Assembly: GCA_002633005.1 (NCBI GenBank)
Contig: NMRA01000071.1
Location: 92,976 to 156,975, forward strand
Source: Phoronis australis
Taxonomy: Eukaryota; Animalia; Phoronida
Length of the DNA: 64,000 nucleotides
Direction: 5' to 3'
Shown: positions 1-64,000 of the stretch, one piece after another
Layout of the letters: each line of letters begins with the position of its first letter
How positions within the stretch are numbered: position 1 is the stretch's first letter
The notes under the pieces: generated by a model
The model's database searches: none
Told to the model about the DNA's origin: nothing
The model's input: the letters and a program-made list of their open reading frames with translations, nothing else
Position numbers and translations under genes: made by a program

Positions 1-877
1 GCCCACTGTCAATAGGAACCTTTCAACTTTGGACACACATTGTAATGATTACTAGGAAGCCTCTGAAGGCTCAGTGGGGGCTCTTTTTTCAAAGCAGGAA
101 AAAATATACAATGTATATACAAAGTATATACAATGTTGCTATGCTCACACTTGGTTGATAGCATGTAAAAGTCTTGGTCTACACCATCTTTTTATTAAAA
201 ATGCTCACTACAGAAGGCTGTTTTGTAAACTTAGATGTAAAAACCTTGGTCTATGCATTTTTTTGTAAAAAAATCTTTGTTTGGGGGGATTGCTGGGGGT
301 GGGGGGTTACGCATTGGAATTATGGACGCTCTGGAATATTGGGAACCCCATTTTGGACACCCTATTTTCGATATCCTGGATAAAGGCCTGGTCCACAGTT
401 GGCAATAAGGGGACAATTCAAATTTTGGCCTGGGCATCATTTCGGGAGGTAATTTTTGCAATTAGTTCGTATTGGCAATGTATGCCGTATGTAATGCCAT
501 AAACTTAATGAAGAAAAAATTCAAGACACACTTTGTCCATCACCCCCATTCCATTATTTACTCCTAACCACACATCTACAAACCCAGATACGCCACCTGT
601 GTACATGAACATACTGAACATGAAAAACAAAATTTCACAGTGAATTCTTCATAACACTGTATTCACTGTATTCGTGTGGTCAGGTGAAATTCAACTTTCG
701 AAACAGCATATTAGCATGAGGGTAATACCAGTTATGGCTTCACCCAGACTGGCTTAACTAGAAGTCTGAGAGGCATTGGGCAAATATCAGTTCTTGTTTC
801 ATCAAGGATAGCCTAGCAAGAGGTTTTGATAGGCACAAGCCAAGGGTAATATCTATGTTTATTTCACCAAGACTAAC

Positions 878-949
878 CTGTCTAAGGTCCGAGAGAGGAG
901 GCAACACAACTGTCTTTTCCATAGTGTGCATGACCATCTTCCACAGCTC
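878..949 (-). CDS. unc-13: unc-13 exon, MUN: ELWKMVMHTMEKTVVLPPLSDLRQ, 72 nt
   Basis: aatacag acceptor, CAG|gttagt donor. Confidence 0.94.
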
Positions 950-1222
950 CTGTATTACGTACAAGGTAACAATCAAAACACCGACTAACAAAAAACAGCT
1001 CCTGTATTACAAAGTAACAATCAAAACACTGCCTAACATAAAACAACTTTTCATTTTATTATTGAGAATTGTCACTGGATAACTTATGGAGTCATCTTAA
1101 TAACAAGTGCAACAAACTAGTGTACAAATAACGTAACCAAATTCAAGTTAATTTTGGAGACAGTGATGAGAAGTGAATGAAGGTTTAACAAACCAAGTGA
1201 ATGAACGTAGTGTCTGACTAAC

Positions 1223-1277
1223 CTGCATCACCCGTTTATAGACAGCATGGCAAGTCACACGGTGGCACAATGGTATA
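1223..1277 (-). CDS. unc-13: candidate unc-13 alternative exon 3b: IPLCHRVTCHAVYKRVMQ (55 nt)
   Basis: tttgttttgatcag acceptor, CAG|gttagt donor; same length and phase (2-0) as 1361-1415, open frame, VxKR aligned position for position. Confidence 0.65.
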
Positions 1278-1360
1278 CTGATCAAAACAAAGGTTTAGAA
1301 CATAAACAAGTGTACAGCTGATTGCACATCCTACTAAGCCAACACCCACGATAGTCATAC

Positions 1361-1415
1361 CTTTAGCAGTCTCTTAAGCACTGTCTTTTCGCACTGCTGA
1401 GAGAACATAGCCAAA
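1361..1415 (-). CDS. unc-13: unc-13 exon 3a, MUN: LAMFSQQCEKTVLKRLLK (55 nt)
   Basis: tttttag acceptor, AAG|gtatga donor; conserved CEKTVLKR. Confidence 0.93.
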
Positions 1416-2242
1416 CTAAAAAGCAAAGGGTTAGATCAAGCACAGTAATGGTTAAATATCCACACCCCACGTTTAGTAATTACTGCTCAGGATACAAAAT
1501 AGCTGCCAAATAACCTTATTGATTTAAAACACAAGATTGCTTACACTATCCTAGCCCACAACTGAGTAGAGTCGACACTATGGCCAAAGAAGCAGAACTA
1601 AAACCCTGATTAATTTGAAAAGTGGAAGAGAATGAGATGTACAAGGAAGACTACAGTGGCAGAAGGGTAGATCTACCATGTGGTGCAGGTAAAGCAGATG
1701 GTAACATCTTCTATGTGGTGCAAGTAATAAAAGTAACAGGGTATCATCTACCATGTAGTGCAGGTAAAGCTGCAGTAGTGTATAACACATACCATATGGT
1801 GCAAGTAACATAAACTACCCTAAAAGTAACTTGACTTAATTTCATTTTTTTCAAACATACACCGATAAACACACTGATGTCATATACTGAATTATCATTT
1901 TGGCAATTTCCAAGCTGGGGTTCATCTAGCAGACGTCCATGATGCCAGGTGAACCCAGCCAGGATGCTCTGTTCAGCATTTAGATGCACAAGTAAAGCAA
2001 TCAAAAAACCATTGGTATCTCTTAATTTGCTTAAAAGTATAAGGTAATCTTTTTTTCAAATGAGACTTTCTTAATATTTAGTCTCAAAGTAGACAGAATG
2101 GTTATGCACCTACTATTTTATGCACTTTCGAACATAAAAATAATATGACACAAATGTTTACTTTGCCCTAAACATGTTTACAATTTGCGTTACTTTTTAT
2201 TTGCTCAACTAGTAATTTCTTTAATCAGCAGTTCACTTGTCA

Positions 2243-2918
2243 TGTGGAATACTACACAAAGTCAGTGTGTGAAGTTCTGCACTGCAGAATATTACACAAA
2301 TTTTGCGGAAATATTACACAAATTTTGCAAAAATTATGCAAAAAGCGTGTGGGATATTTAGCAGGATATTAAATTGGCCCATTAGCAGCTTGACGATTGA
2401 CAAAAACAAGTGGCATAGATGAGATGTCAGGTGTGTCTGTGTCTGTTTAAGGAACAGTTCACAAACCAATGAGCAAGTCTTCCATAGATTAATTACTGTT
2501 TGTATTGAAACATGGATACTTTCATTTGTTGAGAATGGAATTTATTTCATCTTTATTGCAGACTCAGCAAAACTATTCTGTCTTAAGAACTGTCTTAGGA
2601 ACTATGTTAGGATCTTGTCTTAGGAACTGTCTTAGGAACTGTTTCGCAAGACAAAAGTGGAACCATACCGCAACTGTCACATTGATTAATTGTTTGTTTT
2701 GAAATTTTAGAGCAGCAAAGAAATGCTTCGATATAACAAGCCTGTTTGTAATAAATACAAAATTGACAAAACTTGTTTCCATCAATCAACAAGCTGCTAT
2801 TGGTCCAATTTAATATCCTGCTGAAAATCCCGCAGGCTTTTAGTGTAGTGTCTACAAAATTCATGAAATATTCTGCCTTCTGGAACTTCACACACTGACT
2901 GTGCAATATTCTGCATGG
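2243..2918. mobile_element. degenerate MITE-like element
   Basis: inverted pair agtcagtgtgtgaagttc (~2260) / gaacttcacacactgact (~2883), plus gcagaatatt/aatattctgc; ends and TSD not resolved. Confidence 0.4.
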
Positions 2919-3658
2919 GAAAAATGAAATACAAATTAAGGAAAAAAATTGAGCAAATAAAGTAACACTGCAATCATGTTAATTAATGCAAGTTATAGAT
3001 TTGTTTCGTATCATTTTTTATGGCCTTAAGCGGATAAAAACGAGGTGCAGACTAAATAAGAGAGCCTCATTTGAAAAAAGATCGCCTTACCTGTGGGAGC
3101 TCATTAGTCTGCCCAGAATAAAAAGTTGGTTGAGATATGATGTAAGACAGCCACATTGTGAAAGCAAGTTGGGATCATCGAAAATGCAGCCACGTGTTAT
3201 TGGTCATGGACATGCAGAGAAATAACATGTTATTGGACAAGGACGTCCAGTGAAATAACGTGTTATAGGACAAGGACGTCCTGTGAAATTGGAAAACCCA
3301 TTTTGGACACAGTATTTTTGAAATCCTTTTGGTGCATGACTTGATATGTGAACTTTACACAGTTAAAATAACCAACACCTCCAAGTCAAAAGTTGCAAAC
3401 TTACAAATTCTTGAAATCAATCAAATGTCTAATTCAAGGGGAAGTTAAATTTTGAGCAATGCAGATTGGACATATGGTGCAGTTACAACAGAAGGTTATG
3501 GCAAACACTTTTCAATTCAAATACAACATGGCAGTGCTGGAATTTAATTTTGACACACTGCCACCAACAAAAAATTGCACATTTTAACAATAATGTGATC
3601 AGCCTTTCAAACACTTTGAACATCTTGCAATTAAATTGCATGAAAATGAAGAGAAATT

Positions 3659-3783
3659 ACCATGGTATCTATCATACTGGTACTCTTAGACCATGGTATC
3701 TATCATACTGGTACACTTAGACCATGGTATCTATCATACTGGTACACTTAGACCATGGTATCTATCATACTGGTACACTTAGA
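3659..3783. repeat. 31-bp minisatellite, ~4 copies
   Basis: accatggtatctatcatactggtacacttag repeated. Confidence 0.9.
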
Positions 3784-4717
3784 CATAATGAGTAACTGTG
3801 ACAAGGTGTAACAACTAGAGCAAGCAGTGAAATGCACCAACTGCACCGCAAATGGTATGCTTCTAAGGATGCTTATTATTATCAAGTAATTTATATTATT
3901 AATAGCATTTGATCAAAACAGGAATTCGACTCGTGTGCTGGCACATCACAGCCATCTGCCAATGCCCAACAAAAATTATCAAGTCATTTTGACAAAAATC
4001 AACCAACAAGCAAGCAAAACATCTTGTCAGTGGCCATCAAGGTGTGCAATGTCAGATACTTTATTAAGAGATAAAGCAATGGATGCAGGACTCGTGACAG
4101 CATTATGATCCCAAAGTCAAAAACAAAAATGGTCATTAGGTGGCAAAATACATGTAACACATCCAAAAATAGAAAGGTGTACAAACCAAGCCAAATTTCA
4201 TGAAAAGCTATCCTAACAAGAAACTCTTGAAGATCCAGACATAAATGTAAAATATTAAATTGCCGCTAGGGGTCACATCAGCAGAGAGGTGCAGCCGAAA
4301 GTACTCATCACTTGTCACAGCAAATCGCTATCAAAATTTCCAAAAGATCCTGCTCTTCTCAGAAGAAACAAACCCGCCAATTCCCTTAATAACACTTGAT
4401 GTTCCGTCAAGCACAACACATCAACACACAGGCCAACATAATGAAGGAAAGACTATCTTTGGGCAGAATACTGACCACATGCGACTACAAAGTTTTCGTG
4501 GGCGCATAACATAACATCCACCATAAATATTATTCAATTAATGATAAATTCACCAGAAGTAGAGAACTGTGACAAAAAGATGCTTGTACAATGGACTCAA
4601 TGGGTCAAAAAGGTCAACTTTGAGTGTCTATAATAATATGATGACCATTTGAAATATAATTTTACAAGCCAGATACAAGAAGCATAATCTGAGTGTGTGA
4701 GAAGCCTGGATACCAAC

Positions 4718-4882
4718 CTGCCATCTAACAAATCCATGAGAGGAGATAACACAACATCTGCACTTGAAAGGATTTCAGCCTTTTGACTGGGTTGGTTCAG
4801 TGACACCTGGCCTTGTCCTTTCACTTTTGTGAACAATAGGTCAGCTAACTCATTGACACTTTGTTGTATTTGAGGTTCAAGA
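4718..4882 (-). CDS. unc-13: unc-13 exon, MUN: LEPQIQQSVNELADLLFTKVKGQGQ...ADVVLSPLMDLLDG(S), 165 nt
   Basis: gtttcag acceptor, AG|gttggt donor; VKG and PLMDLLD motifs. Confidence 0.93.
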
Positions 4883-5039
4883 CTGAAACAGTAGAGAAAT
4901 AGATAACTATATTTTTGTGCACAGTCAAATGTCTAACAATCTGATTATCACCAACCTAGAAGATTGTTAGCACGTTTGTACACCATAAATATTAATGTTT
5001 ACAGATTGAAATGAAAGGAAGAAAACGCATTTCCATTCA

Positions 5040-5490
5040 CACCCACCCATGTCTCGCCCACACAGGGAACACTGGTCCATCACTCACCCCTCCCCCTACT
5101 CATGGAAAACTGGCCCATCACCCATTTATCCCCACACAGGGAGCACCGGGCCATCACTAATCTCTCTCCACCACACAGAAAACACCAGCCCATCACCCAT
5201 CTCTCAACCAAACAGGAAACATTGGCTCATCACCCATCTGTCTCCCCCCACACATGGAATACCAGCCCACCACTCATCTGTCCCCCCACACAGGGAGCAC
5301 CAGCCCATCACCCATTTCTCCCCCAAACAGGTAACACCGACCACCACCCATCTCTCCCTCACCACAGGGAACACTGGTCCATCACCCATCTCTCCCCCCA
5401 CACAGGAACACCGGCCCATTACCCATCTCTACCCCCACACAGGGAACACCGGCATATCACTCATCTCTCCCCCACACAGGGAAAACCAAC
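5040..5490. repeat. degenerate C-rich ~36-bp minisatellite
   Basis: recurring ccatcacccatctctccccacacagggaacac. Confidence 0.85.
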
Positions 5491-5982
5491 ACCTACATTA
5501 TGACATAACCATTTATTTATTAAGTATTAAGCAGGTAATATTCATCTTGACCTAAACAATGTTATTTCATGAAGTAAGAATTGGATCAAGGCTAGTGTAC
5601 TCTTAGAATTACAGAAAACGTCCTTGAAGCTATTTTTAACATAGTTGAGGGAGCTGCATTTTTGAATGTCATACGGAAGTGAAGTCCAAATTGTCAATAC
5701 GCAATATAACAATGACTCTTCTGAATGCTTGACTATGGAGAATTGCATACTAGGAAACTGTGTCTCAAACTGGTGTCATAAAAATGCATTGGATCAAATA
5801 ATATTTCAATAGAGCTGTTAACATTCAGTTAATCTTCTTAAAAAGTAAAGTTGGCCATGTGAAGCTTTCTTCCTGTGGACAGTTTGGGTCAACTGAGGTT
5901 AGATATCTTGAATGCTGTGGTTACTACAACTACAAGAGCAGCTTCATAGTAGAATGTTTGAACATGTTGAAGCACACCTATA

Positions 5983-7010
5983 TCAGTGGACTGGATGGGT
6001 TACCAGTGGACTGAATGGGTTACCAGTGGACTGAATGGGTTACCAGTGGACTGAATGGGTTACCAGTGGACTGAATGGGTTACCAGTGGACTGAATGGGT
6101 TACCAGTGGACTGAATGGGTTACCAGTGGACTGAATGGGTTANNNNNNNNNNNNNNNNNNNNNNNNNNNNNNNNNNNNNNNNNNNNNNNNNNNNNNNNNN
6201 NNNNNNNNNNNNNNNNNNNNNNNNNNNNNNNNNNNNNNNNNNNNNNNNNNNNNNNNNNNNNNNNNNNNNNNNNNNNNNNNNNNNNNNNNNNNNNNNNNNN
6301 NNNNNNNNNNNNNNNNNNNNNNNNNNNNNNNNNNNNNNNNNNNNNNNNNNNNNNNNNNNNNNNCCAGTGGACTGAATGGGTTACCAGTGGACTGAATGGG
6401 TTATTAGTGGTGTAGGATGTCAAATGCGTTTTGAGTTCAGAGTTAACGATAGATGGCGCGGCAAGTCAGTGCTTTGTATAGTTTTCAGGTTCGCCGCTTG
6501 TAACGCTGCCTGTCACTTCCTGTTTTTTGCTGAATTTATGAAAGTCGTGTTTTTTCTTGCTCCTTGTAAGTTGTTATTTTCAACGTCATTCCATTCGATG
6601 TTATAGCTTGTCGTTTGCTTCATAGTTGCTCAGTATATTAGAGTTATTTTCCATTCCTTTTCGAGGCTTTGTGTGCTTGCACATTGGCGGTTCGCTCCAC
6701 TGAACTTGACCACGCGGTCATTTGACATTGGTTTGACCTCTAGTTCATTTTGAGTTTGCAATTAGAAACCAGTTGTTTCGTCTATTAGTTTTGGTGCTAT
6801 TATTCACTGTGATACTTGTTGATTTGTTTTCTTAATTATTTATTTGTTTATTTCGCTAACATTTGTTTTTTAATTTTCTTTTAGGAAACCTTATGTACTT
6901 CTTGTACGACCGTATGCCAGACCGTATGGCCTCACGATGTTGAATAAATGAAATGTTTTGAATCCTACAAGTGGACTGAATGGGTTACCAGTGGACTGAA
7001 TGGGTTATCA
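5983..7010. repeat. 20-bp satellite with assembly gap (N 6143-6363), interrupted by a solo LTR
   Basis: (ccagtggactgaatgggtta)n on both sides of the gap and of the insertion. Confidence 0.95.
6411..6969. mobile_element. solo LTR, 559 bp
   Basis: TGTAGGAT...ATCCTACA termini, 5-bp TSD AGTGG (6406-6410 and 6970-6974), AATAAA near the right end. Confidence 0.8.
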
Positions 7011-7283
7011 GTTTCTGAGTCTTTTAAAAAATGCCCGATTGAGTAGGGTGAAGGAAAGTGTCATCTAACAGGATACCAAGATGTCTAACTATATGACTGT
7101 GGAATTGTTTCATCATTAAGTTTCAGGTCATAATGTTAATCAACAAGCAAGAGAGTGTGGATGGTGAGCTATTAATGTCCTGTCATCTTCTTGTCAGGGA
7201 GATTGAATAATGACAGAGGACTGAGGACATCACCCAGTTAGAAGGGTGAATGCTTCCATCGATAGACACTGTGTGCGTGATTA

Positions 7284-7410
7284 GTGAGACACAAGGTCAT
7301 AACAGTTTAGAATGTAACAAGTTATATGAGACACGAGGTCACAACAGTTTAGAATGTAACAAGTTATATGAGACACAAGGTCATAACAGTTTAGAATGTA
7401 ACAAGTTATA
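7284..7410. repeat. 42-bp minisatellite, 3 copies
   Basis: tgagacacaaggtcataacagtttagaatgtaacaagttata. Confidence 0.9.
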
Positions 7411-7619
7411 CCACAAGCAGTTTGGAGCAAGTAGTGGCTAAAGGTATGTCCATGAAGACGCAGCTTGACACTCGCACATATGTTAAAATGTAACTAAATT
7501 CATGTGACTTCAACAAGTTGTGGCACGGTACAATGACTGACACAAGAAGACCTAATTTAACAACAATACATAGAACATACAATAATTAGAGAGAGAGGAG
7601 ACAGTAAAGGCAGGCTAAC

Positions 7620-7864
7620 CTCTTGGAGAATATTCCACTGAGTGTATCCAACACACCATTCAAGGACAGCTGAAGTTCCTTCAGAATATCAGCAGCATTC
7701 TTATCCACATTATCACCTCCCATGGCTTTAAACACTTTATCAAGTTGGATGCGCAGTTGTTGGATGTTGTTCATGAGGATACAAGCCACCTTCTGTTTAC
7801 CACAATAATGTGGAAAGTCTGCACGCAGCAAGTCAGCATAGGCAAGCAGCACTTTATTGACAGT
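7620..7864 (-). CDS. unc-13: unc-13 exon, MUN: TVNKVLLAYADLL...CILMNNIQQLRIQL...LSGIFSK(S), 245 nt
   Basis: ttttcag acceptor, AG|gttagc donor; lies within ORF 7586..7903. Confidence 0.95.
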
Positions 7865-7979
7865 CTGAAAATAAGTGACGTCTCTATTAATAGACAGACT
7901 CATCTGACAAAAATATGCTATAATAATGTCAAAAATATCAGGGAATGCAATATGAAGTCAATAGATAATTAATACTCAC

Positions 7980-8123
7980 CAGAGCAAATCTCTTCATGTA
8001 TCTCTTTTCAATCTCAGGATCAGGACACTCTAACTTCTTAATCACTTCAAAACATTGGTTAAGGTTTGCAAACACATCAGTGACAGATGTAGAAAACAGG
8101 ACGTGCTCAGAGCTCTTCTGGAA
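7980..8123 (-). CDS. unc-13: unc-13 exon, MUN: [48 protein letters not shown], 144 nt
   Basis: gttacag acceptor, CTG|gtgagt donor. Confidence 0.95.
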
Positions 8124-9892
8124 CTGTAACCATCATCAACCATCTCAAAATGAAGTGTATCAAATATCATCTAACACAGGAAATGGAACATTTATCATTT
8201 ATCAGTTAGTTCGGTAAAATCTCACAAATTTAGGACAGATACAGCAGGCAAATGAGATTTATTTTAAATTTTTTTCACAAAAGATATATGAGCCCCAATG
8301 AAACCTTTCACACCATGGCTGTAAATGGTTGAATTCAGTAACCAAAAATTTGGTATGATACTTTAAATATTTCTTCTTCAATTTATGTACTTTTAATCAA
8401 GAAACAAAAGCAAAAATTAAATAATTAAAAATTTTGTGACATCATCAGTGGATCTGGTCTACACCATTGTGTTGTTCTACACCAGCACCAAGCTGAAGTG
8501 GTCACGAAAACTGAGTTCAACAGAGTATTATGAAAAGTTGCATGCGCATAGGATGCAGTAACAGCAATCGGACAGACAGACAGACAGACAATATTTGTGT
8601 TTCCAAAAGACCGTAACATCACCCAGAAATTGCAGAGGTTCAAGCATCGAATAGTACACAGTAGAGCATGCGAAAAGTTCAGGGGTCACACAGTGCTCAG
8701 CCCATTATGAAGCATTGTGCTTTGATCTGTCACAGAAACAGTTATTTGATGAAGGATTCTCCAATATGTAAGTGCATTTGATGGTGTATTATGTTGTACC
8801 ATTGCTAGGAACATAAAACACATGTTGACTATGAGCCTCACCATCAAATTGTGACAGAGATAATGAATGAGATTGCAGTAAGTTTCTGACAGTCTACTCT
8901 TGTTCAAGCTTTGTGGGAGATAAATGCTATCCAAATATACACCAATGCCCATTAGTAAAAAATGAGATGCATAGGTCACGCAGTTTGAGATCATGACAGC
9001 AGCCAGAACAGAGGCTAGTCCGATACCAGACCAAAATAATCGACGAATCACATCGGTACAAAACTTTCATGGTTTTGGAAGAGACAAGACAGAAACCAGT
9101 ATCATTTACCGTATTCGCCCTAATAAGCACCCAGGGCACTTACAAAAATTCGTTTCAGGATGGGGGGCGCTTATCATGGCCTAAAGCAGTTGAAACCCGG
9201 TCTCCAAAACGGGTGAAAATCTAAGATAGGATTCATCAAATTAATGCTCTGTGACGTATCTGTAACCTATGACAGACTTTCTTCAAAATTATGGTGCATT
9301 GTTATCAAATTTCTTTGTTATATTACGGTCATTTTTCAGAAAACTGTTCTGAAATTCCAGGGCGAAAACTCGTCGACTGATGCGTCACTACCTCGCCATC
9401 GTCGAAAGGGCAACTTGAATTCTTGAATAAAAATATAGTTTCGAAATAGCGTCCCCGAGATTTTTAAGCTTCTGTGGTGTCAGAATTAACTGCACATAAG
9501 TCCAAATCTTTGCTAGATCGTTCCCCGCAACATGAGAAAGTTTTGGACACAGGTTGTTGTCACGTGACATTTGTTTGAAGTTCGTCTGCGTGCGTGTGAT
9601 TAAGCGAGGACATGCGTATCACCAGAGTTCATTTGCCAGAGTAAAGGCAGTGTAACGATCTGGGTGTGCATTGTAACTAAAGAAATTAACGCAAGCAGTA
9701 AATCAGAACGTGTTTTAGTCGGCACTTGTTGATCTCATCTGCAAAAACCGTTTGAGAATTGTCTCAGTAAGTTGCCGGATGACTGGATGCGTGACAGTCT
9801 AACAGTTATTTTCCGGGAGATTCGGGGAGGTCTAAGGGTGCGGATGTGCTGACTATCAGAGGGTTATTTTGACTTTAAAAACACCAATTATG

Positions 9893-10895
9893 ATCAACAG
9901 GAACAATGCGGAGCGTTGAAATGCGCCCACAAATGCATCCAAAATGGTGTGCTTTCAGGGTTATTTATTTGTATCATAAAAATGGCCACTAGATGACGCA
10001 AAAACGTACAATCCATCCAAAAACGGGAACATGCCATATTTCATAAAAATCTGTCAAGGAACTTCAGAGAAACAAAGAAAAACAGAACAAAATGAAATTA
10101 CCACTTGTGGGCACAGTGTCCCTTCCATCCGCCTGAAAGTTGTCGTCTATTATCTTCATATAAATTCACCAACTAAATTCAATAAAAATCCTGCATTGGG
10201 TTTTGGTGATACAGATATGGGCGCAAAACAAAACAAAACTACCACTAGGAGGCGCCACAGTAGTCAGTCGCAATCATCAAACGTCCTCTTCACACTGAAA
10301 ACATATACGCCAATTTTCAAAACCGTCCCTAGAATGATTTGGTTGATCGAGGGGTGGATGCCAAAAACAATATTTGAAAACAGCAAAAATGGCCACCAGG
10401 TGGCGCAAAATACCTTGATTCCATCCAAAAACAGGATGATAGAGTCATTTCACCAATAGATATCAATATTCAACATTTTATGAAAATCTGTTGAGGACCT
10501 TAGAAGATACAGACTGATAAACGTAAAAAACTAAAACTGCCACTAGGGGGCACACCAGAAAACACTCGAAAACAGTAAAAATGGCCACTAGGTGGCGCAA
10601 ACTACATCAAATCCATCTGAAAATGGGAGGATAGCATCATCTCACTAATAGGTGCCTATATGCCAAATTTTATGAAAATCCATTCAAGACTTTTGAAGAT
10701 AAAGACTGCGGTAAAGGTAAAAAACTAAAATTTCCACTAGGGGGCACACCAGTAGTCGGATCCGTCCGAAAGTTTGCTCATGCCGTCCCATCCACAGAAG
10801 GAACGCATGTGCAAAATTTCATGAACATATGACAAGCGTTTTGGAGATAGAGCAGCAGATGCTGGACGGATGCTGGATGGAGATGACGCCATAAT
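9893..10895 (+). mobile_element. Helentron/HINE-like dispersed repeat with internal subrepeats
   Basis: aacagga/aacaaga start, recurring gccactag(g/a)..gc and ccaaattt modules, ggacgga tail; homologous to 26907-28205 and 34160-35720. Confidence 0.6.
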
Positions 10896-11485
10896 TAAAT
10901 AATTCCTCCTCGCAAACGTTTTGAGTATATTAGAAATTTAAGAAAATTAGTGCCAATATTTATTTGTTGCCGATGCTATGCTACCCGTGTCGTGAATGTA
11001 TAGTTCCCGATGACTAATGTCTTCGATGACAGGTATGTAGCGCGTGCTTCCTCACCACGTGCTTTTAACATCGGTCAAGTTTTTATTAAGACTTCGATTC
11101 GTGGTTTTCCCCATGTACAAAGTAATTTGGATTCCTGTTGAGACAGAAAATGCAATACAATCCCTTTGACAAGTACGCTGTGTCTGTTCTGAAAGGTCAG
11201 ACATTCCTCGCAAGATCAGCAAAACATGCGTTCCTTTTGAAGCGCAGCGTAAGTTTGAAGTGTATAGTCAGAGCTAAATACCGACAAAGTGGTGAGCCTC
11301 GTGGTCTACAAATTCCGTGCACAATGATTTTTTTCAGGACTGTTGGGTCTTATTGATAAATTGAAGACGTTACTGTAGAATTTCAGAACTGTAGGTAAGG
11401 CATTTTTTGCATGTACACGGCCTTCATGGACAGGGCGCTTATGTTAAAACACATGGGGAGCGCTTATAGGGGCATGAGCGCTAAT

Positions 11486-13491
11486 AGCGGAGTTGCAACG
11501 CCACCATATTGGAAATGGGTCAGAATGTTGCATTGTGGTTAAGCCAGTAAACAAGTACGTCGGCAAGCGTGGGGGCGAACCGGCCACAGGGAGGTTATAC
11601 GTGTTGTGTGCCTGGTATGCTATAATACCAGTTAGCGAGATAAAAAATTTAGTTACTACCTGTTTCCCAAGGATCAAGAACTGCGTTAAACATGGGTCAA
11701 AGACATCGGTAGAGCTGGTAGCAAAGGCCGACTTCGTGAATTCTTTCCGACTTCGTAGCATAAAGTATGCAGCGCTCATTTTGAGGGCGGCAAGAAAACC
11801 TATCTTGGAAACTGCCCAACAATATATCCCTTCAAAGAAACAGTAACAAATACTCCACGGCGGTTGGTAGTGAAAAAAAAAACTTGTTTTCACTTGACCA
11901 GAACCAAGCCAACATGAGCAATTTTGAGGAATACCTCTGCACAATCACCTGTTCTGGGTCAACTCACTTAATGTACGCACACTATATGCATTAACGCGCT
12001 AAGATAAAGCGTGCAGAATACTATTATTTACTTTCTACAAAATTGTGGTGCATTGCTATCAAAATTCGTTGTTAAATTACTATCATTTTTCAGAAAATTG
12101 TGCTGAAATCCCAGGGCGAAATCTTGCCGACAAATGTGTAGCTGCTGGTCTCGTAATCGTCGATAGAGCTTGAATTCTTGAATCAGAATACAGCTTCGAC
12201 TCAACAAATTATCTGAAATCCTCAAGTTTTCCAAATAGCGTCTCTAAGATTTTTAAGTTCTTGTGGAGTCTGGATTAACTGCAGATTAAGTCCAAATCTG
12301 CGCTAGATTGTAGCCCGCAACACGAGAAAAATCTCTGGAGGAACACACATGTTGTTGTCACGGGACGTTTGTTTTGAAGTTTGTATGCGTGTGTGTGAGA
12401 GTAAGCGTACGTGTGGTTGTCATCAGAGTTCATTTGCCAGAGTAAATGCGATGTAATGATATAGGTGGGCATTGTATCCAAAGAAATTAACTCAAGCAGA
12501 CAAGCAGAGCGTGTTTTAATACTTAGCTTAGCACTTGCTGGCCTCATCTGCTACAAAACGTTTGAGAATTGTTTCGGTAAGACCAATATGTCACTCATTG
12601 AGTGGCCAGGTGAGTGGATGCGTGACCGTAGTGTAACAGCTATTTTCAGGAAGATTTGGGGTGTAAGGGTGCAAATGTACTATCAGTGGGTCATTTTGAC
12701 TTTAAAAACACCAAGTATGATTATTTAAATAATTTCTCTTAAAAATAATGCAAAAGTTTTTTACGGTATTACAAACTTTCAGAAATTAGCATCGGCAAGA
12801 ACTAAATATTGGCACAATGTTACCCGTTTCATGAATAGATAGTTCCCGACTAAATGTCTTCGATGACAGCCGGTATATTATGCAGCGCACGCTTCTTGGC
12901 CGCGTGCTAACAGTGGTCGATTTTTTTTAATTAGTCTTCGATTCACGGTTTTCACGTGTACAAAGAAGTTTGGATTCCTGTTGAGGCCGGAGAAGATATG
13001 TACCGGAAAAAAACAATGCAATCCCACTGACAAGTACGCTGTGTCTGTTTTCAAAGTCCAGACCCGTGTAGTGGGGCACATCCCTCGCAAGAACAGCAAA
13101 ACTTCTGCGTTCTTTTTGAATCGCGGCGTAAGTTTGAAGTGTATACGGACATAACGGTGAGGATCGTGGTCTACAAATTCAGGACTGTCAGATCTTTCAA
13201 TTGATAAATTGGAGACGTTAGAACTGTAGGTAAGGCATTTTTAGCATGTAGTTCATGGGCTGGGCGCTTACTTTAGCAAAGTCTGAAAACGTGTTGGGGC
13301 ACTTATTGGGGCATGGAACTTATTAGGGCGAATAGCAGAATTACATACAGCAGCGTAGTTTAATGCACACAAATCACACGTCGTGCAAACCAATCGGCCA
13401 TTCCATTTACCCTAATCAATCCCAATAGCCTTTGCGCACCCTAATTTCCGGACATGCGCAATCATTAAATCGATTCGGTTGCAACTCCGCT
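11486..13491 (+). mobile_element. ISL2EU/Harbinger-related non-autonomous element with THAP pseudo-ORF
   Basis: AT|AGCGGAGTTGCAAC...GTTGCAACTCCGCT|AT; 11596-11830 reads YTCCVPG/CYNTS*RDKKFSYYLFPKDQELR*TWVKDIGR...HKVCSAHF...CPTIYP (C2CH THAP with stops). Confidence 0.75.
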
Positions 13492-14059
13492 ATTAGGACG
13501 AATACGGTACTTAGAATCACTATAATTAGATATGATCGTTCCTGACTTGGTATTCGAGTTTAAACAGTCCGGGTGAAAACTTTGGTTCGATTTACACTTC
13601 GAGACACATATTACTTTAGTTGATACTTCAGTGGTAAGAAAATTAAATCTTGGCTCAATAAATGGCTGTAATTCCCACTCTGAAATCAGGACTGTGCAGA
13701 CTGCGTAGGCTCCGACTAGGCTTCACTCGCTGAAGACCGTGGTGTGGAAGGATTGAGTTCCTATGGCCTTAAACACCCAGGAGTCTGCCGATATGTAGAG
13801 GTCCAACTGATTACCTGTTTCACCTATGACCCGAGTGTACTTTTGACCCACATCTCCATGCCTGTCTTCATAATACTCGTCAAGCTCGCTCTGTTTGTTA
13901 CTTACATAATCACTACTATCCACAACATTATATATACTGTTAACTGACCATCGTCTACCACTGATGACGTCACTGATGACATCATTAACAATAAGCCATT
14001 AACATGAAAGTAGCTAACTATTCTATTTCAAATTTTGGGAAATAGATAACCTCACTCAC

Positions 14060-14156
14060 CCCGTCCTTCTTGTCCCGGTCATAAGCGCCATGTAAGTACT
14101 CCATACAAACTACATCATTCTCGTTTAACCAAATCATCACAAATGGTTCAAACCAT
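14060..14156 (-). CDS. unc-13: unc-13 exon, MUN: [32 protein letters not shown], 97 nt
   Basis: ttttttag acceptor, GGG|gtgagt donor; conserved WFEPFV..WL.EN and RDKKDG. Confidence 0.94.
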
Positions 14157-14254
14157 CTAAAAAACAAAACAGACTCCCTTTTGTGCACTTGCAGTCACCG
14201 TGGCAATCTTCAACAATTCTGGTTCTGGTTTATTTTTTAATATTTTTGGATTTT

Positions 14255-14380
14255 TAAGTTGTGTGGGATGTACGTACTGAAATGGGGGGATGCCATTACC
14301 TTCTGTGAGATGTACGTACTGAAATGGGGAGATGCCATTCAGTTGTGTGGGATGTACATACTGAAATGGGGATGCCATTA
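14255..14380. repeat. ~38-bp degenerate repeat, 3 copies
   Basis: tgtgtgggatgtacgtactgaaatgggg..atgccatt. Confidence 0.8.
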
Positions 14381-15810
14381 CGTACGGCAGCTTAAATCCA
14401 TTTGGTGAAAATAAAATTAATGTTCAGTTATTACATACTAACAGCAAGAAATCACACTACATATTATTAAACCTTGCATTTTAAAATGGAGTTTTCCTCC
14501 GCACAACTTTCCATCATTTTGGTAATTGTATCTCGGCCTTTTGTTGTAGGATGTATAGAAACTTCTGCATTGGTTGTGTTTAAAGACCTTTCAAATTAAA
14601 ATACAAGATGTACTTTCACCAAGTCTTGGCAGAATGTGCAAGATTTTGTCCATATCCTCTTGTGCAGAAATGTCAGTGCATTCCTCTCCAGAAATTTCCA
14701 TTACTAGTTATATAATTCTTGTACCATGATAGTATGTTACCTAGTTGCAGAAAGAAAATTTTCAATGGCAGACATCTTGACGCTGAACTCGCCTTTTTTC
14801 ACGGCAACAAATGCACTTGACTTCTGAATGCACGAGTCCGCATGGGCTTGGTGCAAAGCTGTGACAGCGCAAAGCTTTGCACCAATGTGAGTAAAAAATT
14901 GACAAAATGAAATCTGACACAAAATTAGTGTCATAAAAAGCTATTCTCTTCCTTGAGTAAACTTAATTATTTACCAGTGTTGCAATATGACATTCTACCT
15001 TTATTTTGCTGTTAAAATTGTAGTGCAGTTCTTTGCATCAGCTTTTGATGCCATGAATTATTACGTCACTATTGGCCAGTTTCTTTTTCCCTAATTATTC
15101 AATCAAATATTTTTCTCTTCCACGAGGTTGTGAACACTTCACAACAAATTATCGGAACTGGTTTCATTTCGTTACAAGTTTTTAGTATTTTAATACCTGC
15201 AAAAATATTGCTGCTACATAGCTATCATCATCTCCCATAACACGTCACAAAATTTTAAGAAATGGTGCACGCACGTGCCCTGAGCGTACTGTTTTAAAAA
15301 TGACACAGACTTTTCTTTGTTAAAAAAAGCAAAGAATTACGCAAGAAAATGACATTTATTAAAGTGTTTACCACTTAAACGGCTGCAACGGGCAAGATGA
15401 GCATTAGTTGAACCCCAGATTTTGCAGGTTTGAATGACGAAATATGTACTATACATTCAAATTGTTCATAACTTATTGGTAATACCAGTTTGTACCTTGC
15501 CCACCCTTCAACACACAGTCAGGTAAAACATCCAGGTAAAAATTTTGACCTCCAAAAATTCCAGATTGAAATTTTGGGTTTAAGCCAGAAAATCCAGGCA
15601 GAAAAATGTTCCTAAAATTGTCACTAGGAACACTGTTCTCAGATTTTCGTCGGGTTCTCATCTGAAATGTTTACTTGTATTTGCTTGCATTCACTAGAAA
15701 TACAATCAACTAAGTTACTTACTAATATTCACGACTGAATATTTTAAGGTTGTTAATCATTTTTTCACAACAAAGAATGGAAAGACAAAACTTGTTAATT
15801 ACAAAGCACT

Positions 15811-18800
15811 GGGTCTGATTGACAGCTTTTAAATATAGGGTCTGATTGACAGCTTTAAAATATAGGGTCTGATTGACAGCTTTTAAATATAGGGTCTGAT
15901 TGACAGCTTTTAAATATAGGGTCTGATTGACAGCTTTTAAATATAGGGTCTGATTGACAGCTTTTAAATATAGGGTCTGATTGACAGCTTTTAAATATAG
16001 GGTCTGATTGACAGCTTTTAAATATAGGGTCTGATTGACAGCTTTTAAATATAGGGTCTGATTGACAGCTTTTAAATATAGGGTCTGATTGACAGCTTTT
16101 AAATATAGGGTCTGATTGACAGCTTTTAAATATAGGGTCTGATTGACAGCTTTTAAATATAGGGTCTGATTGACAGCTTTTAAATATAGGGTCTGATTGA
16201 CAGCTTTTAAATATAGGGTCTGATTGACAGCTTTTAAATATAGGGTCTGATTGACAGCTTTTAAATATAGGGTCTGATTGACAGCTTTTAAATATAGGGT
16301 CTGATTGACAGCTTTTAAATATAGGGTCTGATTGACAGCTTTTAAATATAGGGTCTGATTGACAGCTTTTAAATATAGGGTCTGATTGACAGCTTTTAAA
16401 TATAGGGTCTGATTGACAGCTTTTAAATATAGGGTCTGATTGACAGCTTTTAAATATAGGGTCTGATTGACAGCTTTTAAATATAGGGTCTGATTGACAG
16501 CTTTTAAATATAGGGTCTGATTGACAGCTTTTAAATATAGGGTCTGATTGACAGCTTTTAAATATAGGGTCTGATTGACAGCTTTTAAATATAGGGTCTG
16601 ATTGACAGCTTTTAAATATAGGGTCTGATTGACAGCTTTTAAATATAGGGTCTGATTGACAGCTTTTAAATATAGGGTCTGATTGACAGCTTTTAAATAT
16701 AGGGTCTGATTGACAGCTTTTAAATATAGGGTCTGATTGACAGCTTTTAAATATAGGGTCTGATTGACAGCTTTTAAATATAGGGTCTGATTGACAGCTT
16801 TTAAATATAGGGTCTGATTGACAGCTTTTAAATATAGGGTCTGATTGACAGCTTTTAAATATAGGGTCTGATTGACAGCTTTTAAATATAGGGTCTGATT
16901 GACAGCTTTTAAATATAGGGTCTGATTGACAGCTTTTAAATATAGGGTCTGATTGACAGCTTTTAAATATAGGGTCTGATTGACAGCTTTTAAATATAGG
17001 GTCTGATTGACAGCTTTTAAATATAGGGTCTGATTGACAGCTTTTAAATATAGGGTCTGATTGACAGCTTTTAAATATAGGGTCTGATTGACAGCTTTTA
17101 AATATAGGGTCTGATTGACAGCTTTTAAATATAGGGTCTGATTGACAGCTTTTAAATATAGGGTCTGATTGACAGCTTTTAAATATAGGGTCTGATTGAC
17201 AGCTTTTAAATATAGGGTCTGATTGACAGCTTTTAAATATAGGGTCTGATTGACAGCTTTTAAATATAGGGTCTGATTGACAGCTTTTAAATATAGGGTC
17301 TGATTGACAGCTTTTAAATATAGGGTCTGATTGACAGCTTTTAAATATAGGGTCTGATTGACAGCTTTTAAATATAGGGTCTGATTGACAGCTTTTAAAT
17401 ATAGGGTCTGATTGACAGCTTTTAAATATAGGGTCTGATTGACAGCTTTTAAATATAGGGTCTGATTGACAGCTTTTAAATATAGGGTCTGATTGACAGC
17501 TTTTAAATATAGGGTCTGATTGACAGCTTTTAAATATAGGGTCTGATTGACAGCTTTTAAATATAGGGTCTGATTGACAGCTTTTAAATATAGGGTCTGA
17601 TTGACAGCTTTTAAATATAGGGTCTGATTGACAGCTTTTAAATATAGGGTCTGATTGACAGCTTTTAAATATAGGGTCTGATTGACAGCTTTTAAATATA
17701 GGGTCTGATTGACAGCTTTTAAATATAGGGTCTGATTGACAGCTTTTAAATATAGGGTCTGATTGACAGCTTTTAAATATAGGGTCTGATTGACAGCTTT
17801 TAAATATAGGGTCTGATTGACAGCTTTTAAATATAGGGTCTGATTGACAGCTTTTAAATATAGGGTCTGATTGACAGCTTTTAAATATAGGGTCTGATTG
17901 ACAGCTTTTAAATATAGGGTCTGATTGACAGCTTTTAAATATAGGGTCTGATTGACAGCTTTTAAATATAGGGTCTGATTGACAGCTTTTAAATATAGGG
18001 TCTGATTGACAGCTTTTAAATATAGGGTCTGATTGACAGCTTTTAAATATAGGGTCTGATTGACAGCTTTTAAATATAGGGTCTGATTGACAGCTTTTAA
18101 ATATAGGGTCTGATTGACAGCTTTTAAATATAGGGTCTGATTGACAGCTTTTAAATATAGGGTCTGATTGACAGCTTTTAAATATAGGGTCTGATTGACA
18201 GCTTTTAAATATAGGGTCTGATTGACAGCTTTTAAATATAGGGTCTGATTGACAGCTTTTAAATATAGGGTCTGATTGACAGCTTTTAAATATAGGGTCT
18301 GATTGACAGCTTTTAAATATAGGGTCTGATTGACAGCTTTTAAATATAGGGTCTGATTGACAGCTTTTAAATATAGGGTCTGATTGACAGCTTTTAAATA
18401 TAGGGTCTGATTGACAGCTTTTAAATATAGGGTCTGATTGACAGCTTTTAAATATAGGGTCTGATTGACAGCTTTTAAATATAGGGTCTGATTGACAGCT
18501 TTTAAATATAGGGTCTGATTGACAGCTTTTAAATATAGGGTCTGATTGACAGCTTTTAAATATAGGGTCTGATTGACAGCTTTTAAATATAGGGTCTGAT
18601 TGACAGCTTTTAAATATAGGGTCTGATTGACAGCTTTTAAATATAGGGTCTGATTGACAGCTTTTAAATATAGGGTCTGATTGACAGCTTTTAAATATAG
18701 GGTCTGATTGACAGCTTTTAAATATAGGGTCTGATTGACAGCTTTTAAATATAGGGTCTGATTGACAGCTTTTAAATATAGGGTCTGATTGACAGCTTTT

Positions 18801-20176
18801 AAATATAGGGTCTGATTGACAGCTTTTAAATATAGGGTCTGATTGACAGCTTTTAAATATAGGGTCTGATTGACAGCTTTTAAATATAGGGTCTGATTGA
18901 CAGCTTTTAAATATAGGGTCTGATTGACAGCTTTTAAATATAGGGTCTGATTGACAGCTTTTAAATATAGGGTCTGATTGACAGCTTTTAAATATAGGGT
19001 CTGATTGACAGCTTTTAAATATAGGGTCTGATTGACAGCTTTTAAATATAGGGTCTGATTGACAGCTTTTAAATATAGGGTCTGATTGACAGCTTTTAAA
19101 TATAGGGTCTGATTGACAGCTTTTAAATATAGGGTCTGATTGACAGCTTTTAAATATAGGGTCTGATTGACAGCTTTTAAATATAGGGTCTGATTGACAG
19201 CTTTTAAATATAGGGTCTGATTGACAGCTTTTAAATATAGGGTCTGATTGACAGCTTTTAAATATAGGGTCTGATTGACAGCTTTTAAATATAGGGTCTG
19301 ATTGACAGCTTTTAAATATAGGGTCTGATTGACAGCTTTTAAATATAGGGTCTGATTGACAGCTTTTAAATATAGGGTCTGATTGACAGCTTTTAAATAT
19401 AGGGTCTGATTGACAGCTTTTAAATATAGGGTCTGATTGACAGCTTTTAAATATAGGGTCTGATTGACAGCTTTTAAATATAGGGTCTGATTGACAGCTT
19501 TTAAATATAGGGTCTGATTGACAGCTTTTAAATATAGGGTCTGATTGACAGCTTTTAAATATAGGGTCTGATTGACAGCTTTTAAATATAGGGTCTGATT
19601 GACAGCTTTTAAATATAGGGTCTGATTGACAGCTTTTAAATATAGGGTCTGATTGACAGCTTTTAAATATAGGGTCTGATTGACAGCTTTTAAATATAGG
19701 GTCTGATTGACAGCTTTTAAATATAGGGTCTGATTGACAGCTTTTAAATATAGGGTCTGATTGACAGCTTTTAAATATAGGGTCTGATTGACAGCTTTTA
19801 AATATAGGGTCTGATTGACAGCTTTTAAATATAGGGTCTGATTGACAGCTTTTAAATATAGGGTCTGATTGACAGCTTTTAAATATAGGGTCTGATTGAC
19901 AGCTTTTAAATATAGGGTCTGATTGACAGCTTTTAAATATAGGGTCTGATTGACAGCTTTTAAATATAGGGTCTGATTGACAGCTTTTAAATATAGGGTC
20001 TGATTGACAGCTTTTAAATATAGGGTCTGATTGACAGCTTTTAAATATAGGGTCTGATTGACAGCTTTTAAATATAGGGTCTGATTGACAGCTTTTAAAT
20101 ATAGGGTCTGATTGACAGCTTTTAAATATAGGGTCTGATTGACAGCTTTTAAATATAGGGTCTGATTGACAGCTTT
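15811..20176. repeat. 27-bp satellite, ~162 near-identical copies, ending at a single-N join (20177)
   Basis: (gggtctgattgacagcttttaaatata)n; I saw only one variant copy (~15855). Confidence 0.99.
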
Positions 20177-20177
20177 N

Positions 20178-20608
20178 CATTCTAACATACCACATCATAC
20201 AGTGTTACGTTCATTCTAACATACTACATCATACAGTGCTACGTCCATTCTAACATACCACATCATACAGTGTTACGTTCATTCTAACATACTACATCAT
20301 ACAGTGCTACGTTCATTCTAACATACCACATCATACAGTGCTATGTTCATTCCAACATATCACACTATACAGTGTTACGTTCATTCTAACATATCATAGT
20401 GTTACCTTCACTCTAATATACCATATCACTCAGAGTTACCTTCATAATAACATATCAAATCATACAATGTTACCTTCATTCTAACACAGGATATTGTACT
20501 TGTTACCTTCATTATAACGTGGCACATTGCAAGGGTGTAACCTTCATTCTTATGAAACCTATTGTATAGAATTGCCTTCAATCCAGAATGTTAATGGAAA
20601 TTGGTTAC
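20178..20608. repeat. 34-bp minisatellite apparently derived from the adjacent exon donor junction
   Basis: cattctaacataccacatcatacagtgttacgtt; exon-proximal copies read gttaccttcatt, like the true junction ggttaccttcattctaaa. Confidence 0.85.
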
Positions 20609-20698
20609 CTTCATTCTAAAGAATGTAATACTGGTCAGGAGGTCGACTGTTGACTTGAGATCTTGAAGGCGAGCAGGATCTGATGCTGGGAAGTATTT
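20609..20698 (-). CDS. unc-13: unc-13 exon: [30 protein letters not shown], 90 nt
   Basis: gttgcag acceptor, AAG|gtaacc donor. Confidence 0.95.
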
Positions 20699-20892
20699 CT
20701 GCAACAGTTTACATAATATATTATGTAAAGCATAACACCAAGATTCACGCGAATGAACAAACTATATTAAGTAAATGGACATTGCGTTATTAAAATAGAA
20801 AATATTGTGGATTTGTTTTGGATATGAGAGTCTACAATCAATTGGAGGATTTAACAGTATGTAATACCAGTTTTAAGTAAGAGCACACTTAC

Positions 20893-20961
20893 CCTATATT
20901 CAGACAAATCAATCCTCAAGGAATTGTGTAACTGATCAAGAAGCTTCACAAACTTTTCTTT
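20893..20961 (-). CDS. unc-13: unc-13 exon: [23 protein letters not shown], 69 nt
   Basis: tttttcag acceptor, AGG|gtaagt donor. Confidence 0.95.
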
Positions 20962-21159
20962 CTGAAAAATTCAAAGGAATAATAATTACTCAGAATATAC
21001 ACAAGAGCAATACAGGGCATTCACATGCACCTACAATGTGCATCACACACAACACAGTGTTAATATGAACACACCATACACATCACTTACATTACAAGGT
21101 GTTGATATGAGCCCACCACGCGCATCGCATACAGCAAAGAGGGATTATATGCACAACTT

Positions 21160-21340
21160 ACAGTTAGCCCTCATGAGGGGCTATTTGATGGTGAATACAG
21201 CTTACACTTAGCCCTCATGAGGGGCTATTTGATGGTGAATACAGCTTACACTTAACCCTCATGAGATGCTACACTGATGGCGAATACAACTTACACTTAC
21301 AGTAGCCCTCATGAGGGGTTACACTAAAAGGTGAATACCA
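21160..21340. repeat. ~44-bp minisatellite, ~4 copies
   Basis: agccctcatgaggggctatttgatggtgaatacagcttacactt. Confidence 0.85.
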
Positions 21341-21407
21341 GATACACATAGCACAAGTTTAACAAACATCAATGAATCTATTTAGTGATAGTCAGTTGTA
21401 TACCTAC

Positions 21408-21558
21408 CCCAAAGTTGGATGCTGCAAATCGATCACTGGCCGAAACATGGCGTAAGGCTATTGGATGTGCATAGAAAGCATTGATGTTAGCCAGTAGAGT
21501 ACTCATGACAGCTGGGCAGCCTGGAGACATGTACTTGGTGAGAAGACATGAGAAATGT
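21408..21558 (-). CDS. unc-13: unc-13 exon: [50 protein letters not shown], 151 nt
   Basis: tattacag acceptor, GGG|gtaggt donor. Confidence 0.95.
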
Positions 21559-22152
21559 CTGTAATAATAAAACACATGAGAGAGATGTTTGGAAAGAGAT
21601 GTGCAACATTATAACATATCATAAGTAATGAAAAGATAGCAAAGGCACAACACACCAGAGGCAAGAGCAGAACAGTGTCGCCCCACTGTGTCCACCTTAA
21701 ACAACAGAGATAAAGGGTGCTACTGTTTAGCGCGTGGCAGTTGCACCAATTCTCCATCAGTGCTGCTCTCTTCATTATCAAACGTTGATCCAAAAACAAC
21801 TTAGCTAATGATGAGACAGAAGGGAAGAAAATCCTAACTGCTACAAGAAAACATGAAGTACTAAACATTCTATGATCATCAAGGATTATAAAAGTATAGG
21901 GTCTACAATTCATAGTTAAAAAGTTATCTAAATAAGTAAATAAAACAACAGAATGGATCAACTGAAATTTTCAGATGAAATAACGTCCTTTGTCAACAGA
22001 AACAGATTTTACTTTATTTTACTTCATTTCTGTCAAGTGGGTCCTGCATAACCTTAACCTGACCATCAACTCATCCACAACATAGACTTACGTCATTGCC
22101 TGGTACATGGACTCTATTCCAACCATCAACTTATCCACAACGTAAGACTTAC

Positions 22153-22250
22153 GTCATTGCCTGGTATATCGACTCTATTCCATATCTCATTGCAAATTCG
22201 TCCACAATTTCTTGTCCTGGTTCATCAAAGTACACTTTCCATGCTTCATC
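22153..22250 (-). CDS. unc-13: unc-13 exon: [32 protein letters not shown](T), 98 nt
   Basis: ctaactag acceptor, AC|gtaagt donor; conserved [11 protein letters not shown] motif. Confidence 0.95.
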
Positions 22251-22339
22251 CTAGTTAGCACAAAGCAAATCATATTAAATCTATTAACAAACTATGTCAC
22301 TGTTTATTGATTTAGCCACAACACAATAAGCTAAAGATC

Positions 22340-22540
22340 ACTTAGCATAATACATGAAGGTCTCTTAGCACAATACATGAAGGTCTCTTAGCATAATACA
22401 TGAAGGTCTCTTAGCATAATACATGAAGGTCTCTTAGCATAATACATGAAGGTCTCTTAGCATAATACATGAAGGTCTCTTAGCATAATACATGAAGGTC
22501 TCTTAAGCACAATACATGAAGGTCTCTTAGCATAATACAT
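22340..22540. repeat. 24-bp minisatellite, ~8 copies
   Basis: cttagcataatacatgaaggtct(ct). Confidence 0.9.
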
Positions 22541-22704
22541 ATTAAGATCCCTCACCATAATACATATGCCAATTAATCTTATTGAAGTGTTCTGACATCA
22601 TTTGATTAAGACCACTTACCACAAGAAAACTGGTTTCAATTTGTTTCAAACTGAATTGAGAAGTGAATTCTAGGCTAGCAAACAGACAACAGTTCATTAT
22701 TCCT

Positions 22705-23050
22705 TGACACCATGCTCTGTGCATAGAATGAAACATCGAGACACCATACTCCATGCATAGAATGACACGATGTGACATCAAGCTCCATGCATAGAGTGAC
22801 ACTATGTGACACCATGCTCTTTGCATAGAGTGACACTATGTGACACCATGCTCTGTGCATGTAATGACACTACGTGACATCAAGCTCCATGCATAGAATG
22901 ACACTACGCGACACCATGCTCTGTGCACAGAATGACATGACGTGACATCAAGCGCCGTGCATAGAATGACACGTCGTGACATCAAGCTCCGTGCATAGAA
23001 TAAAATGTAGTGACACCATGCTCCGTGTATAGAGTGACGCAATGTGACAA
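22705..23050. repeat. 33-bp minisatellite, ~10 copies
   Basis: gtgacaccatgctctgtgcatagaatgacacta variants. Confidence 0.88.
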
Positions 23051-23249
23051 GCTAACTTGTTTTGTCTGGTCTTGAACAATAATGATGTCAAATCAACGAT
23101 AATTTGATGAAAGGCAGGATATGAGACCAATTTCATAATGGTAAGTAGTCTAAAAAGCTAGAAAGCAGATTTAATGAGGCTTTAGTACATCAAATGATGG
23201 ATGTGAGGTAGAAAGTAGACAGAGACAAAACATTTAGTTCATAACCGCA

Positions 23250-23550
23250 AGCGCTGGGTACAGAACAACTAACGCTGGGTAGGAAACAACTAACGCTGGG
23301 TAGAGAACAACTAACGATGGGTACAGAACAACTAATGATGGGTACAGAACAACTAACGCTGGGTACAGAACAACTAACGCTGGGTAGAGAACTAACGCTG
23401 GGTACAGAACAACTAACGCTGGGTACAGAACAACTAACGATGGGTACAGAACAACTAACGATGGGTATAGAACAACTAATGATGGGTACAGAACTAACGA
23501 TGGGTAGAGAACAACTAATGATGGGTACAGAACAACTAACGATGGGTACA
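23250..23550. repeat. 21-bp minisatellite, ~14 copies
   Basis: gggtacagaacaactaacg(c/a)t. Confidence 0.92.
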
Positions 23551-23772
23551 AAAGGATGTGTTAGGTAAAGGAAAGCAATGGAAAGAATGCAATGTGTCAA
23601 TTCTAAGACATTAGCATGAGGTCACTGTGAATTGTGTCATATATTAGGAAACTTTGGTTAACATATCTTGGTTCATTAATTGATATTTCAAAAGGATTTG
23701 CCTTTTTATAAGCCATAATTACATCCCACCACACAGCAGTGGAAATGTGGCGGCATCAAAATTGAATGAAAG

Positions 23773-24608
23773 GTGTTAAAATACTATTTACAAGTTAATT
23801 TGGAGAAAACGAATGTTGTGGTATTTAAGCGAGGGGGCCTACTTTCAAATAATGAAAGGTTGGTTTTTGGCAACAAGAAAGTAGATACCAAATCGTACTA
23901 TAAGTACCTAGGAGTCACATTCTCCTGCAGACTTGAATGGACAGAGTGTTGTAGAGTACTTGCAAGCCAAGCTCGAAAAGCAATGAGCAGTATTAAAGCC
24001 ACTCTGTCAAAATTTAACTGTATTTCCCATGGAGAGCATTTTAAACTCTTTGACACTATGATAATGCCTATATTAACATAAAGTGCAGATATATGGGAAC
24101 ATCAATGTGTGAAACTATAGAAAAAGTTCATAATGATTTCTGTAAATATGTTCTGAAATTGAGTATTAAAATGCCAAATGCTATGGCTCGTGGTGAATGT
24201 GGGAGAAAATTGTTAATTACAAAATATATTTGTAAACCAATTACCAACTGGACAAAATTACTTGATATGGAAGAGCATACTAGGTACCCACTGAAATATT
24301 ATAGTATGCTTAGGGAACAAGGTGAAAATGGTAACTGTAACTGGGCTAACCGTGTCAAAGAAATTTTGTATCAGTACGGCTATGGAGAAGTGTGGTTATT
24401 TGGCCCAGGCAGTAGTGCTGAATAATGGTATTCAAACAGAGATTACTGGATTGTGGCGTACAGGAATGGCAACTGGAAATAGGTACCGCAAATAAATATG
24501 AATTTTATAGTGTTATTAAACGTGATCTTGTTAGCGAGCAGCATGTGAATTGTTTAAGTGCTTATTCAAGAAGAACACTTGCGCAATTTTGATCTTCAGG
24601 TCACTCAC
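23773..24608 (+). mobile_element. LINE (non-LTR retrotransposon) ORF2 fragment: RT C-terminus and downstream region, decayed
   Basis: LQVNLEKTNVVVF, YKYLGVTF, LFDTMIMPILT, IEKVHNDFCKYVL, PNAMARGECGR, LAQF*SSGHSL; stops and frameshift; exact clade not determined. Confidence 0.85.
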
Positions 24609-24612
24609 TTAA

Positions 24613-26223
24613 AGGAGAATGCCACCCAAAAAAACAACCTATTTTGTATCAATTTAGATCGAGTAGTTCTACTCGATAACGGCACGTTCGGTTGCGTTAC
24701 CTGACAGCAGACGGAGGTGTTGAAATTATCCAATGACATCATTGGTTTCACACGCAGCCTGTTCAGCAGTTCACAACACGGGTTACGGGGGTCAACTTAT
24801 CGCTTGAATTCATCGTTTAACACCAATAAATCATCAAACTTGGAAGTAAAACTCTTAAAAATACACAGTTCTCATAAAAACGTGTTGTTTTATTTCGCTG
24901 TTTTGGATTTATTGGTATTTTCACACACCGTAGCCAACAAAGTTCGGCAGGCCAATTTACCAAGATCCGTAGCAGGAGTTTGGGGTCTGTTCGGAGATAA
25001 ATTTGAAGTATTCTTCCGTGAAATACAGACAGGAGAACCTAGATCTGTGTTGTTTAGACTTGTGAGTTTTTGAGTTCTAAACACACAAAACGCTCATTAT
25101 CCCGGCCAGTGGCTCGGAACCCGACCAGGCTCGTCGCGGCCGCTGGGACTGGCATGAACATAAACCAGCTCGAGTTGGAAACTAAACCTCCAGTCACAAA
25201 AAGACTATAATAGTGAGCCACAGAAATAATGTGCACGTATTTATGTAAATTAGCCACGAAACTGAGAATCTACTAAATAAACTTGTTGGGGGCCGCCTTC
25301 CACAGACTGTCAGGGCAAAGGTTGTACAGTAACAATGATTTGAATAATGCATTCGTATTTCTAAATAAAGATTCCCCTATTACGTGACCATACCATATAA
25401 AATGAAGTAATTGTTTCCCAACAGCTTTCTGTCAGCAAACACTGAATTAGCATGCGCTCACACGGCCTCGGTGCCCGGTAAATTATTTTATTGCTAGTAT
25501 CAAAAGCCAGTAATGCAGTGGTTTATTCATTGCTGGCTTCTCAACATTTGCACTCACCAATATTACAAAAGCATTACAAATTGTATCTAATGTGACAGAC
25601 TTTGTTTCAGTTTTATATAAACATTGGTTAGGATGAGAATAATTCATGGTGAAACAGAACGCAGAATAATAAACGTCTACATGGCAACTCGCCCGGCGCC
25701 AATCCCGACTTAGTCAAGAGCTCATTCGATGAAGACTTCACGGGTCAGATCGTTAGGTTTCACACTGATCAAGAAATACTAGACAGGCGCCGTGAGCATG
25801 CAACGAAACGTATGGATAGTTCTTCGGTAAGCCGGAATTCGTCAGAGAAATCATTGTCGACGAAATGCCGGCCACAGTCACGCAGATGTTTCACGGCCTC
25901 ATATTTGCTATTGACAGCGTACTTTTCATTCTTCATTACCGCAAGTCACTTCCTAAGCATTTCGGGCTCTCGAGGAAGTCGAAAAAATGATATACCCGCT
26001 TTCTTTGCAGCTTCATAGTTCGGACAAGCGGGAATGATACACAGCAACATAGCGGCATTCACTCAGCATATGAACCACTGACGTCGCTAGCGTCGTTTCT
26101 CACCTTCCTCACAGGTTAACGCGACACCTCTTGGCAAGGTAAGGTCGACCGTATGCGAGGCGATGTGGGAATAAACCGATTAAGACGGCAAAAAAGACTA
26201 ATTAAATCGGGTGGCATTCGCCT
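24613..26223 (-). mobile_element. Kolobok-like non-autonomous DNA transposon with THAP remnant, inserted in the LINE
   Basis: TTAA|AGGAGAATGCCACCC...GGGTGGCATTCGCCT|TTAA; minus strand ~25850-26058 reads MPLCCCV/CPNYEAAKKAGISFFRLPREPEMLRK*LAVMKN...LRDCGRHFVDNDF. Confidence 0.82.
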
Positions 26224-26414
26224 TTAAGAGAAGAACTGCTCTCCGTGTAAATACTCTGAATATACGTTTGAATTTATGTATCTATGTATGTATGAGTAGG
26301 CAAAGCCTACGATGTACAATGCAGTAGGATGAAATCTCTAATCCGCATCACATAGGATCTGTAGGTAGTGCTGAATACCTGTCCACCAAAGACCTGATCG
26401 CCGTCTGGCGGCTA

Positions 26415-26505
26415 GCCAATTTCAATATGGTGTTAGCTATTTCAATATGGTGTTAGCTATTTCAATATGGTGTTAGCTATTTCAATATGGTGTTAGCTAT
26501 TTCAA
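26415..26505. repeat. 20-bp minisatellite, ~4.5 copies
   Basis: atttcaatatggtgttagct. Confidence 0.9.
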
Positions 26506-26726
26506 AAGTCAGCTATTGATGGGCATAAGAGAGCAGGTTCTGGTGAAAACATGCAGATTGTCTACACAATGAGGGATGCAGATTGTCTACACAATGAGGG
26601 TCAGTGAAAAACATGCATTTACTTGGACTCAACTGATAATACAAGACACTTGGAGAAAACAGGAGACAGAACATCTAACAAATGAAGACATGCTATACAC
26701 ATGCCAGTACATACTACACGCTTTAC

Positions 26727-26789
26727 CCCTTTAGCAGATGGCAGTTTCACTTGACCTCCAGTCTTTTCACACAAGTAATGGAACAAGTT
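26727..26789 (-). CDS. unc-13: unc-13 exon: NLFHYLCEKTGGQVKLPSAKG, 63 nt
   Basis: gtttcag acceptor, GGG|gtaaag donor; phase 0-0. Confidence 0.92.
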
Positions 26790-26906
26790 CTGAAACAACA
26801 CATATTGTCACCTATAGATGGTGCTGAAGCAGCTTATAAATCTATATTACTCACTATGTGAGTGTAAGAGTATGGACCAAGCCAATATTCACGAGATAAT
26901 ACCTAC

Positions 26907-28205
26907 AACAAGAGCAACGCAGAACAATGAAATGCATCCGAAAATGCACAGCAAACGGTGTGCTTCTATAGGTGTTTATTTGTACCAAAAATGGCCACTA
27001 GATGGTGCAAAATATGTTGAATCCATTAGAAAACGGGAACATGCCATCGCTTTTTTGATAGAAAGATATTTATCAAATTTCATCAAAATCTGTCAAGGAA
27101 ATTCAGAGAAACAAGGGAAAAAGGAAAAAAATGAAATTGCCACCAGGGCACAGCGTTCGGCGGACCCGAAAGTCATTGTCGTTTGTTGTCAACTTCAGAT
27201 CAATACATTTACTAAATTTAATAAAGATACTGCAGTGGGCTTAGAAGACAGTGTTAAGGTTACGAAACAAAACAAAACAAAACTGCCACTAAGAGGCGCC
27301 AGTCACATTAAATACACTTGCAAAATTTAGTAAAGATCCTACAGAGTGTTTAGGAGATACAGCCATGGGAGAAAAGAAAATGCCCTAGGAGGCGCCACAG
27401 TAGTCGAAGTTGTCGGAAATTCATCGTCGGCCGTCCTCTTCATAGTAAGAACATAGCCGCCAATTTTCACGATATCATCCTTAGGGCAGTTCAATTGATA
27501 GAGGCGCAGACACCAAAAAACAGACTCAAAACAGTAAAAATGGCCATTAGGTGGCACAAAATACCTCGAATCCATCAGAAAACGGGAGGATAGGACCATC
27601 TCACTAATAGATGGCTATATGCCAAAAGTCATCGCCATCCATTGTCAACCTCATAGGAATAAACTGGCGAAATTAAGTAAAGATCCTGCAGCATTTAGGA
27701 GATACAGCCATGGGCGCAAAAAAAACAAAACTGCCACTAGTCAGAGAGGATGCGCCACAGTAGTCGAAGTCGTCGGAAAATCATTGTCAGCCGTCCTCTT
27801 CATAGTAAATACATGCCAATTTTCAAAATCATCCTTAGAGCGGTTTGGTCGATAGAGGGGCAGACACCAAAAAACTCGAGAACAATAGAATGGCCACTAG
27901 ATGGCGCAAAATTCCTCGAATCTATCCGAAAAACAGAAGGATAGCTTTGCCTCACCAAGAGATGCCTATATGCCAAATTTTATGAAAAACCATTGAGGAC
28001 CTTTGAAGATACAGCGGTAAAAGTAAATAACTTTTTTGCCACTAGGGGGCACACTGGTAGTCGCATCTGTCTGAAAGTTCGCTCATAGCGTCCAATACAT
28101 GAAAGGAACTCATGTGCAGGCTTGTGTTTTGAATATATGCCGGACGGATGCCGGACGGGGATGATCGCACATTATGTCCACATAAAAATATGTGGACGCA
28201 TCAAA
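26907..28205 (+). mobile_element. Helentron/HINE-like repeat with an internally inverted segment (~27330-27600)
   Basis: acaagag start, gccactag modules, cggacgga tail, 3' hairpin gtccaca-taaaaata-tgtggac followed by an A-run; internal module order is rearranged and the inversion is not firmly resolved. Confidence 0.55.
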
Positions 28206-28784
28206 ATATAACAAAATATTATCTCCATTTCGGCTAAAGCCTATAAACCAAGGGATGCGCATTAATAATTGGTGCATGATCAGGACAAGCTGGACTACAA
28301 AGCATAATACTTACAATGAATAGACACGGGTGTAGGGACAAACATTTGGCAAAGTACTTACAATGAATAGACATGGGTGTAGGGATAAACATTTGTCAAA
28401 GTACTTACAATAGCTAGGCTAGGCGTAGCAAGAATTATCATGTAGCACGACTACATGCTCAGTGCACCAATTTAGTGCCTTTGTTTGAGTAGCTTGTGTA
28501 AACGTTTATTGTACATGGTAGGCTGTCATAATCACTTAAACTCCACAAAGATGAGTACAGTAGTATAGACCAGACATGCATGTGTACGTACCTCGTGTAA
28601 ACACGTATATTGCACATGGTAGAGTGCCGTAATCACTTGATCTTAAAGTCCACAAAAAGACATGCATGTGTACGTACCTCGTGTAAACACGTATATTGCA
28701 CATGGTAGGGTGCCATAATCACTTGATCTTAAACTCCATGAAGATGAGTACAGTAGTATAGACCAGACATACATGTGTACGTAC

Positions 28785-28900
28785 CTCGTGTAAACACGTA
28801 TATTGCACATGGTAGGGTGCCACTTTCTCTTCACCCTTAATCTCCACACTAATGTGTAATCGAATAGCACCAGATACAGCAGACTTGTCAGTTCTTTTTT
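28785..28900 (-). CDS. unc-13: unc-13 exon: (E)[38 protein letters not shown], 116 nt
   Basis: ttttgtag acceptor, GAG|gtacgt donor; near-identical to the Munc13 consensus. Confidence 0.96.
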
Positions 28901-30427
28901 CTACAAAAAGACAAACCACCATCACTCCATTTTATATTCAAATTGTTTCACTTATAATACATAGAGTCCCTCAACTTAAACAAATGAGTTTGGCTCATGT
29001 AAAATTTTAATACTACTTGGAAATAAAAGAGCCAGAACCTTTATGTACAACATAATTTATGTCAAGTGGACAAAACCAAGGTCACGACAAGTAAGAATCA
29101 TAGCTGAGATTATTGGTGTTTTAGCTGATGAAGTACACAGTTAAGCAATGAAATATTATTTTAAAAAACAACAGACAAAAAGATACATAGGACACAAGAC
29201 CCATTTATCAAAGAAAAATTAACATATTATCACAATGTTCAATCATACACATGACAATATAATACACAACAATACAATATAATACAATGTAACACAATAC
29301 AATATAATACAATGTAACACAATAATACAATACAATCAGATACAATTCCTACATCTTAGATTCAATTCTGCTAAGTGACTAGTTTTCAATATTTACACAG
29401 CTGAGAAAAAAACATAGTCCTGAGCCAATTTAGACACGGGCAACTGATGAATGAATTTAACAACTTATCAAAGCATATTAAACATTAAAAAACAGGGTAA
29501 AAACTTGGGTGGGTTAATAAACATAAGTCTTGAGGCTGTGAATGCATTAACAGTATTTGAAAGAAACACACTACAAATGTTTTGTGTCACAACAATGAAA
29601 CTGATAGGGACACTGCAGGGTCACACAAGCCACCAACAAGGTTGCTATTTGAAATACAGGTTCATAACCATCAACATAATAAATAGACGGAACATGGTAA
29701 AATGAGCAGTGAGAAATAAAGGTCACTTTAGGTTAAAGCCCTCATCAACATAATATATACATATATATAGCCTCATTAACATAACATATCAAACATGGTC
29801 TATATAAACAGTAAGCAACAAGGTCACTAAACTCTCATCAATTTGGGACAATATGGCAGACATGAGAATTTTTATTTTCTCGTGTTTTTCATAAATGACA
29901 CGTAGCATCAAATTGGTGCTTGAAGTTAGTTACTGTCAGTAGCTCCCAACAAAAATATGAAAATGTGAGGAAATCCAGAGCAATGCCTTGAAAAATGAAC
30001 AAGATCACATAAGGTCAGTGACCTGCGCCCACAATGCATCACAAAAGATGTTTCTGAGGGTAACTAGAAGGTGCTATAATAGTAGTTGAATCCTCTCGAA
30101 AATCACATAATGCCAGAGCATTGTCTTCATGTATCCCATAATGCCTAATAAGGGCATTGTCTTCATATATCTCTGAGTCAAGTTTTATTCAGCTCATTCA
30201 CTTCACAAGATATTCACAAAATTAATGCTATTCCACCAAACAATACCTGAAAAGCTCCTTACAAAGAACAAAATAGTGCTGCCACATGGTCATCATACAC
30301 CAAATGATATGTAAAGTTTGGTTAAAATCCGTCAACCGATTCCATAGATACCATCCATGAACACTCTTCATCTAACAAAACTTGACAAGCTCATTATCAT
30401 GTTGATGCAGTGGCAAATCCAGCCTAA

Positions 30428-30630
30428 AAGCGATGGGCGTGGCAGATTGTCATCGCATGGCTGTGTCAAGCGATGGGCGTGGCAGATTGTCATCGCATGG
30501 CTGTGTCAAGCGATGGGCGTGGCAGATTGTCATCACATGGCTGTGTCAAGCGATGGGCCTGGCAGATTGTCATCACATGGCTGTGTCAAGCGATGGGCGT
30601 AGCAGATTGTCATCACATGGCTGTGTCAAG
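30428..30630. repeat. 40-bp minisatellite, 5 copies
   Basis: cgatgggcgtggcagattgtcatcgcatggctgtgtcaag. Confidence 0.92.
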
Positions 30631-31744
30631 TTTTGTTGACATTTGGAATTACTCTTCTACCAAACAACACATGAAAACCAAAGGAGGTGAGCACTACATA
30701 CCAGTAAATCCACCCAAAATATTGATGGTGATGGCGCATTGTCATCACATTCCTGTTTTATTTGTTTAATTTCAATAAAATGTGACAATCGGTTCTCCAG
30801 ATATCATCCGGAAATGATCTTTCCCAAAATTGCCACCAGGAGGTGCTTCAATAGTCAAATCCAACTGAAAATTAAATAATACCAGCGCACGGACATCATA
30901 TACGTCTGTGTCAAGTTAACCGAAATCCATCAGTCCGTTCCCTTGATATCATCTGGAAACACTCAAACAACACTTGAAAACCACCTGCAGAGAACAAAAC
31001 CCCAAGGAGCTGCAATGGTCAAATCAATGCGAAAATTTAAAAGTGTTGGCGCATTCACATTATACACCTGTTCCTCTAGTTTTACTGAAGTCCGTCAATC
31101 GGTTCTCTAGACATCATCCAAAAGCTCTTCCCCAAAATCGCCACTATGAGGTACTCCACGGTTAAATCCACCAAAAATTCAAATTGTGCTGGCATTATCA
31201 CCATATGCCACTGAGTAAGGCTTCATTGATATCCAATAATCGGTTATCTAGACATCATCTGGAAACATTCTTCCCCCCAACCAATACTTGCAAAAACCCT
31301 TCTCAAGAAAAAAGGCCACTAGTTGCAGTAGCAGTTGAATCAGCCGAGCAGAGCATTGATATCTCATACCTATACGTCAAGTTTCTTTAAATTCGTCAAT
31401 AGGATCTCTAGATCTCAAACAGAAATGCTTTACCCCACACTTTGCACCAGGAGGTGCTACAGTAGTATGATTGAAAATAAAATGGTGTCGGCGGATTGAT
31501 ATCATATATCTCAGCATCAACTTTCAACAAAATCCATCTACTGGTTCTTTAGCTATCATCCAGACACCCTCTTCCCCAAACAACACTAGATAAGCCAATT
31601 TCCAAAACAAAAAAGAGCCACTAGAAGGTGATACAATGATCAAATCCACCCAAAAATTAGAAGGTGCTACCGCACTGTCATTACAAACCTGTGTGTCAAC
31701 TTTTATTGAAATCCTTCACTGGGTTCTTTACATATCACCGAGAG

Positions 31745-31920
31745 GAGGCAGTGTGGCCTAGAGTGATAGGTGTCAGTTTTCTTTACATGAGGTCATGGGT
31801 TTAGAGTCCCACCAGGTTACACTGCTAAACCCGTGAGTCAAATTTCTAGCTCCTCAGCTTGGTTTTTACTAAATATTGATGAAGCATAAAAATGGTTCCA
31901 GGTGATCAGTGCAAAAGGTC
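31745..31920 (+). mobile_element. possible tRNA-derived SINE remnant
   Basis: A-box-like tggcctagagtga and B-box-like gggtttagagtccc at tRNA-like spacing. Confidence 0.4.
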
Positions 31921-33213
31921 CACATGCATGGCCAGCGCATGTCTGGTAAATGTTTATCAGACCGCCTGCAATTATTTTATTACATATCACTTGGAAACAC
32001 TGTCACACAAAATGGCCACTAGGATGCACTGCAAATGTCGAATACTGTCAGTTGAAAATCGAAAGATGCCAGTGCATCATTATCTCTGTGTCAAGCTCTT
32101 GTTGATAAAAAAATAGCCACTAGGTGGTACTGCAGTGGTCAAATCAGCCCGAAAACTTAATGGTGTCAGTGCATTAATATCAAACACCTTTGAGTCAAGT
32201 TTCACTGAAATCCTGCTGTTCACCAGGGGTCAGGGCAGACTGAGAAAAAAGGTGTGAACCATTCTAGACTAGTGATGCATTACACCCTTGTGCCAAATTT
32301 TATCAAAATTCGACCAGGGGTTTTTGAGATATCAAGCGGACATCCAGACAATCTGACACAAAGATGACAATATGCGACCACATTGTGGGCGCACAAAAAT
32401 ATGCAATTTTGTTGATTATTTTTGTCCAAAATTGATAAGGTTTTATGGTAGGCACTAACATCATGTTAGGTTCATATACTATACCAAACAGTAACTGACC
32501 TAAATGAGGAATGATTAGCGACAATTATGGAGAGATGACAAATAACAAAAACTCAACAACAACTACATTGTCTGGTAATCAACTAAACACAATAATTCAT
32601 GCTTCGCTGAAAATGCTAACAAAAGCAGAAACCTTAAGGTAGTTGTCAACCTTCATGAAGTACTCAGTTCAGGTCTTTTTAGAATAACTTTTTAAATTCC
32701 ATATTCAACCCACAACAGTTTATGCTGTCTTTCTGAATTCTAAATGACAGATTCAAGCCTTACAACAATCTAAAATAATCATTTTTCTTATTGAGACTAT
32801 GTACAATACAGAATTCCAGTTAAGTAATGAAAATATGAAGTGAACGCCCCCTTTTGGAACCAGAGAACTGAACTCACACACTTGATTCACCACCGGGTAT
32901 GACCTTTGTTGTTGTAGAATAAAACAAAAAAAACAGTACTGTAGATTCCCTAATCTAGGGGGAAAGCTCGTAACAGATCTGCAGGTAGCTCAAGTCCCGG
33001 ATCTCTGTTAAGACTAGGTCTGTGGACTTGGATCTCAGTTGCTTCTCGTACCCTGCACTTCCACTTCTCTGGGTGTATACTCAGTATATTGAAGTCCTCA
33101 ACAGAGATCAAGTGAAATGGACAGCAGTAATCAGCCTAAGGTTTGGGTTAGTGTGATCGCTAACCCTGGTTGATAACTGATGATCCATCTCACTGATATA
33201 CTTGTCAGTACAC

Positions 33214-33390
33214 TCACAGCACACTTGTATTCATTGGTAGATCACAGCACACTTGTATTCATTGGTAGATCACAGCACACTTGTATTCATTGGTAGATCA
33301 CAGCACACTTGTATTCATTGGTAGATCACAGCACACTTGTATTCATTGGTAGATCACAGCACACTTGTATTCATTGGTAGATCACAGCAC
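33214..33390. repeat. 29-bp minisatellite, 6 copies
   Basis: tcacagcacacttgtattcattggtaga. Confidence 0.92.
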
Positions 33391-34159
33391 GCTTCTCGAG
33401 GGCGGTGACATATCTTTCACTGATGGGAGGATGGACTGAATAGTGCTAAACAGTCCACCCTCTAATCAAGTGGTAAATCAAGTGCCTGAGATACGGACAA
33501 AATGGCTGTAGACATATCAAGGTACAGTGTTTTGGTTCCAAAAGGAATCTTCACTTAATATTTCCATTTTTATTACTTTGGTTATGAGTGTTATTTTATG
33601 CCCTGCATGTAAACTGCTAAAACATTAACATAGATTGGGAGATATACCTGTGATTCATGGGAATTGACTCATGTAGTACAAAGAATTTGATGTTTACGGT
33701 TATGTTGGGCACTATAAAAATGGCCAAATTTGGCGACCAACATATCTCTGACTGGATTCATATGAAACTTTTGAATACGATTTATGCAATATTCCCACAA
33801 ATACTGTTAGGAAATATTGTTTAAACAATGAGGAGCTACCAAAAACAGAAATTTTAGAAAACTGCAACAGCATTTTTGATGTCTCACCTAGAACATACAT
33901 ATTGAGAAAAATTGATCTGTGATGTGATTGATACCATTGATTCGCTATTAATGCATCTTAAGTTTGGTTTTGCAAAATTTTACTAAAAAGACATGATCAC
34001 ATGACCCAATCAGTTTGATTAAAAGTCAAAAATCAATTTCCGCAGATTTCCGCAGCATTTCTACTTTCAAAAAATATAAATTGATACCGAGTTAAAATAT
34101 ATACTTTTCTATATATTTTGTTGAATGCATACTAGTTGATAAGGTCTTACATAACCTCA

Positions 34160-35720
34160 TAACCTGAGCAAAGTGGAGCGTTGAAATGTGCCCACGAATG
34201 CTGGAGTAAACGGTGTGCTTCTAGGGGTGTTTATTTGTATCTTAAAAATGGCCACTGGATGGCGCGAAATACATTGAATGTATCCAAAAACTGGTATGTC
34301 ATCTAACCTATTTACCAAATCTGTCAAAGAACTTCTGAGAAATCAAGGAAAATGGAAAAAATGAAATTGCCACTTTTGAGTAAAGACTATGGTTGCAAAA
34401 CAAAACAAAACTGGCGCCACAGAAGATGAAGTTGTCAGAAAATCATCATCAACCGTCCTCTTCACACCAAGAACACATATGCCAATTTTCACAATCATCG
34501 TTAGAGTGGTTTTGTTGATAGAGAGGAGAATGCCAAGAATACAACTAGAAAATAGTAAAAATGGCCACTAGATGGCGCAAAATACGACGAATCCATCCTA
34601 AAATAGGAAATGTCATCATTTCAATAGGAAGCTATTTATCAAATTGCATAAAAATCCATCAAGCTTCAGAGAAACAGAGGAAAACCGAAAAAAAATTAAA
34701 TTGCCACTAGGGTGGGGCGCACAGTGTTAGACAGATCTGTCTGAAAGTCGTCGTTGTTCGTTGTAAACTTCATACAAATAGAATTGCTTAATTAATAAAG
34801 ATCCTGCACAGGCTTTAGGACATACAGCCATGCGCATAAAAAACAAAACTGCCACTATGAGGCACCACAGTAGACGAGGTTATCGGAAAATCATCGTCAG
34901 CCCTCCTCTTCACATTAGGAACATACACGCCAATTTCCACAATCGTGAAAATTGGTTTGGTTGACAGAGGACATGCCAAAAAATAGAGTCCATTTGGTAA
35001 AAATGGCCATTAGGTGGGTCAAAACCCCTCAAATGAAACTGAAAACCAGAGGACACCATAATCTTACTAATAGATGCCTATCTTTCAAATTTTATGAAAA
35101 TCCGTTGAGGACATTTGAAGATACAGAGGTAAACGTTAAAAATTTAAATTGCGACTAGGGAGCATACCAGCAGTCCGATTTGTCTGAAAGTCGTCGTCGT
35201 CCGTTCTCAACTTCATATAAATACAGTAGCAAAATTTAATAAGATCCTGTAGACTGTTAAGAAGATAGAGCCATGGGCGCAAAAACAAACAAAACTGCCA
35301 CTAGGAGGCGCCACAGGAGTCAAAGCCATTGGAAAATCATCCTAAGCTGCCCTCTTCTCCGAAAGAACATAACATATTATATGCCAATTTCATAATCATC
35401 CTTAGAGCTGTTTGGTTGGTAGAAGGGCAGCCGACAAAAAAGCAGAATCAAAATGTCCATCAGGTGGCGCAAAGTAACTTGAATCCATCCAAAAACGTGA
35501 TAATCGCGTCATCTCACTAATAAATGCCTAATTGCCAAATTTTATGAAAATCCCATAAGGATCTCCGAAGATACAGAGGTAAACATAAAAAAATAAAACT
35601 GACACAAGGGGGCACACCGGTAGTGGGAGAAATCCGAAATTCGCAGTCATCCATCGTCAGCCTCATAGCAAAACATCTGCCAAATCTCATCTAGATCCTG
35701 TGAGGGGTTTAGGAGATGCA
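34160..35720 (+). mobile_element. Helentron/HINE-like repeat copy with tandem internal modules
   Basis: homologous to 9893-10895 and 26907-28205. Confidence 0.6.
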
Positions 35721-36654
35721 GCTGGCTAATAAAGGCTTCACACATAATTCAAAATTACTTGAAGTCTCCTCTAACAACTGGAAAATTGGTTGGTCTGGAA
35801 CGACTGGCATATTAAGTCTCATGACTGCTGTAAAACTAAAATTATGAAGCCTGAATAAACCTTGTCAACTAAATTATTGTATAATATAAGCACTATTATT
35901 CATTATTAGGATAATTTTATTCTAAGTTACAGGCAGACCTTATAAAATCTTGGTAACAATAAGGCCTACCTGTGCCTACCTTACAACCTACATTGTCAAC
36001 CATGAGCAGCAACACTGACAAATGTTTATTTACATCACAATAGAATTTTGCTCGGTAACAAGAATTTCTCAATTAAAGAGTCAGCCTGAATTGTATTACT
36101 CACCAGTAATCTCATTTTAGCCAGAACAGGAATGATTACCAAAAGAGAAGAAGGCTTTTCAAACTTGGAATTCAATGTTAGAAAAGGTGGCTGACCCAAA
36201 AAGGTTTTTCAGTGTTTATACAAGCCTCTGTAGTGTGCCTTAGTTGATGTTTTTCAAGAACACAGAGCAGTGGCCAGTAAGGACAAAAGGGAGACAATTC
36301 CTAACAGAGCATTGGCCAGTAAAAAGGGAGACAATTCCTAACAGTGGCCAGTATGGAAGGAAGCTTTGAGAAAGAATAACAATGGTGATGTAGCAATAAA
36401 TCTGACCAAACTTAGTCAAATTTATCGAAATGCTGAATTTAAAGCCATGGTGTGGGTATCAATGAAAACATTTTATACAATACATGAGAACTGCTTTTTT
36501 CTATAAAACTTCCAGGAAGGTTGACAATTACCTGCACACTTAATTACACAAAACGAAAAAATGTCCAAAACAAACAGAAGGTGCTAAAAGAGAGCTTGAG
36601 GCAACAATTGGTTACTCTATGTTACAGTAGACAGACCTGGACTACTAAACTGAC

Positions 36655-36785
36655 CTAGATTGTACCAGACATCCATCTCCCCAGACAAAGTACGGACCTC
36701 AATCGTTGTTTGACCCAGGAAGTCATCCGATTCCCTTGATGTGAACCTTGACCTTAGTCGCGACCTGAGGTCATCGTCTTCATCC
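36655..36785 (-). CDS. unc-13: unc-13 alternative exon 2b, C2B loop 3: [43 protein letters not shown] (131 nt)
   Basis: tttcatctag acceptor, TAG|gtcagt donor; phase 2-1; one codon longer than 2a; many synonymous differences in the shared 3' half. Confidence 0.92.
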
Positions 36786-36833
36786 CTAGATGAAACCATT
36801 TTAATCTCAAAGCACATTATTGATAATACCCAC

Positions 36834-36961
36834 CTAGGTTATACCAGACGTCCATCTCACCACTCAGCGTGCGCACCTCAATAATCGTCTGACCAAGGAA
36901 ATCATCCGATTCTGGGGTGAACTTTTTACGCAAAAATGACTTAATGTCATTATCTTCATCC
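36834..36961 (-). CDS. unc-13: unc-13 alternative exon 2a, C2B loop 3: [42 protein letters not shown] (128 nt)
   Basis: tatgtag acceptor, TAG|gtgggt donor; phase 2-1. Confidence 0.92.
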
Positions 36962-38407
36962 CTACATACAACCAAATATAACCAAAGGTTTAATGGTGCA
37001 ACATAAAGCAATCACCATAATCTACCTTGCCACTAGTCAGTAGACTCATCCAGTCCATTTTGGGCTTGGAGGGGCTAACTAGTCATTGCTGCTGATGGTT
37101 GTAAATCATGGACTTGATGCAACAGCAAAAAGTATTTTGAAACTGACATGCAAGGTCAGTGAAAGTAGTTCTTTGTGAACTCTGCTCTTAGTCATACAAC
37201 CGTCCCAGTTGGACAGTGTAACTAAATACAGATTAACAAAGAGTTTATGGTGTTGGCTAAGACGATTGTTGTTTTATTGCCCCTATGGGTTTTGAATAGC
37301 TGAGCCCACCCGAAATGGACTCCATATTGTCTGCTATTCAATTTTAACAGTGGTCACAAGGTGTCATGTGGTCAACAAAAAACAGCAGCCCCTCACAACA
37401 ACAAGAACAAAAATGAAAACTTAATAATAATAAAAATTGAAAACAAAAGAATTGAAAAGGAAGTTAATTGTTCTTGACAATCTGTTAATTCACAAAATTC
37501 ACAGTTCAATACTGTATAATTACGTCATGTGTTCGAGTGGTTATAAACCTGCCTTGCAATAATAAAACATTGATTTATACCTGACTCATGTTATGAAATT
37601 GGTCAAAAGAATTTCTTTCGCCAAATTGGATGAGATTCAGGGCTTGCAACAGTTTGCTAAATGCAGGTTTACAAAACAGTTGAGTAGTCACTGCATTATG
37701 CAACAAACATACTCTTACATTATAGTGATCTATCAGTTCTTTGCAACAAATATAGCCTAATATAATAGTGATCTATCAGTTATTTGCAAGTGGATAAGGA
37801 ACAAGTAGAGACCAACTTAATGATAACCACAAGTGCACTAACTCATAAGTTCACTCGATGGACGATATGTGAGAGTGTTGCCGCTTTAAAACAATTTCAG
37901 TCACTGCCATCGTGTTTCTATCAGACTGAAATGTCCAAAATCAGACGGAACAGACGGAAGTCTCACAATTTTTGGGGGAATAGACTTTATGAATTCTGAA
38001 GTCATCACCAATTTTGAAACGAATTTCGGGGGAATTATTTCTGACTTGGATACTCCCTGTGGTGACTTCGTGGTGACTTGGGATCTTTCCCTGGTTACCA
38101 GACACAATCTGAAGTTGCCTTGATGAGTTGCAGCTCATCAAATGGAGCACAGAAGAATGAAAATGTTTAATGTCTATCATACAAGTGCTTGCTTTAAAGA
38201 AAAACTTGAAAATGTTGTGTATCAAGTTTTAGTTAAAATGTTGTCTCTCAACGTTCAACTTCAAAGCAGATTAAAGCAAACAAAAGAGAAACCAAAGAAC
38301 GGACAGAAACTGCTTTAAATAAAAGAACAGAAAAACATCAAGAACTTGAAATTGATCCGAGTGATACTTGTACTCAAATGTGAAACACTTGCAAACATCT
38401 CCATACA

Positions 38408-38525
38408 GAAACAGTCAGTCCTACTCTTGGATTGACAAACAGTCAGTCCTACTCTTGGATTGACAAACAGTCAGTCCTAATCTTGGATTGACAAATAGTC
38501 AGTCCTAATCTTGGATTGACAAACG
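38408..38525. repeat. 28-bp minisatellite, 4 copies
   Basis: aaacagtcagtcctactcttggattgac. Confidence 0.9.
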
Positions 38526-38809
38526 ATTCTCAAGATTTCCCACAACATTCAATCCCACAATCCCTCACAAACAACCCATTAAGCACATACTAATCTCCCA
38601 TCTTAACACTGAACATAATTATGTAATTTACCAGCTTGTTTCAAATTGTGCTCTTTTAAAAAAGCACAATGCTGTGGAGCATGATAAATTTCCCCCACCT
38701 GACAGCGTCAATTCCACAAACATTGAAGATCCACCCAAACAGTGGAGGAGCCTAGGTTCTTTGAGCTGAAGTCAGCACAACAAAACCTGGTGAGATTCTT
38801 TCCCCTCGC

Positions 38810-39357
38810 AATTCATTAGTCTCATCTATTCATTAGTCTCATCAATTCATTAGTCTTATCTATTCATTAGTCTTATCTATTCATTAGTCTCATCCATTCA
38901 TTAGTCTCATCTATTCATTAGTCTTATCTATTCATTAGTCTTATCTATTCATTAGTCTTATCTATTCATTAGTCTCATCCATTCATTAGTCTCATCCATT
39001 CATTAGTCTTATCTATTCATTAGTCTTATCTATTCATTAGTCTCATCCATTCATTAGTCTCATCTATTCATTAGTCTTATCTATTCATTAGTCTCATCCA
39101 TTCATTAGTCTCATCCATTCATTAGTCTTATCTATTCATTAGTCTCATCCATTCATTAGTCTCATCAATTCATTAGTCTTATCTATTCATTAGTCTCATC
39201 CATTCATTAGTCTCATCTATTCATTAGTCTTATCTATTCATTAGTCTCATCAATTCATTAGTCTTATCTATTCATTAGTCTTATCTATTCATTAGTCTCA
39301 TCCATTTATTAGTCTCATCCATTCATTAGTCTTATCCATTCATTAGTCTCATCAATT
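38810..39357. repeat. 17-bp minisatellite, ~32 copies
   Basis: attcattagtct(c/t)atc(t/c). Confidence 0.95.
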
Positions 39358-39754
39358 CCAAAGCTGTTGATATCCCACAATGCTAAGCCACGTTAGTACA
39401 TTTTTATTAATCGGCCATTCATTGACTAATCATGAACGGGGACACCAATATGCATATGCACCGGTGCTTAAGATACATCTGATTGGTTGTACCACGTGCT
39501 CTAGACTACTTCTGTCATTAATCAAATTTATCTGCCCAAACTTCACCCCGACAAATTCAAAGGTAACTTTCAACTAATTTTTAGAAAAATACCGAGGCAT
39601 ACTCAAAATTTGTAATACTTCTACGACAGGACATAACGACTTTTAGAGCCCTAAAAGTACAAAGAATATGTCAGGTTAATTGGAGACTGTTGGCAACTTT
39701 CTAATTGTATTATCAAACTAAAGTTGTTTTGAAATGACGGATATCAGCACTTAC

Positions 39755-39796
39755 CACACCCTCACTTTAATTCGGTCGGAAGAATTATGGCACTCA
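39755..39796 (-). CDS. unc-13: unc-13 exon, C2B: ECHNSSDRIKVRV(W), 42 nt
   Basis: tttttag acceptor, TG|gtaagt donor; matches the Munc13 consensus. Confidence 0.95.
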
Positions 39797-39804
39797 CTAA
39801 AAAT

Positions 39805-40190
39805 AAAGAAAATAGAATGAGCAGTTGTATCTGTGTCAGATGGTTAGACAGTGACAGGGACTAGACAGACAAATAGAATAGTTATAATATCTGTTAGATG
39901 GTTACAGTGATAGGAAAAGACAAATAGAATAGTTATAATATCTGTTAGATGGTTACAGTGACAGGAAAAGACAAATAGAATAGTTATAATATCTGTTAGA
40001 TGGTTACAGTGACATGAAAAGACAAATAGAATAGTTATAATATCTGTTAGATGGTTACAGTGACAGGAAAAGACAAATAGAATAGTTATAATATCTGTTA
40101 GATGGTTACAGTGACAGGAAAAGACAAATAGAATAGTTATAATATCTGTTAGATGGTTACAGTGACAGGAAAAGACAAATAGAATGAACA
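39805..40190. repeat. 51-bp minisatellite immediately upstream of the 42-nt exon acceptor
   Basis: gacaaatagaatagttataatatctgttagatggttacagtgacaggaaaa, ~7 copies. Confidence 0.92.
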
Positions 40191-40431
40191 GTTACCTTTT
40201 GTTTACTGAAGCTGGGAAAGTTGACACTCGCATCAACAATGCTATCACATTGGAAGACATAAGAAAACTTGAAATGACATTACCTGACACATGTGGCCAG
40301 TAGGAGTATTGCAATTATATGTTTAAAGTGACATTACCATACACATCTAGAATGTATCACTGAAAATAAGGGTTCAGGTCATGCGACACTGAATTAATCT
40401 AGCAAATGGCCTCATGACAATCAATACTTAC

Positions 40432-40573
40432 AAGTAGAATGTTTCATCCCACACTGGGTTCAGGTCCTGTGGCACTGTCTTGGTCTGTTTCTTTGTCTTG
40501 CCCACCTGTACTGTCACATAGGGGTCACTAGTGCCAGTCTTGTCTTTTCCAATAAGACCCTGAGCACATATAA
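40432..40573 (-). CDS. unc-13: unc-13 exon, C2B: (V)[46 protein letters not shown](F), 142 nt
   Basis: gttgtag acceptor, TT|gtaagt donor; C2 SDPYV and LNPVW motifs. Confidence 0.96.
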
Positions 40574-40929
40574 CTACAACGGAACCAAACATATAGTTAG
40601 AAACACATGGTAAAACACCATGATTATATATCCACTCATGAAAGGTAAGCCCTACTTCAACTTAATAAAGTATGAAGCACGGCAAGATCATTGCCCACGT
40701 TTATCCTAAGGTATGTTTTGTGGAGATGCAAGAAGTCAGTGAAGAGATCACAGACTGGGGCCTACCGCAAATATGAACGGGAGTTAGAGATCTACATGGT
40801 TGACTGAAAACAAGCAAAAGAACATAAGAAGTATGTCATTGAGAAATATATTTTGAATATTTATCACAACAGTCTGAGAAAAGACAAGTTGTGAATAAGT
40901 CAAACGATAACACCAAAATTAGCTATGAA

Positions 40930-42278
40930 CCTGTTTCTTTTTATTCAACAGTGTTCCACATTGCATCCTCAATGGCCTCTGTTCTTTATTCAGCACAATA
41001 TTCTACACTACACCCTCTGTGACCACCAACATGACAGACTACACCTGTTCTTTATTCAGCACAGTATTCTACACTACACTCTGTGACCTCCAGCATGACT
41101 GACTACACCTGTTCTTTATTCAGCACAATATTCTACACTACACCCTCTGTGACCTCCAACATGACAGACTACACATGTTCATTATTCAGCACAATATTCT
41201 TCACTACTCCCTCTGTGACCTCCAACATGACAGACTACACCTGTTCTTTATTCAGCACAGTATTCTACACTACACCCTTTGTGACCTCCAACATGACTGA
41301 TTACACCTGTTCTTTATTCAGCACAGTATTCTACACTACACCCTCTGTGACCTCCAACATGACTGATTACACCTGGGGCCCGTTCCAAGAAACTGACTTA
41401 AGTTCATTATTGACTTAAGTCTAAGATTTGTCTTAACTTCCAAACTTTGAAACTTCCATATCTGGTAAATTTATCAAAATTAAGCCAAAACGTACGTCAA
41501 ACACTTAAATCAAGCTTAATATCTCTTTCTTGAAATGATTTTGAGACAAATTGAACTTTTATTTTAAAATTTAGTAAAATTTAGGAATTGTCTTAGCTAA
41601 GTCAGTTTTGTTGGAACGGGCCCCTGTTCTTTATTCAGCACAATATTCTACACTACACCCTCTGTGACCTCCAGCATGACTGACTAGAACCTGTTCTTTA
41701 TTCAACACAGTATTCTACACTACACCCTCTGTGACCTCCAACATGACTGACTACACCTGCTCTTTATTCAACACAGTATTCCACATTACACCCTCTGTGA
41801 CCTCCGACATGACTGACTACACCTGTACTTTATTCAACACAGTATTCCACGCTAAACCCTCAATGACCTCCAACATGACCGACTACACCTGTTCTTTATT
41901 CAGCACAGTATTCTTCACTACACCCTCTGTGACCTCCAACATGACTGATTACACCTGTTCATTACTCAGCACAATATTCTTCACTACACCCTCTGTGACC
42001 TCCAACATGACTGATTACACCTGTTCTTTATTCAGAACAATATTCTACACTAAACCCTGTGACCTCCAAAATGACTGACTACACCTGTTCTTTATTCAAC
42101 ACAGTATTCCACACTAAACCCTCAATGACATCCAACATGACTGACTACACCTGTACTTTATTGAACACAGTATTCCACACTAAACCCTCAATGACATCCA
42201 ACATGACTGACTACACCTGTACTTTATTAAACACAGTATTCCACACTAAACCCTCTGTGACCTCCAACATGTCTACAC
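40930..42278. repeat. 66-bp minisatellite, interrupted by a Harbinger MITE
   Basis: ctgttctttattcagcacaatattctacactacaccctctgtgacctccaacatgacagactacac. Confidence 0.93.
41376..41623. mobile_element. PIF/Harbinger MITE, 248 bp
   Basis: CTG|GGGCCCGTTCCAAGAAACTGACTTA...TAAGTCAGTTTTGTTGGAACGGGCCC|CTG; neighbouring repeat units show the empty site. Confidence 0.88.
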
Positions 42279-42279
42279 C

Positions 42280-42590
42280 TGAGATTCCTCTACATGTTAC
42301 CATACTTCAGATAGCCATTGGTGAGATCTATGTAAATATTACCAAATGCCAGATAGTCATTGATGAGATAAATCTAAATGTTACCATACTTCAGATAGCC
42401 ATTTCTGAGATACATTTACATTGAATACCATACTTCGAATGGATATCATTGATTAGATCTGTTTACATAATAACAAACTTCAAATAGCCATTGATGAGAT
42501 CTATCTAAATGCTACCATACTTCAGATAGCCATTGATGAATAGATATTACCATCCTTTAGACATCCATTGACAAGAACTATCTACATAAA
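42280..42590. repeat. degenerate ~45-bp minisatellite
   Basis: accatacttcagatagccattgatgagatctat variants. Confidence 0.75.
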
Positions 42591-42762
42591 AGTTCACAAA
42601 GATATACAACTGTGCAGCTACGGTTGTCTGAATTTTGGAGCTTAAAACCAGATACAAGCTGTGTATTGATTTCACTTTGATCAAATGAAAAATCCAACCT
42701 TGGGCAACTATAAAAACGAACAATAAAAAAACTTCAAAATAAAACTGTTACAATAGACTTGG

Positions 42763-42838
42763 AGAAATTTCATTTTATCAAGTAACAATGATGACAGTAT
42801 TTTCTGTCATCATTGCTACTTGATAAAATGAAATTTCT
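42763..42838. repeat. near-perfect inverted repeat, 35-bp arms with 6-nt loop
   Basis: agaaatttcattttatcaagtaacaatgatgacag-tatttt-ctgtcatcattgctacttgataaaatgaaatttct. Confidence 0.92.
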
Positions 42839-43019
42839 AAGTCAAGAATGGCTGTCTAGTGAAGTTGAGAATAGTGGATTGGGGTGAGCTCATCAGTCTG
42901 ACCCTCAAGCAAGAATCAAATAAAACATATTTGGAGGCTGGCAATAAGATCCCACTGAAACCTTGACTGTAACTTAGACTGGTCAAAGGTAAATCAGTTC
43001 TACATCTTTTGGGGGCGAA

Positions 43020-43190
43020 AATTGCCACACGACAGGCATTCATTGCCACACGACAGGCATTCATTGCCAGATGACAGGCATTCATTGCCAAATGACAGGC
43101 ATTCATTGCCACACGACAGGCATTCATTGCCAGATGACAGGCATTCATTGCCACACGACAGGCATTCATTGCCAAATGACAGGCATTCTT
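43020..43190. repeat. 21-bp minisatellite, 8 copies
   Basis: attgccacacgacaggcattc. Confidence 0.92.
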
Positions 43191-43394
43191 AGACACTTTC
43201 AAGAATATCACACCGTGTCAGTAATTGGGGTTCAGCATAAAGGTAAGTGCAAGTAGTTAAAAGGAAAAAGCAAATTTGGGAGATGAACATTATGAAGTAG
43301 GCTAATAGATATGCAAAAGATATCAAGTTAGTGTTAAACTGATAGGTAGCACATCATAAAGGAAAAGCTAGAACAAAATTGGGTTTGCGGCCAA

Positions 43395-43990
43395 TAGACT
43401 ACCCTTGGTGACACTAGCGACACATTATAAAACTGTTACAAGAAGACTACCCCTGGTGAGACTAGTCACATTATAAACTGTTACAAGAAGACTACCCCTG
43501 GTAACACCAGTCACATCATAAACTGTTACAAGAAGACTACCCCTGGTGACACTAGTCACATTATAAACTGTTACAAGAACACTACCCCTGGTGACACTAG
43601 TCGCATTATAAAACTGTTACAAGAAGACTACCCCTGGTAACACCAGTCACATTATAAACTGTTACAAGAAGACTACCCCTGGTGACACTAGTCACATTAT
43701 AAAACTGTCACAAGAACACTACCCCTGGTGACACTAGTCACATTATAAAACTGTTACAAGAACACTACCCCTGGTGACACTAGTCACATTATAAACTGTT
43801 ACAAGAACACTACCCCTGGTGACACTAGTCACATTATAAAACTGTCACAAGAACACTACCCCTGGTGACACTAGTCACATTATAAAACTGTTACAAGAAC
43901 ACTAACCCTGGTGACACTAGTCGCATTATAAAACTGTTGCAAGAAGACTACCCCTGGTGACACTAGTCGCACATTATAAAACTGTTACAC
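43395..43990. repeat. 46-47-bp minisatellite, ~13 copies
   Basis: actacccctggtgacactagtcacattataaaactgttacaagaag. Confidence 0.93.
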
Positions 43991-44559
43991 AATGTAAAGC
44001 TAACACAACTATCTTACCCTCTTGAGTGTAAATTTTGGAGCATTTTATCAAAATTTATTATTTGGTTCAAAAAGTTTAATATCTGCGACCGGCTGTAAAC
44101 GCAGCTTGCGTAGGGAACAGCAGATTAGCAGTTTTGAGGTGCAAGTTGAACCATGGCAACAATAGCTTTTGTACAAGCAGTAGTTGACATTTAAAACAGG
44201 TATGTGCACAACACAGACTAAATGTGACAAAGGCAATGATCTAATCCCAACATTCAGCCTCAACATTTGGAACTTAACTATTAATTTAAATGATTCAACA
44301 ACAAAATTCGTTAACTTTACTGTGGCAGATGGTCAATTGTTTAGTTGAGTTCCAAGTAAAGAGATTAGACCACTGAGTCCAAATTTTAATGACAGTGGCT
44401 GTGAGCGATACATTTTCAAAAGCACAGTGACAATATCAACAACACAACAACATTGACAAGAACCATGAAAGTAAAAACCATAAACTAGATATCTGAAACT
44501 GCAAAATAAAACTTAAACACAAATGTGCAACATAACAGTGACTGCTGCAACCTGCACGA

Positions 44560-45200
44560 TGATGAGCGTTGGTCAGTATTGGTGACTGGAGAGACATGGA
44601 CATGCAGGATAGTGAATGTTGGTCAGTATTGGTGACTAGAGAGACATGGACATGCAGGATAGTGAATGTTGGTCAGTATTGGTGACTAGAGACATGGACA
44701 TGCAGGATAGTGAATGTTGGTCAGTATTGGTGAGTAGAGACATGGACATGCAGGATAGTGAATGTTGGTCAGTATTGGTGACTAGAGACATGGACATGCA
44801 GGATAGTGAATGTTGGTCAGTATTGGTGACTAGAAACATGGACATGCAGGATAGTGAATGTTGGTCAGTATTGGTGAGTAGAGACAGGGGGCTATACAAT
44901 GGTGAGTGTTGTTCAGTATTGGTGACTAGAGAGACAAGGGGCAATAGATACAATGGCGAATGTTGGTCAATACTGGTGACTAAGAGACAGAAGCCTGTGT
45001 ATAATGGAGAGTGTTATTCAGTATTGGTGACTAGATAGGCAGGGACCTGTATAATGGTGAGCGTTGGTAAGCAATGGTCAATAGAGGCAGGGCCTGTATA
45101 ATGGTGAGTGTTATTCAGTATTGGTGATTAGAGGCAGGGGGGCTGTACAATCTTATGGTGAATGATGGTCAGTATTGGTGACTAGACAGACAGAATGGTG
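44560..45200. repeat. ~51-bp minisatellite with a degeneration gradient
   Basis: gttggtcagtattggtgactagagacatggacatgcaggatagtgaat. Confidence 0.9.
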
Positions 45201-45910
45201 CCTGCATAGTGAGTCTTGGCTAGTGGTCAGAAAATGTATGACTGAAAAGAGACAAGGACAATAATGCAGACCACAGAAATGGAGAGTAATGATGACCAGA
45301 CCAGATATATGAACAGTGCGTGCTGGTAACCAGAGACAATGACAGTACTGGTGAATAGTGATAAGGACAGTACCAATGACCAGACCAGACATATGAACAG
45401 TACTGTTGACCCCATGTATGGTCAGTACTGTTTAACCAGGATATGGTCAGTACTGGTGACCACTTGTATGGACAGAACTGGTGACCACAGATACGGACAA
45501 CTCTAGTGCCCAGTGAGACAAGGTAAGTACTGGAGACAGGAGTACAGGTCACTACAACACTAATGGAGAACAACAGCAACTTATGTATATAGTCTGTCTT
45601 CTGCAAAATTGATTAATTCTAGTTAGTAATACTGTACCTCAACCATGGCGCTGCAAAATGTTTGAAGTCGAACATGCGAGAACACAAACAACGTGAATGA
45701 GAGGAAGGGTTCATAAGAGGTTCAATGTAAAAGGCGTTAGTAATACAACATGGAAACTAAGTTTAACATGTCTTTGGTCTTGTTAATAAATGTTAACTGA
45801 AAGTACAAAATATAAAAAAATGAGTTTCAACTACACAACAGTCATCATTCTCTATACTTAGGCTGACCGCCACCAGAGGGCGAGCATGCTCCAACACCAG
45901 GTGTCACTAC

Positions 45911-46017
45911 CTGTGATGGCTATTTTTGCCGACCATTTTGATGTGCCATCCAGTATCATCTGCTTGGCTTGCTCCATGTCTGTTTTATGTTGATTGCCAT
46001 CGACATGGAATGTCTCT
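45911..46017 (-). CDS. unc-13: unc-13 alternative exon 1b: ETFHVDGNQHKTDMEQAKQMILDGTSKWSAKIAIT (107 nt)
   Basis: tattgcag acceptor, CAG|gtagtg donor; canonical LDGTSKWSAKI start of C2B. Confidence 0.92.
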
Positions 46018-46066
46018 CTGCAATAGTCATGTGATAGTCATGTGATATGCAAGTGACTCAACTGAC

Positions 46067-46173
46067 CTGTTATCTTAAGTTTGGCAGACCACTTGGATGT
46101 GTTCTCAATAACGGCAGCATGCAGGGTGTTCATTGAAGAAGAATGCACTTTGTTCAGCACATGAAACAACTGC
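46067..46173 (-). CDS. unc-13: unc-13 alternative exon 1a: QLFHVLNKVHSSSMNTLHAAVIENTSKWSAKLKIT (107 nt)
   Basis: ttttgtactgcag acceptor, CAG|gtcagt donor; open frame, same length and phase (2-1) as 45911-46017, shares TSKWSAK. Confidence 0.85.
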
Positions 46174-46231
46174 CTGCAGTACAAAACAACATAACTTGAA
46201 ACTTATCATCAACCAAGTAAATCTAGCCAAA

Positions 46232-46625
46232 TCATAGACTATATAGATAGGGACTAGTATCTATGGTCATATATAGACTATATAGATAGGGACTAGTATC
46301 TATAGTCATATATAGACTATATAGATAGGGACTAGTATCTATGATCATATATAGACTATATAGATAGGGACTAGTATCTATGATCATATATAGACTATAT
46401 AGATAGGGACTAGTATCTATGGTCATATATAGACTATATAGATAGGGACTAGTATCTATGGTCATATATAGACTATATAGATAGGGACTAGTATCTATGA
46501 TCATATATAGACTATATAGATAGGGACTAGTATCTATGGTCATATATAGACTATATAGATAGGGACTAGTATCTATGGTCATATATAGACTATATAGATA
46601 GGGACTAGTATCTATGGTCATATAA
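46232..46625. repeat. 42-bp minisatellite, ~9 copies, ~60 bp upstream of alternative exon 1a
   Basis: atagactatatagatagggactagtatctatggtcatat. Confidence 0.93.
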
Positions 46626-47355
46626 GGTATGAAGTGGTTCACCATTTATTAACATATAAACCTTGACATATGCTATTCCATAAAAATTCAACATACTACA
46701 ATGCTGAATGCCCCAATAATAACTCCGCATAACAATGAAACATGGTTATGTTTAAACCATGGCCACTATGAAATGACATTTTGACACTCACGTTTTGAAG
46801 TCAGACCCCACGATTGAAAATGTCTTAGCAAAATCCAACTCCCAATAGCAGAAAATCACTTCAGACAAGCAGACATACAGTGGATATGTGTACATATAGC
46901 TGCAATTGCATATTTTCACTACACACCATCTCTGCCCAGTTCAACTCATTAGCCACATGATCCTCTCGCAAGGACCAAATACAGACTCTCCCTTTCACTA
47001 CATTCTTATGGTGATCACGCTGATATACATTTGGTGGGCACATATCAAGTTGTGCCACTGAGTTGCTTAGGCAAGTTACACAATAGCCTTATTCCAACCT
47101 CTGGCACATAGTTGACTTCATGCAAGCCCAAAATATGTCTTTGTAATAAAGCTTTTGACAATTGATATCCGCACCTGGAAAATCACATGACTTGAATGGC
47201 CTGATAGGTGGCGCTTCAGTGCTGTGCATTTACCAGAGCAGTGGGACACTGAGATTATAAATGAGTAACTGTTAACTAGCGGACAACAACATGGAAATAA
47301 AATAAAGTTGCATCCAAATGGAGAACAGCTTTTCTAGTGTATAGAATGTAAGAAT

Positions 47356-48943
47356 TGACCTATCGCAAACTCCACCCCTTTACTAAAAGTCACGTGACAC
47401 CTGAAAAACAAATAAGATGTCGGAGGCAAGAATACTGTCGCTAACAGCCCCCCCCCCAATGGAATCGATGCATGTTTTTGGACTATACGAAAATGCTTCG
47501 ACAAAGAAAACAGACGATGCTTTTCAGCATAGAATTATATGTTCAAGATCTGAGAACTTGCAAAGATGACGATGAAAAAATAAGTGTTCGAGGAAAAGTA
47601 TTTCGCAGTCAGCAAAAATCCAAAGAACCCCACAGGGTTCAACTTCATTTGACAAATTCACAGATATTATTATTTTGCTGCCTGTTATATTCCGCAAAAT
47701 GGAAAGTAGGTCACAAGATGAGACTCCCCGATTAAAGTAGGTCGAGTGGATAGCACTGTTTATGCTTTTCGAATCTTCAATCGAAATATTTTGAATAAAA
47801 AATCAAGTTCATAGCCTAGGTACGCACTCATCTTGTCCTATGCAAGCAGTTAGCTCCCGTAGGTCTAGGGCTGTGTCCAAGTCAAATTCATACAAATGGA
47901 ATTGGTCGTAATTGCACCATTAAAACATTTAAGTTAGGTCAACCGTGATGAAATACACATTTTGTAGTTTCATTGCATGAAGGTAGCTTTCAGTTAATTT
48001 AAAATATAGCACCATCACTAAGTTGCGGTATGGTTACAAAAGATGAGAAGTCTGGTGTAGTAGCAGAAAATGGCTATTTTAAGTACAAATAACTTAAATT
48101 CTTTTTTAAAGCTTCATAATCCAAGTGTCATGTTCGACAACCTACAAAACTGAGTTCTCTTAACTCTACAGGCGAAGTGTAAACGAGAAGTTCTCAGCAA
48201 AAGTATTTATTTTTTCATTTAAACAGCTCGAGCTTTGAGTTCAGTAATCCAGTGCCCCTCCTGTTCCGATCGAATCTGTCAATTTTGGAGAGAAGTTCAG
48301 TTGAACACCAGCCTAACGTATATGAATAAAAAAGTATCTCATTTTTGGAATGAAACAAACCAAAACAATGTCCATTCGGACAAAATAAATGTGAAATAAT
48401 ACAAATGTCCTTAAAAACACAATTTCTGGGGACTACTGCTTGGACTAGTGCTGGGATCCAGCAGGTGCCGAGACATAGGTAGCCAAATGAGTGAAACTCC
48501 GCAGTCAAAGTCAGAGATAGGCTTACACTGTAGCCATCAATCTGAAAATTACGCATCTTGGAACAAATACATTTCGTGTTTAACCTTCGATTAATTAAGT
48601 AACATTGCCAAGTTCAGTTGCTCTTGTGGCCATCCACAAAGTTTGATTCATCGTTTACACCATTCAACAGCATATTTCACCATAGAAAATTCTCATAAAA
48701 TGATGGGATATTCTTCTCAAGCTGTACAACGACTGAAGGAATTAAAAACGCCATAAGCAACACCGTTTCACTATTCTTATCACAGAATTTCCTGAGCTAT
48801 AGACTACAATAAGCTTTACCAGACAACCTGCTGTTTGTCGGGTAAAATGGCCTCTTGGAAACGGAGAAAAAGAGGTGTCAAGAATGAATGCTGCATTCTG
48901 ATTGGTCAGTTAAGCCATCAGTCAAAATCCTGGTAATAGGTCA
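47356..48943. mobile_element. ISL2EU-like DNA transposon remnant
   Basis: AT|TGACCTAT...ATAGGTCA|AT; ORF 47472-47735 (VRGKVFRSQQKSKEPHRV) resembles the N-terminal part of SWIM/YqaJ-type ORFs carried by such elements (from recall). Confidence 0.55.
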
Positions 48944-49035
48944 ATTGTTGAGCAAGGCATCACGACAAAGAACACAGAATAGAGTGTCAAACTTCTTGTT
49001 TGGAATTGCTTAGAAATAAGAACACTAAAACTCAC

Positions 49036-49156
49036 TTGATTAACTCAAAAATCTCAGGTTTGTTTCTTTCCCTGATTTTCATCCTATCCTTCATGGCCAT
49101 GATGATGTTCTGAGTTTTGTCCTGTGCTCCGTGTTTAGAGCTCTTCTCTGCTGCTC
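49036..49156 (-). CDS. unc-13: unc-13 exon, C1-C2B linker (R)[39 protein letters not shown](K), 121 nt
   Basis: ttaccag acceptor, AA|gtgagt donor; phases 1 and 2 match neighbours. Confidence 0.95.
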
Positions 49157-49789
49157 CTGGTAACAACATACAACTGTTAACATACAACTGGAAACTGAGT
49201 TTTGTCCTGCGCTCCATATTTAGAGCTCTTCTCTGCTGCTCCTGTTAACAACTTACAACTGTCAACATACAACTGGCAACTAAATACTTAACAAAAAATA
49301 GAACTGAGAGCAAGTTACAATCAAAATGCTTCATATCATGTAACATAAGACTAGGTACGTATTTCAATAAACTGTATCATACTAGATACCTAAAACTTGT
49401 CAATTTTGGTTTTGAATTATTGTCTGATAGAACCAGAGTGGAAAATTTGATTAAAAAATTGTATACATAGAAAGTTGTAGCCAGTTTTCCCGTGTTATGA
49501 CATTTTGCTTAATATTTTTTCCTAAAGAGAATGTTAAAATGTGTCAAGTTTATGGATGAATTGTCAAGAGTGGGTCTCCGCATCATGCTGCAGTAAGCAA
49601 TACAAGTCACCGATAGTCATCCATTTTTCTGAAAGAGGTCACTGTGGGCTATTTCTGTGTGCTAGATTATTTCGGGGTTATGGGCATTTGTGAAAGAGAC
49701 CTGATCGGGCTCTTTCAGAAATCCTTTGTATACTGTGAAAAGTAGTAGTTGAACGTGCCTGCATTATTTTGTAGTCAAGATATACTCAC

Positions 49790-50009
49790 GTTGTAAACAG
49801 TCAGCATTAAGCAGGTTCTTACACTTTTCATGACACTTGACCCCACACTCTGTACATCGGACACACTGCCGGGTTATTCCCCATAACAGACCTTGACACT
49901 CAAAGCAGTACGTTGGAGACGTGAGTGACCAGACAACAAAGTTATGAGGCGTTGTGCTTGAGATGGGGTAGATTAAGGCTTGCAGTGTCTTTTTATACAC
50001 ATGCATTTT
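49790..50009 (-). CDS. unc-13: unc-13 exon, C1 (DAG/phorbol-binding) domain, 220 nt
   Basis: [73 protein letters not shown]; ttttag acceptor, C|gtgagt donor. Confidence 0.97.
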
Positions 50010-50659
50010 CTAAAAGAAAAGAAGGAACAAAGGAGAATGACATTAACTATATCTCATGTTTGATGATTATAAACAATAAGTAGAGATCCCTTATCACTGA
50101 TCAAAATGTAAGCCATGTTTACATGGGAGACATTTGTCACAGAGCAACTAACATGGAACACCCGATAGGGTGCAAGTGTTTGTGTAAGCATGACCGACAC
50201 TGAACAAGCTGACAGTCCATGGCAGCTATATTTGACACTTATTTGTAAGGTTGAGCAAGTGTCACTCAATCAGCTGCTCTATTTTCAACTACAAACCAGG
50301 GCAAGGCGGAAGCGATCATCTGTTACACTGTCTTGCGTATTAGCATATGTACGAGTGATTCGCAAACATCCCATTAGCTTGGATGTTCACCAGTGCTGAT
50401 GCAAGCATTCTACTAGTTTGGATGTTCACTAGAGTTGATGCAAGCATGCGTAGACAGTAGAGTAAATGATTCATGCTGATCCAGTTCGTTATCTAATGCC
50501 GTGTAAACGTTACTAAACTGGAGCAATTAGCTGTGATATGATAACCCGCACAGTGACACCTGTTCCCAAGTAAAAAAACAGCTACAGCCTTACAATTCAA
50601 TACGTTAACACGCTAACTCATAAGACCTCCAAGTGAAGTGAAGTAATGATCACCAAGGA

Positions 50660-51430
50660 TTCTGTATATAGTGAATTACCATTCATGTTTGTGTGTATAG
50701 TGAATTACTATTCATATTTGTGTGTATAGTGAATTACCATTCATGTTTGTGTGTATAGTGATTTACCATTCATGTTTGTGTGTATAGTGATTTACCATTC
50801 ATGTTTGTGTGTATAGTGAATTACCATTCATGTTTGTGTGTATAGTGAATTACTATTCATGTTTATGTGTATAGTGAATTACCATTCATGTTTCTGCGTA
50901 TAGTGAATTACCATTCATGTTTCTGTGTATAGTGATTTACCATTCATGTTTGTGTGTATAGTGAATTACCATTCATGTTTGTGTGTATAGTGAATTACCA
51001 TTCATGTTTCTGTGTATAGTGAATTACCATTCATGTTTCTGTGTATAGTGACTTACCATTCATGTCTCTGTGTATAGTGAATTACCATTCATGTTTCTGT
51101 GTATAGTGATTTACCATTCATGTCTCTGTGTATGGTGAAGTAACAGTTAAAGATTGTTCACAATTCAGTGTATAGTGAAGTATCATTCCAGCTCTGTGTA
51201 CAGTGAATAGTCATTCATGGTTCTATGTACGGTGAAATATCATTGATTTTCATGATTCTGTGAATAGTGAAGTGGCATTCACGGTTCTATGTACAGTGAA
51301 GTATCAGTTACGGTTACTTGTATAGTGAAGTATCGGTCACGACTGTGTTCAGAGAAGTATCATTTACGGTTCTGTGTATAGTGAAGTATCATTTATGGTT
51401 CTGTGTATAGTGGAGTATCGTTCACGGTTA
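50660..51430. repeat. 27-bp minisatellite, degenerating rightwards
   Basis: gtgtatagtgaattaccattcatgttt. Confidence 0.92.
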
Positions 51431-52108
51431 TAATTGGAATAAAGTTCTTAGTACAGTCAACCATTTACCTACCTGGTTAACGTTTTCATCCTTCACACTA
51501 CTTAAAGAACAGACTAACATACCCAGACGTCCGTCAGATGTCCTTGTGCAGGATGACGTCACAGTGCAGACCAAAAACGTTAACTAGGTATATAAATCAT
51601 TGACTGACTGTGTAATAAGAACTCAATTCCACTTTTTGGTAAGTGGGATTGAAAATGTTGAAATCAATAGTTATACCGATGAAATTTTTAGCAGTAAGGT
51701 ATCTGTTGTATTGATTAAGTTACATGAGACAGTGTCATTCAAATATTTTTCTAACAATCATGGGTTTATTGCCATTTTTTCTGAATTCATGTACTTCGCA
51801 GTAACAGATATTTTTGGAGAATAAAAATATTGGAACACCCGATTCCATACAACAAGGAGGCAATGGCACCAGAACTATCAGGTGAGCAAGGACCCTGACA
51901 GCTAAGACTGAGTTATGTTGTATGGTGGTCCTAGAATATCAAAGTTTTAAGTCTTTTGCAGACATGTATCACATTGCTGTGACTTCTACAACCAATATAA
52001 GCCTGATAGTGCACCTGGTCTCTTCACATTTACTATAAACCTGATGGTGTCACCTGTATCTTACAAATTAAACCTGATGGTGCACCAGGTATCTTCACAA
52101 GTCATATA

Positions 52109-54544
52109 CCGTACTCGTTCGGGTTAACGCCCATGCTCAGTTAACCGCCCACCCCTACTTTAGGTGGATTTTCGATTTAACCGCCCACTGCTCAGTTAAG
52201 CGTCCCCCTACGATTTTTGAAGATTTCCAGTTAAGCGCCCACCTCTCGGTTAAGCGCCCATCCCGTACTTTTAAAGAATGAAGATTTAGCGCCCAGTGCT
52301 AAGGAAACGCGCGATTCCCCGACTTTTAGAAAAAGATCGATGATCACAATGAGCGTAACAACGCCGGGCCTTCAAGACGGTGGTTTAGCAATGTGAATTA
52401 CAATACAAGTAAGGAGTTCTTGTCTTGGGTCATGGACTCACTTCAAAATATAATACTTTAATGTTTTTGTCACTTTATTTTCTTCCCATGTTTACAAAGT
52501 TTAAGAACGGCGCCGGCGTCAAAACCTCCGCTTTCAGCGACTTTGTCTGCCACACTGAGTTTCGGTCTGCAGTGCACTAGATAAAATATATATTCGAAAA
52601 AATCAGGCCAGACAAATGTGACAATGGTTTTGCCAACCCTCCAAATTCTCTTAAGGTGGGAAGCTCTCGTATTTTGAAGAAATCTCACAACTCACGGAAA
52701 GATTTCAAATTCTCATTTTGATGAATGTAACTGCCGGGTTGTAGAGGACGTGTGGCGACCGAAGGGACAGTACAAGTGCCTTACTGGGTTACCGATTTCG
52801 TTGCTGCCTATCGATTTCTGAATTCAAAGGTTGGCAATAATGTTTGTTTGTGTATGATCTTGAAGTAATAAAAAACAGCTAGTCAAATTTTGTTTTTTGC
52901 TTACTGCATCTCAGTCAAACTGGCGTTACCAGATTTAACTATTGTCGCTGGCTGTTCTTTATTTTTTCTTGCGTCAGCCCCCACGTATAAGCGTGACTGT
53001 GAAATATCGTTTCCACATCCCCTTTTTGCCATCCAGAATAATTTTGTTTATACATTGGCCAGTTTCTTACCATTCGAGTCTGAAATATCTACGACGTAGA
53101 CTGACTGAAAATTGGCGATAGTGGGTAGGAGATGCACACAGCTAGCTACGGGCATGGGCTTAGGGAGCATCGAGCGGGAAATATCGGAATAGACTTGACA
53201 TCGCAGTTTTGGGGAACATTGGCAACGGAGGAATATCGTAAAGAACTGGGTCTTTCGTAACAACAGCTTAAAAGTACATAGTCACGCCCGTTTTTGTTAC
53301 TTAGGGCTATTCTCTTTTGATGTGTGACTTTGTAGTCATTTTGGTGCACGTGCGCAAGTTCCCACACTTTGCAGTGCATGTTACCTTGACATCAACATGT
53401 GATTGACAGGTGCTCACTCGTAGGCCCTACGTGCGTGCTGATTCCCGCCGCTATCTTTGGCCATAAAAAACGAGATGCATATTGGAAGAGGCCGTTTTAT
53501 TACTTGACGGCATTTCCAAGTCACGACTGTCATCCGACTGAGACATTGCTTGCTAACAGCGAGACCGAACAGTGCCGCAGTGCGATAGGCCTATTGCAAG
53601 TGATATAAATAGGATAATCTGGACATCTTGCATGAAAAATAAATGTTTTTCCACCACGAAGTTTGGTAAGGCGATTGTTTAAGAATGAATTGAAACATCG
53701 CTGTTTTGTGGCGTTTTATCACATGTTTATGTCGTGGCTCGAAATTTTATTCTTGATTGACGACTAGCTCACGGCCGCTTAACACCGATTCTTGTCTTAG
53801 GCCTAATTCTTTGCCGAGCATGTTTGGCGCAACGGCAAGTGAGCAATGCCGGGCGGTCGAGATAAAACAGCTAGCCGCAGAACCATACGCTGAAAATGTC
53901 ATTGAGTCACAGAGTGTCGACTATAAACATCCTAAACACAAAAAACATCTGAATTAAGTTTTTCAAACTTTTATTACAACTCATTTTAAAACTGCTCTCA
54001 GACTATGAATTTGGCAGCTCAGTACGAGACTGCAACCATAAATTTGATGTCTGCTGTGACCTCTGCAACACGTGAAGCTTGCACGCGCGCACTTTAACAA
54101 GGTCACATCTTAAAATAGTTGCAATCCAAGTAGAGGCTGCGTGGTCACTGGTCGTCTGCGCTCTAGAGGGCAAAGTAACAAGACCGCAGGACGCCACGGG
54201 GCTATTACTCAGTAATTCTTTAAATTTAACAGTGAATAACTAATCTGAGGGCAAGAGAATCTTTGTTGGGATCATCCGCTGTTATGACATTTTTCTCTTT
54301 ATGTGGCGACGTGACGATAACGCTCTTTGAAAAGTACTACGCGTTCCGAGTACGAGGTAAGATTATCCGCCCAGGGCGGTTGCCTGTCGTAATAAGCGCC
54401 CATGTTCGGTTAACCGCCCACCCTGGATTTCTTGAAATTTNTTGAAATTTCACGTTTAAGTGCCCATGTCTGGTTAACCGCCCACCCCCGAATTTTTGAG
54501 TTTGCCAATTTAACCGCCCAGGGCGTTAACCCGAACGATTACGG
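52109..54544. mobile_element. non-autonomous Tc1/mariner (pogo-like) element, ~2.4 kb, with a single-N join at 54441
   Basis: TA|CCGTACTCGTTCGGGTTAACGCCC...GGGCGTTAACCCGAACGATTACGG|TA; many subterminal ttaa(c/g)cgccc motifs. Confidence 0.85.
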
Positions 54545-54831
54545 TACTATAAGCCTGATGGTGCAAAATATTTACTATAAATCTGGTGGTATACCAAGTA
54601 TCTTCACATTTTACTATAAACCTGGTGTACCAGGTATTACTATAAATTTGATGGTGCAACATGTATCTTACTAAAAACCTGACGGCGCACCAGGTATCAT
54701 TAGAAACCTATTAATTACATTTCATAAACATCTGCCAATAAGTTTAAAATATAAAGAGCACAACTGTCAGAATAAACATTGATTACGTAATTACTACAGT
54801 TTCCTTTATAAGTTGCCCAAAATTTGTGCTA

Positions 54832-55804
54832 CTGTATTCACTTACATGCCCCTAGAAGCTCCCCCAAACGTTTTCAGACTTTGCTAAAATAAGTGCCCAG
54901 CCCATGAACGTGTGTATACATGCGAAAAATGCCTTTCCTACAGTTTCAAAATTCTACAGTAACGTCTTCAATTTACCAGTCCTGAAAAAAACCATTGTGT
55001 GTGGAATTTGTAGACCATGAGCCTGATCACCTCTGTGTTGGTATTCAGCCGTGACTATACACTTCAAACTTCTGCAGTGCTTCAAAACGAATTCATAACT
55101 TTTGCTGATCTTCTCCCTCAACTGGAATCCAGACTTCTTTGTACACATGAAAACCGGGACTAATAAAAAAACTTAACCACTGTTAAAAGCCGGTGGCCTG
55201 GAAGCGCGCGCTACATAAATGTAGGCCTGCTACTGGGGCAAGTGAACTCTGATGACACACACGTGCTTGGTCACTCGGCATACACCTGCAGACGAACTTC
55301 AAAACAAACGTCACGTGACGACAACATGTGTGTTCATTGCTGTTCGTCCATATTTTTCTCGTTTTGCATGGTGGGATCTAGCGCAGATTTGGACTTAATC
55401 TGCGGTTAATCCCGAACACACAGGAACTTAAAAATCTTAGAGACGCTATTTGGAAAACTTAACGAGATTTCATGTAATTTGTTGAATAGAAACTGTATTT
55501 TTATTCAAGAATTCAAGTTGCCCTATGGACGATCGCGAGGCACCAACGCATCAGTCATCAAGTTTTCGCCCACGGATTTCTGCATAATTCTCTGAAAAAG
55601 GATCTAATTTAACAACAAAGTTTGATAGCAATGCACCATAATTTCGTGGAAAGTCTATCATAGGTTACAGATACGTCACAGAAGGAATCCTAGCTTACGA
55701 TTTCATCCGTTTCGGAAACCAGGTTTCAACCACCTTAGGCTACAATAAGCGCCCCCGAAACGAATTTTTCTAAGCACCCTGGGCGCTTATTAGGGCAAAT
55801 ACGG
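54832..55804 (-). mobile_element. pogo-like family copy, inverted relative to 9109-13507
   Basis: TA|CTGTATTC...TATTAGGGCAAATACGG|TA; reverse-complement match to 9109-9650 and 11220-11480. Confidence 0.8.
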
Positions 55805-56867
55805 TATGTACTTTTAAACCATGGGGTCAAACCTTTTTACATGTAGTTTTGACGTCAAGATCTAGTTTTAGATGACGTTTACTAATTTGGTTCTGGGGTC
55901 AATGCACTCCAAAGATTCTAGAAATTTTTGAGATCAATGGTACGATTGGATAACATCCTGTGGTTTTCATTAGCCAATCCTTAAGTACATTATTATAATT
56001 TGAACAGAAGGTTGCAAAATACTCAGATACTGGTAGTCGGATCCATTCATGACAAGAACATATGCGCACAATTTCATAAACATACATCGAAGGGTTTTGG
56101 ACATAGAGCAGCGGACACTGTGTGCCGGCCAGACGCTGGAAAGACAGGGTTGACGGCATAATGCGCCCAAATATAAATATGGGAGCGCTTCAACATTATA
56201 TGAAACACAAACCCAGATACGACTATTGCGAAAGGTTTACTTGTAATATCATCTGTCAAATGCTGCCTGTTATGTTTGAAAAAAAAATTCTCAATAGTTG
56301 AGTTAACACAGCTGACATTGCCAGCACACACCAATCAGTTGACATGCATTAACTCTGATATCACTGCAGCTGTCTTGGTATGTATTTCTCAGTGCAGTCA
56401 CTTGACAAGCAGTGAAAACTCACACCACAGTGTGCCTCTTATACACCAAGCAGACATAAACACTTCAAAGAGATCAAACTGAAAGCCTCTCACAAGCATA
56501 AGCTATCCTCATTACAATAAGTTCTAATGCCTTACCAATGAAAGCAGTGAACAAAATCAAACATATTGATAATACCTGAGCAGATGCCTAACTTTGCCAC
56601 GCTCTGGTCAAGTTACAACAACTACCAACAAGAGCAGGCAACAAGAGCTGGCAACATTTATAAACGAAGAGGCCATACTGAGAGATCTGTTAATGACTGT
56701 AGCAGACCTTCAGCTGACCTTTAACCCCAGCACACAACCCAGACTTGAAGGCGGCATATGCTTGAAACAAGGATCTATTTGAAAATCTTTCAATTCACAC
56801 AAGAGGTCACTCCAGGCCACAACTAACAAACAACCAGTACGTTGTAACACAACATATTAACAAGGTG

Positions 56868-57365
56868 TTATGGGACTCTTAGCTAGCCCTCCCTGTAACT
56901 TCATGTGTCACTGTTAACTGAATTATGGGACTCTCAACTAGCCCCTCCATGTGTACCTCACCTGTCACTGTTAACTGAATTATGGGACTCTACTAACCCC
57001 TCCATGTGTACGCCACGCCACGTGTCACTGTTAACTGAATAACAGCTCTAATAACTCCTCCATGTGTACTCAACGTCACTGTTAACTGAATTATGGGACT
57101 ACTAACCCCTCCATGTTACTTCAGGTGTCCCTGTTAACTGAATTATGGGACTCTCAAGTAGCCCCTCAATGCCTACCTCACGTGTCACTGTTAACTGAAT
57201 TATGGGACTCTACTAACCCCTCCATGTGTACTTCAGTGTCACTTTTAACTGAATTATGGGACTCTCTACTAACCCGTCAATGTGTACTTTATGTGCCACT
57301 GTTAACTGAATAATGGGACTCTCTACTAACCCCTCCATGTTACTTCACGTGCCACAGTTAACTGC
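56868..57365. repeat. ~58-bp minisatellite, ~8 copies
   Basis: gtcactgttaactgaattatgggactct..ctaacccctccatgtg. Confidence 0.88.
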
Positions 57366-57709
57366 ATTGCCCTATTCAGGTTCTTCCTTTAATACTAGTG
57401 GTATTATGGAGATGTATGCTGGCCTGTTCAACTGTGTGTTTTAGTCAGTATATGATTTGTCAGCATGCATGAATTTCAGATAGCAAGTTACTCTTAGAAC
57501 AAGATGTTACGAGGTTTAGAAGTAGACAGTATACTACTTGCGGTTATGTCATGCAACTTTTCGGCCAACAATGTCGCTATTCTAAATTGGCATTTGGGTT
57601 TGAACCTCAATTTTGTGGGTTTGAACCTCAAACTTGTGGGTTTGAACCTCAAATTTGTGGGTTTGAAGTTAGTGTTAACCCCACATTTAAGTGTTGCAAG
57701 TTAGTGTAA

Positions 57710-59032
57710 CAGACGTGCGTACCACCAAAACTGCATTGGAATACTCTGAAAACCAGATTTGCCGATTTTCCAGTAAATTTGCAGATATTCGTGTACAGAC
57801 CAAATTTACCCTAAATTATAGGGGGGGGGGCACTCAAATTTTTCGCAGTGGACCATTCACTAACAACAAAAAAACGTGTTTGTTCAGCGTTCAGAGCTTT
57901 TAATTGTGATTTTGTCGTATTCTTTGCCTTTTCAGAGGACTTTTGTCTTGTTTTCTTGGACTTTTGGCTTATCTCAGGAAAACCTTTTTCCTACTTTGCC
58001 AAATGGGGGACCCAATCGAGCCCCCCTGTAACGTGCATGGGTACTTTTCCTACTTACTGGCCTCTGAAACAATTTCTAAAACACACATAGCGAATTGATC
58101 GTCAATTTTCAGAATAATGTAAGATGTTTAGTTGAGGGACAACGCGCTTAGTGAAAAGATCCAGTTAATCAATAGAAAAGGTCCTCACTGAACTTAGTTA
58201 TGTTAATACATGCCTAATACACACCTCATTTCTTAATACAAAAACATATCTGCAAAAATGTGTTGATCAACCTACACTCAACAATGTTTCGTACCAGATG
58301 ATATTTTCTTAACCATTCACAAAAGTTTTGAATAATTATTCACTGCAAGTGTCTGTGAACACGTACCACCGTACTGCATGCGAAAGGACCTTGAGGATTG
58401 AGGCTCGCCTGTTATCGTCAGCTCAACATGTTAGTGCAGTCACCATGTCCGCAAAAAACAACACACTATAACTAAAACTTGCAGTATAAATTCCACGGTC
58501 CATTGAACAAGACATTGTCATTCTTTGGAATAACATGCCAAAAACAGAATACCTTCTTTCATGAGCTACTTTCTTTACAGCTCGGAATATGCGACTACTC
58601 ATGCTTTGCCATTTTGTCAACATTACGTATTTAGCCGTAAATAGCCGGAATGAGACGAAGTAAGCAATCCACAAATCACAGAAGTCGTAGCTTATAGGTT
58701 TAGCCTGTGACACACAATCCGATAGAAGAGGCCTCGCTATTCACTGATTATCAGGCTATTTCGAGAAAGAAACAAAGCAAGTTTTGCGAGGTTGTAGCTC
58801 AACTTTTTGGCTAAAATAATGAGTTAACAATATTTTTTTAATTTCTAACTTTAAAATATTCTTCCTCATCTGTTTTGACTACAAAACGGCGTATTTATTA
58901 AGAAACACGCAAATTAATAATCTCTTTTGAATTTGCTGAATTTACGTATTTTTGCCTGGCCATGCGTACTTGCGTACTGGAGGCTTGATTTCCATACGAA
59001 TCCACATTTTTGGCGTATGGTACACAGGTCTG
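57710..59032. mobile_element. hAT-like non-autonomous element
   Basis: TIRs CAGACGTGCGTACCA / TGGTACACAGGTCTG (13 of 15 match); flanks gtgtaa / gtgtaaac suggest a degenerate 8-bp TSD. Confidence 0.55.
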
Positions 59033-59250
59033 GTGTAAACCTCATATTTGAATGTTGCAAGCTAAGTGTAAACCTCATATTTGAATGTTGCAAGCTAAGT
59101 GTAAACCTCATATTTGAATGTTGCAAGCTAAGTGTAAACCTCATATTTGAATGTTGCAAGCTAAGTGTAAACCTCATATTTGAATGTTGCAAGCTAAGTG
59201 TAAACCTCATATCTGAATGTTGCAAGCTAAGTGTAAACCTCATATTTGAA
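59033..59250. repeat. 33-bp minisatellite, ~6.5 copies
   Basis: gtgtaaacctcatatttgaatgttgcaagctaa. Confidence 0.93.
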
Positions 59251-59667
59251 TATTATGATTACAGCCAAGGACACCATGACTGTACCTAGTTACTAATATC
59301 TCGACTCCTCCTACAGTGAATATATCATGATTTCACTAGCATAGTCATGTGAATACATAATGACCAACACAAAGTGTGTAGATACATCATGAATCCAATT
59401 GCTAAGTTATGCATATGCAACACTTCTACTTAGTTATGAGAATAGAATTACTCAACTCAAATAAATATTAAGTGAATGCATCACAAACTTAATGAATCCA
59501 TAAAGATCTCTACTTTTAACTATGGCAATATATCATAACTTCAACTACACAGTAAACTGGGGTGATTTCATGACTGCATAGTTTAATTGTACAAATACCA
59601 TAGCTTCTACTTGGTTATAACACCATGACTTGTTCACAGAGTTTAGTAAATACATTATAACTTCACC

Positions 59668-59790
59668 CGCCGATGTCATTGAGTCGCTGGTAAGGCCGAT
59701 GTCATTGGGTCGCTGGTAAGGCCGATGTCATTGAGTCGCTGGTAAGGCCGATGTCATTGAGTCGCTGGTAAGGCCGATGTCATTGAGTCG
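59668..59790. repeat. ~26-bp minisatellite, ~4.5 copies
   Basis: gccgatgtcattgagtcgctggtaag. Confidence 0.9.
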
Positions 59791-60489
59791 TCGGTTGTGT
59801 GGATGCGTAACAGTTTAACAATTATTTTTCGGGAGATTCGGGAGGTGTCAGGGTACGGAAGTGTTCACTATCATTGGGTCATTTTGACTTTAAAACACCA
59901 ATTATGACTAATTTAATAATTCCTCCTTAAAAATAAAGGGAACGTTTTTTTTACGGTTTTGGAAACATTCGGAAACAAGTGCCACCAGTATTTATTTCTG
60001 GCCAATGTTATGTAGCAGTTTCATGAATTGATAGCTCCCAAAGACTATTCTTTGAAGATAGATTCTTGAACGTAGCGGTTTTCACGTGTACAAAGATTTG
60101 GATTCCTGTTGAGGGAGAATATCTATATGGGAAAGATACAATACAATCCCTTCCACAAGTACGCAGCGTTTGTTCTGAAAGGACATATCACAACAGGACA
60201 TGTCCTTCGCAAGATTAGCGTTCTTTTAGAAGCATGCCAGAAGTTTGAAGTGTACAGTCACGGCTAAATACCAACATAGCGGCGAGGCTAGTGGTCTACA
60301 AATTCCACGCACAATGATTTTTTCAGAACTGTCGGGTCTTATTGATAAATTGAAGATGGTAGAATTTTAGAACTGTAGGTAAGGCATTTTTTGCACGTCG
60401 TTCATGGACTGGGCACCTATTTTAGCTAAGTATGAAATCGCATGGGGGGGGCACTTATAGGGGCATGCATGCTTATTAGGCGAATACAG
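59790..60489 (+). mobile_element. 3' half of a pogo-like family copy
   Basis: homologous to 12610-13330; ends cttattaggcgaatacag|ta. Confidence 0.75.
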
Positions 60490-60593
60490 TATGCAAGTAA
60501 TAAATATGTATGACAAAAGTTACAATGAGTGTATTTAACAAGTTTGTAACTGTGAGTAACTGACATAAATTTCATGCTTAGCTTCACACTTAC

Positions 60594-60668
60594 CAGTTCT
60601 TCATCATTCAAAGATTGACGTGCAACCATTGCCGAGGGAACCGCATTTCTCTTGGATGCTGCAATGGT
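60594..60668 (-). CDS. unc-13: unc-13 exon, pre-C1 segment TIAASKRNAVPSAMVARQSLNDEEL (75 nt, phase 0-0)
   Basis: ttttaaag acceptor, CTG|gtaagt donor; resembles the conserved AxKRNAG...LNDEEL segment preceding KMHVYKK. Confidence 0.9.
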
Positions 60669-60937
60669 CTTTAAAACAAAAAAGATCATTCAGATAATAT
60701 TTAACCCTTGTACAGTACTTCTATTGAGAGAGAAGGCTATGGAAGTGCCAGTACCAGGATTGATCAGCATTCTGAGATGTTGGACAATCAAAGTACATTC
60801 TGTGATGTTGACAATCAAAGTACATTCTAGACAAAAGTGCACAACATAGGTTAGTACAAAACATAAAGTACACTAATTTAACCTTCCCAAAATAGTTACA
60901 GTTGCATTTTGCCCTGTTTATCTGTCTCATCAATGAA

Positions 60938-62015
60938 AATGTAATTAGGCCTGATACTTTCACGAAATGCAATTAGGCCTGTTACTTTCATGAAATGTAA
61001 TTAGGCCTGTTACTTTCACGAAATGTAACTGGGCCTGTTACTTTCAAGAAATGTATTTAGGCCTGTTACTTTCATGAAATGTAATTAGGCCCGTTACTTT
61101 CACGAAATGTAATTAGGCCCGTTGCTTTCACGAAATGTAATTAGGCCTGTTGCTTTCACGAAATGTAATTAGGCCTGTTACTTTCACGAAATGTAATCAG
61201 GCCTGTTACTTTCACAAAATGTAATCAGGCCTGTTACTTTCACAAAATGTATTTAGGCCTGTTACTTTCATGAAATGTAATTAGGCCTGTTACTTTCACA
61301 AAATGTAATTAGGCCTGATACTTTCACGAAATGTAATCAGGCCTGATACTTTCACGAAATGTAATCAGGCCTGTTACTTTCACGAAATGTAATCAGGACT
61401 GTTACTTTCACAAAATGTAATCAGACCTGTTACTTTCACAAAATGTATTTAGGCCTGTTACTTTCATGAAATGTAATTAGGCCTGTTACTTTCACAAAAT
61501 GTAATTAGGCCTGATACTTTCACGAAATGTAATCAGGCCTGATACTTTCACGAAATGTAATCAGGCCTGTTACTTTCACGAAATGTAATCAGGACTGTTA
61601 CTTTCACAAAATGTAATCAGACCTGTTACTTTCACAAAATGTATTTAGGCCTGTTACTTTCACGAAATGTAATTAGGCCTGTTACTTTCACGAAATGTAA
61701 TTAGGCCTGATACTTTCACGAAATGTAATCAGGCCTGATACTTTCACGAAATGTAATCAGGCCTGTTACTTTCACAAAATGTAATTAGGCTTGTTACTTT
61801 CACAAAATGTAATTAGGCTTGTTACTTTCACAAAATGTAATCAGGCCTGTTACTTTCACAAAATGTAATCAGGCCTGTTACTTTCACAAAATGTAATTAG
61901 GCCTGTTACTTTCACAAAATGTAATCAGGCCTGTTACTTTCACAAAATGTAATTAGGCTTGTTACTTTCACAAAATGTAATCAGGCCTGTTACTTTCACA
62001 AAATGTAATTAGGCG
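60938..62015. repeat. ~28-bp minisatellite, ~38 copies
   Basis: aaatgtaattaggcctgttactttcac(g/a). Confidence 0.95.
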
Positions 62016-62483
62016 TCATGTTGTTACTTTCATGAATTTAAATTATTCGCTACCCCCAACAGGATTCAGTTACCAGCTAAAGGTAAAGGTAATGCATACT
62101 TGCACCATTTTAGAATTTGCAAGCGTTCGCAAACCCGAATAAAAATTGTGGATGATTTTGATGTACATATTCATAAAAGACATAGAACCCTATCATGGAA
62201 AGGAATATCGGGATGATATCAATTAGATTAGAGCAAAAGGCCTAATTCTGTTTTTGTTCTTTAGCCAGCTGAACAGGGCGATATGCAGATTCAAGAACAC
62301 ACAAAACTAAAAGCCATTTTAATCTAAACTAGATCCCTGCCCATGTGTTAAAATTTACTTAGTCCACTATCAAATATGACTTACATTCTTCATTCTCCAA
62401 ACATTGCCACCTACATTTTAGTATAATCAGCAATAAATCTCAACTAAGTGAATTAATAAAAAACAACCACAGTTTTAAGTCGA

Positions 62484-62528
62484 CTTGACATGTTTCGGTG
62501 TCATTTATTCAAACACCATCATCAGAAG
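62484..62528 (-). ncRNA. minimal type I hammerhead ribozyme (Penelope type)
   Basis: minus strand CTT-CTGATGA-T-GGTGT-ttgaataaatg-ACACC-GAAACATGTC-AAG: full catalytic core, 5-bp stem II, palindromic minimal stem III, short stem I. Confidence 0.75.
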
Positions 62529-62747
62529 AGAGAATACAGTGGCCAACCAGGACCAAGGAACATCTAAATTCTGACAGAAGTTCACATGTAAATATTCGTC
62601 TACAGAGCTCCAATCATTGTTATCAGCAGTGCTCTTTCAATGACTTTGCAATAATAGACCAGGCAATAACAACAAAGGACCTTAAAATTCCTGAGGCTCT
62701 GCACATCAGTTGGTGCAAGCCCATTTTCAGTAGGCAACTGGCATACC

Positions 62748-63137
62748 CAAAGTACCTAAACTACACGGTCAACGGACTCATAAACACGGACACGGATGCA
62801 TGAACACGACTCACGGACCTGCAAACACCATCCACTCAGACTCACAAACACCGGAACGGACTCATAAAACACGATCCACGCACTCAAATACACGGGACAC
62901 GGACTCATATTCATGAGGAAACACGGTTAACGGATAGCCAAACACGGGTCACAGACTCATCGGCTTCCTGGGTCAGCTGACATCTCCATTTTGTCCGTAA
63001 ACCGTGTTTGGCGGTCCGTTAACCGTGTTTCCTCGGGAATATGAGTCAGTGGACGGTGTTTGCAGGTCCGTTAGTTGTGTTCATGCATCCATGGGCCATG
63101 TTTATGAGTACGTTAACCATGTAGTTTAGGTACCTTG
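62748..63137. mobile_element. foldback MITE, 390 bp, with long TIRs, inserted in the Penelope remnant
   Basis: ATACC|CAAAGTACCTAAACTAC...GTAGTTTAGGTACCTTG|ATACC; ~100-bp imperfect inverted arms; superfamily uncertain. Confidence 0.82.
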
Positions 63138-64000
63138 ATACCACAGGTTGTCATCGTTGGTCTAGTTTATTGTCACTCCCTGTAACTGACTGTACCTGTG
63201 CTTCATTACTTGTTGCTGGGCCTAGCTAGGTGGCCACTGTATTCTCTCTTCTGATGACGGTGTTTGAATAAATGACATCGACTTAAAACCGTGTTTGTTT
63301 TTATTAATATATGCTGCTACTTGCTGTCATGAAGAACTAAGTGAATGCAATGAAAATGGGCACGAGTTGATGCCATCTCACCTTCTGTTTAAAAAACCTT
63401 AACAATTTCATTTAAACCAATGATGCAACTTCCAGGTGCCAGTTGAGCCATTGCTGTACCAACTATTAGCCATGACAACAAAAGGTTCAGATTGTTTTCT
63501 CTTCCACAAATGGGTATACAAATGATATCAAAGCCGCACAGAGTGCAGTTGTGCACTGCAACTGATGTAGTAGCACACTGCAGTTGTACAATACAACTGA
63601 TATAGCAGCACAGACTGCAGTTGTGCAAACCAGATATTCTTTAAGTATCTTGCAGTCACTTTCCAAAATAAAAACAAGGAGTCAGCTGCAGATCACCAGC
63701 AGATGTCACTCCGGTCACATCCACCAGTTCGAAAAAATGAAAGTAGCATATTGATCATTCAAGTGACTAGCACAACTTAAATCAACTGAGTGAAAGTAAA
63801 ACAACAAATCATTCTAGTGATTACTGACACTTCAACAGAGGACTGACTGTAAACAAATAGGCAAGAGTAATACATGCACCATGACAACTTTGGCCATGGA
63901 ATACCCACTAACTAGACTGTCTTGTCTATCAGAGATCTCAGCCATCACACTGGCCAGTCACTAATTTGCAAGAGAGAATATAAGATTATCTCACCTTTCA

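Follow-up and report, generated by a model that had tools for sequence, protein, structure and literature searches.

RESULTS

Host gene and assembly

The window analysed here, a stretch of 64,000 nucleotides from the phoronid Phoronis australis (contig NMRA01000071.1), carries exons of unc-13, which encodes the vesicle-priming protein Unc13. By tblastn of homologs, exons for C1, C2B, and MUN follow one another in that order on the minus strand, the first at about 60.7 kb and the last ending at 0.88 kb. Used as a query, the exon at 7610-7864 retrieved Unc13 proteins (73 matches among 203 candidates, the best at 71 to 72% identity) and also Munc13-1 structures. Judged by these matches, the window contains the C-terminal portion of the unc-13 gene of a lophotrochozoan; ordered C1, C2B, and MUN coding exons whose best matches are Unc13 place it among the orthologues of Unc13/Munc13-1, -2, and -3. 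Over 637 aligned residues, it is 78 to 84% identical to Unc13 of molluscs, nemerteans, brachiopods, and hemichordates, and a tree on 638 residues puts the host on a long, unresolved branch among lophotrochozoans (support with Lingula, 0.34).

The assembly is imperfect in places. A run of N lies at 6143-6363, and homolog residues ∼952 to 1110 find no match in the interval 14158-20606, which holds a 30-bp tandem array of ∼4.4 kb and an N at 20177; the exons for MUN-A/B are probably missing from the assembly there. Next to real exons lie incomplete tandem copies of their ends, splice flanks included (49248-49195 and 28824-28580), and the intron upstream of the exons studied here contains nested inverted repeats (2040-2411 and 2771-3089) that form a roughly 1-kb MITE-like foldback element.

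Two 55-nt exons in one phase

Between two constitutive MUN exons lie the canonical exon, here called A, and a divergent twin, B (Table 1). The first-pass annotation had picked out B from the letters alone, and its details hold: 55 nt, a phase shared with A, a gap of 83 nt between the two, an acceptor ending in gatcag, a donor reading CAG/gttagt, and the peptides of both exons. Adjacent, 55 and 55 nt long, in one phase, and bounded by AG and GT, A and B have the geometry of a mutually exclusive cluster. With one of the two included, whichever it is, the upstream and downstream exons stay in frame; inclusion of both places a stop inside B, 16 nt before its end, and skipping both shifts the frame. 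The acceptor of the downstream exon is duplicated in tandem over 48 nt (960-1000 and 1008-1048), which creates a cryptic AG near 1001 that no listed RNA joint uses.

TABLE 1 Coordinates of the exon pair, its neighbours, and the other tandem exon pairs of the gene
Feature	Position in window	Strand	Length	Evidence	Remark
Upstream constitutive exon	4882-4718	minus	165 nt	tblastn; RNA joints 4882/7620, 1415/4718, 1277/4718	
Exon A	1415-1361	minus	55 nt	tblastn, RNA joints	Canonical exon; peptide LAMFSQQCEKTVLKRLLK; equivalent to Munc13-1 1372-1389
A-B intron	1360-1278	minus	83 nt	Depth 0 in X1 and X2; unspliced reads in X3	
Exon B	1277-1223	minus	55 nt	RNA joints, profile and splice-site ranks	Divergent twin; peptide IPLCHRVTCHAVYKRVMQ
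Intron from B to downstream exon	1222-950	minus	273 nt		Holds 48-nt duplicated acceptor
Downstream constitutive exon	949-878	minus	72 nt	tblastn, RNA joints	Encodes rest of helix H13
Tandem exon pair, C1-C2B linker	46173-46067 and 46017-45911	minus	107 nt each	tblastn	49-nt intron
Tandem exon pair, C2B	36961-36834 and 36785-36655	minus	128 and 131 nt	tblastn	48-nt intron

RNA reads for A and B

RNA evidence came from three raw-read runs under the label of the host species (X1, X2, and X3), of each of which 18 to 19% was read; a contig set (X4) was without coverage of the exons. Read mates are not independent, and the counts are small: the upstream exon joins B in 6, 0, and 1 reads of X1, X2, and X3 (4 distinct starts in X1) and joins A in 5, 6, and 1, and A joins the downstream exon in 8, 8, and 0. 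The joint from B to the downstream exon was absent from the first listing, and the region was realigned without the flanking exons. After realignment, depth 6 in X1 was confined to 1222-1280, with 0 in both introns beside B; all six B reads carried a loose end that equals the upstream exon, and four carried one that equals the first letters of the downstream exon. Having both loose ends, these four reads carry upstream-B-downstream. A reads ran straight into the downstream exon in 8 of 9 cases in X1 and in 6 of 8 in X2. Both junctions by which the first-pass annotation proposed to recognize B are thus in the RNA, 4718 to 1277 as a joint and 1223 to 949 as loose ends, and its claim of mutually exclusive splicing is borne out by reads of the forms upstream-A-downstream and upstream-B-downstream.

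At the listing threshold of 3 reads, below which rarer A-to-B or skip products would fall, no A-to-B joint was listed (none of the six X1 reads at the B acceptor comes from A), nor was any joint that skips both exons in X1 to X3. Each exon has at least three junction reads that bridge the other, and the two are neither joined by listed reads nor jointly readable in frame. In X3, two partly aligned reads raise the depth over B, and unspliced reads, free of listed differences from the assembly, cross the A-B intron at a depth of 2. We regard the splicing of B as real with near certainty. Its share of the exon reads is 6 of 15 in X1 (about 40%; 6 B versus 9 A) and 0 of 8 in X2. This suggests sample-dependent regulation of B, but the difference falls short of significance (Fisher P = 0.058 by reads, 0.22 by distinct starts).

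Exon B against chance

Open segments of 55 nt between AG and GT are common by chance, with 67 on the minus strand of the window, so that the size of B is in itself no evidence for it. One further such segment, at 2910-2856, was dropped, with a poor donor, a position inside the foldback element, and no RNA joint. Scored with a splice-site matrix built from the other sites of the gene, B ranks first of 66 candidates at 17.2, ahead of A at 13.1, whose own sites were within the training set, and of the next candidate at 9.2. A profile of 54 family peptides gives B +4.5 bits, a score reached by none of 64 other segments (maximum, −0.5) and by 0.1% of 22,925 open 18-codon windows. In shuffles, the P value is about 0.001 for the family-profile score of B and, for A against B, 0.009 by BLOSUM and 0.011 by nucleotide; the likeness expected of a duplication is thus weak but above the null.

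Divergence and constraint

A and B are identical at 22 of 55 nucleotides—4, 11, and 6 of 18 at codon positions 1, 2, and 3—and at 3 of 18 residues (15 replaced; BLOSUM score, 10). The excess of identity at position 2 over position 1 (Fisher P = 0.04 in a post hoc test) is the pattern expected under selection on residue class. About 1.1 to 1.2 substitutions per site separate the exons, with third positions near random. For a neutrally decaying copy to keep AG, GT, an open frame, and the exact length, simulation gave a probability of 10^−6 to 2 × 10^−3, a figure that assumes 0.05 to 0.1 indels per substitution and is to be read in the knowledge that only surviving copies get noticed. We infer that B is an old tandem duplicate of A kept by selection, and consider selection on B likely. 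The age that the first-pass annotation gave to B agrees with this divergence but finds no match in cross-species conservation, there being no counterpart of B in the animals examined; its expectation that similarity-based annotation would probably miss B fits a 3-of-18 identity near or below the detection range.

The substitutions are not uniform in kind (Munc13-1 numbering is used here and below). Non-polar positions mostly remain non-polar, V-x-K-R matches A, and some residues of B have natural precedents in the family: V1378, V1387, P1373 (1 of 79 peptides), and an aromatic residue, F, at 1384 (2 of 54). B also loses six invariant or nearly invariant family positions, L1372, C1379, E1380, K1381, L1388, and K1389, as well as F1375.

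The exon in MUN subdomain D

The Munc13-1 crystal construct is described by Wang et al. 2019 (PMC6325239; PDB 6A30) as residues 933-1407, EF, and 1453-1531. The aligned PDB chain ends in VLPP-EF, and when residues are numbered backward from P1407, the exon falls at 1372-1389 and L1372, T1373, A1376, and L1388 come out as named in that paper. The C-terminal MUN placement made by the first-pass annotation is therefore correct and can be narrowed: the site is in MUN-D, whose limits are given in PMC9623535 as 1319-1531. L1372, T1373, A1376, and L1388, with Y1485, F1486, A1488, and V1491, form the pocket that Wang et al. describe for W89 and W90 of synaptobrevin-2 (Syb2). The pocket adjoins D1358, mutation of which impaired priming in the same work; the equivalents of D1358 and I1364 are in the upstream exon. 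At 1372, 1373, 1376, and 1388, four of the eight pocket residues, A has L/A/S/L and B has I/P/H/M. Across 79 family peptides, L is invariant at 1372 and 1388; at 1376, 74 peptides have A or S and none has H, and at 1373 a single peptide has P.

A model of a homolog from a single sequence (pLDDT, 36.6) was discarded for an AlphaFold model from an 82-row alignment (mean pLDDT, 79.8; 91 to 96 over the exon block), and a fold search with the homolog model returned the MUN domain of Munc13-1. The model has a helix to 1378, a turn at C1379-E1380, and a helix from 1381, so that the exon is the end of helix H12, the turn, and the start of H13. Since the helix runs through 1378, the proline of B would come to lie within the final turns of H12, and the C-E turn is replaced as well; with the loss of invariant positions, this proline may make the B protein unstable. 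It is argued in a review (PMC9623538) that vesicle anchoring is not compatible with the pose that the synaptobrevin peptide takes in the crystal; if so, the pocket may not matter in vivo. A full-text literature search, made on main texts and covering few subscription papers, found no report of an alternative exon for segment 1372-1389.

Distribution in other animals

The 380 homologous proteins comprise 364 with the canonical segment, 1 that skips the exon, 15 without the region, and none that is B-like; 364 of the 365 that reach the position keep the canonical form. Isoform X15 of Ostrea edulis has an annotated skip of the 55-nt exon and ends after the frameshift, and oysters may harbor an unannotated twin exon. 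As a positive control, two forms of the C2B or linker exon were recovered in 13 of 32 species groups; the MUN exon had two forms in none of the 32. A fourteenth flagged group, with "two linker forms" in Apostichopus, was dropped for a difference of one residue. The 113 new proteins among the best 120 of 473 profile matches, from a search dominated by its scaffold, were all canonical.

A motif scan of metagenome contigs yielded 106 loci with the segment: 54 have both introns, 33 only the 5′ intron, 12 another 5′ boundary, and 7 neither, and an exact swap of the 55-nt unit is possible only where both introns persist. Of the 54 loci with a standalone 55-nt exon, 27 (21 distinct) span the whole downstream intron and 11 span both introns. 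No B-like exon was found at these 54 loci, where the best profile score among 154 open AG-55-GT/GC candidates is 2.7 and their best BLOSUM score to B is 4, versus a self score of 102. When B was extended by 24 intronic codons as a query, no protein shared three 5-residue words with it. Two matches to B in representative sequences, from a direct search, were rejected as repeat-summed and mainly in the intronic tail. B appears lineage restricted as far as seen, in searches that are biased to canonical sequences and whose nearest relative has 84% identity overall.

Exclusivity and the other tandem pairs

Mutually exclusive exon clusters are defined by Hatje et al. 2017 (PMC5740500) by features that include neighbouring position, similar length, the same frame, and bridging junction reads. 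By these features, A/B is a validated exclusive pair at the three-read level. Steric exclusion needs a distance from donor to branch point of less than 50 bp, as stated in the same paper. Candidate branch-like motifs in the A-B intron, identified by motif, lie at least 58 nt from the donor, and at 83 nt this intron probably exceeds what steric exclusion alone would allow; a choice made by splice factors, with decay of double-inclusion products, would be likelier. No docking-type inverted repeats at A, B, or their acceptors occur among the 25 longest of 36 pairs, and intronic duplex energies around A and B are unremarkable on an uncalibrated scale.

That A/B would be a "third pair", as the first-pass annotation put it, fits the gene, which has two other tandem exon pairs (Table 1). 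Two forms of the C1-C2B linker exon are also seen in isoforms of Mytilus, Patella, and Haliotis, and two forms of the C2B exon in 7 bivalve and brachiopod isoform sets.

DISCUSSION

The exon B described here in a phoronid unc-13 gene is real and expressed, is mutually exclusive with its neighbour A, and has diverged from it to an unusual degree; exclusive exon pairs as such are already known. With a confidence somewhat above even, we favor the reading that B is a functional alternative H12-turn-H13 hairpin of MUN-D, used in exclusion of A and predicted to reshape the synaptobrevin pocket and tune vesicle priming. B would have arisen by tandem duplication of A and been kept by selection, and exclusivity would follow from splice-site choice together with nonsense-mediated decay, double inclusion placing a stop in B. 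With its non-polar positions mostly retained, the B hairpin would still fold, and I/P/H/M in place of L/A/S/L would narrow or remodel the pocket, above all through the histidine where the family has alanine or serine. Use of A or B may depend on sample or cell type. That the pocket itself is the functional target of B we hold at slightly under an even chance, and it is unlikely, to our mind, that the B form is a natural Unc13 whose synaptobrevin pocket is closed or respecified and which primes another vesicle class or does so without the linker contact.

The same replacements can be read in the opposite direction, with B as a regulated in-frame off-switch. Its product would be an Unc13 that is unstable or unable to prime and that might act as a dominant negative in oligomers, and selection would have kept it to lower activity in some cells without mRNA decay. 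The missing C-E-K turn, otherwise invariant, the missing F1375, the proline in H12, and sample-dependent use of B would all fit. However, the retained hydrophobic pattern, the V-x-K-R match, and the conservation of second codon positions suggest selection on the fold, and a frameshifting skip, such as the one annotated in Ostrea edulis, would be a simpler switch; we judge the off-switch unlikely.

More doubtful still is that B is a decaying duplicate of A without function, spliced as tolerated noise. Heavy divergence at conserved sites, the lack of an orthologue in the animals examined, and the absence of B from run X2 are what decay would leave, but B makes up about 40% of the X1 exon reads (6 of 15), its splice sites are the strongest of 66 candidates, and length, frame, and splice sites have stayed intact at ∼1.1 substitutions per site, for which the simulated joint probability is at most 2 × 10^−3. 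That B was exonized de novo from the intron, its 55 nt selected only for frame and its likeness to A owed to chance, is improbable: the nucleotide identity of 22 of 55 (shuffle P = 0.011), the BLOSUM score of only 10, and acceptor flanks that are little alike in A and B would allow it, whereas the profile score of B exceeds those of all 64 chance segments and of 99.9% of 22,925 open windows, and exon duplication in this gene is evident from its two other tandem pairs. An assembly or paralog artefact, with A and B from different haplotypes or genes, might be suspected from the assembly problems elsewhere in the window (the N gap at 6143-6363 and the unmatched homolog residues ∼952 to 1110) but is largely refuted and extremely improbable, since unspliced X3 reads, for which no differences are listed, bridge the A-B intron at a depth of 2, and reads of either exon continue into identical upstream and downstream exon letters.

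Should B indeed close or respecify the synaptobrevin pocket, nature would have supplied a test of the disputed synaptobrevin-MUN interaction, and, together with the linker and C2B pairs, A/B would give one gene a 2 × 2 × 2 splice code for the independent tuning of lipid and calcium sensing and of SNARE handling. CEKTVLKR belongs to the best-conserved stretches of Unc13, and its expressed, in-frame replacement at 15 of 18 residues means that this core is swappable by splicing. Because the swap changes half of a reported pocket with a contested role, it is a ready-made reagent for that model. More generally, exon twins can diverge almost beyond recognition and escape similarity-based annotation.

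Three known systems put the pair into perspective. Compared to H12-H13 of Munc13-1 MUN-D, exon A is orthologous to 1372-1389 and keeps the small or aliphatic pocket residues, whereas B has other residues at 15 of 18 positions, among them four of the eight that form the pocket. The C2B and C1-C2B linker pairs of mollusc and brachiopod Unc13 belong to the same gene and share the tandem-pair design, and both are present in the window; they occur in two forms in 13 of 32 species groups, whereas the MUN exon has a single form in 32 of 32, and their introns in this gene, 48 to 49 nt, are typical of steric exclusion, in contrast to the 83 nt between A and B. Finally, like the clusters described by Hatje et al. 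2017 (PMC5740500), A and B are neighbours of equal length and frame with bridging reads and a length not divisible by three, but they differ from those clusters in their very low similarity, which is near or below the reach of similarity-based prediction.

Follow-up and report, generated by a model that had tools for sequence, protein, structure and literature searches.

Two alternative-exon switches and a candidate third in an unc-13 gene of Phoronis australis

The unc-13 gene of Phoronis australis harbors two tandemly duplicated exon pairs whose copies are spliced singly, and a third pair that is present as a candidate. With a probability of roughly 0.8, the copies of pairs 1 and 2 are used one at a time, the 49- and 48-nt spacers between them being likely too short to serve as introns, and a frameshift with predicted nonsense-mediated decay (NMD) acting as a backstop. 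A preliminary description of the window, i.e. the whole stretch of 64,000 nt that was analysed, had claimed three binary switches and up to eight variants of the protein core. Two switches, and hence four variants, are verified, each copy of pairs 1 and 2 having been found spliced singly in RNA reads. Unc13/Munc13 proteins set vesicle priming and release probability, and their C1-C2B module mediates DAG- and Ca2+/PIP2-dependent plasticity. For the window itself, the outcome is mostly a correct annotation, with two switches and one further candidate in a gene whose MUN region is incompletely assembled.

The unc-13 locus and its exon pairs

Most of an unc-13/Munc13 gene lies on the minus strand of the window, from about position 60680 down past 878. 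Searches by tblastn with three unc-13 orthologs returned a collinear chain of minus-strand exons with about 75% identity to mollusc and nemertean unc-13 over eight constitutive exons. The translated exons match the Pfam profiles C1_1 (49.6 bits), C2 (60 bits) and MUN (77.8, 76.7 and 27.4 bits), and the order C1, C2 (C2B), MUN along the minus strand is that of the Unc13/Munc13 family, which bears out the gene assignment of the preliminary description. Several exon borders were taken from a junction solver that predicted 18 junctions. The relevant features, all on the minus strand, are as follows.

49790..50009, minus strand: C1-domain exon (tblastn, 89-90% identity to mollusc/nemertean unc-13; Pfam C1_1; borders from the junction solver)
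49036..49156, minus strand: constitutive exon of the C1-C2B linker, preceding pair 1 (junction-solver borders)
46067..46173, minus strand: exon 1a, 107 nt, end of the linker and first C2B strand (AG/GT borders, RNA depth)
46018..46066, minus strand: spacer 1, 49 nt, between 1a and 1b (sequence, read depth)
45911..46017, minus strand: exon 1b, 107 nt, alternative copy to 1a (RNA joint 45911 to 40573)
40432..40573, minus strand: constitutive exon following pair 1, with C2B strands (both borders given by RNA joints; Pfam C2)
39755..39796, minus strand: constitutive 42-nt exon upstream of pair 2 (RNA joint 39796-40432; donor 39755 from the junction solver)
36834..36961, minus strand: exon 2a, 128 nt, C2B Ca2+-binding loop 3, helix and last strands (AG/GT borders, RNA joint)
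36786..36833, minus strand: spacer 2, 48 nt, between 2a and 2b (sequence)
36655..36785, minus strand: exon 2b, 131 nt, one codon more than 2a (RNA joint 36655 to 28900)
28785..28900, minus strand: constitutive exon downstream of pair 2 (acceptor 28900 from RNA joints, donor from the junction solver)
4718..4882, minus strand: MUN-domain exon upstream of pair 3 (tblastn, junction solver, Pfam MUN, 27.4 bits)
1361..1415, minus strand: exon 3a, 55 nt, conserved MUN helix (84% identity to orthologs)
1278..1360, minus strand: spacer 3, 83 nt, between 3a and 3b
1223..1277, minus strand: candidate exon 3b, 55 nt (AG/GT borders, open frame)
878..949, minus strand: MUN-domain exon downstream of pair 3 (tblastn, junction solver)

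All six pair exons are bordered by AG..GT and start one base into a codon, and the copies within each pair display the geometry of mutually exclusive exons, with lengths of 107/107, 128/131 and 55/55 nt, the same phase and canonical splice sites. Every single inclusion tested (1a, 1b, 2a, 2b, 3a and 3b, placed in their respective contexts) leaves the frame open, while double inclusion produces a stop inside the second copy in all three pairs. Skipping both copies leads to early stops at pair 1 or pair 2 and to a frameshift at pair 3, where the 72 nt of the following exon that fall inside the window contain no stop. Hence, the positions and spacers of 49, 48 and 83 nt given in the preliminary description match the sequence, and its account of short spacers combined with a frameshift on double inclusion holds for all three pairs.

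The assembly is flawed at this locus: it contains runs of N and a satellite of 4.4 kb, and it lacks MUN exons between 20606 and 14158. About the first 150 positions of the MUN profile have no counterpart in the assembled locus, and the absence of about 157 MUN residues leaves the gene model incomplete here. Many small tandem duplications, plainly non-exonic, occur as well (49110-49311, 28572-28874 and 1020-950).

Single use of the copies in pairs 1 and 2

Exons 1a and 1b share 14 of 35 residues and 50 of 107 bases, and their similarity score of 77, compared with a next-best value of 9 among 10,853 random windows, identifies them as diverged duplicates. In pair 2, homology is evident from 34 identical residues among the 42 aligned; the copies differ in an acidic run (DEDND in 2a, DEDDD in 2b) as well as in basic and hydrophobic residues of the helix.

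RNA was available as 151-nt reads under the same species label (runs X2, X3 and X4), together with X1 contigs, and spliced RNA contains each of 1a, 1b, 2a and 2b at an identity of at least 99%. At pair 1, read depth is restricted to 45911-46017 and 46067-46173, and falls to zero in 46036-46059, a bin entirely inside the spacer. The joint from 45911 (1b) to 40573 was found in six reads of X2 and five of X3. Moreover, the loose ends at 45911 and 46067 share one 30-letter continuation that corresponds to window positions 40544-40573, and those at 46017 and 46173, where reads leave the 5' ends of 1b and 1a, share one continuation that is the last 30 bases of the upstream exon (49156-49036). Both copies are thus joined to identical flanking exons, and no 1a-1b joint occurs in the 34 RNA reads (14, 14 and 6), a sample that rare or NMD-removed double-inclusion products would escape. 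At pair 2, both copies join position 28900 with GT..AG ends in the case of 2a: the joint from 36834 (2a) is present in four, seven and one reads of X2, X3 and X4, and that from 36655 (2b) in two, one and zero reads of the same runs plus one X1 contig. No 2a-2b joint is found among the joints listed (15 of 34), and the sample of 15 junction reads at pair 2 is again one that rare or NMD-removed double-inclusion products would escape.

Probably, tandem exon duplication gave rise to copies that are used one at a time, and the copies would exclude each other through spacers of 49 and 48 nt that are too short for removal as introns; frameshift and predicted NMD would then provide the backstop against double inclusion. 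The lack of joined copies among the reads is likely due to these short gaps. The smallest other predicted intron of the gene measures 115 nt (18 junctions); introns of 45-50 nt are spliced routinely in some animals. The classic example of mutually exclusive exons set by steric hindrance is provided by exons 2 and 3 of alpha-tropomyosin. Like exons of this type, the copies of pairs 1 and 2 are adjacent, homologous, nearly equal in length and of the same phase, and they further share exon lengths that are not divisible by three and a donor-to-branch-point distance below 50 nt. This distance must be below 50 nt because the entire spacers comprise 49 and 48 nt, and it is on this spacer length that the steric step is presumed. 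A survey of mutually exclusive exons from tandem duplication regards a donor-to-branch-point distance below 50 bp as potential steric interference (PMC5740500).

Other explanations of the two pairs have to be weighed against this reading. The N runs, the satellite and the missing MUN exons might suggest assembly artefacts or a dead pseudogene, yet the copies have diverged and are therefore not duplicated reads of one exon, every tested single-inclusion frame is open, and the spliced RNA joints and read depth contradict such an origin, which is hardly credible for pairs 1 and 2. A choice governed mainly by competing RNA structures or tissue-specific splicing factors instead of the spacers appears unlikely. 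The ratio of 1a to 1b differs between runs, with a higher depth of 1b in X2 (about 5-8.7 versus 1.8-3 for 1a), a higher depth of 1a in X3 (3.5-5 versus 1.7-3 for 1b) and 1a only in X4, and this variation points to some regulated choice on top of any steric block; it may not reflect cell type, as the runs are defined by their species label. Candidate structures are found in an 11-nt stretch of 1b (45985-45995) that pairs with the tract before 1a (46184-46194) and in a 12-nt stretch (36603-36614) that pairs with 36979-36990, so that the two flank pair 2. However, complementary stretches of 10-12 nt with 83-92% matches are of the size expected by chance, and the 48- and 49-nt spacers place the donor-to-branch-point distance well below the 50 bp named in that survey (PMC5740500). 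Steric exclusion by short spacers remains the likely explanation.

The switches in other animals and their possible function

The switches at pairs 1 and 2 are old and common to other protostomes, including Drosophila in the case of pair 1. Orthologs of unc-13 from Lingula anatina, Magallana gigas, Mytilus, Dreissena, Daphnia magna, Drosophila serrata, Bombus and Rhipicephalus display the same two alternative-exon sites, at the same protein positions and with the residue lengths of the window (35/35 and 42/42-43), and isoforms of one ortholog gene differ by substitution just as the window copies do. Among RefSeq isoforms, the pair-1 alternative is found in Drosophila serrata (3 versus 2 of 8), Bombus (12 versus 3) and Daphnia (6 versus 5), and it recurs in the isoform sets of ticks, scorpion/spiders, Biomphalaria, Pomacea, oysters, Gigantopelta, Haliotis and Lingula. 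The pair-2 alternative is present in the sets of Dreissena, Mercenaria, Ruditapes, Mya, Mytilus, oysters and Lingula. In Lingula, all four combinations of the two pairs occur (2, 8, 1 and 2 of 13 isoforms). The contrast of DEDND and DEDDD at the start of exon 2 is common to Lingula, Mytilus, oysters and the window, while the site-1 copies of the window are further from the common ortholog type, with at best 8 (1a) and 11 (1b) of 24 variable residues identical; the site-1 stretches are too short to settle one-to-one orthology of the copies.

These data do not support the proposal that this lineage diversifies its priming core by exon choice instead of the ways known from fly and worm, as annotations of both pairs exist for arthropods, for molluscs and for one brachiopod. 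The preliminary description had allowed that annotation of the pairs in many orthologs would remove their novelty, and the ortholog survey leads to exactly this result because the Lingula isoforms show all four combinations and the switches are annotated widely. The switches of unc-13 in Phoronis are accordingly real yet ordinary, since the annotations of flies, ticks, molluscs and one brachiopod contain the same two. Full-text literature searches and look-ups in selected papers returned no description of the two unc-13 exon switches, although public isoform models display them; the finding is useful as a pointer and does not amount to a novelty of this genome. Exon pairs of this sort are not known from vertebrate Munc13-1; vertebrates possess paralogs in their place.

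The possible effects of the two swaps are inferred by analogy with work on rat Munc13-1, on whose C1-C2B-MUN structure (PDB 5UE8; C2B chains 6NYC/6NYT) the window exons align gapless or with one gap. Exons 1a and 1b align to positions 133-166 and 132-166 of chain 5ue8_A, respectively, and exon 2b to positions 85-126 of the C2B chain 6nyc_A and 229-270 of 5ue8_A; the matched regions are the linker end with strand 1 and the region of loop 3 and helix. Pair 1 would hence swap the end portion of the C1-C2B linker, which is helical, together with the first C2B strand. One study describes this linker as helical, with many contacts to MUN, C1 and C2B (PMC5344669), and the swap would change the packing of the C1-C2B module against the MUN domain. 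Pair 2 would exchange loop 3 of the Ca2+-binding loops of C2B along with the amphipathic helix that inserts into the membrane. According to another report, a unique amphipathic helix in a C2B Ca2+-binding loop enters the membrane, and the exchange R769E in that loop severely impairs priming (PMC8648301); by our own numbering, R769 falls within the exon-2 region. The pair-2 swap would thereby tune Ca2+/PIP2-dependent membrane binding and, as a consequence, release probability and short-term plasticity. The 1a/1b- and 2a/2b-type forms could be compared in fly or mollusc synapses with regard to Ca2+/lipid binding, release probability and short-term plasticity; 151-nt reads are too short to phase the pair-1 and pair-2 choices on one molecule.

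The candidate third switch

Pair 3 is a sequence pattern and a plausible diverged duplicate in the MUN domain. Its 83-nt spacer need not limit splicing. Whether 3b is a working exon or not is about evenly balanced: it may equally be a pseudo-exon that arose by chance, or what is left of a decaying tandem duplicate of 3a, and either would leave two switches only. Candidate 3b matches 3a at just 3 of 18 residues and 22 of 55 bases, the locus is rich in small non-exonic tandem duplications, and the 3a-type helix is nearly invariant in all orthologs seen, so that a 3b peptide, which contains one proline, two cysteines and two histidines, looks like a disruptive replacement. On the other hand, 3b combines the length and phase of 3a with an open frame and canonical splice sites; its donor is strong, and a pyrimidine tract follows a branch-site-like motif. 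With a peptide score of 10, 3b ranks in the top 0.48% when compared with 22,988 random windows, a marginal indication of homology that amounts, for each of about six open candidates, to a P of about 0.005; among the six open candidates of the same length (16 exons scanned, gene-wide), 3b is the only positive scorer. Its acceptor flank gives the best match to that of 3a among 190 flank pairs (score 23), a value that 0.1% of 3,000 random AG sites and 0.8% of 485 pyrimidine-rich AG sites attain, although the unrelated acceptor flank at 36961 already scores 21 against the flank of 3b. The same splice signals and peptide score, along with the geometry and frame behavior common to all three pairs, would also suit three working binary switches that yield up to eight core variants as a lineage-specific substitute for N-terminal isoforms or paralogs. 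This extended version is improbable: pairs 1 and 2 are not specific to the lineage, no alternative exists at the pair-3 site within any ortholog group examined, each of which has one 3a-type sequence, and no same-species fragments for pair 3 were found in the protein collection (best match 65% identity).

A real, lineage-specific 3b is a doubtful prospect in itself, as is a joint setting of the three choices per cell type that would retune both the C1-C2B module and the SNARE-assembly core. If true, 3b would replace a MUN helix that is of one sequence type in all orthologs examined.

The unc-13 locus and its exon pairs

Alignment of three unc-13 proteins by tblastn reveals a single collinear exon chain on the minus strand, which descends from approximately 60680 to 875 and then continues beyond the window's start. 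Translations of the window's own exons match, in order, the Pfam profiles C1 (49.6 bits), C2 (60 bits) and MUN (77.8, 76.7 and 27.4 bits). Eight constitutive exons share about 75% identity with mollusc and nemertean unc-13 and about 60–64% with sea-cucumber (Apostichopus) sequences, which rank lowest among the matches listed. These identities point to a spiralian-like source that lacks close relatives among the proteins compared. The 40432/39796 junction was set from RNA joints, the remaining predicted junctions by a junction solver. For about 157 MUN residues (903–1059 of the ortholog P0002, corresponding to about 150 positions at the start of the Pfam MUN profile), neither tblastn nor the junction solver found an exon between 20606 and 14158. 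This interval contains a 27-nt satellite (15811–20176; 161.7 copies with 99% matches), one N at position 20177 and, at 20178–20486, a 34-nt repeat, and the missing exons were probably lost to an assembly gap or collapse.

Within this chain, the following exon copies are arranged in pairs:

Paired exon copies of unc-13
46173–46067, minus strand: exon 1a, 107 nt, 49-nt spacer to 1b
46017–45911, minus strand: exon 1b, 107 nt
36961–36834, minus strand: exon 2a, 128 nt, 48-nt spacer to 2b
36785–36655, minus strand: exon 2b, 131 nt
1415–1361, minus strand: exon 3a, 55 nt, 83-nt spacer to candidate 3b
1277–1223, minus strand: candidate exon 3b, 55 nt

All six are bordered by AG and GT, and phase is equal within every pair. 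The exon borders bear out the spacers of 48, 49 and 83 nt named in the preliminary description, as well as its frameshift upon double inclusion, which for every pair leads to a stop within the second copy. Double skipping of pair 1 or pair 2 results in early stops, and the frame stays open in every single-inclusion product tested.

Exons 1a, 1b, 2a and 2b are all expressed, each copy between the same neighbouring exons, as follows from RNA joints, read depth and shared read continuations. The RNA sources were three raw RNA-seq runs carrying the same species label (X2, X3 and X4) and one small contig set (X1). Reads were placed on 28701–48700, and the joints below, all minus-strand joints with GT..AG ends, are taken from the 15 of 34 that were listed.

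RNA joints among those listed (reads in X2, X3, X4)
36834 to 28900, exon 2a: 4, 7, 1
36655 to 28900, exon 2b: 2, 1, 0, plus one X1 contig
45911 to 40573, exon 1b: 6, 5, 0
40432 to 39796, constitutive: 6, 4, 0

A second placement on 45700–46400 yielded 14, 14 and 6 reads from X2, X3 and X4, all with at least 99% identity. Read depth is restricted to 45911–46017 and 46067–46173 and is zero elsewhere in this region, including the bin 46036–46059 that lies wholly within the pair-1 spacer. Downstream, reads of 1a and 1b continue into the same 30 letters (40544–40573), and upstream both continue into the end of exon 49156–49036. A joint between 1a and 1b was absent from these 14, 14 and 6 reads, small counts in which products destroyed by decay would be invisible. 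In the exon at 49156–49036, the loose-end consensus of the reads carries a C/T difference on the plus strand near 49059, which we read as synonymous. Many RNA reads and contigs also pile up at 34037–35370 and 41374–42040; their mismatches, back-joints and loose ends suggest a dispersed repeat transcribed at other loci rather than unc-13 exons.

Of the three binary switches originally proposed, with up to eight variants of the protein core and possibly coordinated choices, the geometry thus stands for all, and the biology is supported by RNA for pairs 1 and 2, i.e. for the C1–C2B part. Similarity within the pairs varies. Exons 1a and 1b are identical in 14 of 35 residues and score 77 against each other (184 against themselves), with nothing else above 9 among 10,853 minus-strand windows of 35 residues that are free of stops. 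Exons 2a and 2b agree in 34 of 42 aligned residues, with 2b being one codon longer. The resemblance of candidate 3b to 3a is weak (3 of 18 residues, 22 of 55 bases), with a score of 10 that 0.48% of 22,988 random windows also attain. Scanning 400 nt around each of 16 exons yields 33 AG-n-GT candidates of equal length; six are open, and of these only candidate 3b, besides exon 1a, scores above 0 (the rest range from -18 to -41). The acceptor flank of candidate 3b provides the best match among 190 acceptor-flank pairs of the gene (23; mean 13, sd 2.8). An unrelated acceptor flank, however, scores 21 against it, so the match may stem from a branch-site and pyrimidine-tract pattern that both have, instead of common descent. 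No same-species protein fragments turned up in a search that used the exon upstream of pair 3 as query; its three matches (65% identity) belong to other species. Candidate 3b has roughly an even chance of being a used exon.

Position of the switches in the protein

In P0002, Pfam assigns C1 to residues 467–516, C2B to 591–698 and MUN to 913–1404, and tblastn places the sites corresponding to pairs 1, 2 and 3 at 559–594, 657–698 and 1276–1294, respectively. Exons 1a and 1b both align to positions 132–166 of the rat Munc13-1 structure chain 5ue8_A, which comprise the end of the C1–C2B linker and the first C2B strand. According to PMC5344669, this linker consists of four helices that contact helix H1, MUN, C1 and C2B extensively. 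Pair 1 would tune how the regulatory module packs.

Exon 2b aligns to the C2B chains 6nyc_A (85–126) and 5ue8_A (229–270). Counting from R750 and K752, both named in PMC5344669, the exon-2 region would start at D757 and include R769. PMC8648301 describes a unique, membrane-inserting amphipathic helix in a C2B Ca2+-binding loop and a severe impairment of priming by R769E. The differences between 2a and 2b mainly fall into this loop and helix region: an acidic run reads DEDND (2a) or DEDDD (2b), and the helices differ in basic and hydrophobic residues, with one additional residue in 2b. Pair 2 would tune Ca2+/PIP2-dependent membrane binding.

Occurrence of the switches in other phyla

For comparison with orthologs, 20 protein clusters were expanded to their isoforms and 120 further representatives were added. 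An alternative at site 1 was counted when isoforms swap the entire 35-residue block.

Isoforms with either alternative
Site 1, Lingula: 10 versus 3
Site 1, Gigantopelta: 7 versus 1
Site 1, Haliotis cracherodii: 7 versus 1
Site 1, Biomphalaria and other heterobranchs: 8 versus 5
Site 1, Pomacea: 11 versus 2
Site 1, oysters: 17 versus 1
Site 1, Daphnia: 6 versus 5
Site 1, Bombus: 12 versus 3
Site 1, Drosophila serrata: 3 versus 2
Site 1, ticks: several forms
Site 1, scorpion and spiders: several forms
Site 2, Dreissena: 9 versus 5
Site 2, Mercenaria: 5 versus 3
Site 2, Ruditapes: 4 versus 2
Site 2, Mya: 9 versus 3
Site 2, Mytilus: 12 versus 8
Site 2, oysters: 8 versus 10
Site 2, Lingula: 10 versus 3

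Exon pairs of the pair-1 and pair-2 type are already present in public annotation across phyla. The suggestion that core diversification by exon choice is special to this lineage and foreign to the fly fails, given the site-1 switch of Drosophila serrata and the occurrence of both switches across phyla; lineage-specific diversification was rejected on the annotated site-1 and site-2 alternatives of arthropods, molluscs and Lingula. Site-2 alternatives were absent from the arthropod and gastropod isoform sets compared, and site 3 showed one sequence type per group in all groups compared. Lingula isoforms cover all four combinations of sites 1 and 2 (2, 8, 1 and 2 of 13), and Magallana and Mytilus also have alternatives at both sites; these ortholog isoforms are mostly automatic RefSeq models, whose combinations are no proof of phasing.

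Single gene models of Cloeon, Parnassius, Tribolium, Pararge, Strigamia and Elysia contain both site-1 blocks, and one of the rotifer Didymodactylos carries both site-2 copies in tandem. These models (P0177, P0225, P0163, P0179, P0159, P0142 and P0185) are probably annotation errors, yet reveal the exon pair in the respective genomes. Scored over 24 variable residues, 1b is about equally close to the common type (61–63) and the arthropod second type (56–59), and 1a reaches 38–42 and 9–21, respectively; 24 residues are too short for an orthology assignment of the copies. Full-text literature searches and term look-ups in PMC12084633, PMC6025963, PMC3923563 and PMC5740500 returned no mention of unc-13 exon pairs; the supplementary gene lists of surveys of mutually exclusive exons may include unc-13.

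Likely mode of mutual exclusion, and tandem repeats

Steric exclusion combined with NMD, as suggested in the preliminary description, appears to be the most economical model. The spacers of pairs 1 and 2 (49 and 48 nt) compare with 115 and then 194 nt for the smallest other predicted introns in the portion of the gene that the window covers, and donor-to-branch-point distances below 50 bp are regarded as potential steric interference in PMC5740500. Both spacers would thus be too short for both copies to be spliced in, and NMD would clear double-inclusion products. Introns confirmed by RNA measure 635 to 7,933 nt. A rival explanation invokes RNA structure; inverted repeats around pairs 1 and 2 are imperfect and just 10–12 nt long, a size that bears neither way on it, and none were found near pair 3. 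On top of any such exclusion, the ratio of 1a to 1b differs between runs (mostly 1b in X2, mostly 1a in X3, 1a only in the six reads of X4), which points to some regulated choice.

Several exon borders are themselves duplicated. At 49110–49311, the acceptor and first ~47 nt of exon 49156–49036 occur twice owing to a tandem duplication of 85 nt; the upstream copy is devoid of a donor, and splicing to its acceptor would insert 85 nt and cause a frameshift. At 28572–28874, the downstream intron holds two further copies of the last ~50 nt and the donor of exon 28900–28785 (periods 86 and 107), which creates additional donor-site copies, and at 950–1020 the acceptor region of exon 949–878 is tandemly duplicated just upstream. 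Minisatellites are abundant throughout the introns (for the whole window, Tandem Repeats Finder gives 45 rows that score at least 200, with periods of 17–328), for example at 60937–62014 (28 nt, 38.5 copies) and 38811–39358 (17 nt, 32 copies). A 20-nt repeat is interrupted by Ns at 6143–6363, and an all-against-all ORF BLAST of the window is dominated by satellites. With units of 156, 176 and 138 nt, the exon pairs fall into the same size range as several of the minisatellites.

Follow-up and report, generated by a model that had tools for sequence, protein, structure and literature searches.

The unc-13 gene of Phoronis australis contains two tandem exons, designated A and B, that encode alternative versions of loop 3 of the C2B domain. 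Both lie in the window, the stretch of 64,000 nucleotides of contig NMRA01000071.1 that was analyzed here. A and B are very probably a real, expressed and old pair of mutually exclusive exons, with little doubt attached to the exclusivity. The whole explanation, namely an old mutually exclusive loop-3 pair whose isoforms would differ in membrane binding, is likely.

The loop-3 exon pair and its transcripts

Segments encoding C1, C2B, and MUN occur in order in the window and are 68-86% identical to named orthologues over shared columns, identifying the gene as a neuronal-type Unc-13/Munc13. The nearest protein is that of Lineus (86% over 586 columns). In a FastTree tree, the window protein grouped with annelids, a nemertean, and a brachiopod with a local support of 93, below the starred level; the same tree places Owenia wrongly, among molluscs. 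The features surrounding the pair are as follows.

875..60668, minus strand: unc-13 exons (C1, C2B, MUN) located by tblastn with public Unc-13 proteins; neither end of the gene is complete
39755..39796, minus strand: constitutive upstream C2B exon, 42 nt; RNA loose-end consensus equal to 39756-39785
36834..36961, minus strand: exon A, C2B loop 3 variant (K768, P772 type), 128 nt, phase 2-1; spliced in RNA to 39755 and 28900
36786..36833, minus strand: spacer intron between A and B, 48 nt; RNA depth of 0 in bin 36800-36819 for each of the four runs
36655..36785, minus strand: exon B, C2B loop 3 variant (S768, one inserted residue), 131 nt, phase 2-1; RNA depth 2-4 in runs X1 and X2
28785..28900, minus strand: constitutive downstream C2B exon, 116 nt; RNA loose-end consensus equal to 28871-28900

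Both exons are preceded by AG and followed by GT, start in phase 2, end in phase 1, and are open in a shared frame. The preliminary description of this DNA had reported tandem exons of 128 and 131 nt, in phase 2-1 and with GT-AG borders, separated by 48 nt and flanked by splice sites at 39755 and 28900; this arrangement was confirmed, position for position, on the minus strand. Both peptides match the C2B domain of rat Munc13-1 (E value of 8.8e-18 for exon B against PDB 6nyc). Joined in silico to their neighbors, A alone or B alone gave an open C2B domain, inclusion of both led to a stop ten codons into B, and skipping of both placed a TGA directly at the junction. Neither tblastn nor a motif scan covering 39754-28901 in all three minus-strand frames detected a third loop-3 copy.

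At the DNA level, A and B are 73% identical (94/128). Synonymous sites are saturated (pS of 0.79), and pN is 0.14 for the whole exon, with 0.26 in the loop half (first 17 codons) and 0.06 in the 3' half. The earlier claims that the 3' halves are almost identical in protein but diverged at silent sites, in keeping with an old duplication, and that the differences concentrate in loop 3 are borne out by these values. Since pS is saturated and pN is low, the pair is neither a recent duplication nor an assembly stutter. The window does have recent duplications that copy exon ends, as might be expected if A and B were themselves an assembly artefact or a recent local duplication of a type frequent in this repeat-rich genome. 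However, that origin is refuted by the DNA identity, the saturation of silent sites, reads that are 99% alike for A and for B, and the presence of the pair in other species, and its probability is negligible.

Repeats are present elsewhere in the gene. An 85-nt tandem duplication at 49270-49101 (minus strand; 71/85 identical) comprises the acceptor and the start of exon 49156, and splicing at the upstream copy of this acceptor would reach a stop. A tandem repeat at 28572-28874 duplicates the 3' end of exon 28900-28785, with its donor, within the intron. An array of about 4.4 kb with a 27-nt unit, at about 15725-20204 within unc-13, is open in two frames.

Transcription was assessed with three raw RNA runs (X1-X3, 18-19% of each run sampled, tissue unspecified) and a contig set (X4), all matching the species label. 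Reads were aligned to two 600-nt stretches, so that splice junctions appear as loose ends, which were listed only if carried by at least 3 reads. Positions 36500-37099 attracted 25 reads (8 from X1, 16 from X2, and 1 from X3) and one X4 contig, and all 25 reads were oriented as expected for a minus-strand transcript. The 3' loose ends of A (4 reads in X1 and 4 in X2) correspond to the start of exon 28900; A therefore skips B. The 5' loose ends of A (8 reads in X2) correspond to the end of exon 39755. In the X4 contig, the final 30 nt of B are joined to exon 28900; at 5 places these 30 nt differ from their counterpart in A. Depth in boundary bins suggests that 2 reads per boundary in X1 and 1 in X2 end at the limits of B, below the listing threshold of 3. 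Three of the four junctions proposed in the preliminary description were read, two for A (39755->36961 and 36834->28900) and the downstream junction of B (36655->28900), and the upstream junction of B (39755->36785) is suggested by depth only.

Both exons are thus present in RNA, rather than one of them only. An A-B joint was not seen among the 25 reads and the depth of the spacer was 0; routine double inclusion is therefore not apparent, at a low power and with the proviso that decay would hide it. All 8 X1 reads continue for at least 20 letters that do not match the stretch. They are not A-B reads because a 151-nt A-B read could not run 20 or more letters off the stretch. Two X2 reads extend unspliced from B into the downstream intron (36580-36655).

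Exclusivity had been attributed to the short spacer together with the frameshift caused by double inclusion. The frameshift was upheld by the stop found in the A+B joint; the short spacer does not hold as a general mechanism, spacers in relatives measuring 78-1575 nt. For the two spacers found in the window (48 nt here and 49 nt in a second pair described below), a distance of less than 50 nt between donor and branch point follows necessarily, 50 nt being the steric-exclusion limit used in the accessible text of PMC5740500; the shortest other unc-13 intron measured in the window is 115 nt. Spacers too short to be spliced may therefore aid exclusion in the window. Frameshift plus decay, or splicing regulators, are needed in the relatives because their spacers are long, and double inclusion would lead by frameshift to nonsense-mediated decay in all lineages. 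No consistent signal for pairing between docking-site and selector RNAs was detected in 16 comparisons involving four species (the best value was reached by 1/20 shuffles); for the downstream intron of the window, the scan covered the first 1 kb. The arrangement resembles tandem mutually exclusive exons in general, as outlined in the available part of PMC5740500: homologues of the same phase, a frameshift on joint inclusion and, in the window, a distance under 50 nt.

Loop-3 exons in other animals

Of the 120 entries listed from a search with the exon A protein, nine were long proteins matched twice. Eight public gene models contain two tandem loop-3 copies (Dimorphilus, Mytilus coruscus, three from Macrostomum, Schistosoma margrebowiei, Didymodactylos, and Mya). 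Retention of both exons in one protein, through cryptic splice sites or read-through, is likely to be an annotation error in these models (P0001-P0008), so that at least 8 public models can be flagged as wrongly holding both. A Microcebus model (P0009) was rejected as a vertebrate counterpart, its partial repeat being larger and spanning several exons.

A scan of metagenomes confirmed 172 relatives. Among the best 80 of these 172 loci, 13 have two loop-3 copies, 14 have one separate exon along with both flanks, in 29 the segment is fused with an adjacent exon, and 24 are undecided. The 13 two-copy loci represent at most seven distinct taxa, and all boundaries checked in them are canonical except the second acceptor of L009. 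The 128+131 arrangement of the window is common to L006/8/10/11, L019, and L066/69, which represent three other species with spacers of 170-173, 159, and 78 nt, respectively. Comparison of orthologous exons in four species gave pS of 0.56-0.95 and pN of 0.03-0.16, and both copies are under purifying selection. The pair can be lost, because the 14 loci with both flanks and a single separate copy exist.

The second copy of L009 (L009:1383-1510) has a shifted start and two residues changed relative to near-identical loci; it looks damaged, as an assembly error or a damaged allele.

In four further sets of loci (L026/29, L039, L070, and L076), canonical tandem copies are separated by 332-1575 nt, and one copy has diverged and lost acidic positions. 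Exons devoid of several acidic ligand positions, with intact splice sites, are found at L026:959-1084, L029:2335-2460, L039:1109-1234, L070:2191-2316, and L076:960-1091, and are candidates for encoding Ca2+-insensitive C2B isoforms. Two close unc-13 forms were also observed, one with the S768-type exon only (L042-L064 group) and one with a diverged first copy in addition (L039/L070/L076).

Either-or isoforms occur among automatic RefSeq models. The following counts are those of the cluster members listed (at most 15 per cluster).

Lingula: 10 and 3
Crassostrea angulata: 3 and 2
Mytilus trossulus: 5 and 2
Mya: 9 and 3
Dreissena: 9 and 5
Mercenaria: 5 and 3
Ruditapes: 4 and 2
Mizuhopecten: 10 and 3

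Among cluster members listed, a single variant was seen in the 21 echinoderm and hemichordate proteins, in all gastropod and cephalopod proteins, and in several other bivalves, these absences being weak. The second copy is thus not confined to the window: tandem copies exist in bivalves, an annelid, flatworms, and a rotifer, and alternative isoforms in a brachiopod too.

One exon of the pair might be a redundant or minor copy without a distinct function, as B has fewer reads than A, some loci have a single copy, and the second copy of L009 appears damaged. We regard this as very improbable, given the strong purifying selection on both copies, with silent sites saturated, and the retention of type-specific residues across species.

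The history of the duplication was approached with an exon tree of 42 columns, in which 28 of the 42 inner branches are open and from which the first copy of L076, two residues longer, was left out. Exon A groups with the first exons of L006, L019, and L066 and with bivalve second exons (SH-aLRT of 92), and exon B is placed with S768-bearing exons such as that of Lamellibrachia. The duplication would be at least as old as the split between annelid-like and flatworm lineages. One ancestral cluster of three exons, followed by different losses, fits the exon order; no three-copy locus was found among the loci surveyed. Alternatively, the pairs of different phyla could stem from several independent duplications and convergent substitutions, with no single ancestral event. 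The poor resolution of the exon tree leaves room for such a history, as does the grouping of exon A with second exons of bivalves, position and type not being simply matched, and pairs of C2 exons arose repeatedly in other genes according to the accessible text of PMC2823689. It is nevertheless unlikely, if still a serious contender, because four species share both the 128+131 lengths and the inserted serine, R763 and S768 recur in the second copies of an annelid and of flatworms, and loss from an ancestral three-exon cluster would account for the exon order.

Residues exchanged and predicted consequences

Residues are numbered with the first aspartate as D757, so that the rat sequence has an arginine at 769. 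This anchoring agrees with the D757/D759 ligands and with the location of R769 in a Ca2+-binding loop, as given in the available portions of PMC3888931 and PMC8648301, respectively. Relative to rat, R765 is replaced by F in A and is R in B, Q768 is replaced by K and S, R769 is K and R, and R772 is replaced by P in A versus an inserted S together with R772 in B. The acidic positions (D757, D759, and neighbors) are kept in both exons of the window, as the preliminary description had stated. Basic residues within 762-772 number 4 in A versus 5 in B, and 4/2, 4/3, and 3/3 in orthologous pairs. Neither the charge difference nor F765 is conserved in these pairs; what is conserved instead is the shape of the helix end, with K768 and P772 in one type versus S768, the inserted serine, and R/H772 in the other. 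The direction of any functional effect is unpredictable because basic counts vary among orthologous pairs. For residues 761-770, the hydrophobic moment of A (0.49) exceeds that of B (0.23), the helix of A being the more amphipathic.

Loop 3 contributes three of the five Ca2+-binding aspartates, and the unliganded C2B domain is inhibitory in Caenorhabditis elegans (PMC6779330). In the accessible text of PMC8648301, rat Munc13-1 with the substitution R769E is impaired in liposome binding and in priming, and the amphipathic helix touches the membrane in both simulated orientations. Excerpts of two other studies describe insertion of the loop 3 helix into the bilayer by cryo-tomography (PMC8851502) and a role of Ca2+-phospholipid binding by C2B in setting replenishment and short-term plasticity (PMC8691950). 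Membrane binding by the A and B isoforms would differ owing to the surface of the helix and its C-terminal end, and we consider it somewhat probable that the choice between A and B alters this binding.

In exon B, S768 stands behind R/K-x-R, which we take to be a kinase motif. The two exons could accordingly be mutually exclusive and yet produce isoforms that differ in autoinhibitory or protein contacts of loop 3, or in a kinase site present only in B. Consistent with such a role, net charge is not among the conserved differences, which involve 768, 772, and the insertion, and S768 occupies the second copy in the window, in L006, L019, L066, L039, L070, and L076, and in Dimorphilus, Schistosoma, and the three Macrostomum genes; the inhibitory effect of unliganded C2B in C. 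elegans points the same way. However, the stretch that varies is the very helix that contacts the membrane, and S768 is also found in the one listed Priapulus protein and in the first copy of L070. These considerations make contacts or phosphorylation a distinctly unlikely basis for the difference, an effect on membrane binding being preferred.

The C2B domain of rat Munc13-1 (PDB 6nyc; mutants R769E, K706E/W, and DN) shares the fold segment, the acidic ligands, and the basic helix with the products of A and B. In contrast to the engineered mutants, the variation described here is natural and switchable, and alternative exons of L026, L039, and L070 lose acidic positions. A and B offer ready-made pairs for liposome and rescue assays.

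A second exon pair in the C1-C2B linker

Tblastn revealed in the same unc-13 gene a second pair of tandem exons, 1a and 1b, which is absent from the preliminary description.

49790..50009, minus strand: C1 domain exon, located by tblastn
49036..49156, minus strand: constitutive exon upstream of the second (linker) pair
46067..46173, minus strand: exon 1a, C1-C2B linker and C2B start, 107 nt, phase 2-1; tblastn, both junctions read
46018..46066, minus strand: spacer intron of the second pair, 49 nt; RNA depth 0 in bin 46031-46050
45911..46017, minus strand: exon 1b, 107 nt, phase 2-1; tblastn, both junctions read
40432..40573, minus strand: constitutive C2B exon with loop 1, downstream of the second (linker) pair

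All four junctions of this pair were read, those of 1a by 5 reads in X2 and 4 in X3 (upstream) and 3 in X1 (downstream), and those of 1b by 5 reads in X1 and 3 in X2 (upstream) and 6 in X1 and 3 in X2 (downstream). No 1a-1b joint was listed among 34 reads and the spacer depth was 0, with low power since listing needs 3 reads. Usage varies by run, X1 containing mostly 1b and X3 only 1a; at 7, 7, and 3 read pairs, the difference is no more than suggestive.

The linker pair is more widespread than the loop-3 pair and occurs in other protostome loci. Among 26 loci with both flanks, the linker exon is present twice in tandem in 5 (L013, L020, L021, L022, and L030) and three times in 1 (L018), and some of the multi-copy loci group with ecdysozoans. 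Alternative linkers were found, among cluster members listed, in Lingula, oyster, mussels, scallop, four gastropod genera, and cuttlefish. In the fly Pseudolycoriella and the millipede Chamberlinius, the single linker resembles the second copy of L021, and in most other animals the linker is closer to the first copy of that locus, a pattern for which differential loss is a possible explanation.

Linkers matter in how C1 and C2B inhibit each other (PMC11991699, accessible part), and the two cassettes together would allow four versions of the C1-C2B regulatory module. We tentatively propose, while judging it somewhat short of even odds, that C1-C2B carries two ancient cassettes in protostomes, the loop-3 cassette in Spiralia, perhaps once with three exons that were lost differently, and the linker cassette shared with ecdysozoans, and that cells combine both to adjust the Ca2+/PIP2 sensitivity of priming, up to Ca2+-blind forms where the alternative exon of a lineage no longer has acidic ligands. 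If so, C1-C2B, treated as the invariant core of Unc-13, is variable, and this would have been overlooked since a duplicated loop-3 exon of its own is absent from the usual models.

The closest precedent is provided by the C2 exon pairs of Syt1 (C. elegans), Syt34, and arthropod Esyt2, likewise duplicated mutually exclusive exons that alter the C2 domain of a trafficking protein (PMC2823689, available text). They belong to another gene family, whereas the exchange here affects loop 3 and the amphipathic helix of the priming factor Unc-13 and is accompanied by a linker pair. N-terminal isoforms of Unc13/Munc13 (alternative promoters in Aplysia; Munc13-1 and ub/bMunc13-2), as presented in the accessible text of PMC9282427, are also derived from one gene and proposed to shape short-term plasticity. 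They differ in C2A and the calmodulin site through promoters, whereas the pairs of the window lie inside C1-C2B and depend on internal exon choice. The two pairs thus add a layer of splicing to Unc13 diversity, otherwise described at the N-terminus only in the available text of the papers cited, and supply natural switchable variants at residues studied by mutants, kept across several phyla, together with a linker switch.

A search of full-text literature, with subscription papers, bioRxiv supplements, and the Kassiopeia database outside its range, returned no paper describing either pair. The accessible text of the Aplysia study (PMC9282427) mentions promoter-derived isoforms only, the searched supplements of two human exon catalogues (PMC8373072 and PMC5740500, in part) gave no match to UNC13, and the available portions of PMC8164606, PMC6025963, and PMC12084633 contain nothing on either pair; an entry for one or the other may exist in a large published table.

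In one of the metagenome loci, a repeat at L029:131-629 copies the end of the linker exon, like the repeat of an exon end at 28572-28874 in the window.

Follow-up and report, generated by a model that had tools for sequence, protein, structure and literature searches.

In the phoronid Phoronis australis, the homologue of unc-13/Munc13 carries two 107-nt exons that quite likely form an exclusive tandem pair in which the choice of exon would swap a basic for an acidic helix, thereby changing the hold of the C1–C2B module on the membrane or on itself. Within 34 RNA-seq reads, the two exons, here called A (upstream) and B (downstream), have been shown to be used mutually exclusively, and the spacer between them is never retained.

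The unc-13 Gene of Phoronis australis

The gene lies on the minus strand, and most of it is contained in the window, i.e., the whole 64-kb stretch of DNA analysed here. With bivalve unc-13 proteins as queries, tblastn located about 20 exons between 60.6 and 0.9 kb; the alignments end in an exon at 875–958, and the gene apparently continues past the window on its 3′ side. A C1 (phorbol ester/diacylglycerol-binding) domain is predicted at 49764–50009 (Pfam C1_1, E = 4.6e-13), a C2 domain (C2B) directly after the linker at 40428–40661 (Pfam C2, E = 9.4e-16), and a MUN domain on two exons at 7586–8132 (Pfam MUN, E = 2.2e-22 and 9e-22). By these predicted C1, C2, and MUN domains the gene is identified as an unc-13/Munc13 homologue. 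The exon coding for the C1 domain (49788–50009, minus strand, extent taken from the alignment) shows 88–91% identity to bivalve unc-13 by tblastn, and the two exons with the Pfam MUN domain that identify the gene span 7622–8123 (minus strand).

The constitutive linker exon upstream of the pair occupies 49036–49156 (minus strand), its donor at 49036 being defined by reads and its acceptor by sequence alone, and the first constitutive C2B exon downstream of the pair occupies 40431–40573 (minus strand), with the acceptor at 40573 defined by reads and the 3′ end by alignment alone. Several repeats have also been observed in and around the exons of this gene. An 85-nt tandem duplication at 49110–49281 (two copies, 91% alike) takes in the acceptor region of the constitutive linker exon together with its first ~47 nt, so that the 5′ part of this exon is present a second time, as a decoy, farther upstream. 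At 28580–28931 (minus strand), the 3′ end of an exon at about 28900–28773 recurs twice behind it, in part and in frame, as tblastn matches at 28824–28678 and 28627–28580, which suggests small local tandem duplications including a donor region. An intronic tandem array of ~4.4 kb at 15722–20204, in which the repeat unit leaves two frames of the minus strand without a stop over more than 1400 codons, looks like a satellite and not a gene. Finally, the run of N at about 6120–6340 (223 N in the window), lying between copies of a short repeated motif, is an assembly gap in an intron.

Two 107-nt Exons in Tandem

Exon A lies at 46067–46173 and exon B at 45911–46017, both on the minus strand and separated by a spacer intron of 49 nt (46018–46066) that is predicted to be too short for splicing out. 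Each exon is exactly 107 nt long, is preceded by AG and followed by GT, and has the same phase, opening with one codon-completing base and closing with one codon-starting base. In a gapless alignment, A and B share 14 of 35 residues (40%) and 50 of 107 bases, so that the initial annotation, which had described two same-phase exons of this length and spacing with about 40% identity, proved exact to the base; the residues that it had listed as common to both (FHV, H, M, and TSKWSAKxxIT) are indeed shared. Both peptides align end to end with residues 132–166 of 5ue8_A, the solved C1–C2B–MUN structure of rat Munc13-1 (E = 2.5e-5 for exon B and 8.6e-3 for exon A), and exon residues 17–35 align to the C2B construct 6nyc_A.

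The same annotation had argued from the open frame and the equal length that both exons are functional. The stop-to-stop frames containing the two exons have 54 and 59 codons, and 1551 of 9051 sampled 105-nt segments of the minus strand (17%) are likewise free of stops, so that an open frame of 35 codons is by itself weak evidence. The coding status of both copies is nevertheless supported by their in-frame expression (see below) and by their codon pattern. Degenerate codons exist for 12 of the 14 shared residues, and at seven of these 12 the two exons use different codons; identity between A and B at codon positions 1, 2, and 3 is 16, 23, and 10 of 35, respectively. Third positions are thus near random while second positions are kept, which points to an old duplication and to selection at the protein level on both copies, and the order of conservation (second, then first, then third) indicates that A and B have been under long purifying selection.

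RNA Evidence for One-at-a-Time Use

Three stranded RNA-seq runs of the same species (X1, X2, and X3) were used, about 18% of each run being read; reads were placed on the repeat-free stretch 45600–46230, and junctions were listed when seen in at least three reads. The numbers of reads placed were 14, 14, and 6 in the three runs, making 34 reads (17 pairs), all at least 99% alike to the stretch. The first mate of every placed read maps to the plus strand, which is the orientation that a usual stranded library gives for a minus-strand gene. Read depth is limited to exons A and B up to their exact borders, with zero depth in the 49-nt spacer and in the flanking introns, and every placed read continues into sequence outside 45600–46230. 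The loose ends found before 45911 and before 46067 consist of the same 30 letters, which are located at 40544–40573 adjoining AG; those behind 46017 and behind 46173 are the same as each other but for one polymorphic base, and are located at 49036–49058 adjoining GT. Hence, A and B are each joined to a common upstream donor (49036) and to a common downstream acceptor (40573), and the four junctions that had been predicted beforehand (49036→46173, 49036→46017, 46067→40573, and 45911→40573) are all confirmed by the loose ends of the reads. At about 49059, in the upstream linker exon, reads of one and the same run as well as reads of different runs have either C or T (plus strand); by its frame reading, this difference is synonymous and looks like a polymorphism.

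No joint between A and B is present among the joints with at least three reads (34 reads, three runs, ~18% of each); rare transcripts with both exons, or with neither, may exist below this threshold. Since each exon is joined directly to the common neighbours, with an empty spacer and no A–B joint listed, the earlier reading of the two exons as a mutually exclusive pair holds. Transcripts including 46067–46173, whose lack would have told against that reading, are present, exon A being covered in all three runs. The depth on the two exons varies from run to run: it is ~5–9 on B and 2–3 on A in X1, ~1.3–3 on B and 4–5 on A in X2, and 0 on B and ~3–4 on A in X3. Resting on 17 read pairs, these differences between runs are not statistically secure and are only suggestive.

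Probable Basis of the Exclusivity

The alpha-tropomyosin exons 2 and 3 are an example of mutually exclusive splicing by steric interference. The Phoronis pair resembles this type in its exon lengths, which are not divisible by three, so that joint inclusion breaks the frame, and it would resemble it also in its intervening intron, which is predicted from the sequence to be too short for the joint use of donor and branch point. The whole spacer being 49 nt, any branch point for B has to lie less than 50 nt from the donor of A, and the branch-point-like sites predicted within it are at most ~28 nt from that donor. In a survey of human mutually exclusive exons, a distance from donor to branch point below 50 bp was taken as the criterion for steric interference (Hatje, 2017, PMC5740500). 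Because 107 is not a multiple of three, joint inclusion or joint skipping disrupts the reading frame: inclusion of A plus B leads to a stop at codon 98 and skipping of both to a stop at codon 57 (as read in window coordinates), while the frame stays open with A alone or B alone. Exclusivity would thus be enforced mainly by the 49-nt spacer, through steric interference between the donor of A and the predicted branch point of B, and the disruption of the frame would act as a backstop, possibly by way of nonsense-mediated decay. We regard this mechanism, which depends on a predicted branch point, as moderately likely.

Alternatively, exclusivity might not depend on the short spacer: it might be achieved by RNA base-pairing in which docking and selector sites compete, or solely by splicing factors specific to certain cells. 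Exon clusters of arthropods commonly use mechanisms of this type (PMC6071210), and factors could bind to a satellite of ten 39-nt copies located 60 nt upstream of exon A. In the stretch 45500–46700, however, no docking/selector arrangement has been found, the 25 longest of its 70 inverted pairs being all palindromes inside that satellite; moreover, both alternative pairs of this gene have spacers of 48–49 nt, a length that a structure-based mechanism does not need. We therefore consider a pairing or factor mechanism in place of the short spacer unlikely. The satellite itself (46234–46624) consists of ten units that are 98% alike and rich in internal palindromes; it ends 60 nt before the acceptor of exon A, and a role in exon choice is possible.

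A Second Pair in the C2B Domain

The second pair has the same design as the linker pair and lies farther downstream on the minus strand, within the C2B domain. It consists of exon p1 (36834–36961, 128 nt) and exon p2 (36655–36785, 131 nt), whose lengths both leave a remainder of two when divided by three, separated by a spacer of 48 nt (36786–36833). In the three runs, 8, 15, and 1 reads were obtained for this pair; they cover p1 (36961–36834) and p2 (36785–36655), the latter in X1 and X2, and the depth over the spacer is zero. Exon p1 is joined by reads to 39755 and to 28900, with p2 skipped. Oysters, Mytilus, venerid clams, Mya, and Lingula likewise have annotated isoforms with two versions of the C2B segment, and a second version has not been seen among the listed gastropod, cephalopod, and deuterostome isoforms.

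The Protein Segment Encoded

According to the crystal structure, four helices are present in the C1–C2B linker (PMC5344669). The four helices between C1 and C2B are reproduced in an AlphaFold model of a Lottia relative, which was built from an alignment of 37 sequences and is of modest confidence (mean pLDDT 60.6, and ~43–71 over the segment). In this model, the segment equivalent to the alternative exon corresponds to residues 152–186 of the protein and would run from the final three residues of linker helix three through helix four in its entirety (158–174) and a loop of five residues into the first C2B strand (180–191), whose first seven residues it includes.

Exons A and B share 5 of the first 24 residues, which make up the helix part, and 9 of the last 11, which make up the loop and strand; their net charges are +3 and −1, respectively, a difference of four units. 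The helix positions that remain common to both are spaced three to four residues apart, as expected for a retained packing face. On the modelled structure, the exon switch appears to rewrite the last linker helix and to leave the loop and strand nearly unchanged. The initial annotation had the pair rewriting both the linker helix and the first C2B strand; its first half agrees with these data and its second half does not.

Counterparts in Other Animals and Origin of the Pair

A protein search with the upstream linker exon gave 2514 significant proteins, the best 120 of which were examined. A recognisable version of the segment is present in 118 of these 120 proteins, and it matches exon B at 17–22 of 35 residues and exon A at 11–16. 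Identity to the bivalve proteins amounts to 80–97% in the flanking exons, 55–64% in B, and 44–47% in A. For a wider comparison, the segment lying between the flanking exons was extracted from 235 of 321 proteins, with isoforms taken from 29 clusters (up to 15 from each); its length is 37 residues in 216 of the 235, including one flanking residue on each side.

A canonical version of the segment, conserved at 27–35 of 35 residues, is found across most of the protostomes examined. Compared with the canonical reference, the alternative versions of other animals keep 19–23 of 35 residues, exon B keeps 21, and exon A keeps 17, so that neither exon of the window has the near-invariant canonical sequence. 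The earlier description of B as canonical-like and of A as divergent is right as to their order of identity, with the correction that neither exon is itself canonical. A tblastn search of the window with seven relatives as queries, up to an E of 10, detected no third, canonical copy (matches to E 1 being examined for P0046 and P0047).

Isoforms with a divergent version at exactly this segment are known from other lophotrochozoans. Among bivalves, they comprise Magallana gigas X3 (P0134; compare X5, P0047), Ostrea edulis X3 (P0149), and Mytilus californianus X3 (P0140); among gastropods, Haliotis cracherodii X2 (P0273) and Gigantopelta aegis X2 (P0229). In the brachiopod Lingula anatina, 10 of the 13 isoforms carrying the segment have the divergent version, which is one residue longer. 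In all seven taxa with two versions the alternative is the less basic one, the net charge being +4 or +5 in the canonical version and −1 to +3 in the alternative. The isoforms listed for Dreissena (14), Mercenaria/Ruditapes (14), Mya (15), octopuses (9), and a mite (4), those listed for hemichordates and echinoderms, and the vertebrate proteins examined showed no second version. In a limited check of arthropods, the four mite proteins were all canonical and Daphnia had a single, very acidic version. As a separate observation, the model P0250 of the cuttlefish Acanthosepion pharaonis has a 39-residue segment at this place without the conserved loop-and-strand core, which is either a very divergent alternative exon or mis-modelled.

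A maximum-likelihood tree of 25 versions of the segment (35 columns) has one well-supported branch among its 22 inner branches. The oyster alternatives pair together (99/98) and so do the gastropod alternatives (83/78), in neither case with their own canonical versions; exon B is placed weakly among the alternatives, and exon A lies on a very long branch among the canonical versions. Judging by net charge and by this weak tree, A may be the counterpart or descendant of the canonical version, rather than B.

Exon A is the most divergent version of the segment seen, that of Daphnia apart. An exhaustive phmmer search with exon A against 1.84 billion representative proteins, in which isoforms are collapsed into one representative, gave no genuine match; the sole hit, P0191, was discarded as spurious because it is a low-complexity repeat of 147 residues. 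A word-index protein search with the stop-to-stop frame of exon A, a weaker kind of evidence, gave no candidate either. A comparison by a less conserved MUN exon revealed no close relative, the best matches being 57–62% identical. This divergence, together with the long branch and the lack of look-alikes among public proteins, would fit an exon that is cryptic or in decay and is included through splicing noise, B alone making a working protein. Such a view is nevertheless very improbable, since exon A is in frame and precisely joined to both constitutive neighbours, is present in three runs, being the deeper exon in X2 and the sole exon seen in X3, keeps the invariant loop-and-strand core through synonymous changes, and retains the basic charge of the canonical version.

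A and B (35 residues here) and the versions of the relatives occupy the segment between the same flanking exons. From these sequences it would appear that the pair belongs to a lophotrochozoan-wide alternative of “basic versus less basic” at this exon. An independent, lineage-specific duplication, merely convergent with the mollusc and brachiopod arrangement, is the most serious competing account. It would explain that each of A and B resembles the canonical version more than it resembles its partner, that neither groups securely with the alternative versions, and that only the canonical version is seen in the listed isoforms of heterodont bivalves, octopuses, and deuterostomes. Yet it would leave to coincidence a position, length, and phase that are the same as in seven other taxa, and a charge dichotomy common to the window pair and its relatives; it also sits uneasily with the tree, where B falls weakly with the alternatives and A with the canonicals, and with the saturation of the third codon positions, which makes the duplication old. 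Independent origin thus keeps a substantial chance, although a minority one, and membership in the lophotrochozoan-wide alternative is the reading followed here.

Proposed Functional Significance

Neurotransmitter release has Munc13/UNC-13 as its master priming factor, and how the lipid-sensing C1 and calcium-sensing C2B domains of this protein are coupled is under active study (PMC5344669; PMC11991699). There are extensive contacts between its four linker helices and helix H1, MUN, C1, and C2B, mutations at the interfaces of these helices change release probability and potentiation, and basic residues of the C1–C2B region may mediate alternative orientations on the membrane (PMC5344669). In addition, the inhibition that C1 and C2B exert on each other requires the linkers (PMC11991699). 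In both studies the linkers were perturbed by artificial mutations or deletions (PMC5344669; PMC11991699).

In the mechanism proposed here, exclusive splicing of the tandem-duplicated 107-nt exons would replace a basic last C1–C2B linker helix by an acidic one, exchanging the exposed face and the charge of that helix while its packing face and the C2B strand are kept. Such a swap might alter the mutual restraint of C1 and C2B, or the way in which the module lies on the acidic plasma membrane, and in either case the neurons choosing one exon would show an altered release probability or plasticity. An effect of the exon choice on C1/C2B coupling had already been put forward, as something inferred, in the initial annotation. 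That exon choice tunes C1–C2B coupling or membrane orientation, and hence release probability or plasticity, is a plausible but tentative proposal, to which we give slightly less than even chances. A more far-reaching version of this idea is that of an ancient two-state switch of protostomes, predating the split of molluscs, brachiopods, and perhaps arthropods, in which a basic and an acidic helix, kept as mutually exclusive exons, would set release probability and plasticity according to the type of synapse by altering the restraint of the C1–C2B module or its seat on the membrane. The switch would have been re-tuned in the lineage of Phoronis, since both copies have left a sequence that is near-invariant from priapulids to vertebrates. 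We hold this version to be rather unlikely at present.

Alternatively, the two isoforms could be exclusive but functionally equivalent, a neutral relic of the tandem exon duplication in which the face of the helix drifts freely. The helix part is indeed poorly conserved, not only between A and B but also against all relatives; the departure of both copies from the canonical sequence could mean relaxed constraint, and very few reads underlie the differences between runs. Against free drift, however, the pattern by codon position shows selection at the protein level on both copies, at least six further lophotrochozoan taxa have an alternative coding of the segment, always with a drop in net charge, the shared helix positions keep the spacing of a packing face, and the proportions of A and B are opposite in X1 and X2. 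Functional equivalence is for these reasons given a low probability, and a functional difference between the two helices is preferred.

In terms of significance, the window alone provides a well-supported annotation and not a surprise in kind. A natural pair of helices in one gene, both expressed and with parallels in other phyla, nevertheless offers a ready test of the last linker helix. It also suggests that invertebrates may diversify release by splicing where vertebrates use paralogous genes.

Comparison with Known Systems

Exclusive exons derived from tandem duplication are a well-known kind of arrangement, and the pair at this particular exon is already contained in automatic gene models of lophotrochozoans. 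A search of titles and abstracts of the openly accessible literature found no paper describing such an unc-13 exon pair; two related papers mention unc-13/Munc13 only in passing (PMC12084633; PMC2823689). Described cases of a similar kind are the Syt1, Syt34, and Esyt2 genes of invertebrates, coding for presynaptic or membrane-trafficking proteins, in which mutually exclusive tandem exons re-encode part of a C2 domain and have arisen repeatedly (Craxton, 2010, PMC2823689). These are other genes, however, from a collection that does not include unc-13, and the variable part of unc-13 is the helix before the C2 domain and not the C2 fold. Another example is mammalian Munc13-1, where alternative splicing likewise takes place within the conserved C-terminal part, at the loop 1408–1452 of MUN (PMC5344669). 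The mammalian event hits a poorly conserved loop of the MUN domain, whereas the Phoronis event hits the C1–C2B linker.

Finally, the closest parallel is provided by the unc-13 isoforms of lophotrochozoans in RefSeq and GenBank. In these isoforms the same segment of 35–36 residues is likewise swapped, with the core kept and the alternative being less basic. One of their two versions is the near-invariant canonical sequence, whereas in Phoronis neither is (17 and 21 of 35 residues); and they are automatic gene models, whereas the Phoronis pair is backed by RNA evidence at the level of single junctions. The pair of Phoronis is therefore a real, expressed, and RNA-supported addition to a set of annotated and apparently unstudied pairs, its peculiarity being the departure of both copies from the canonical sequence.
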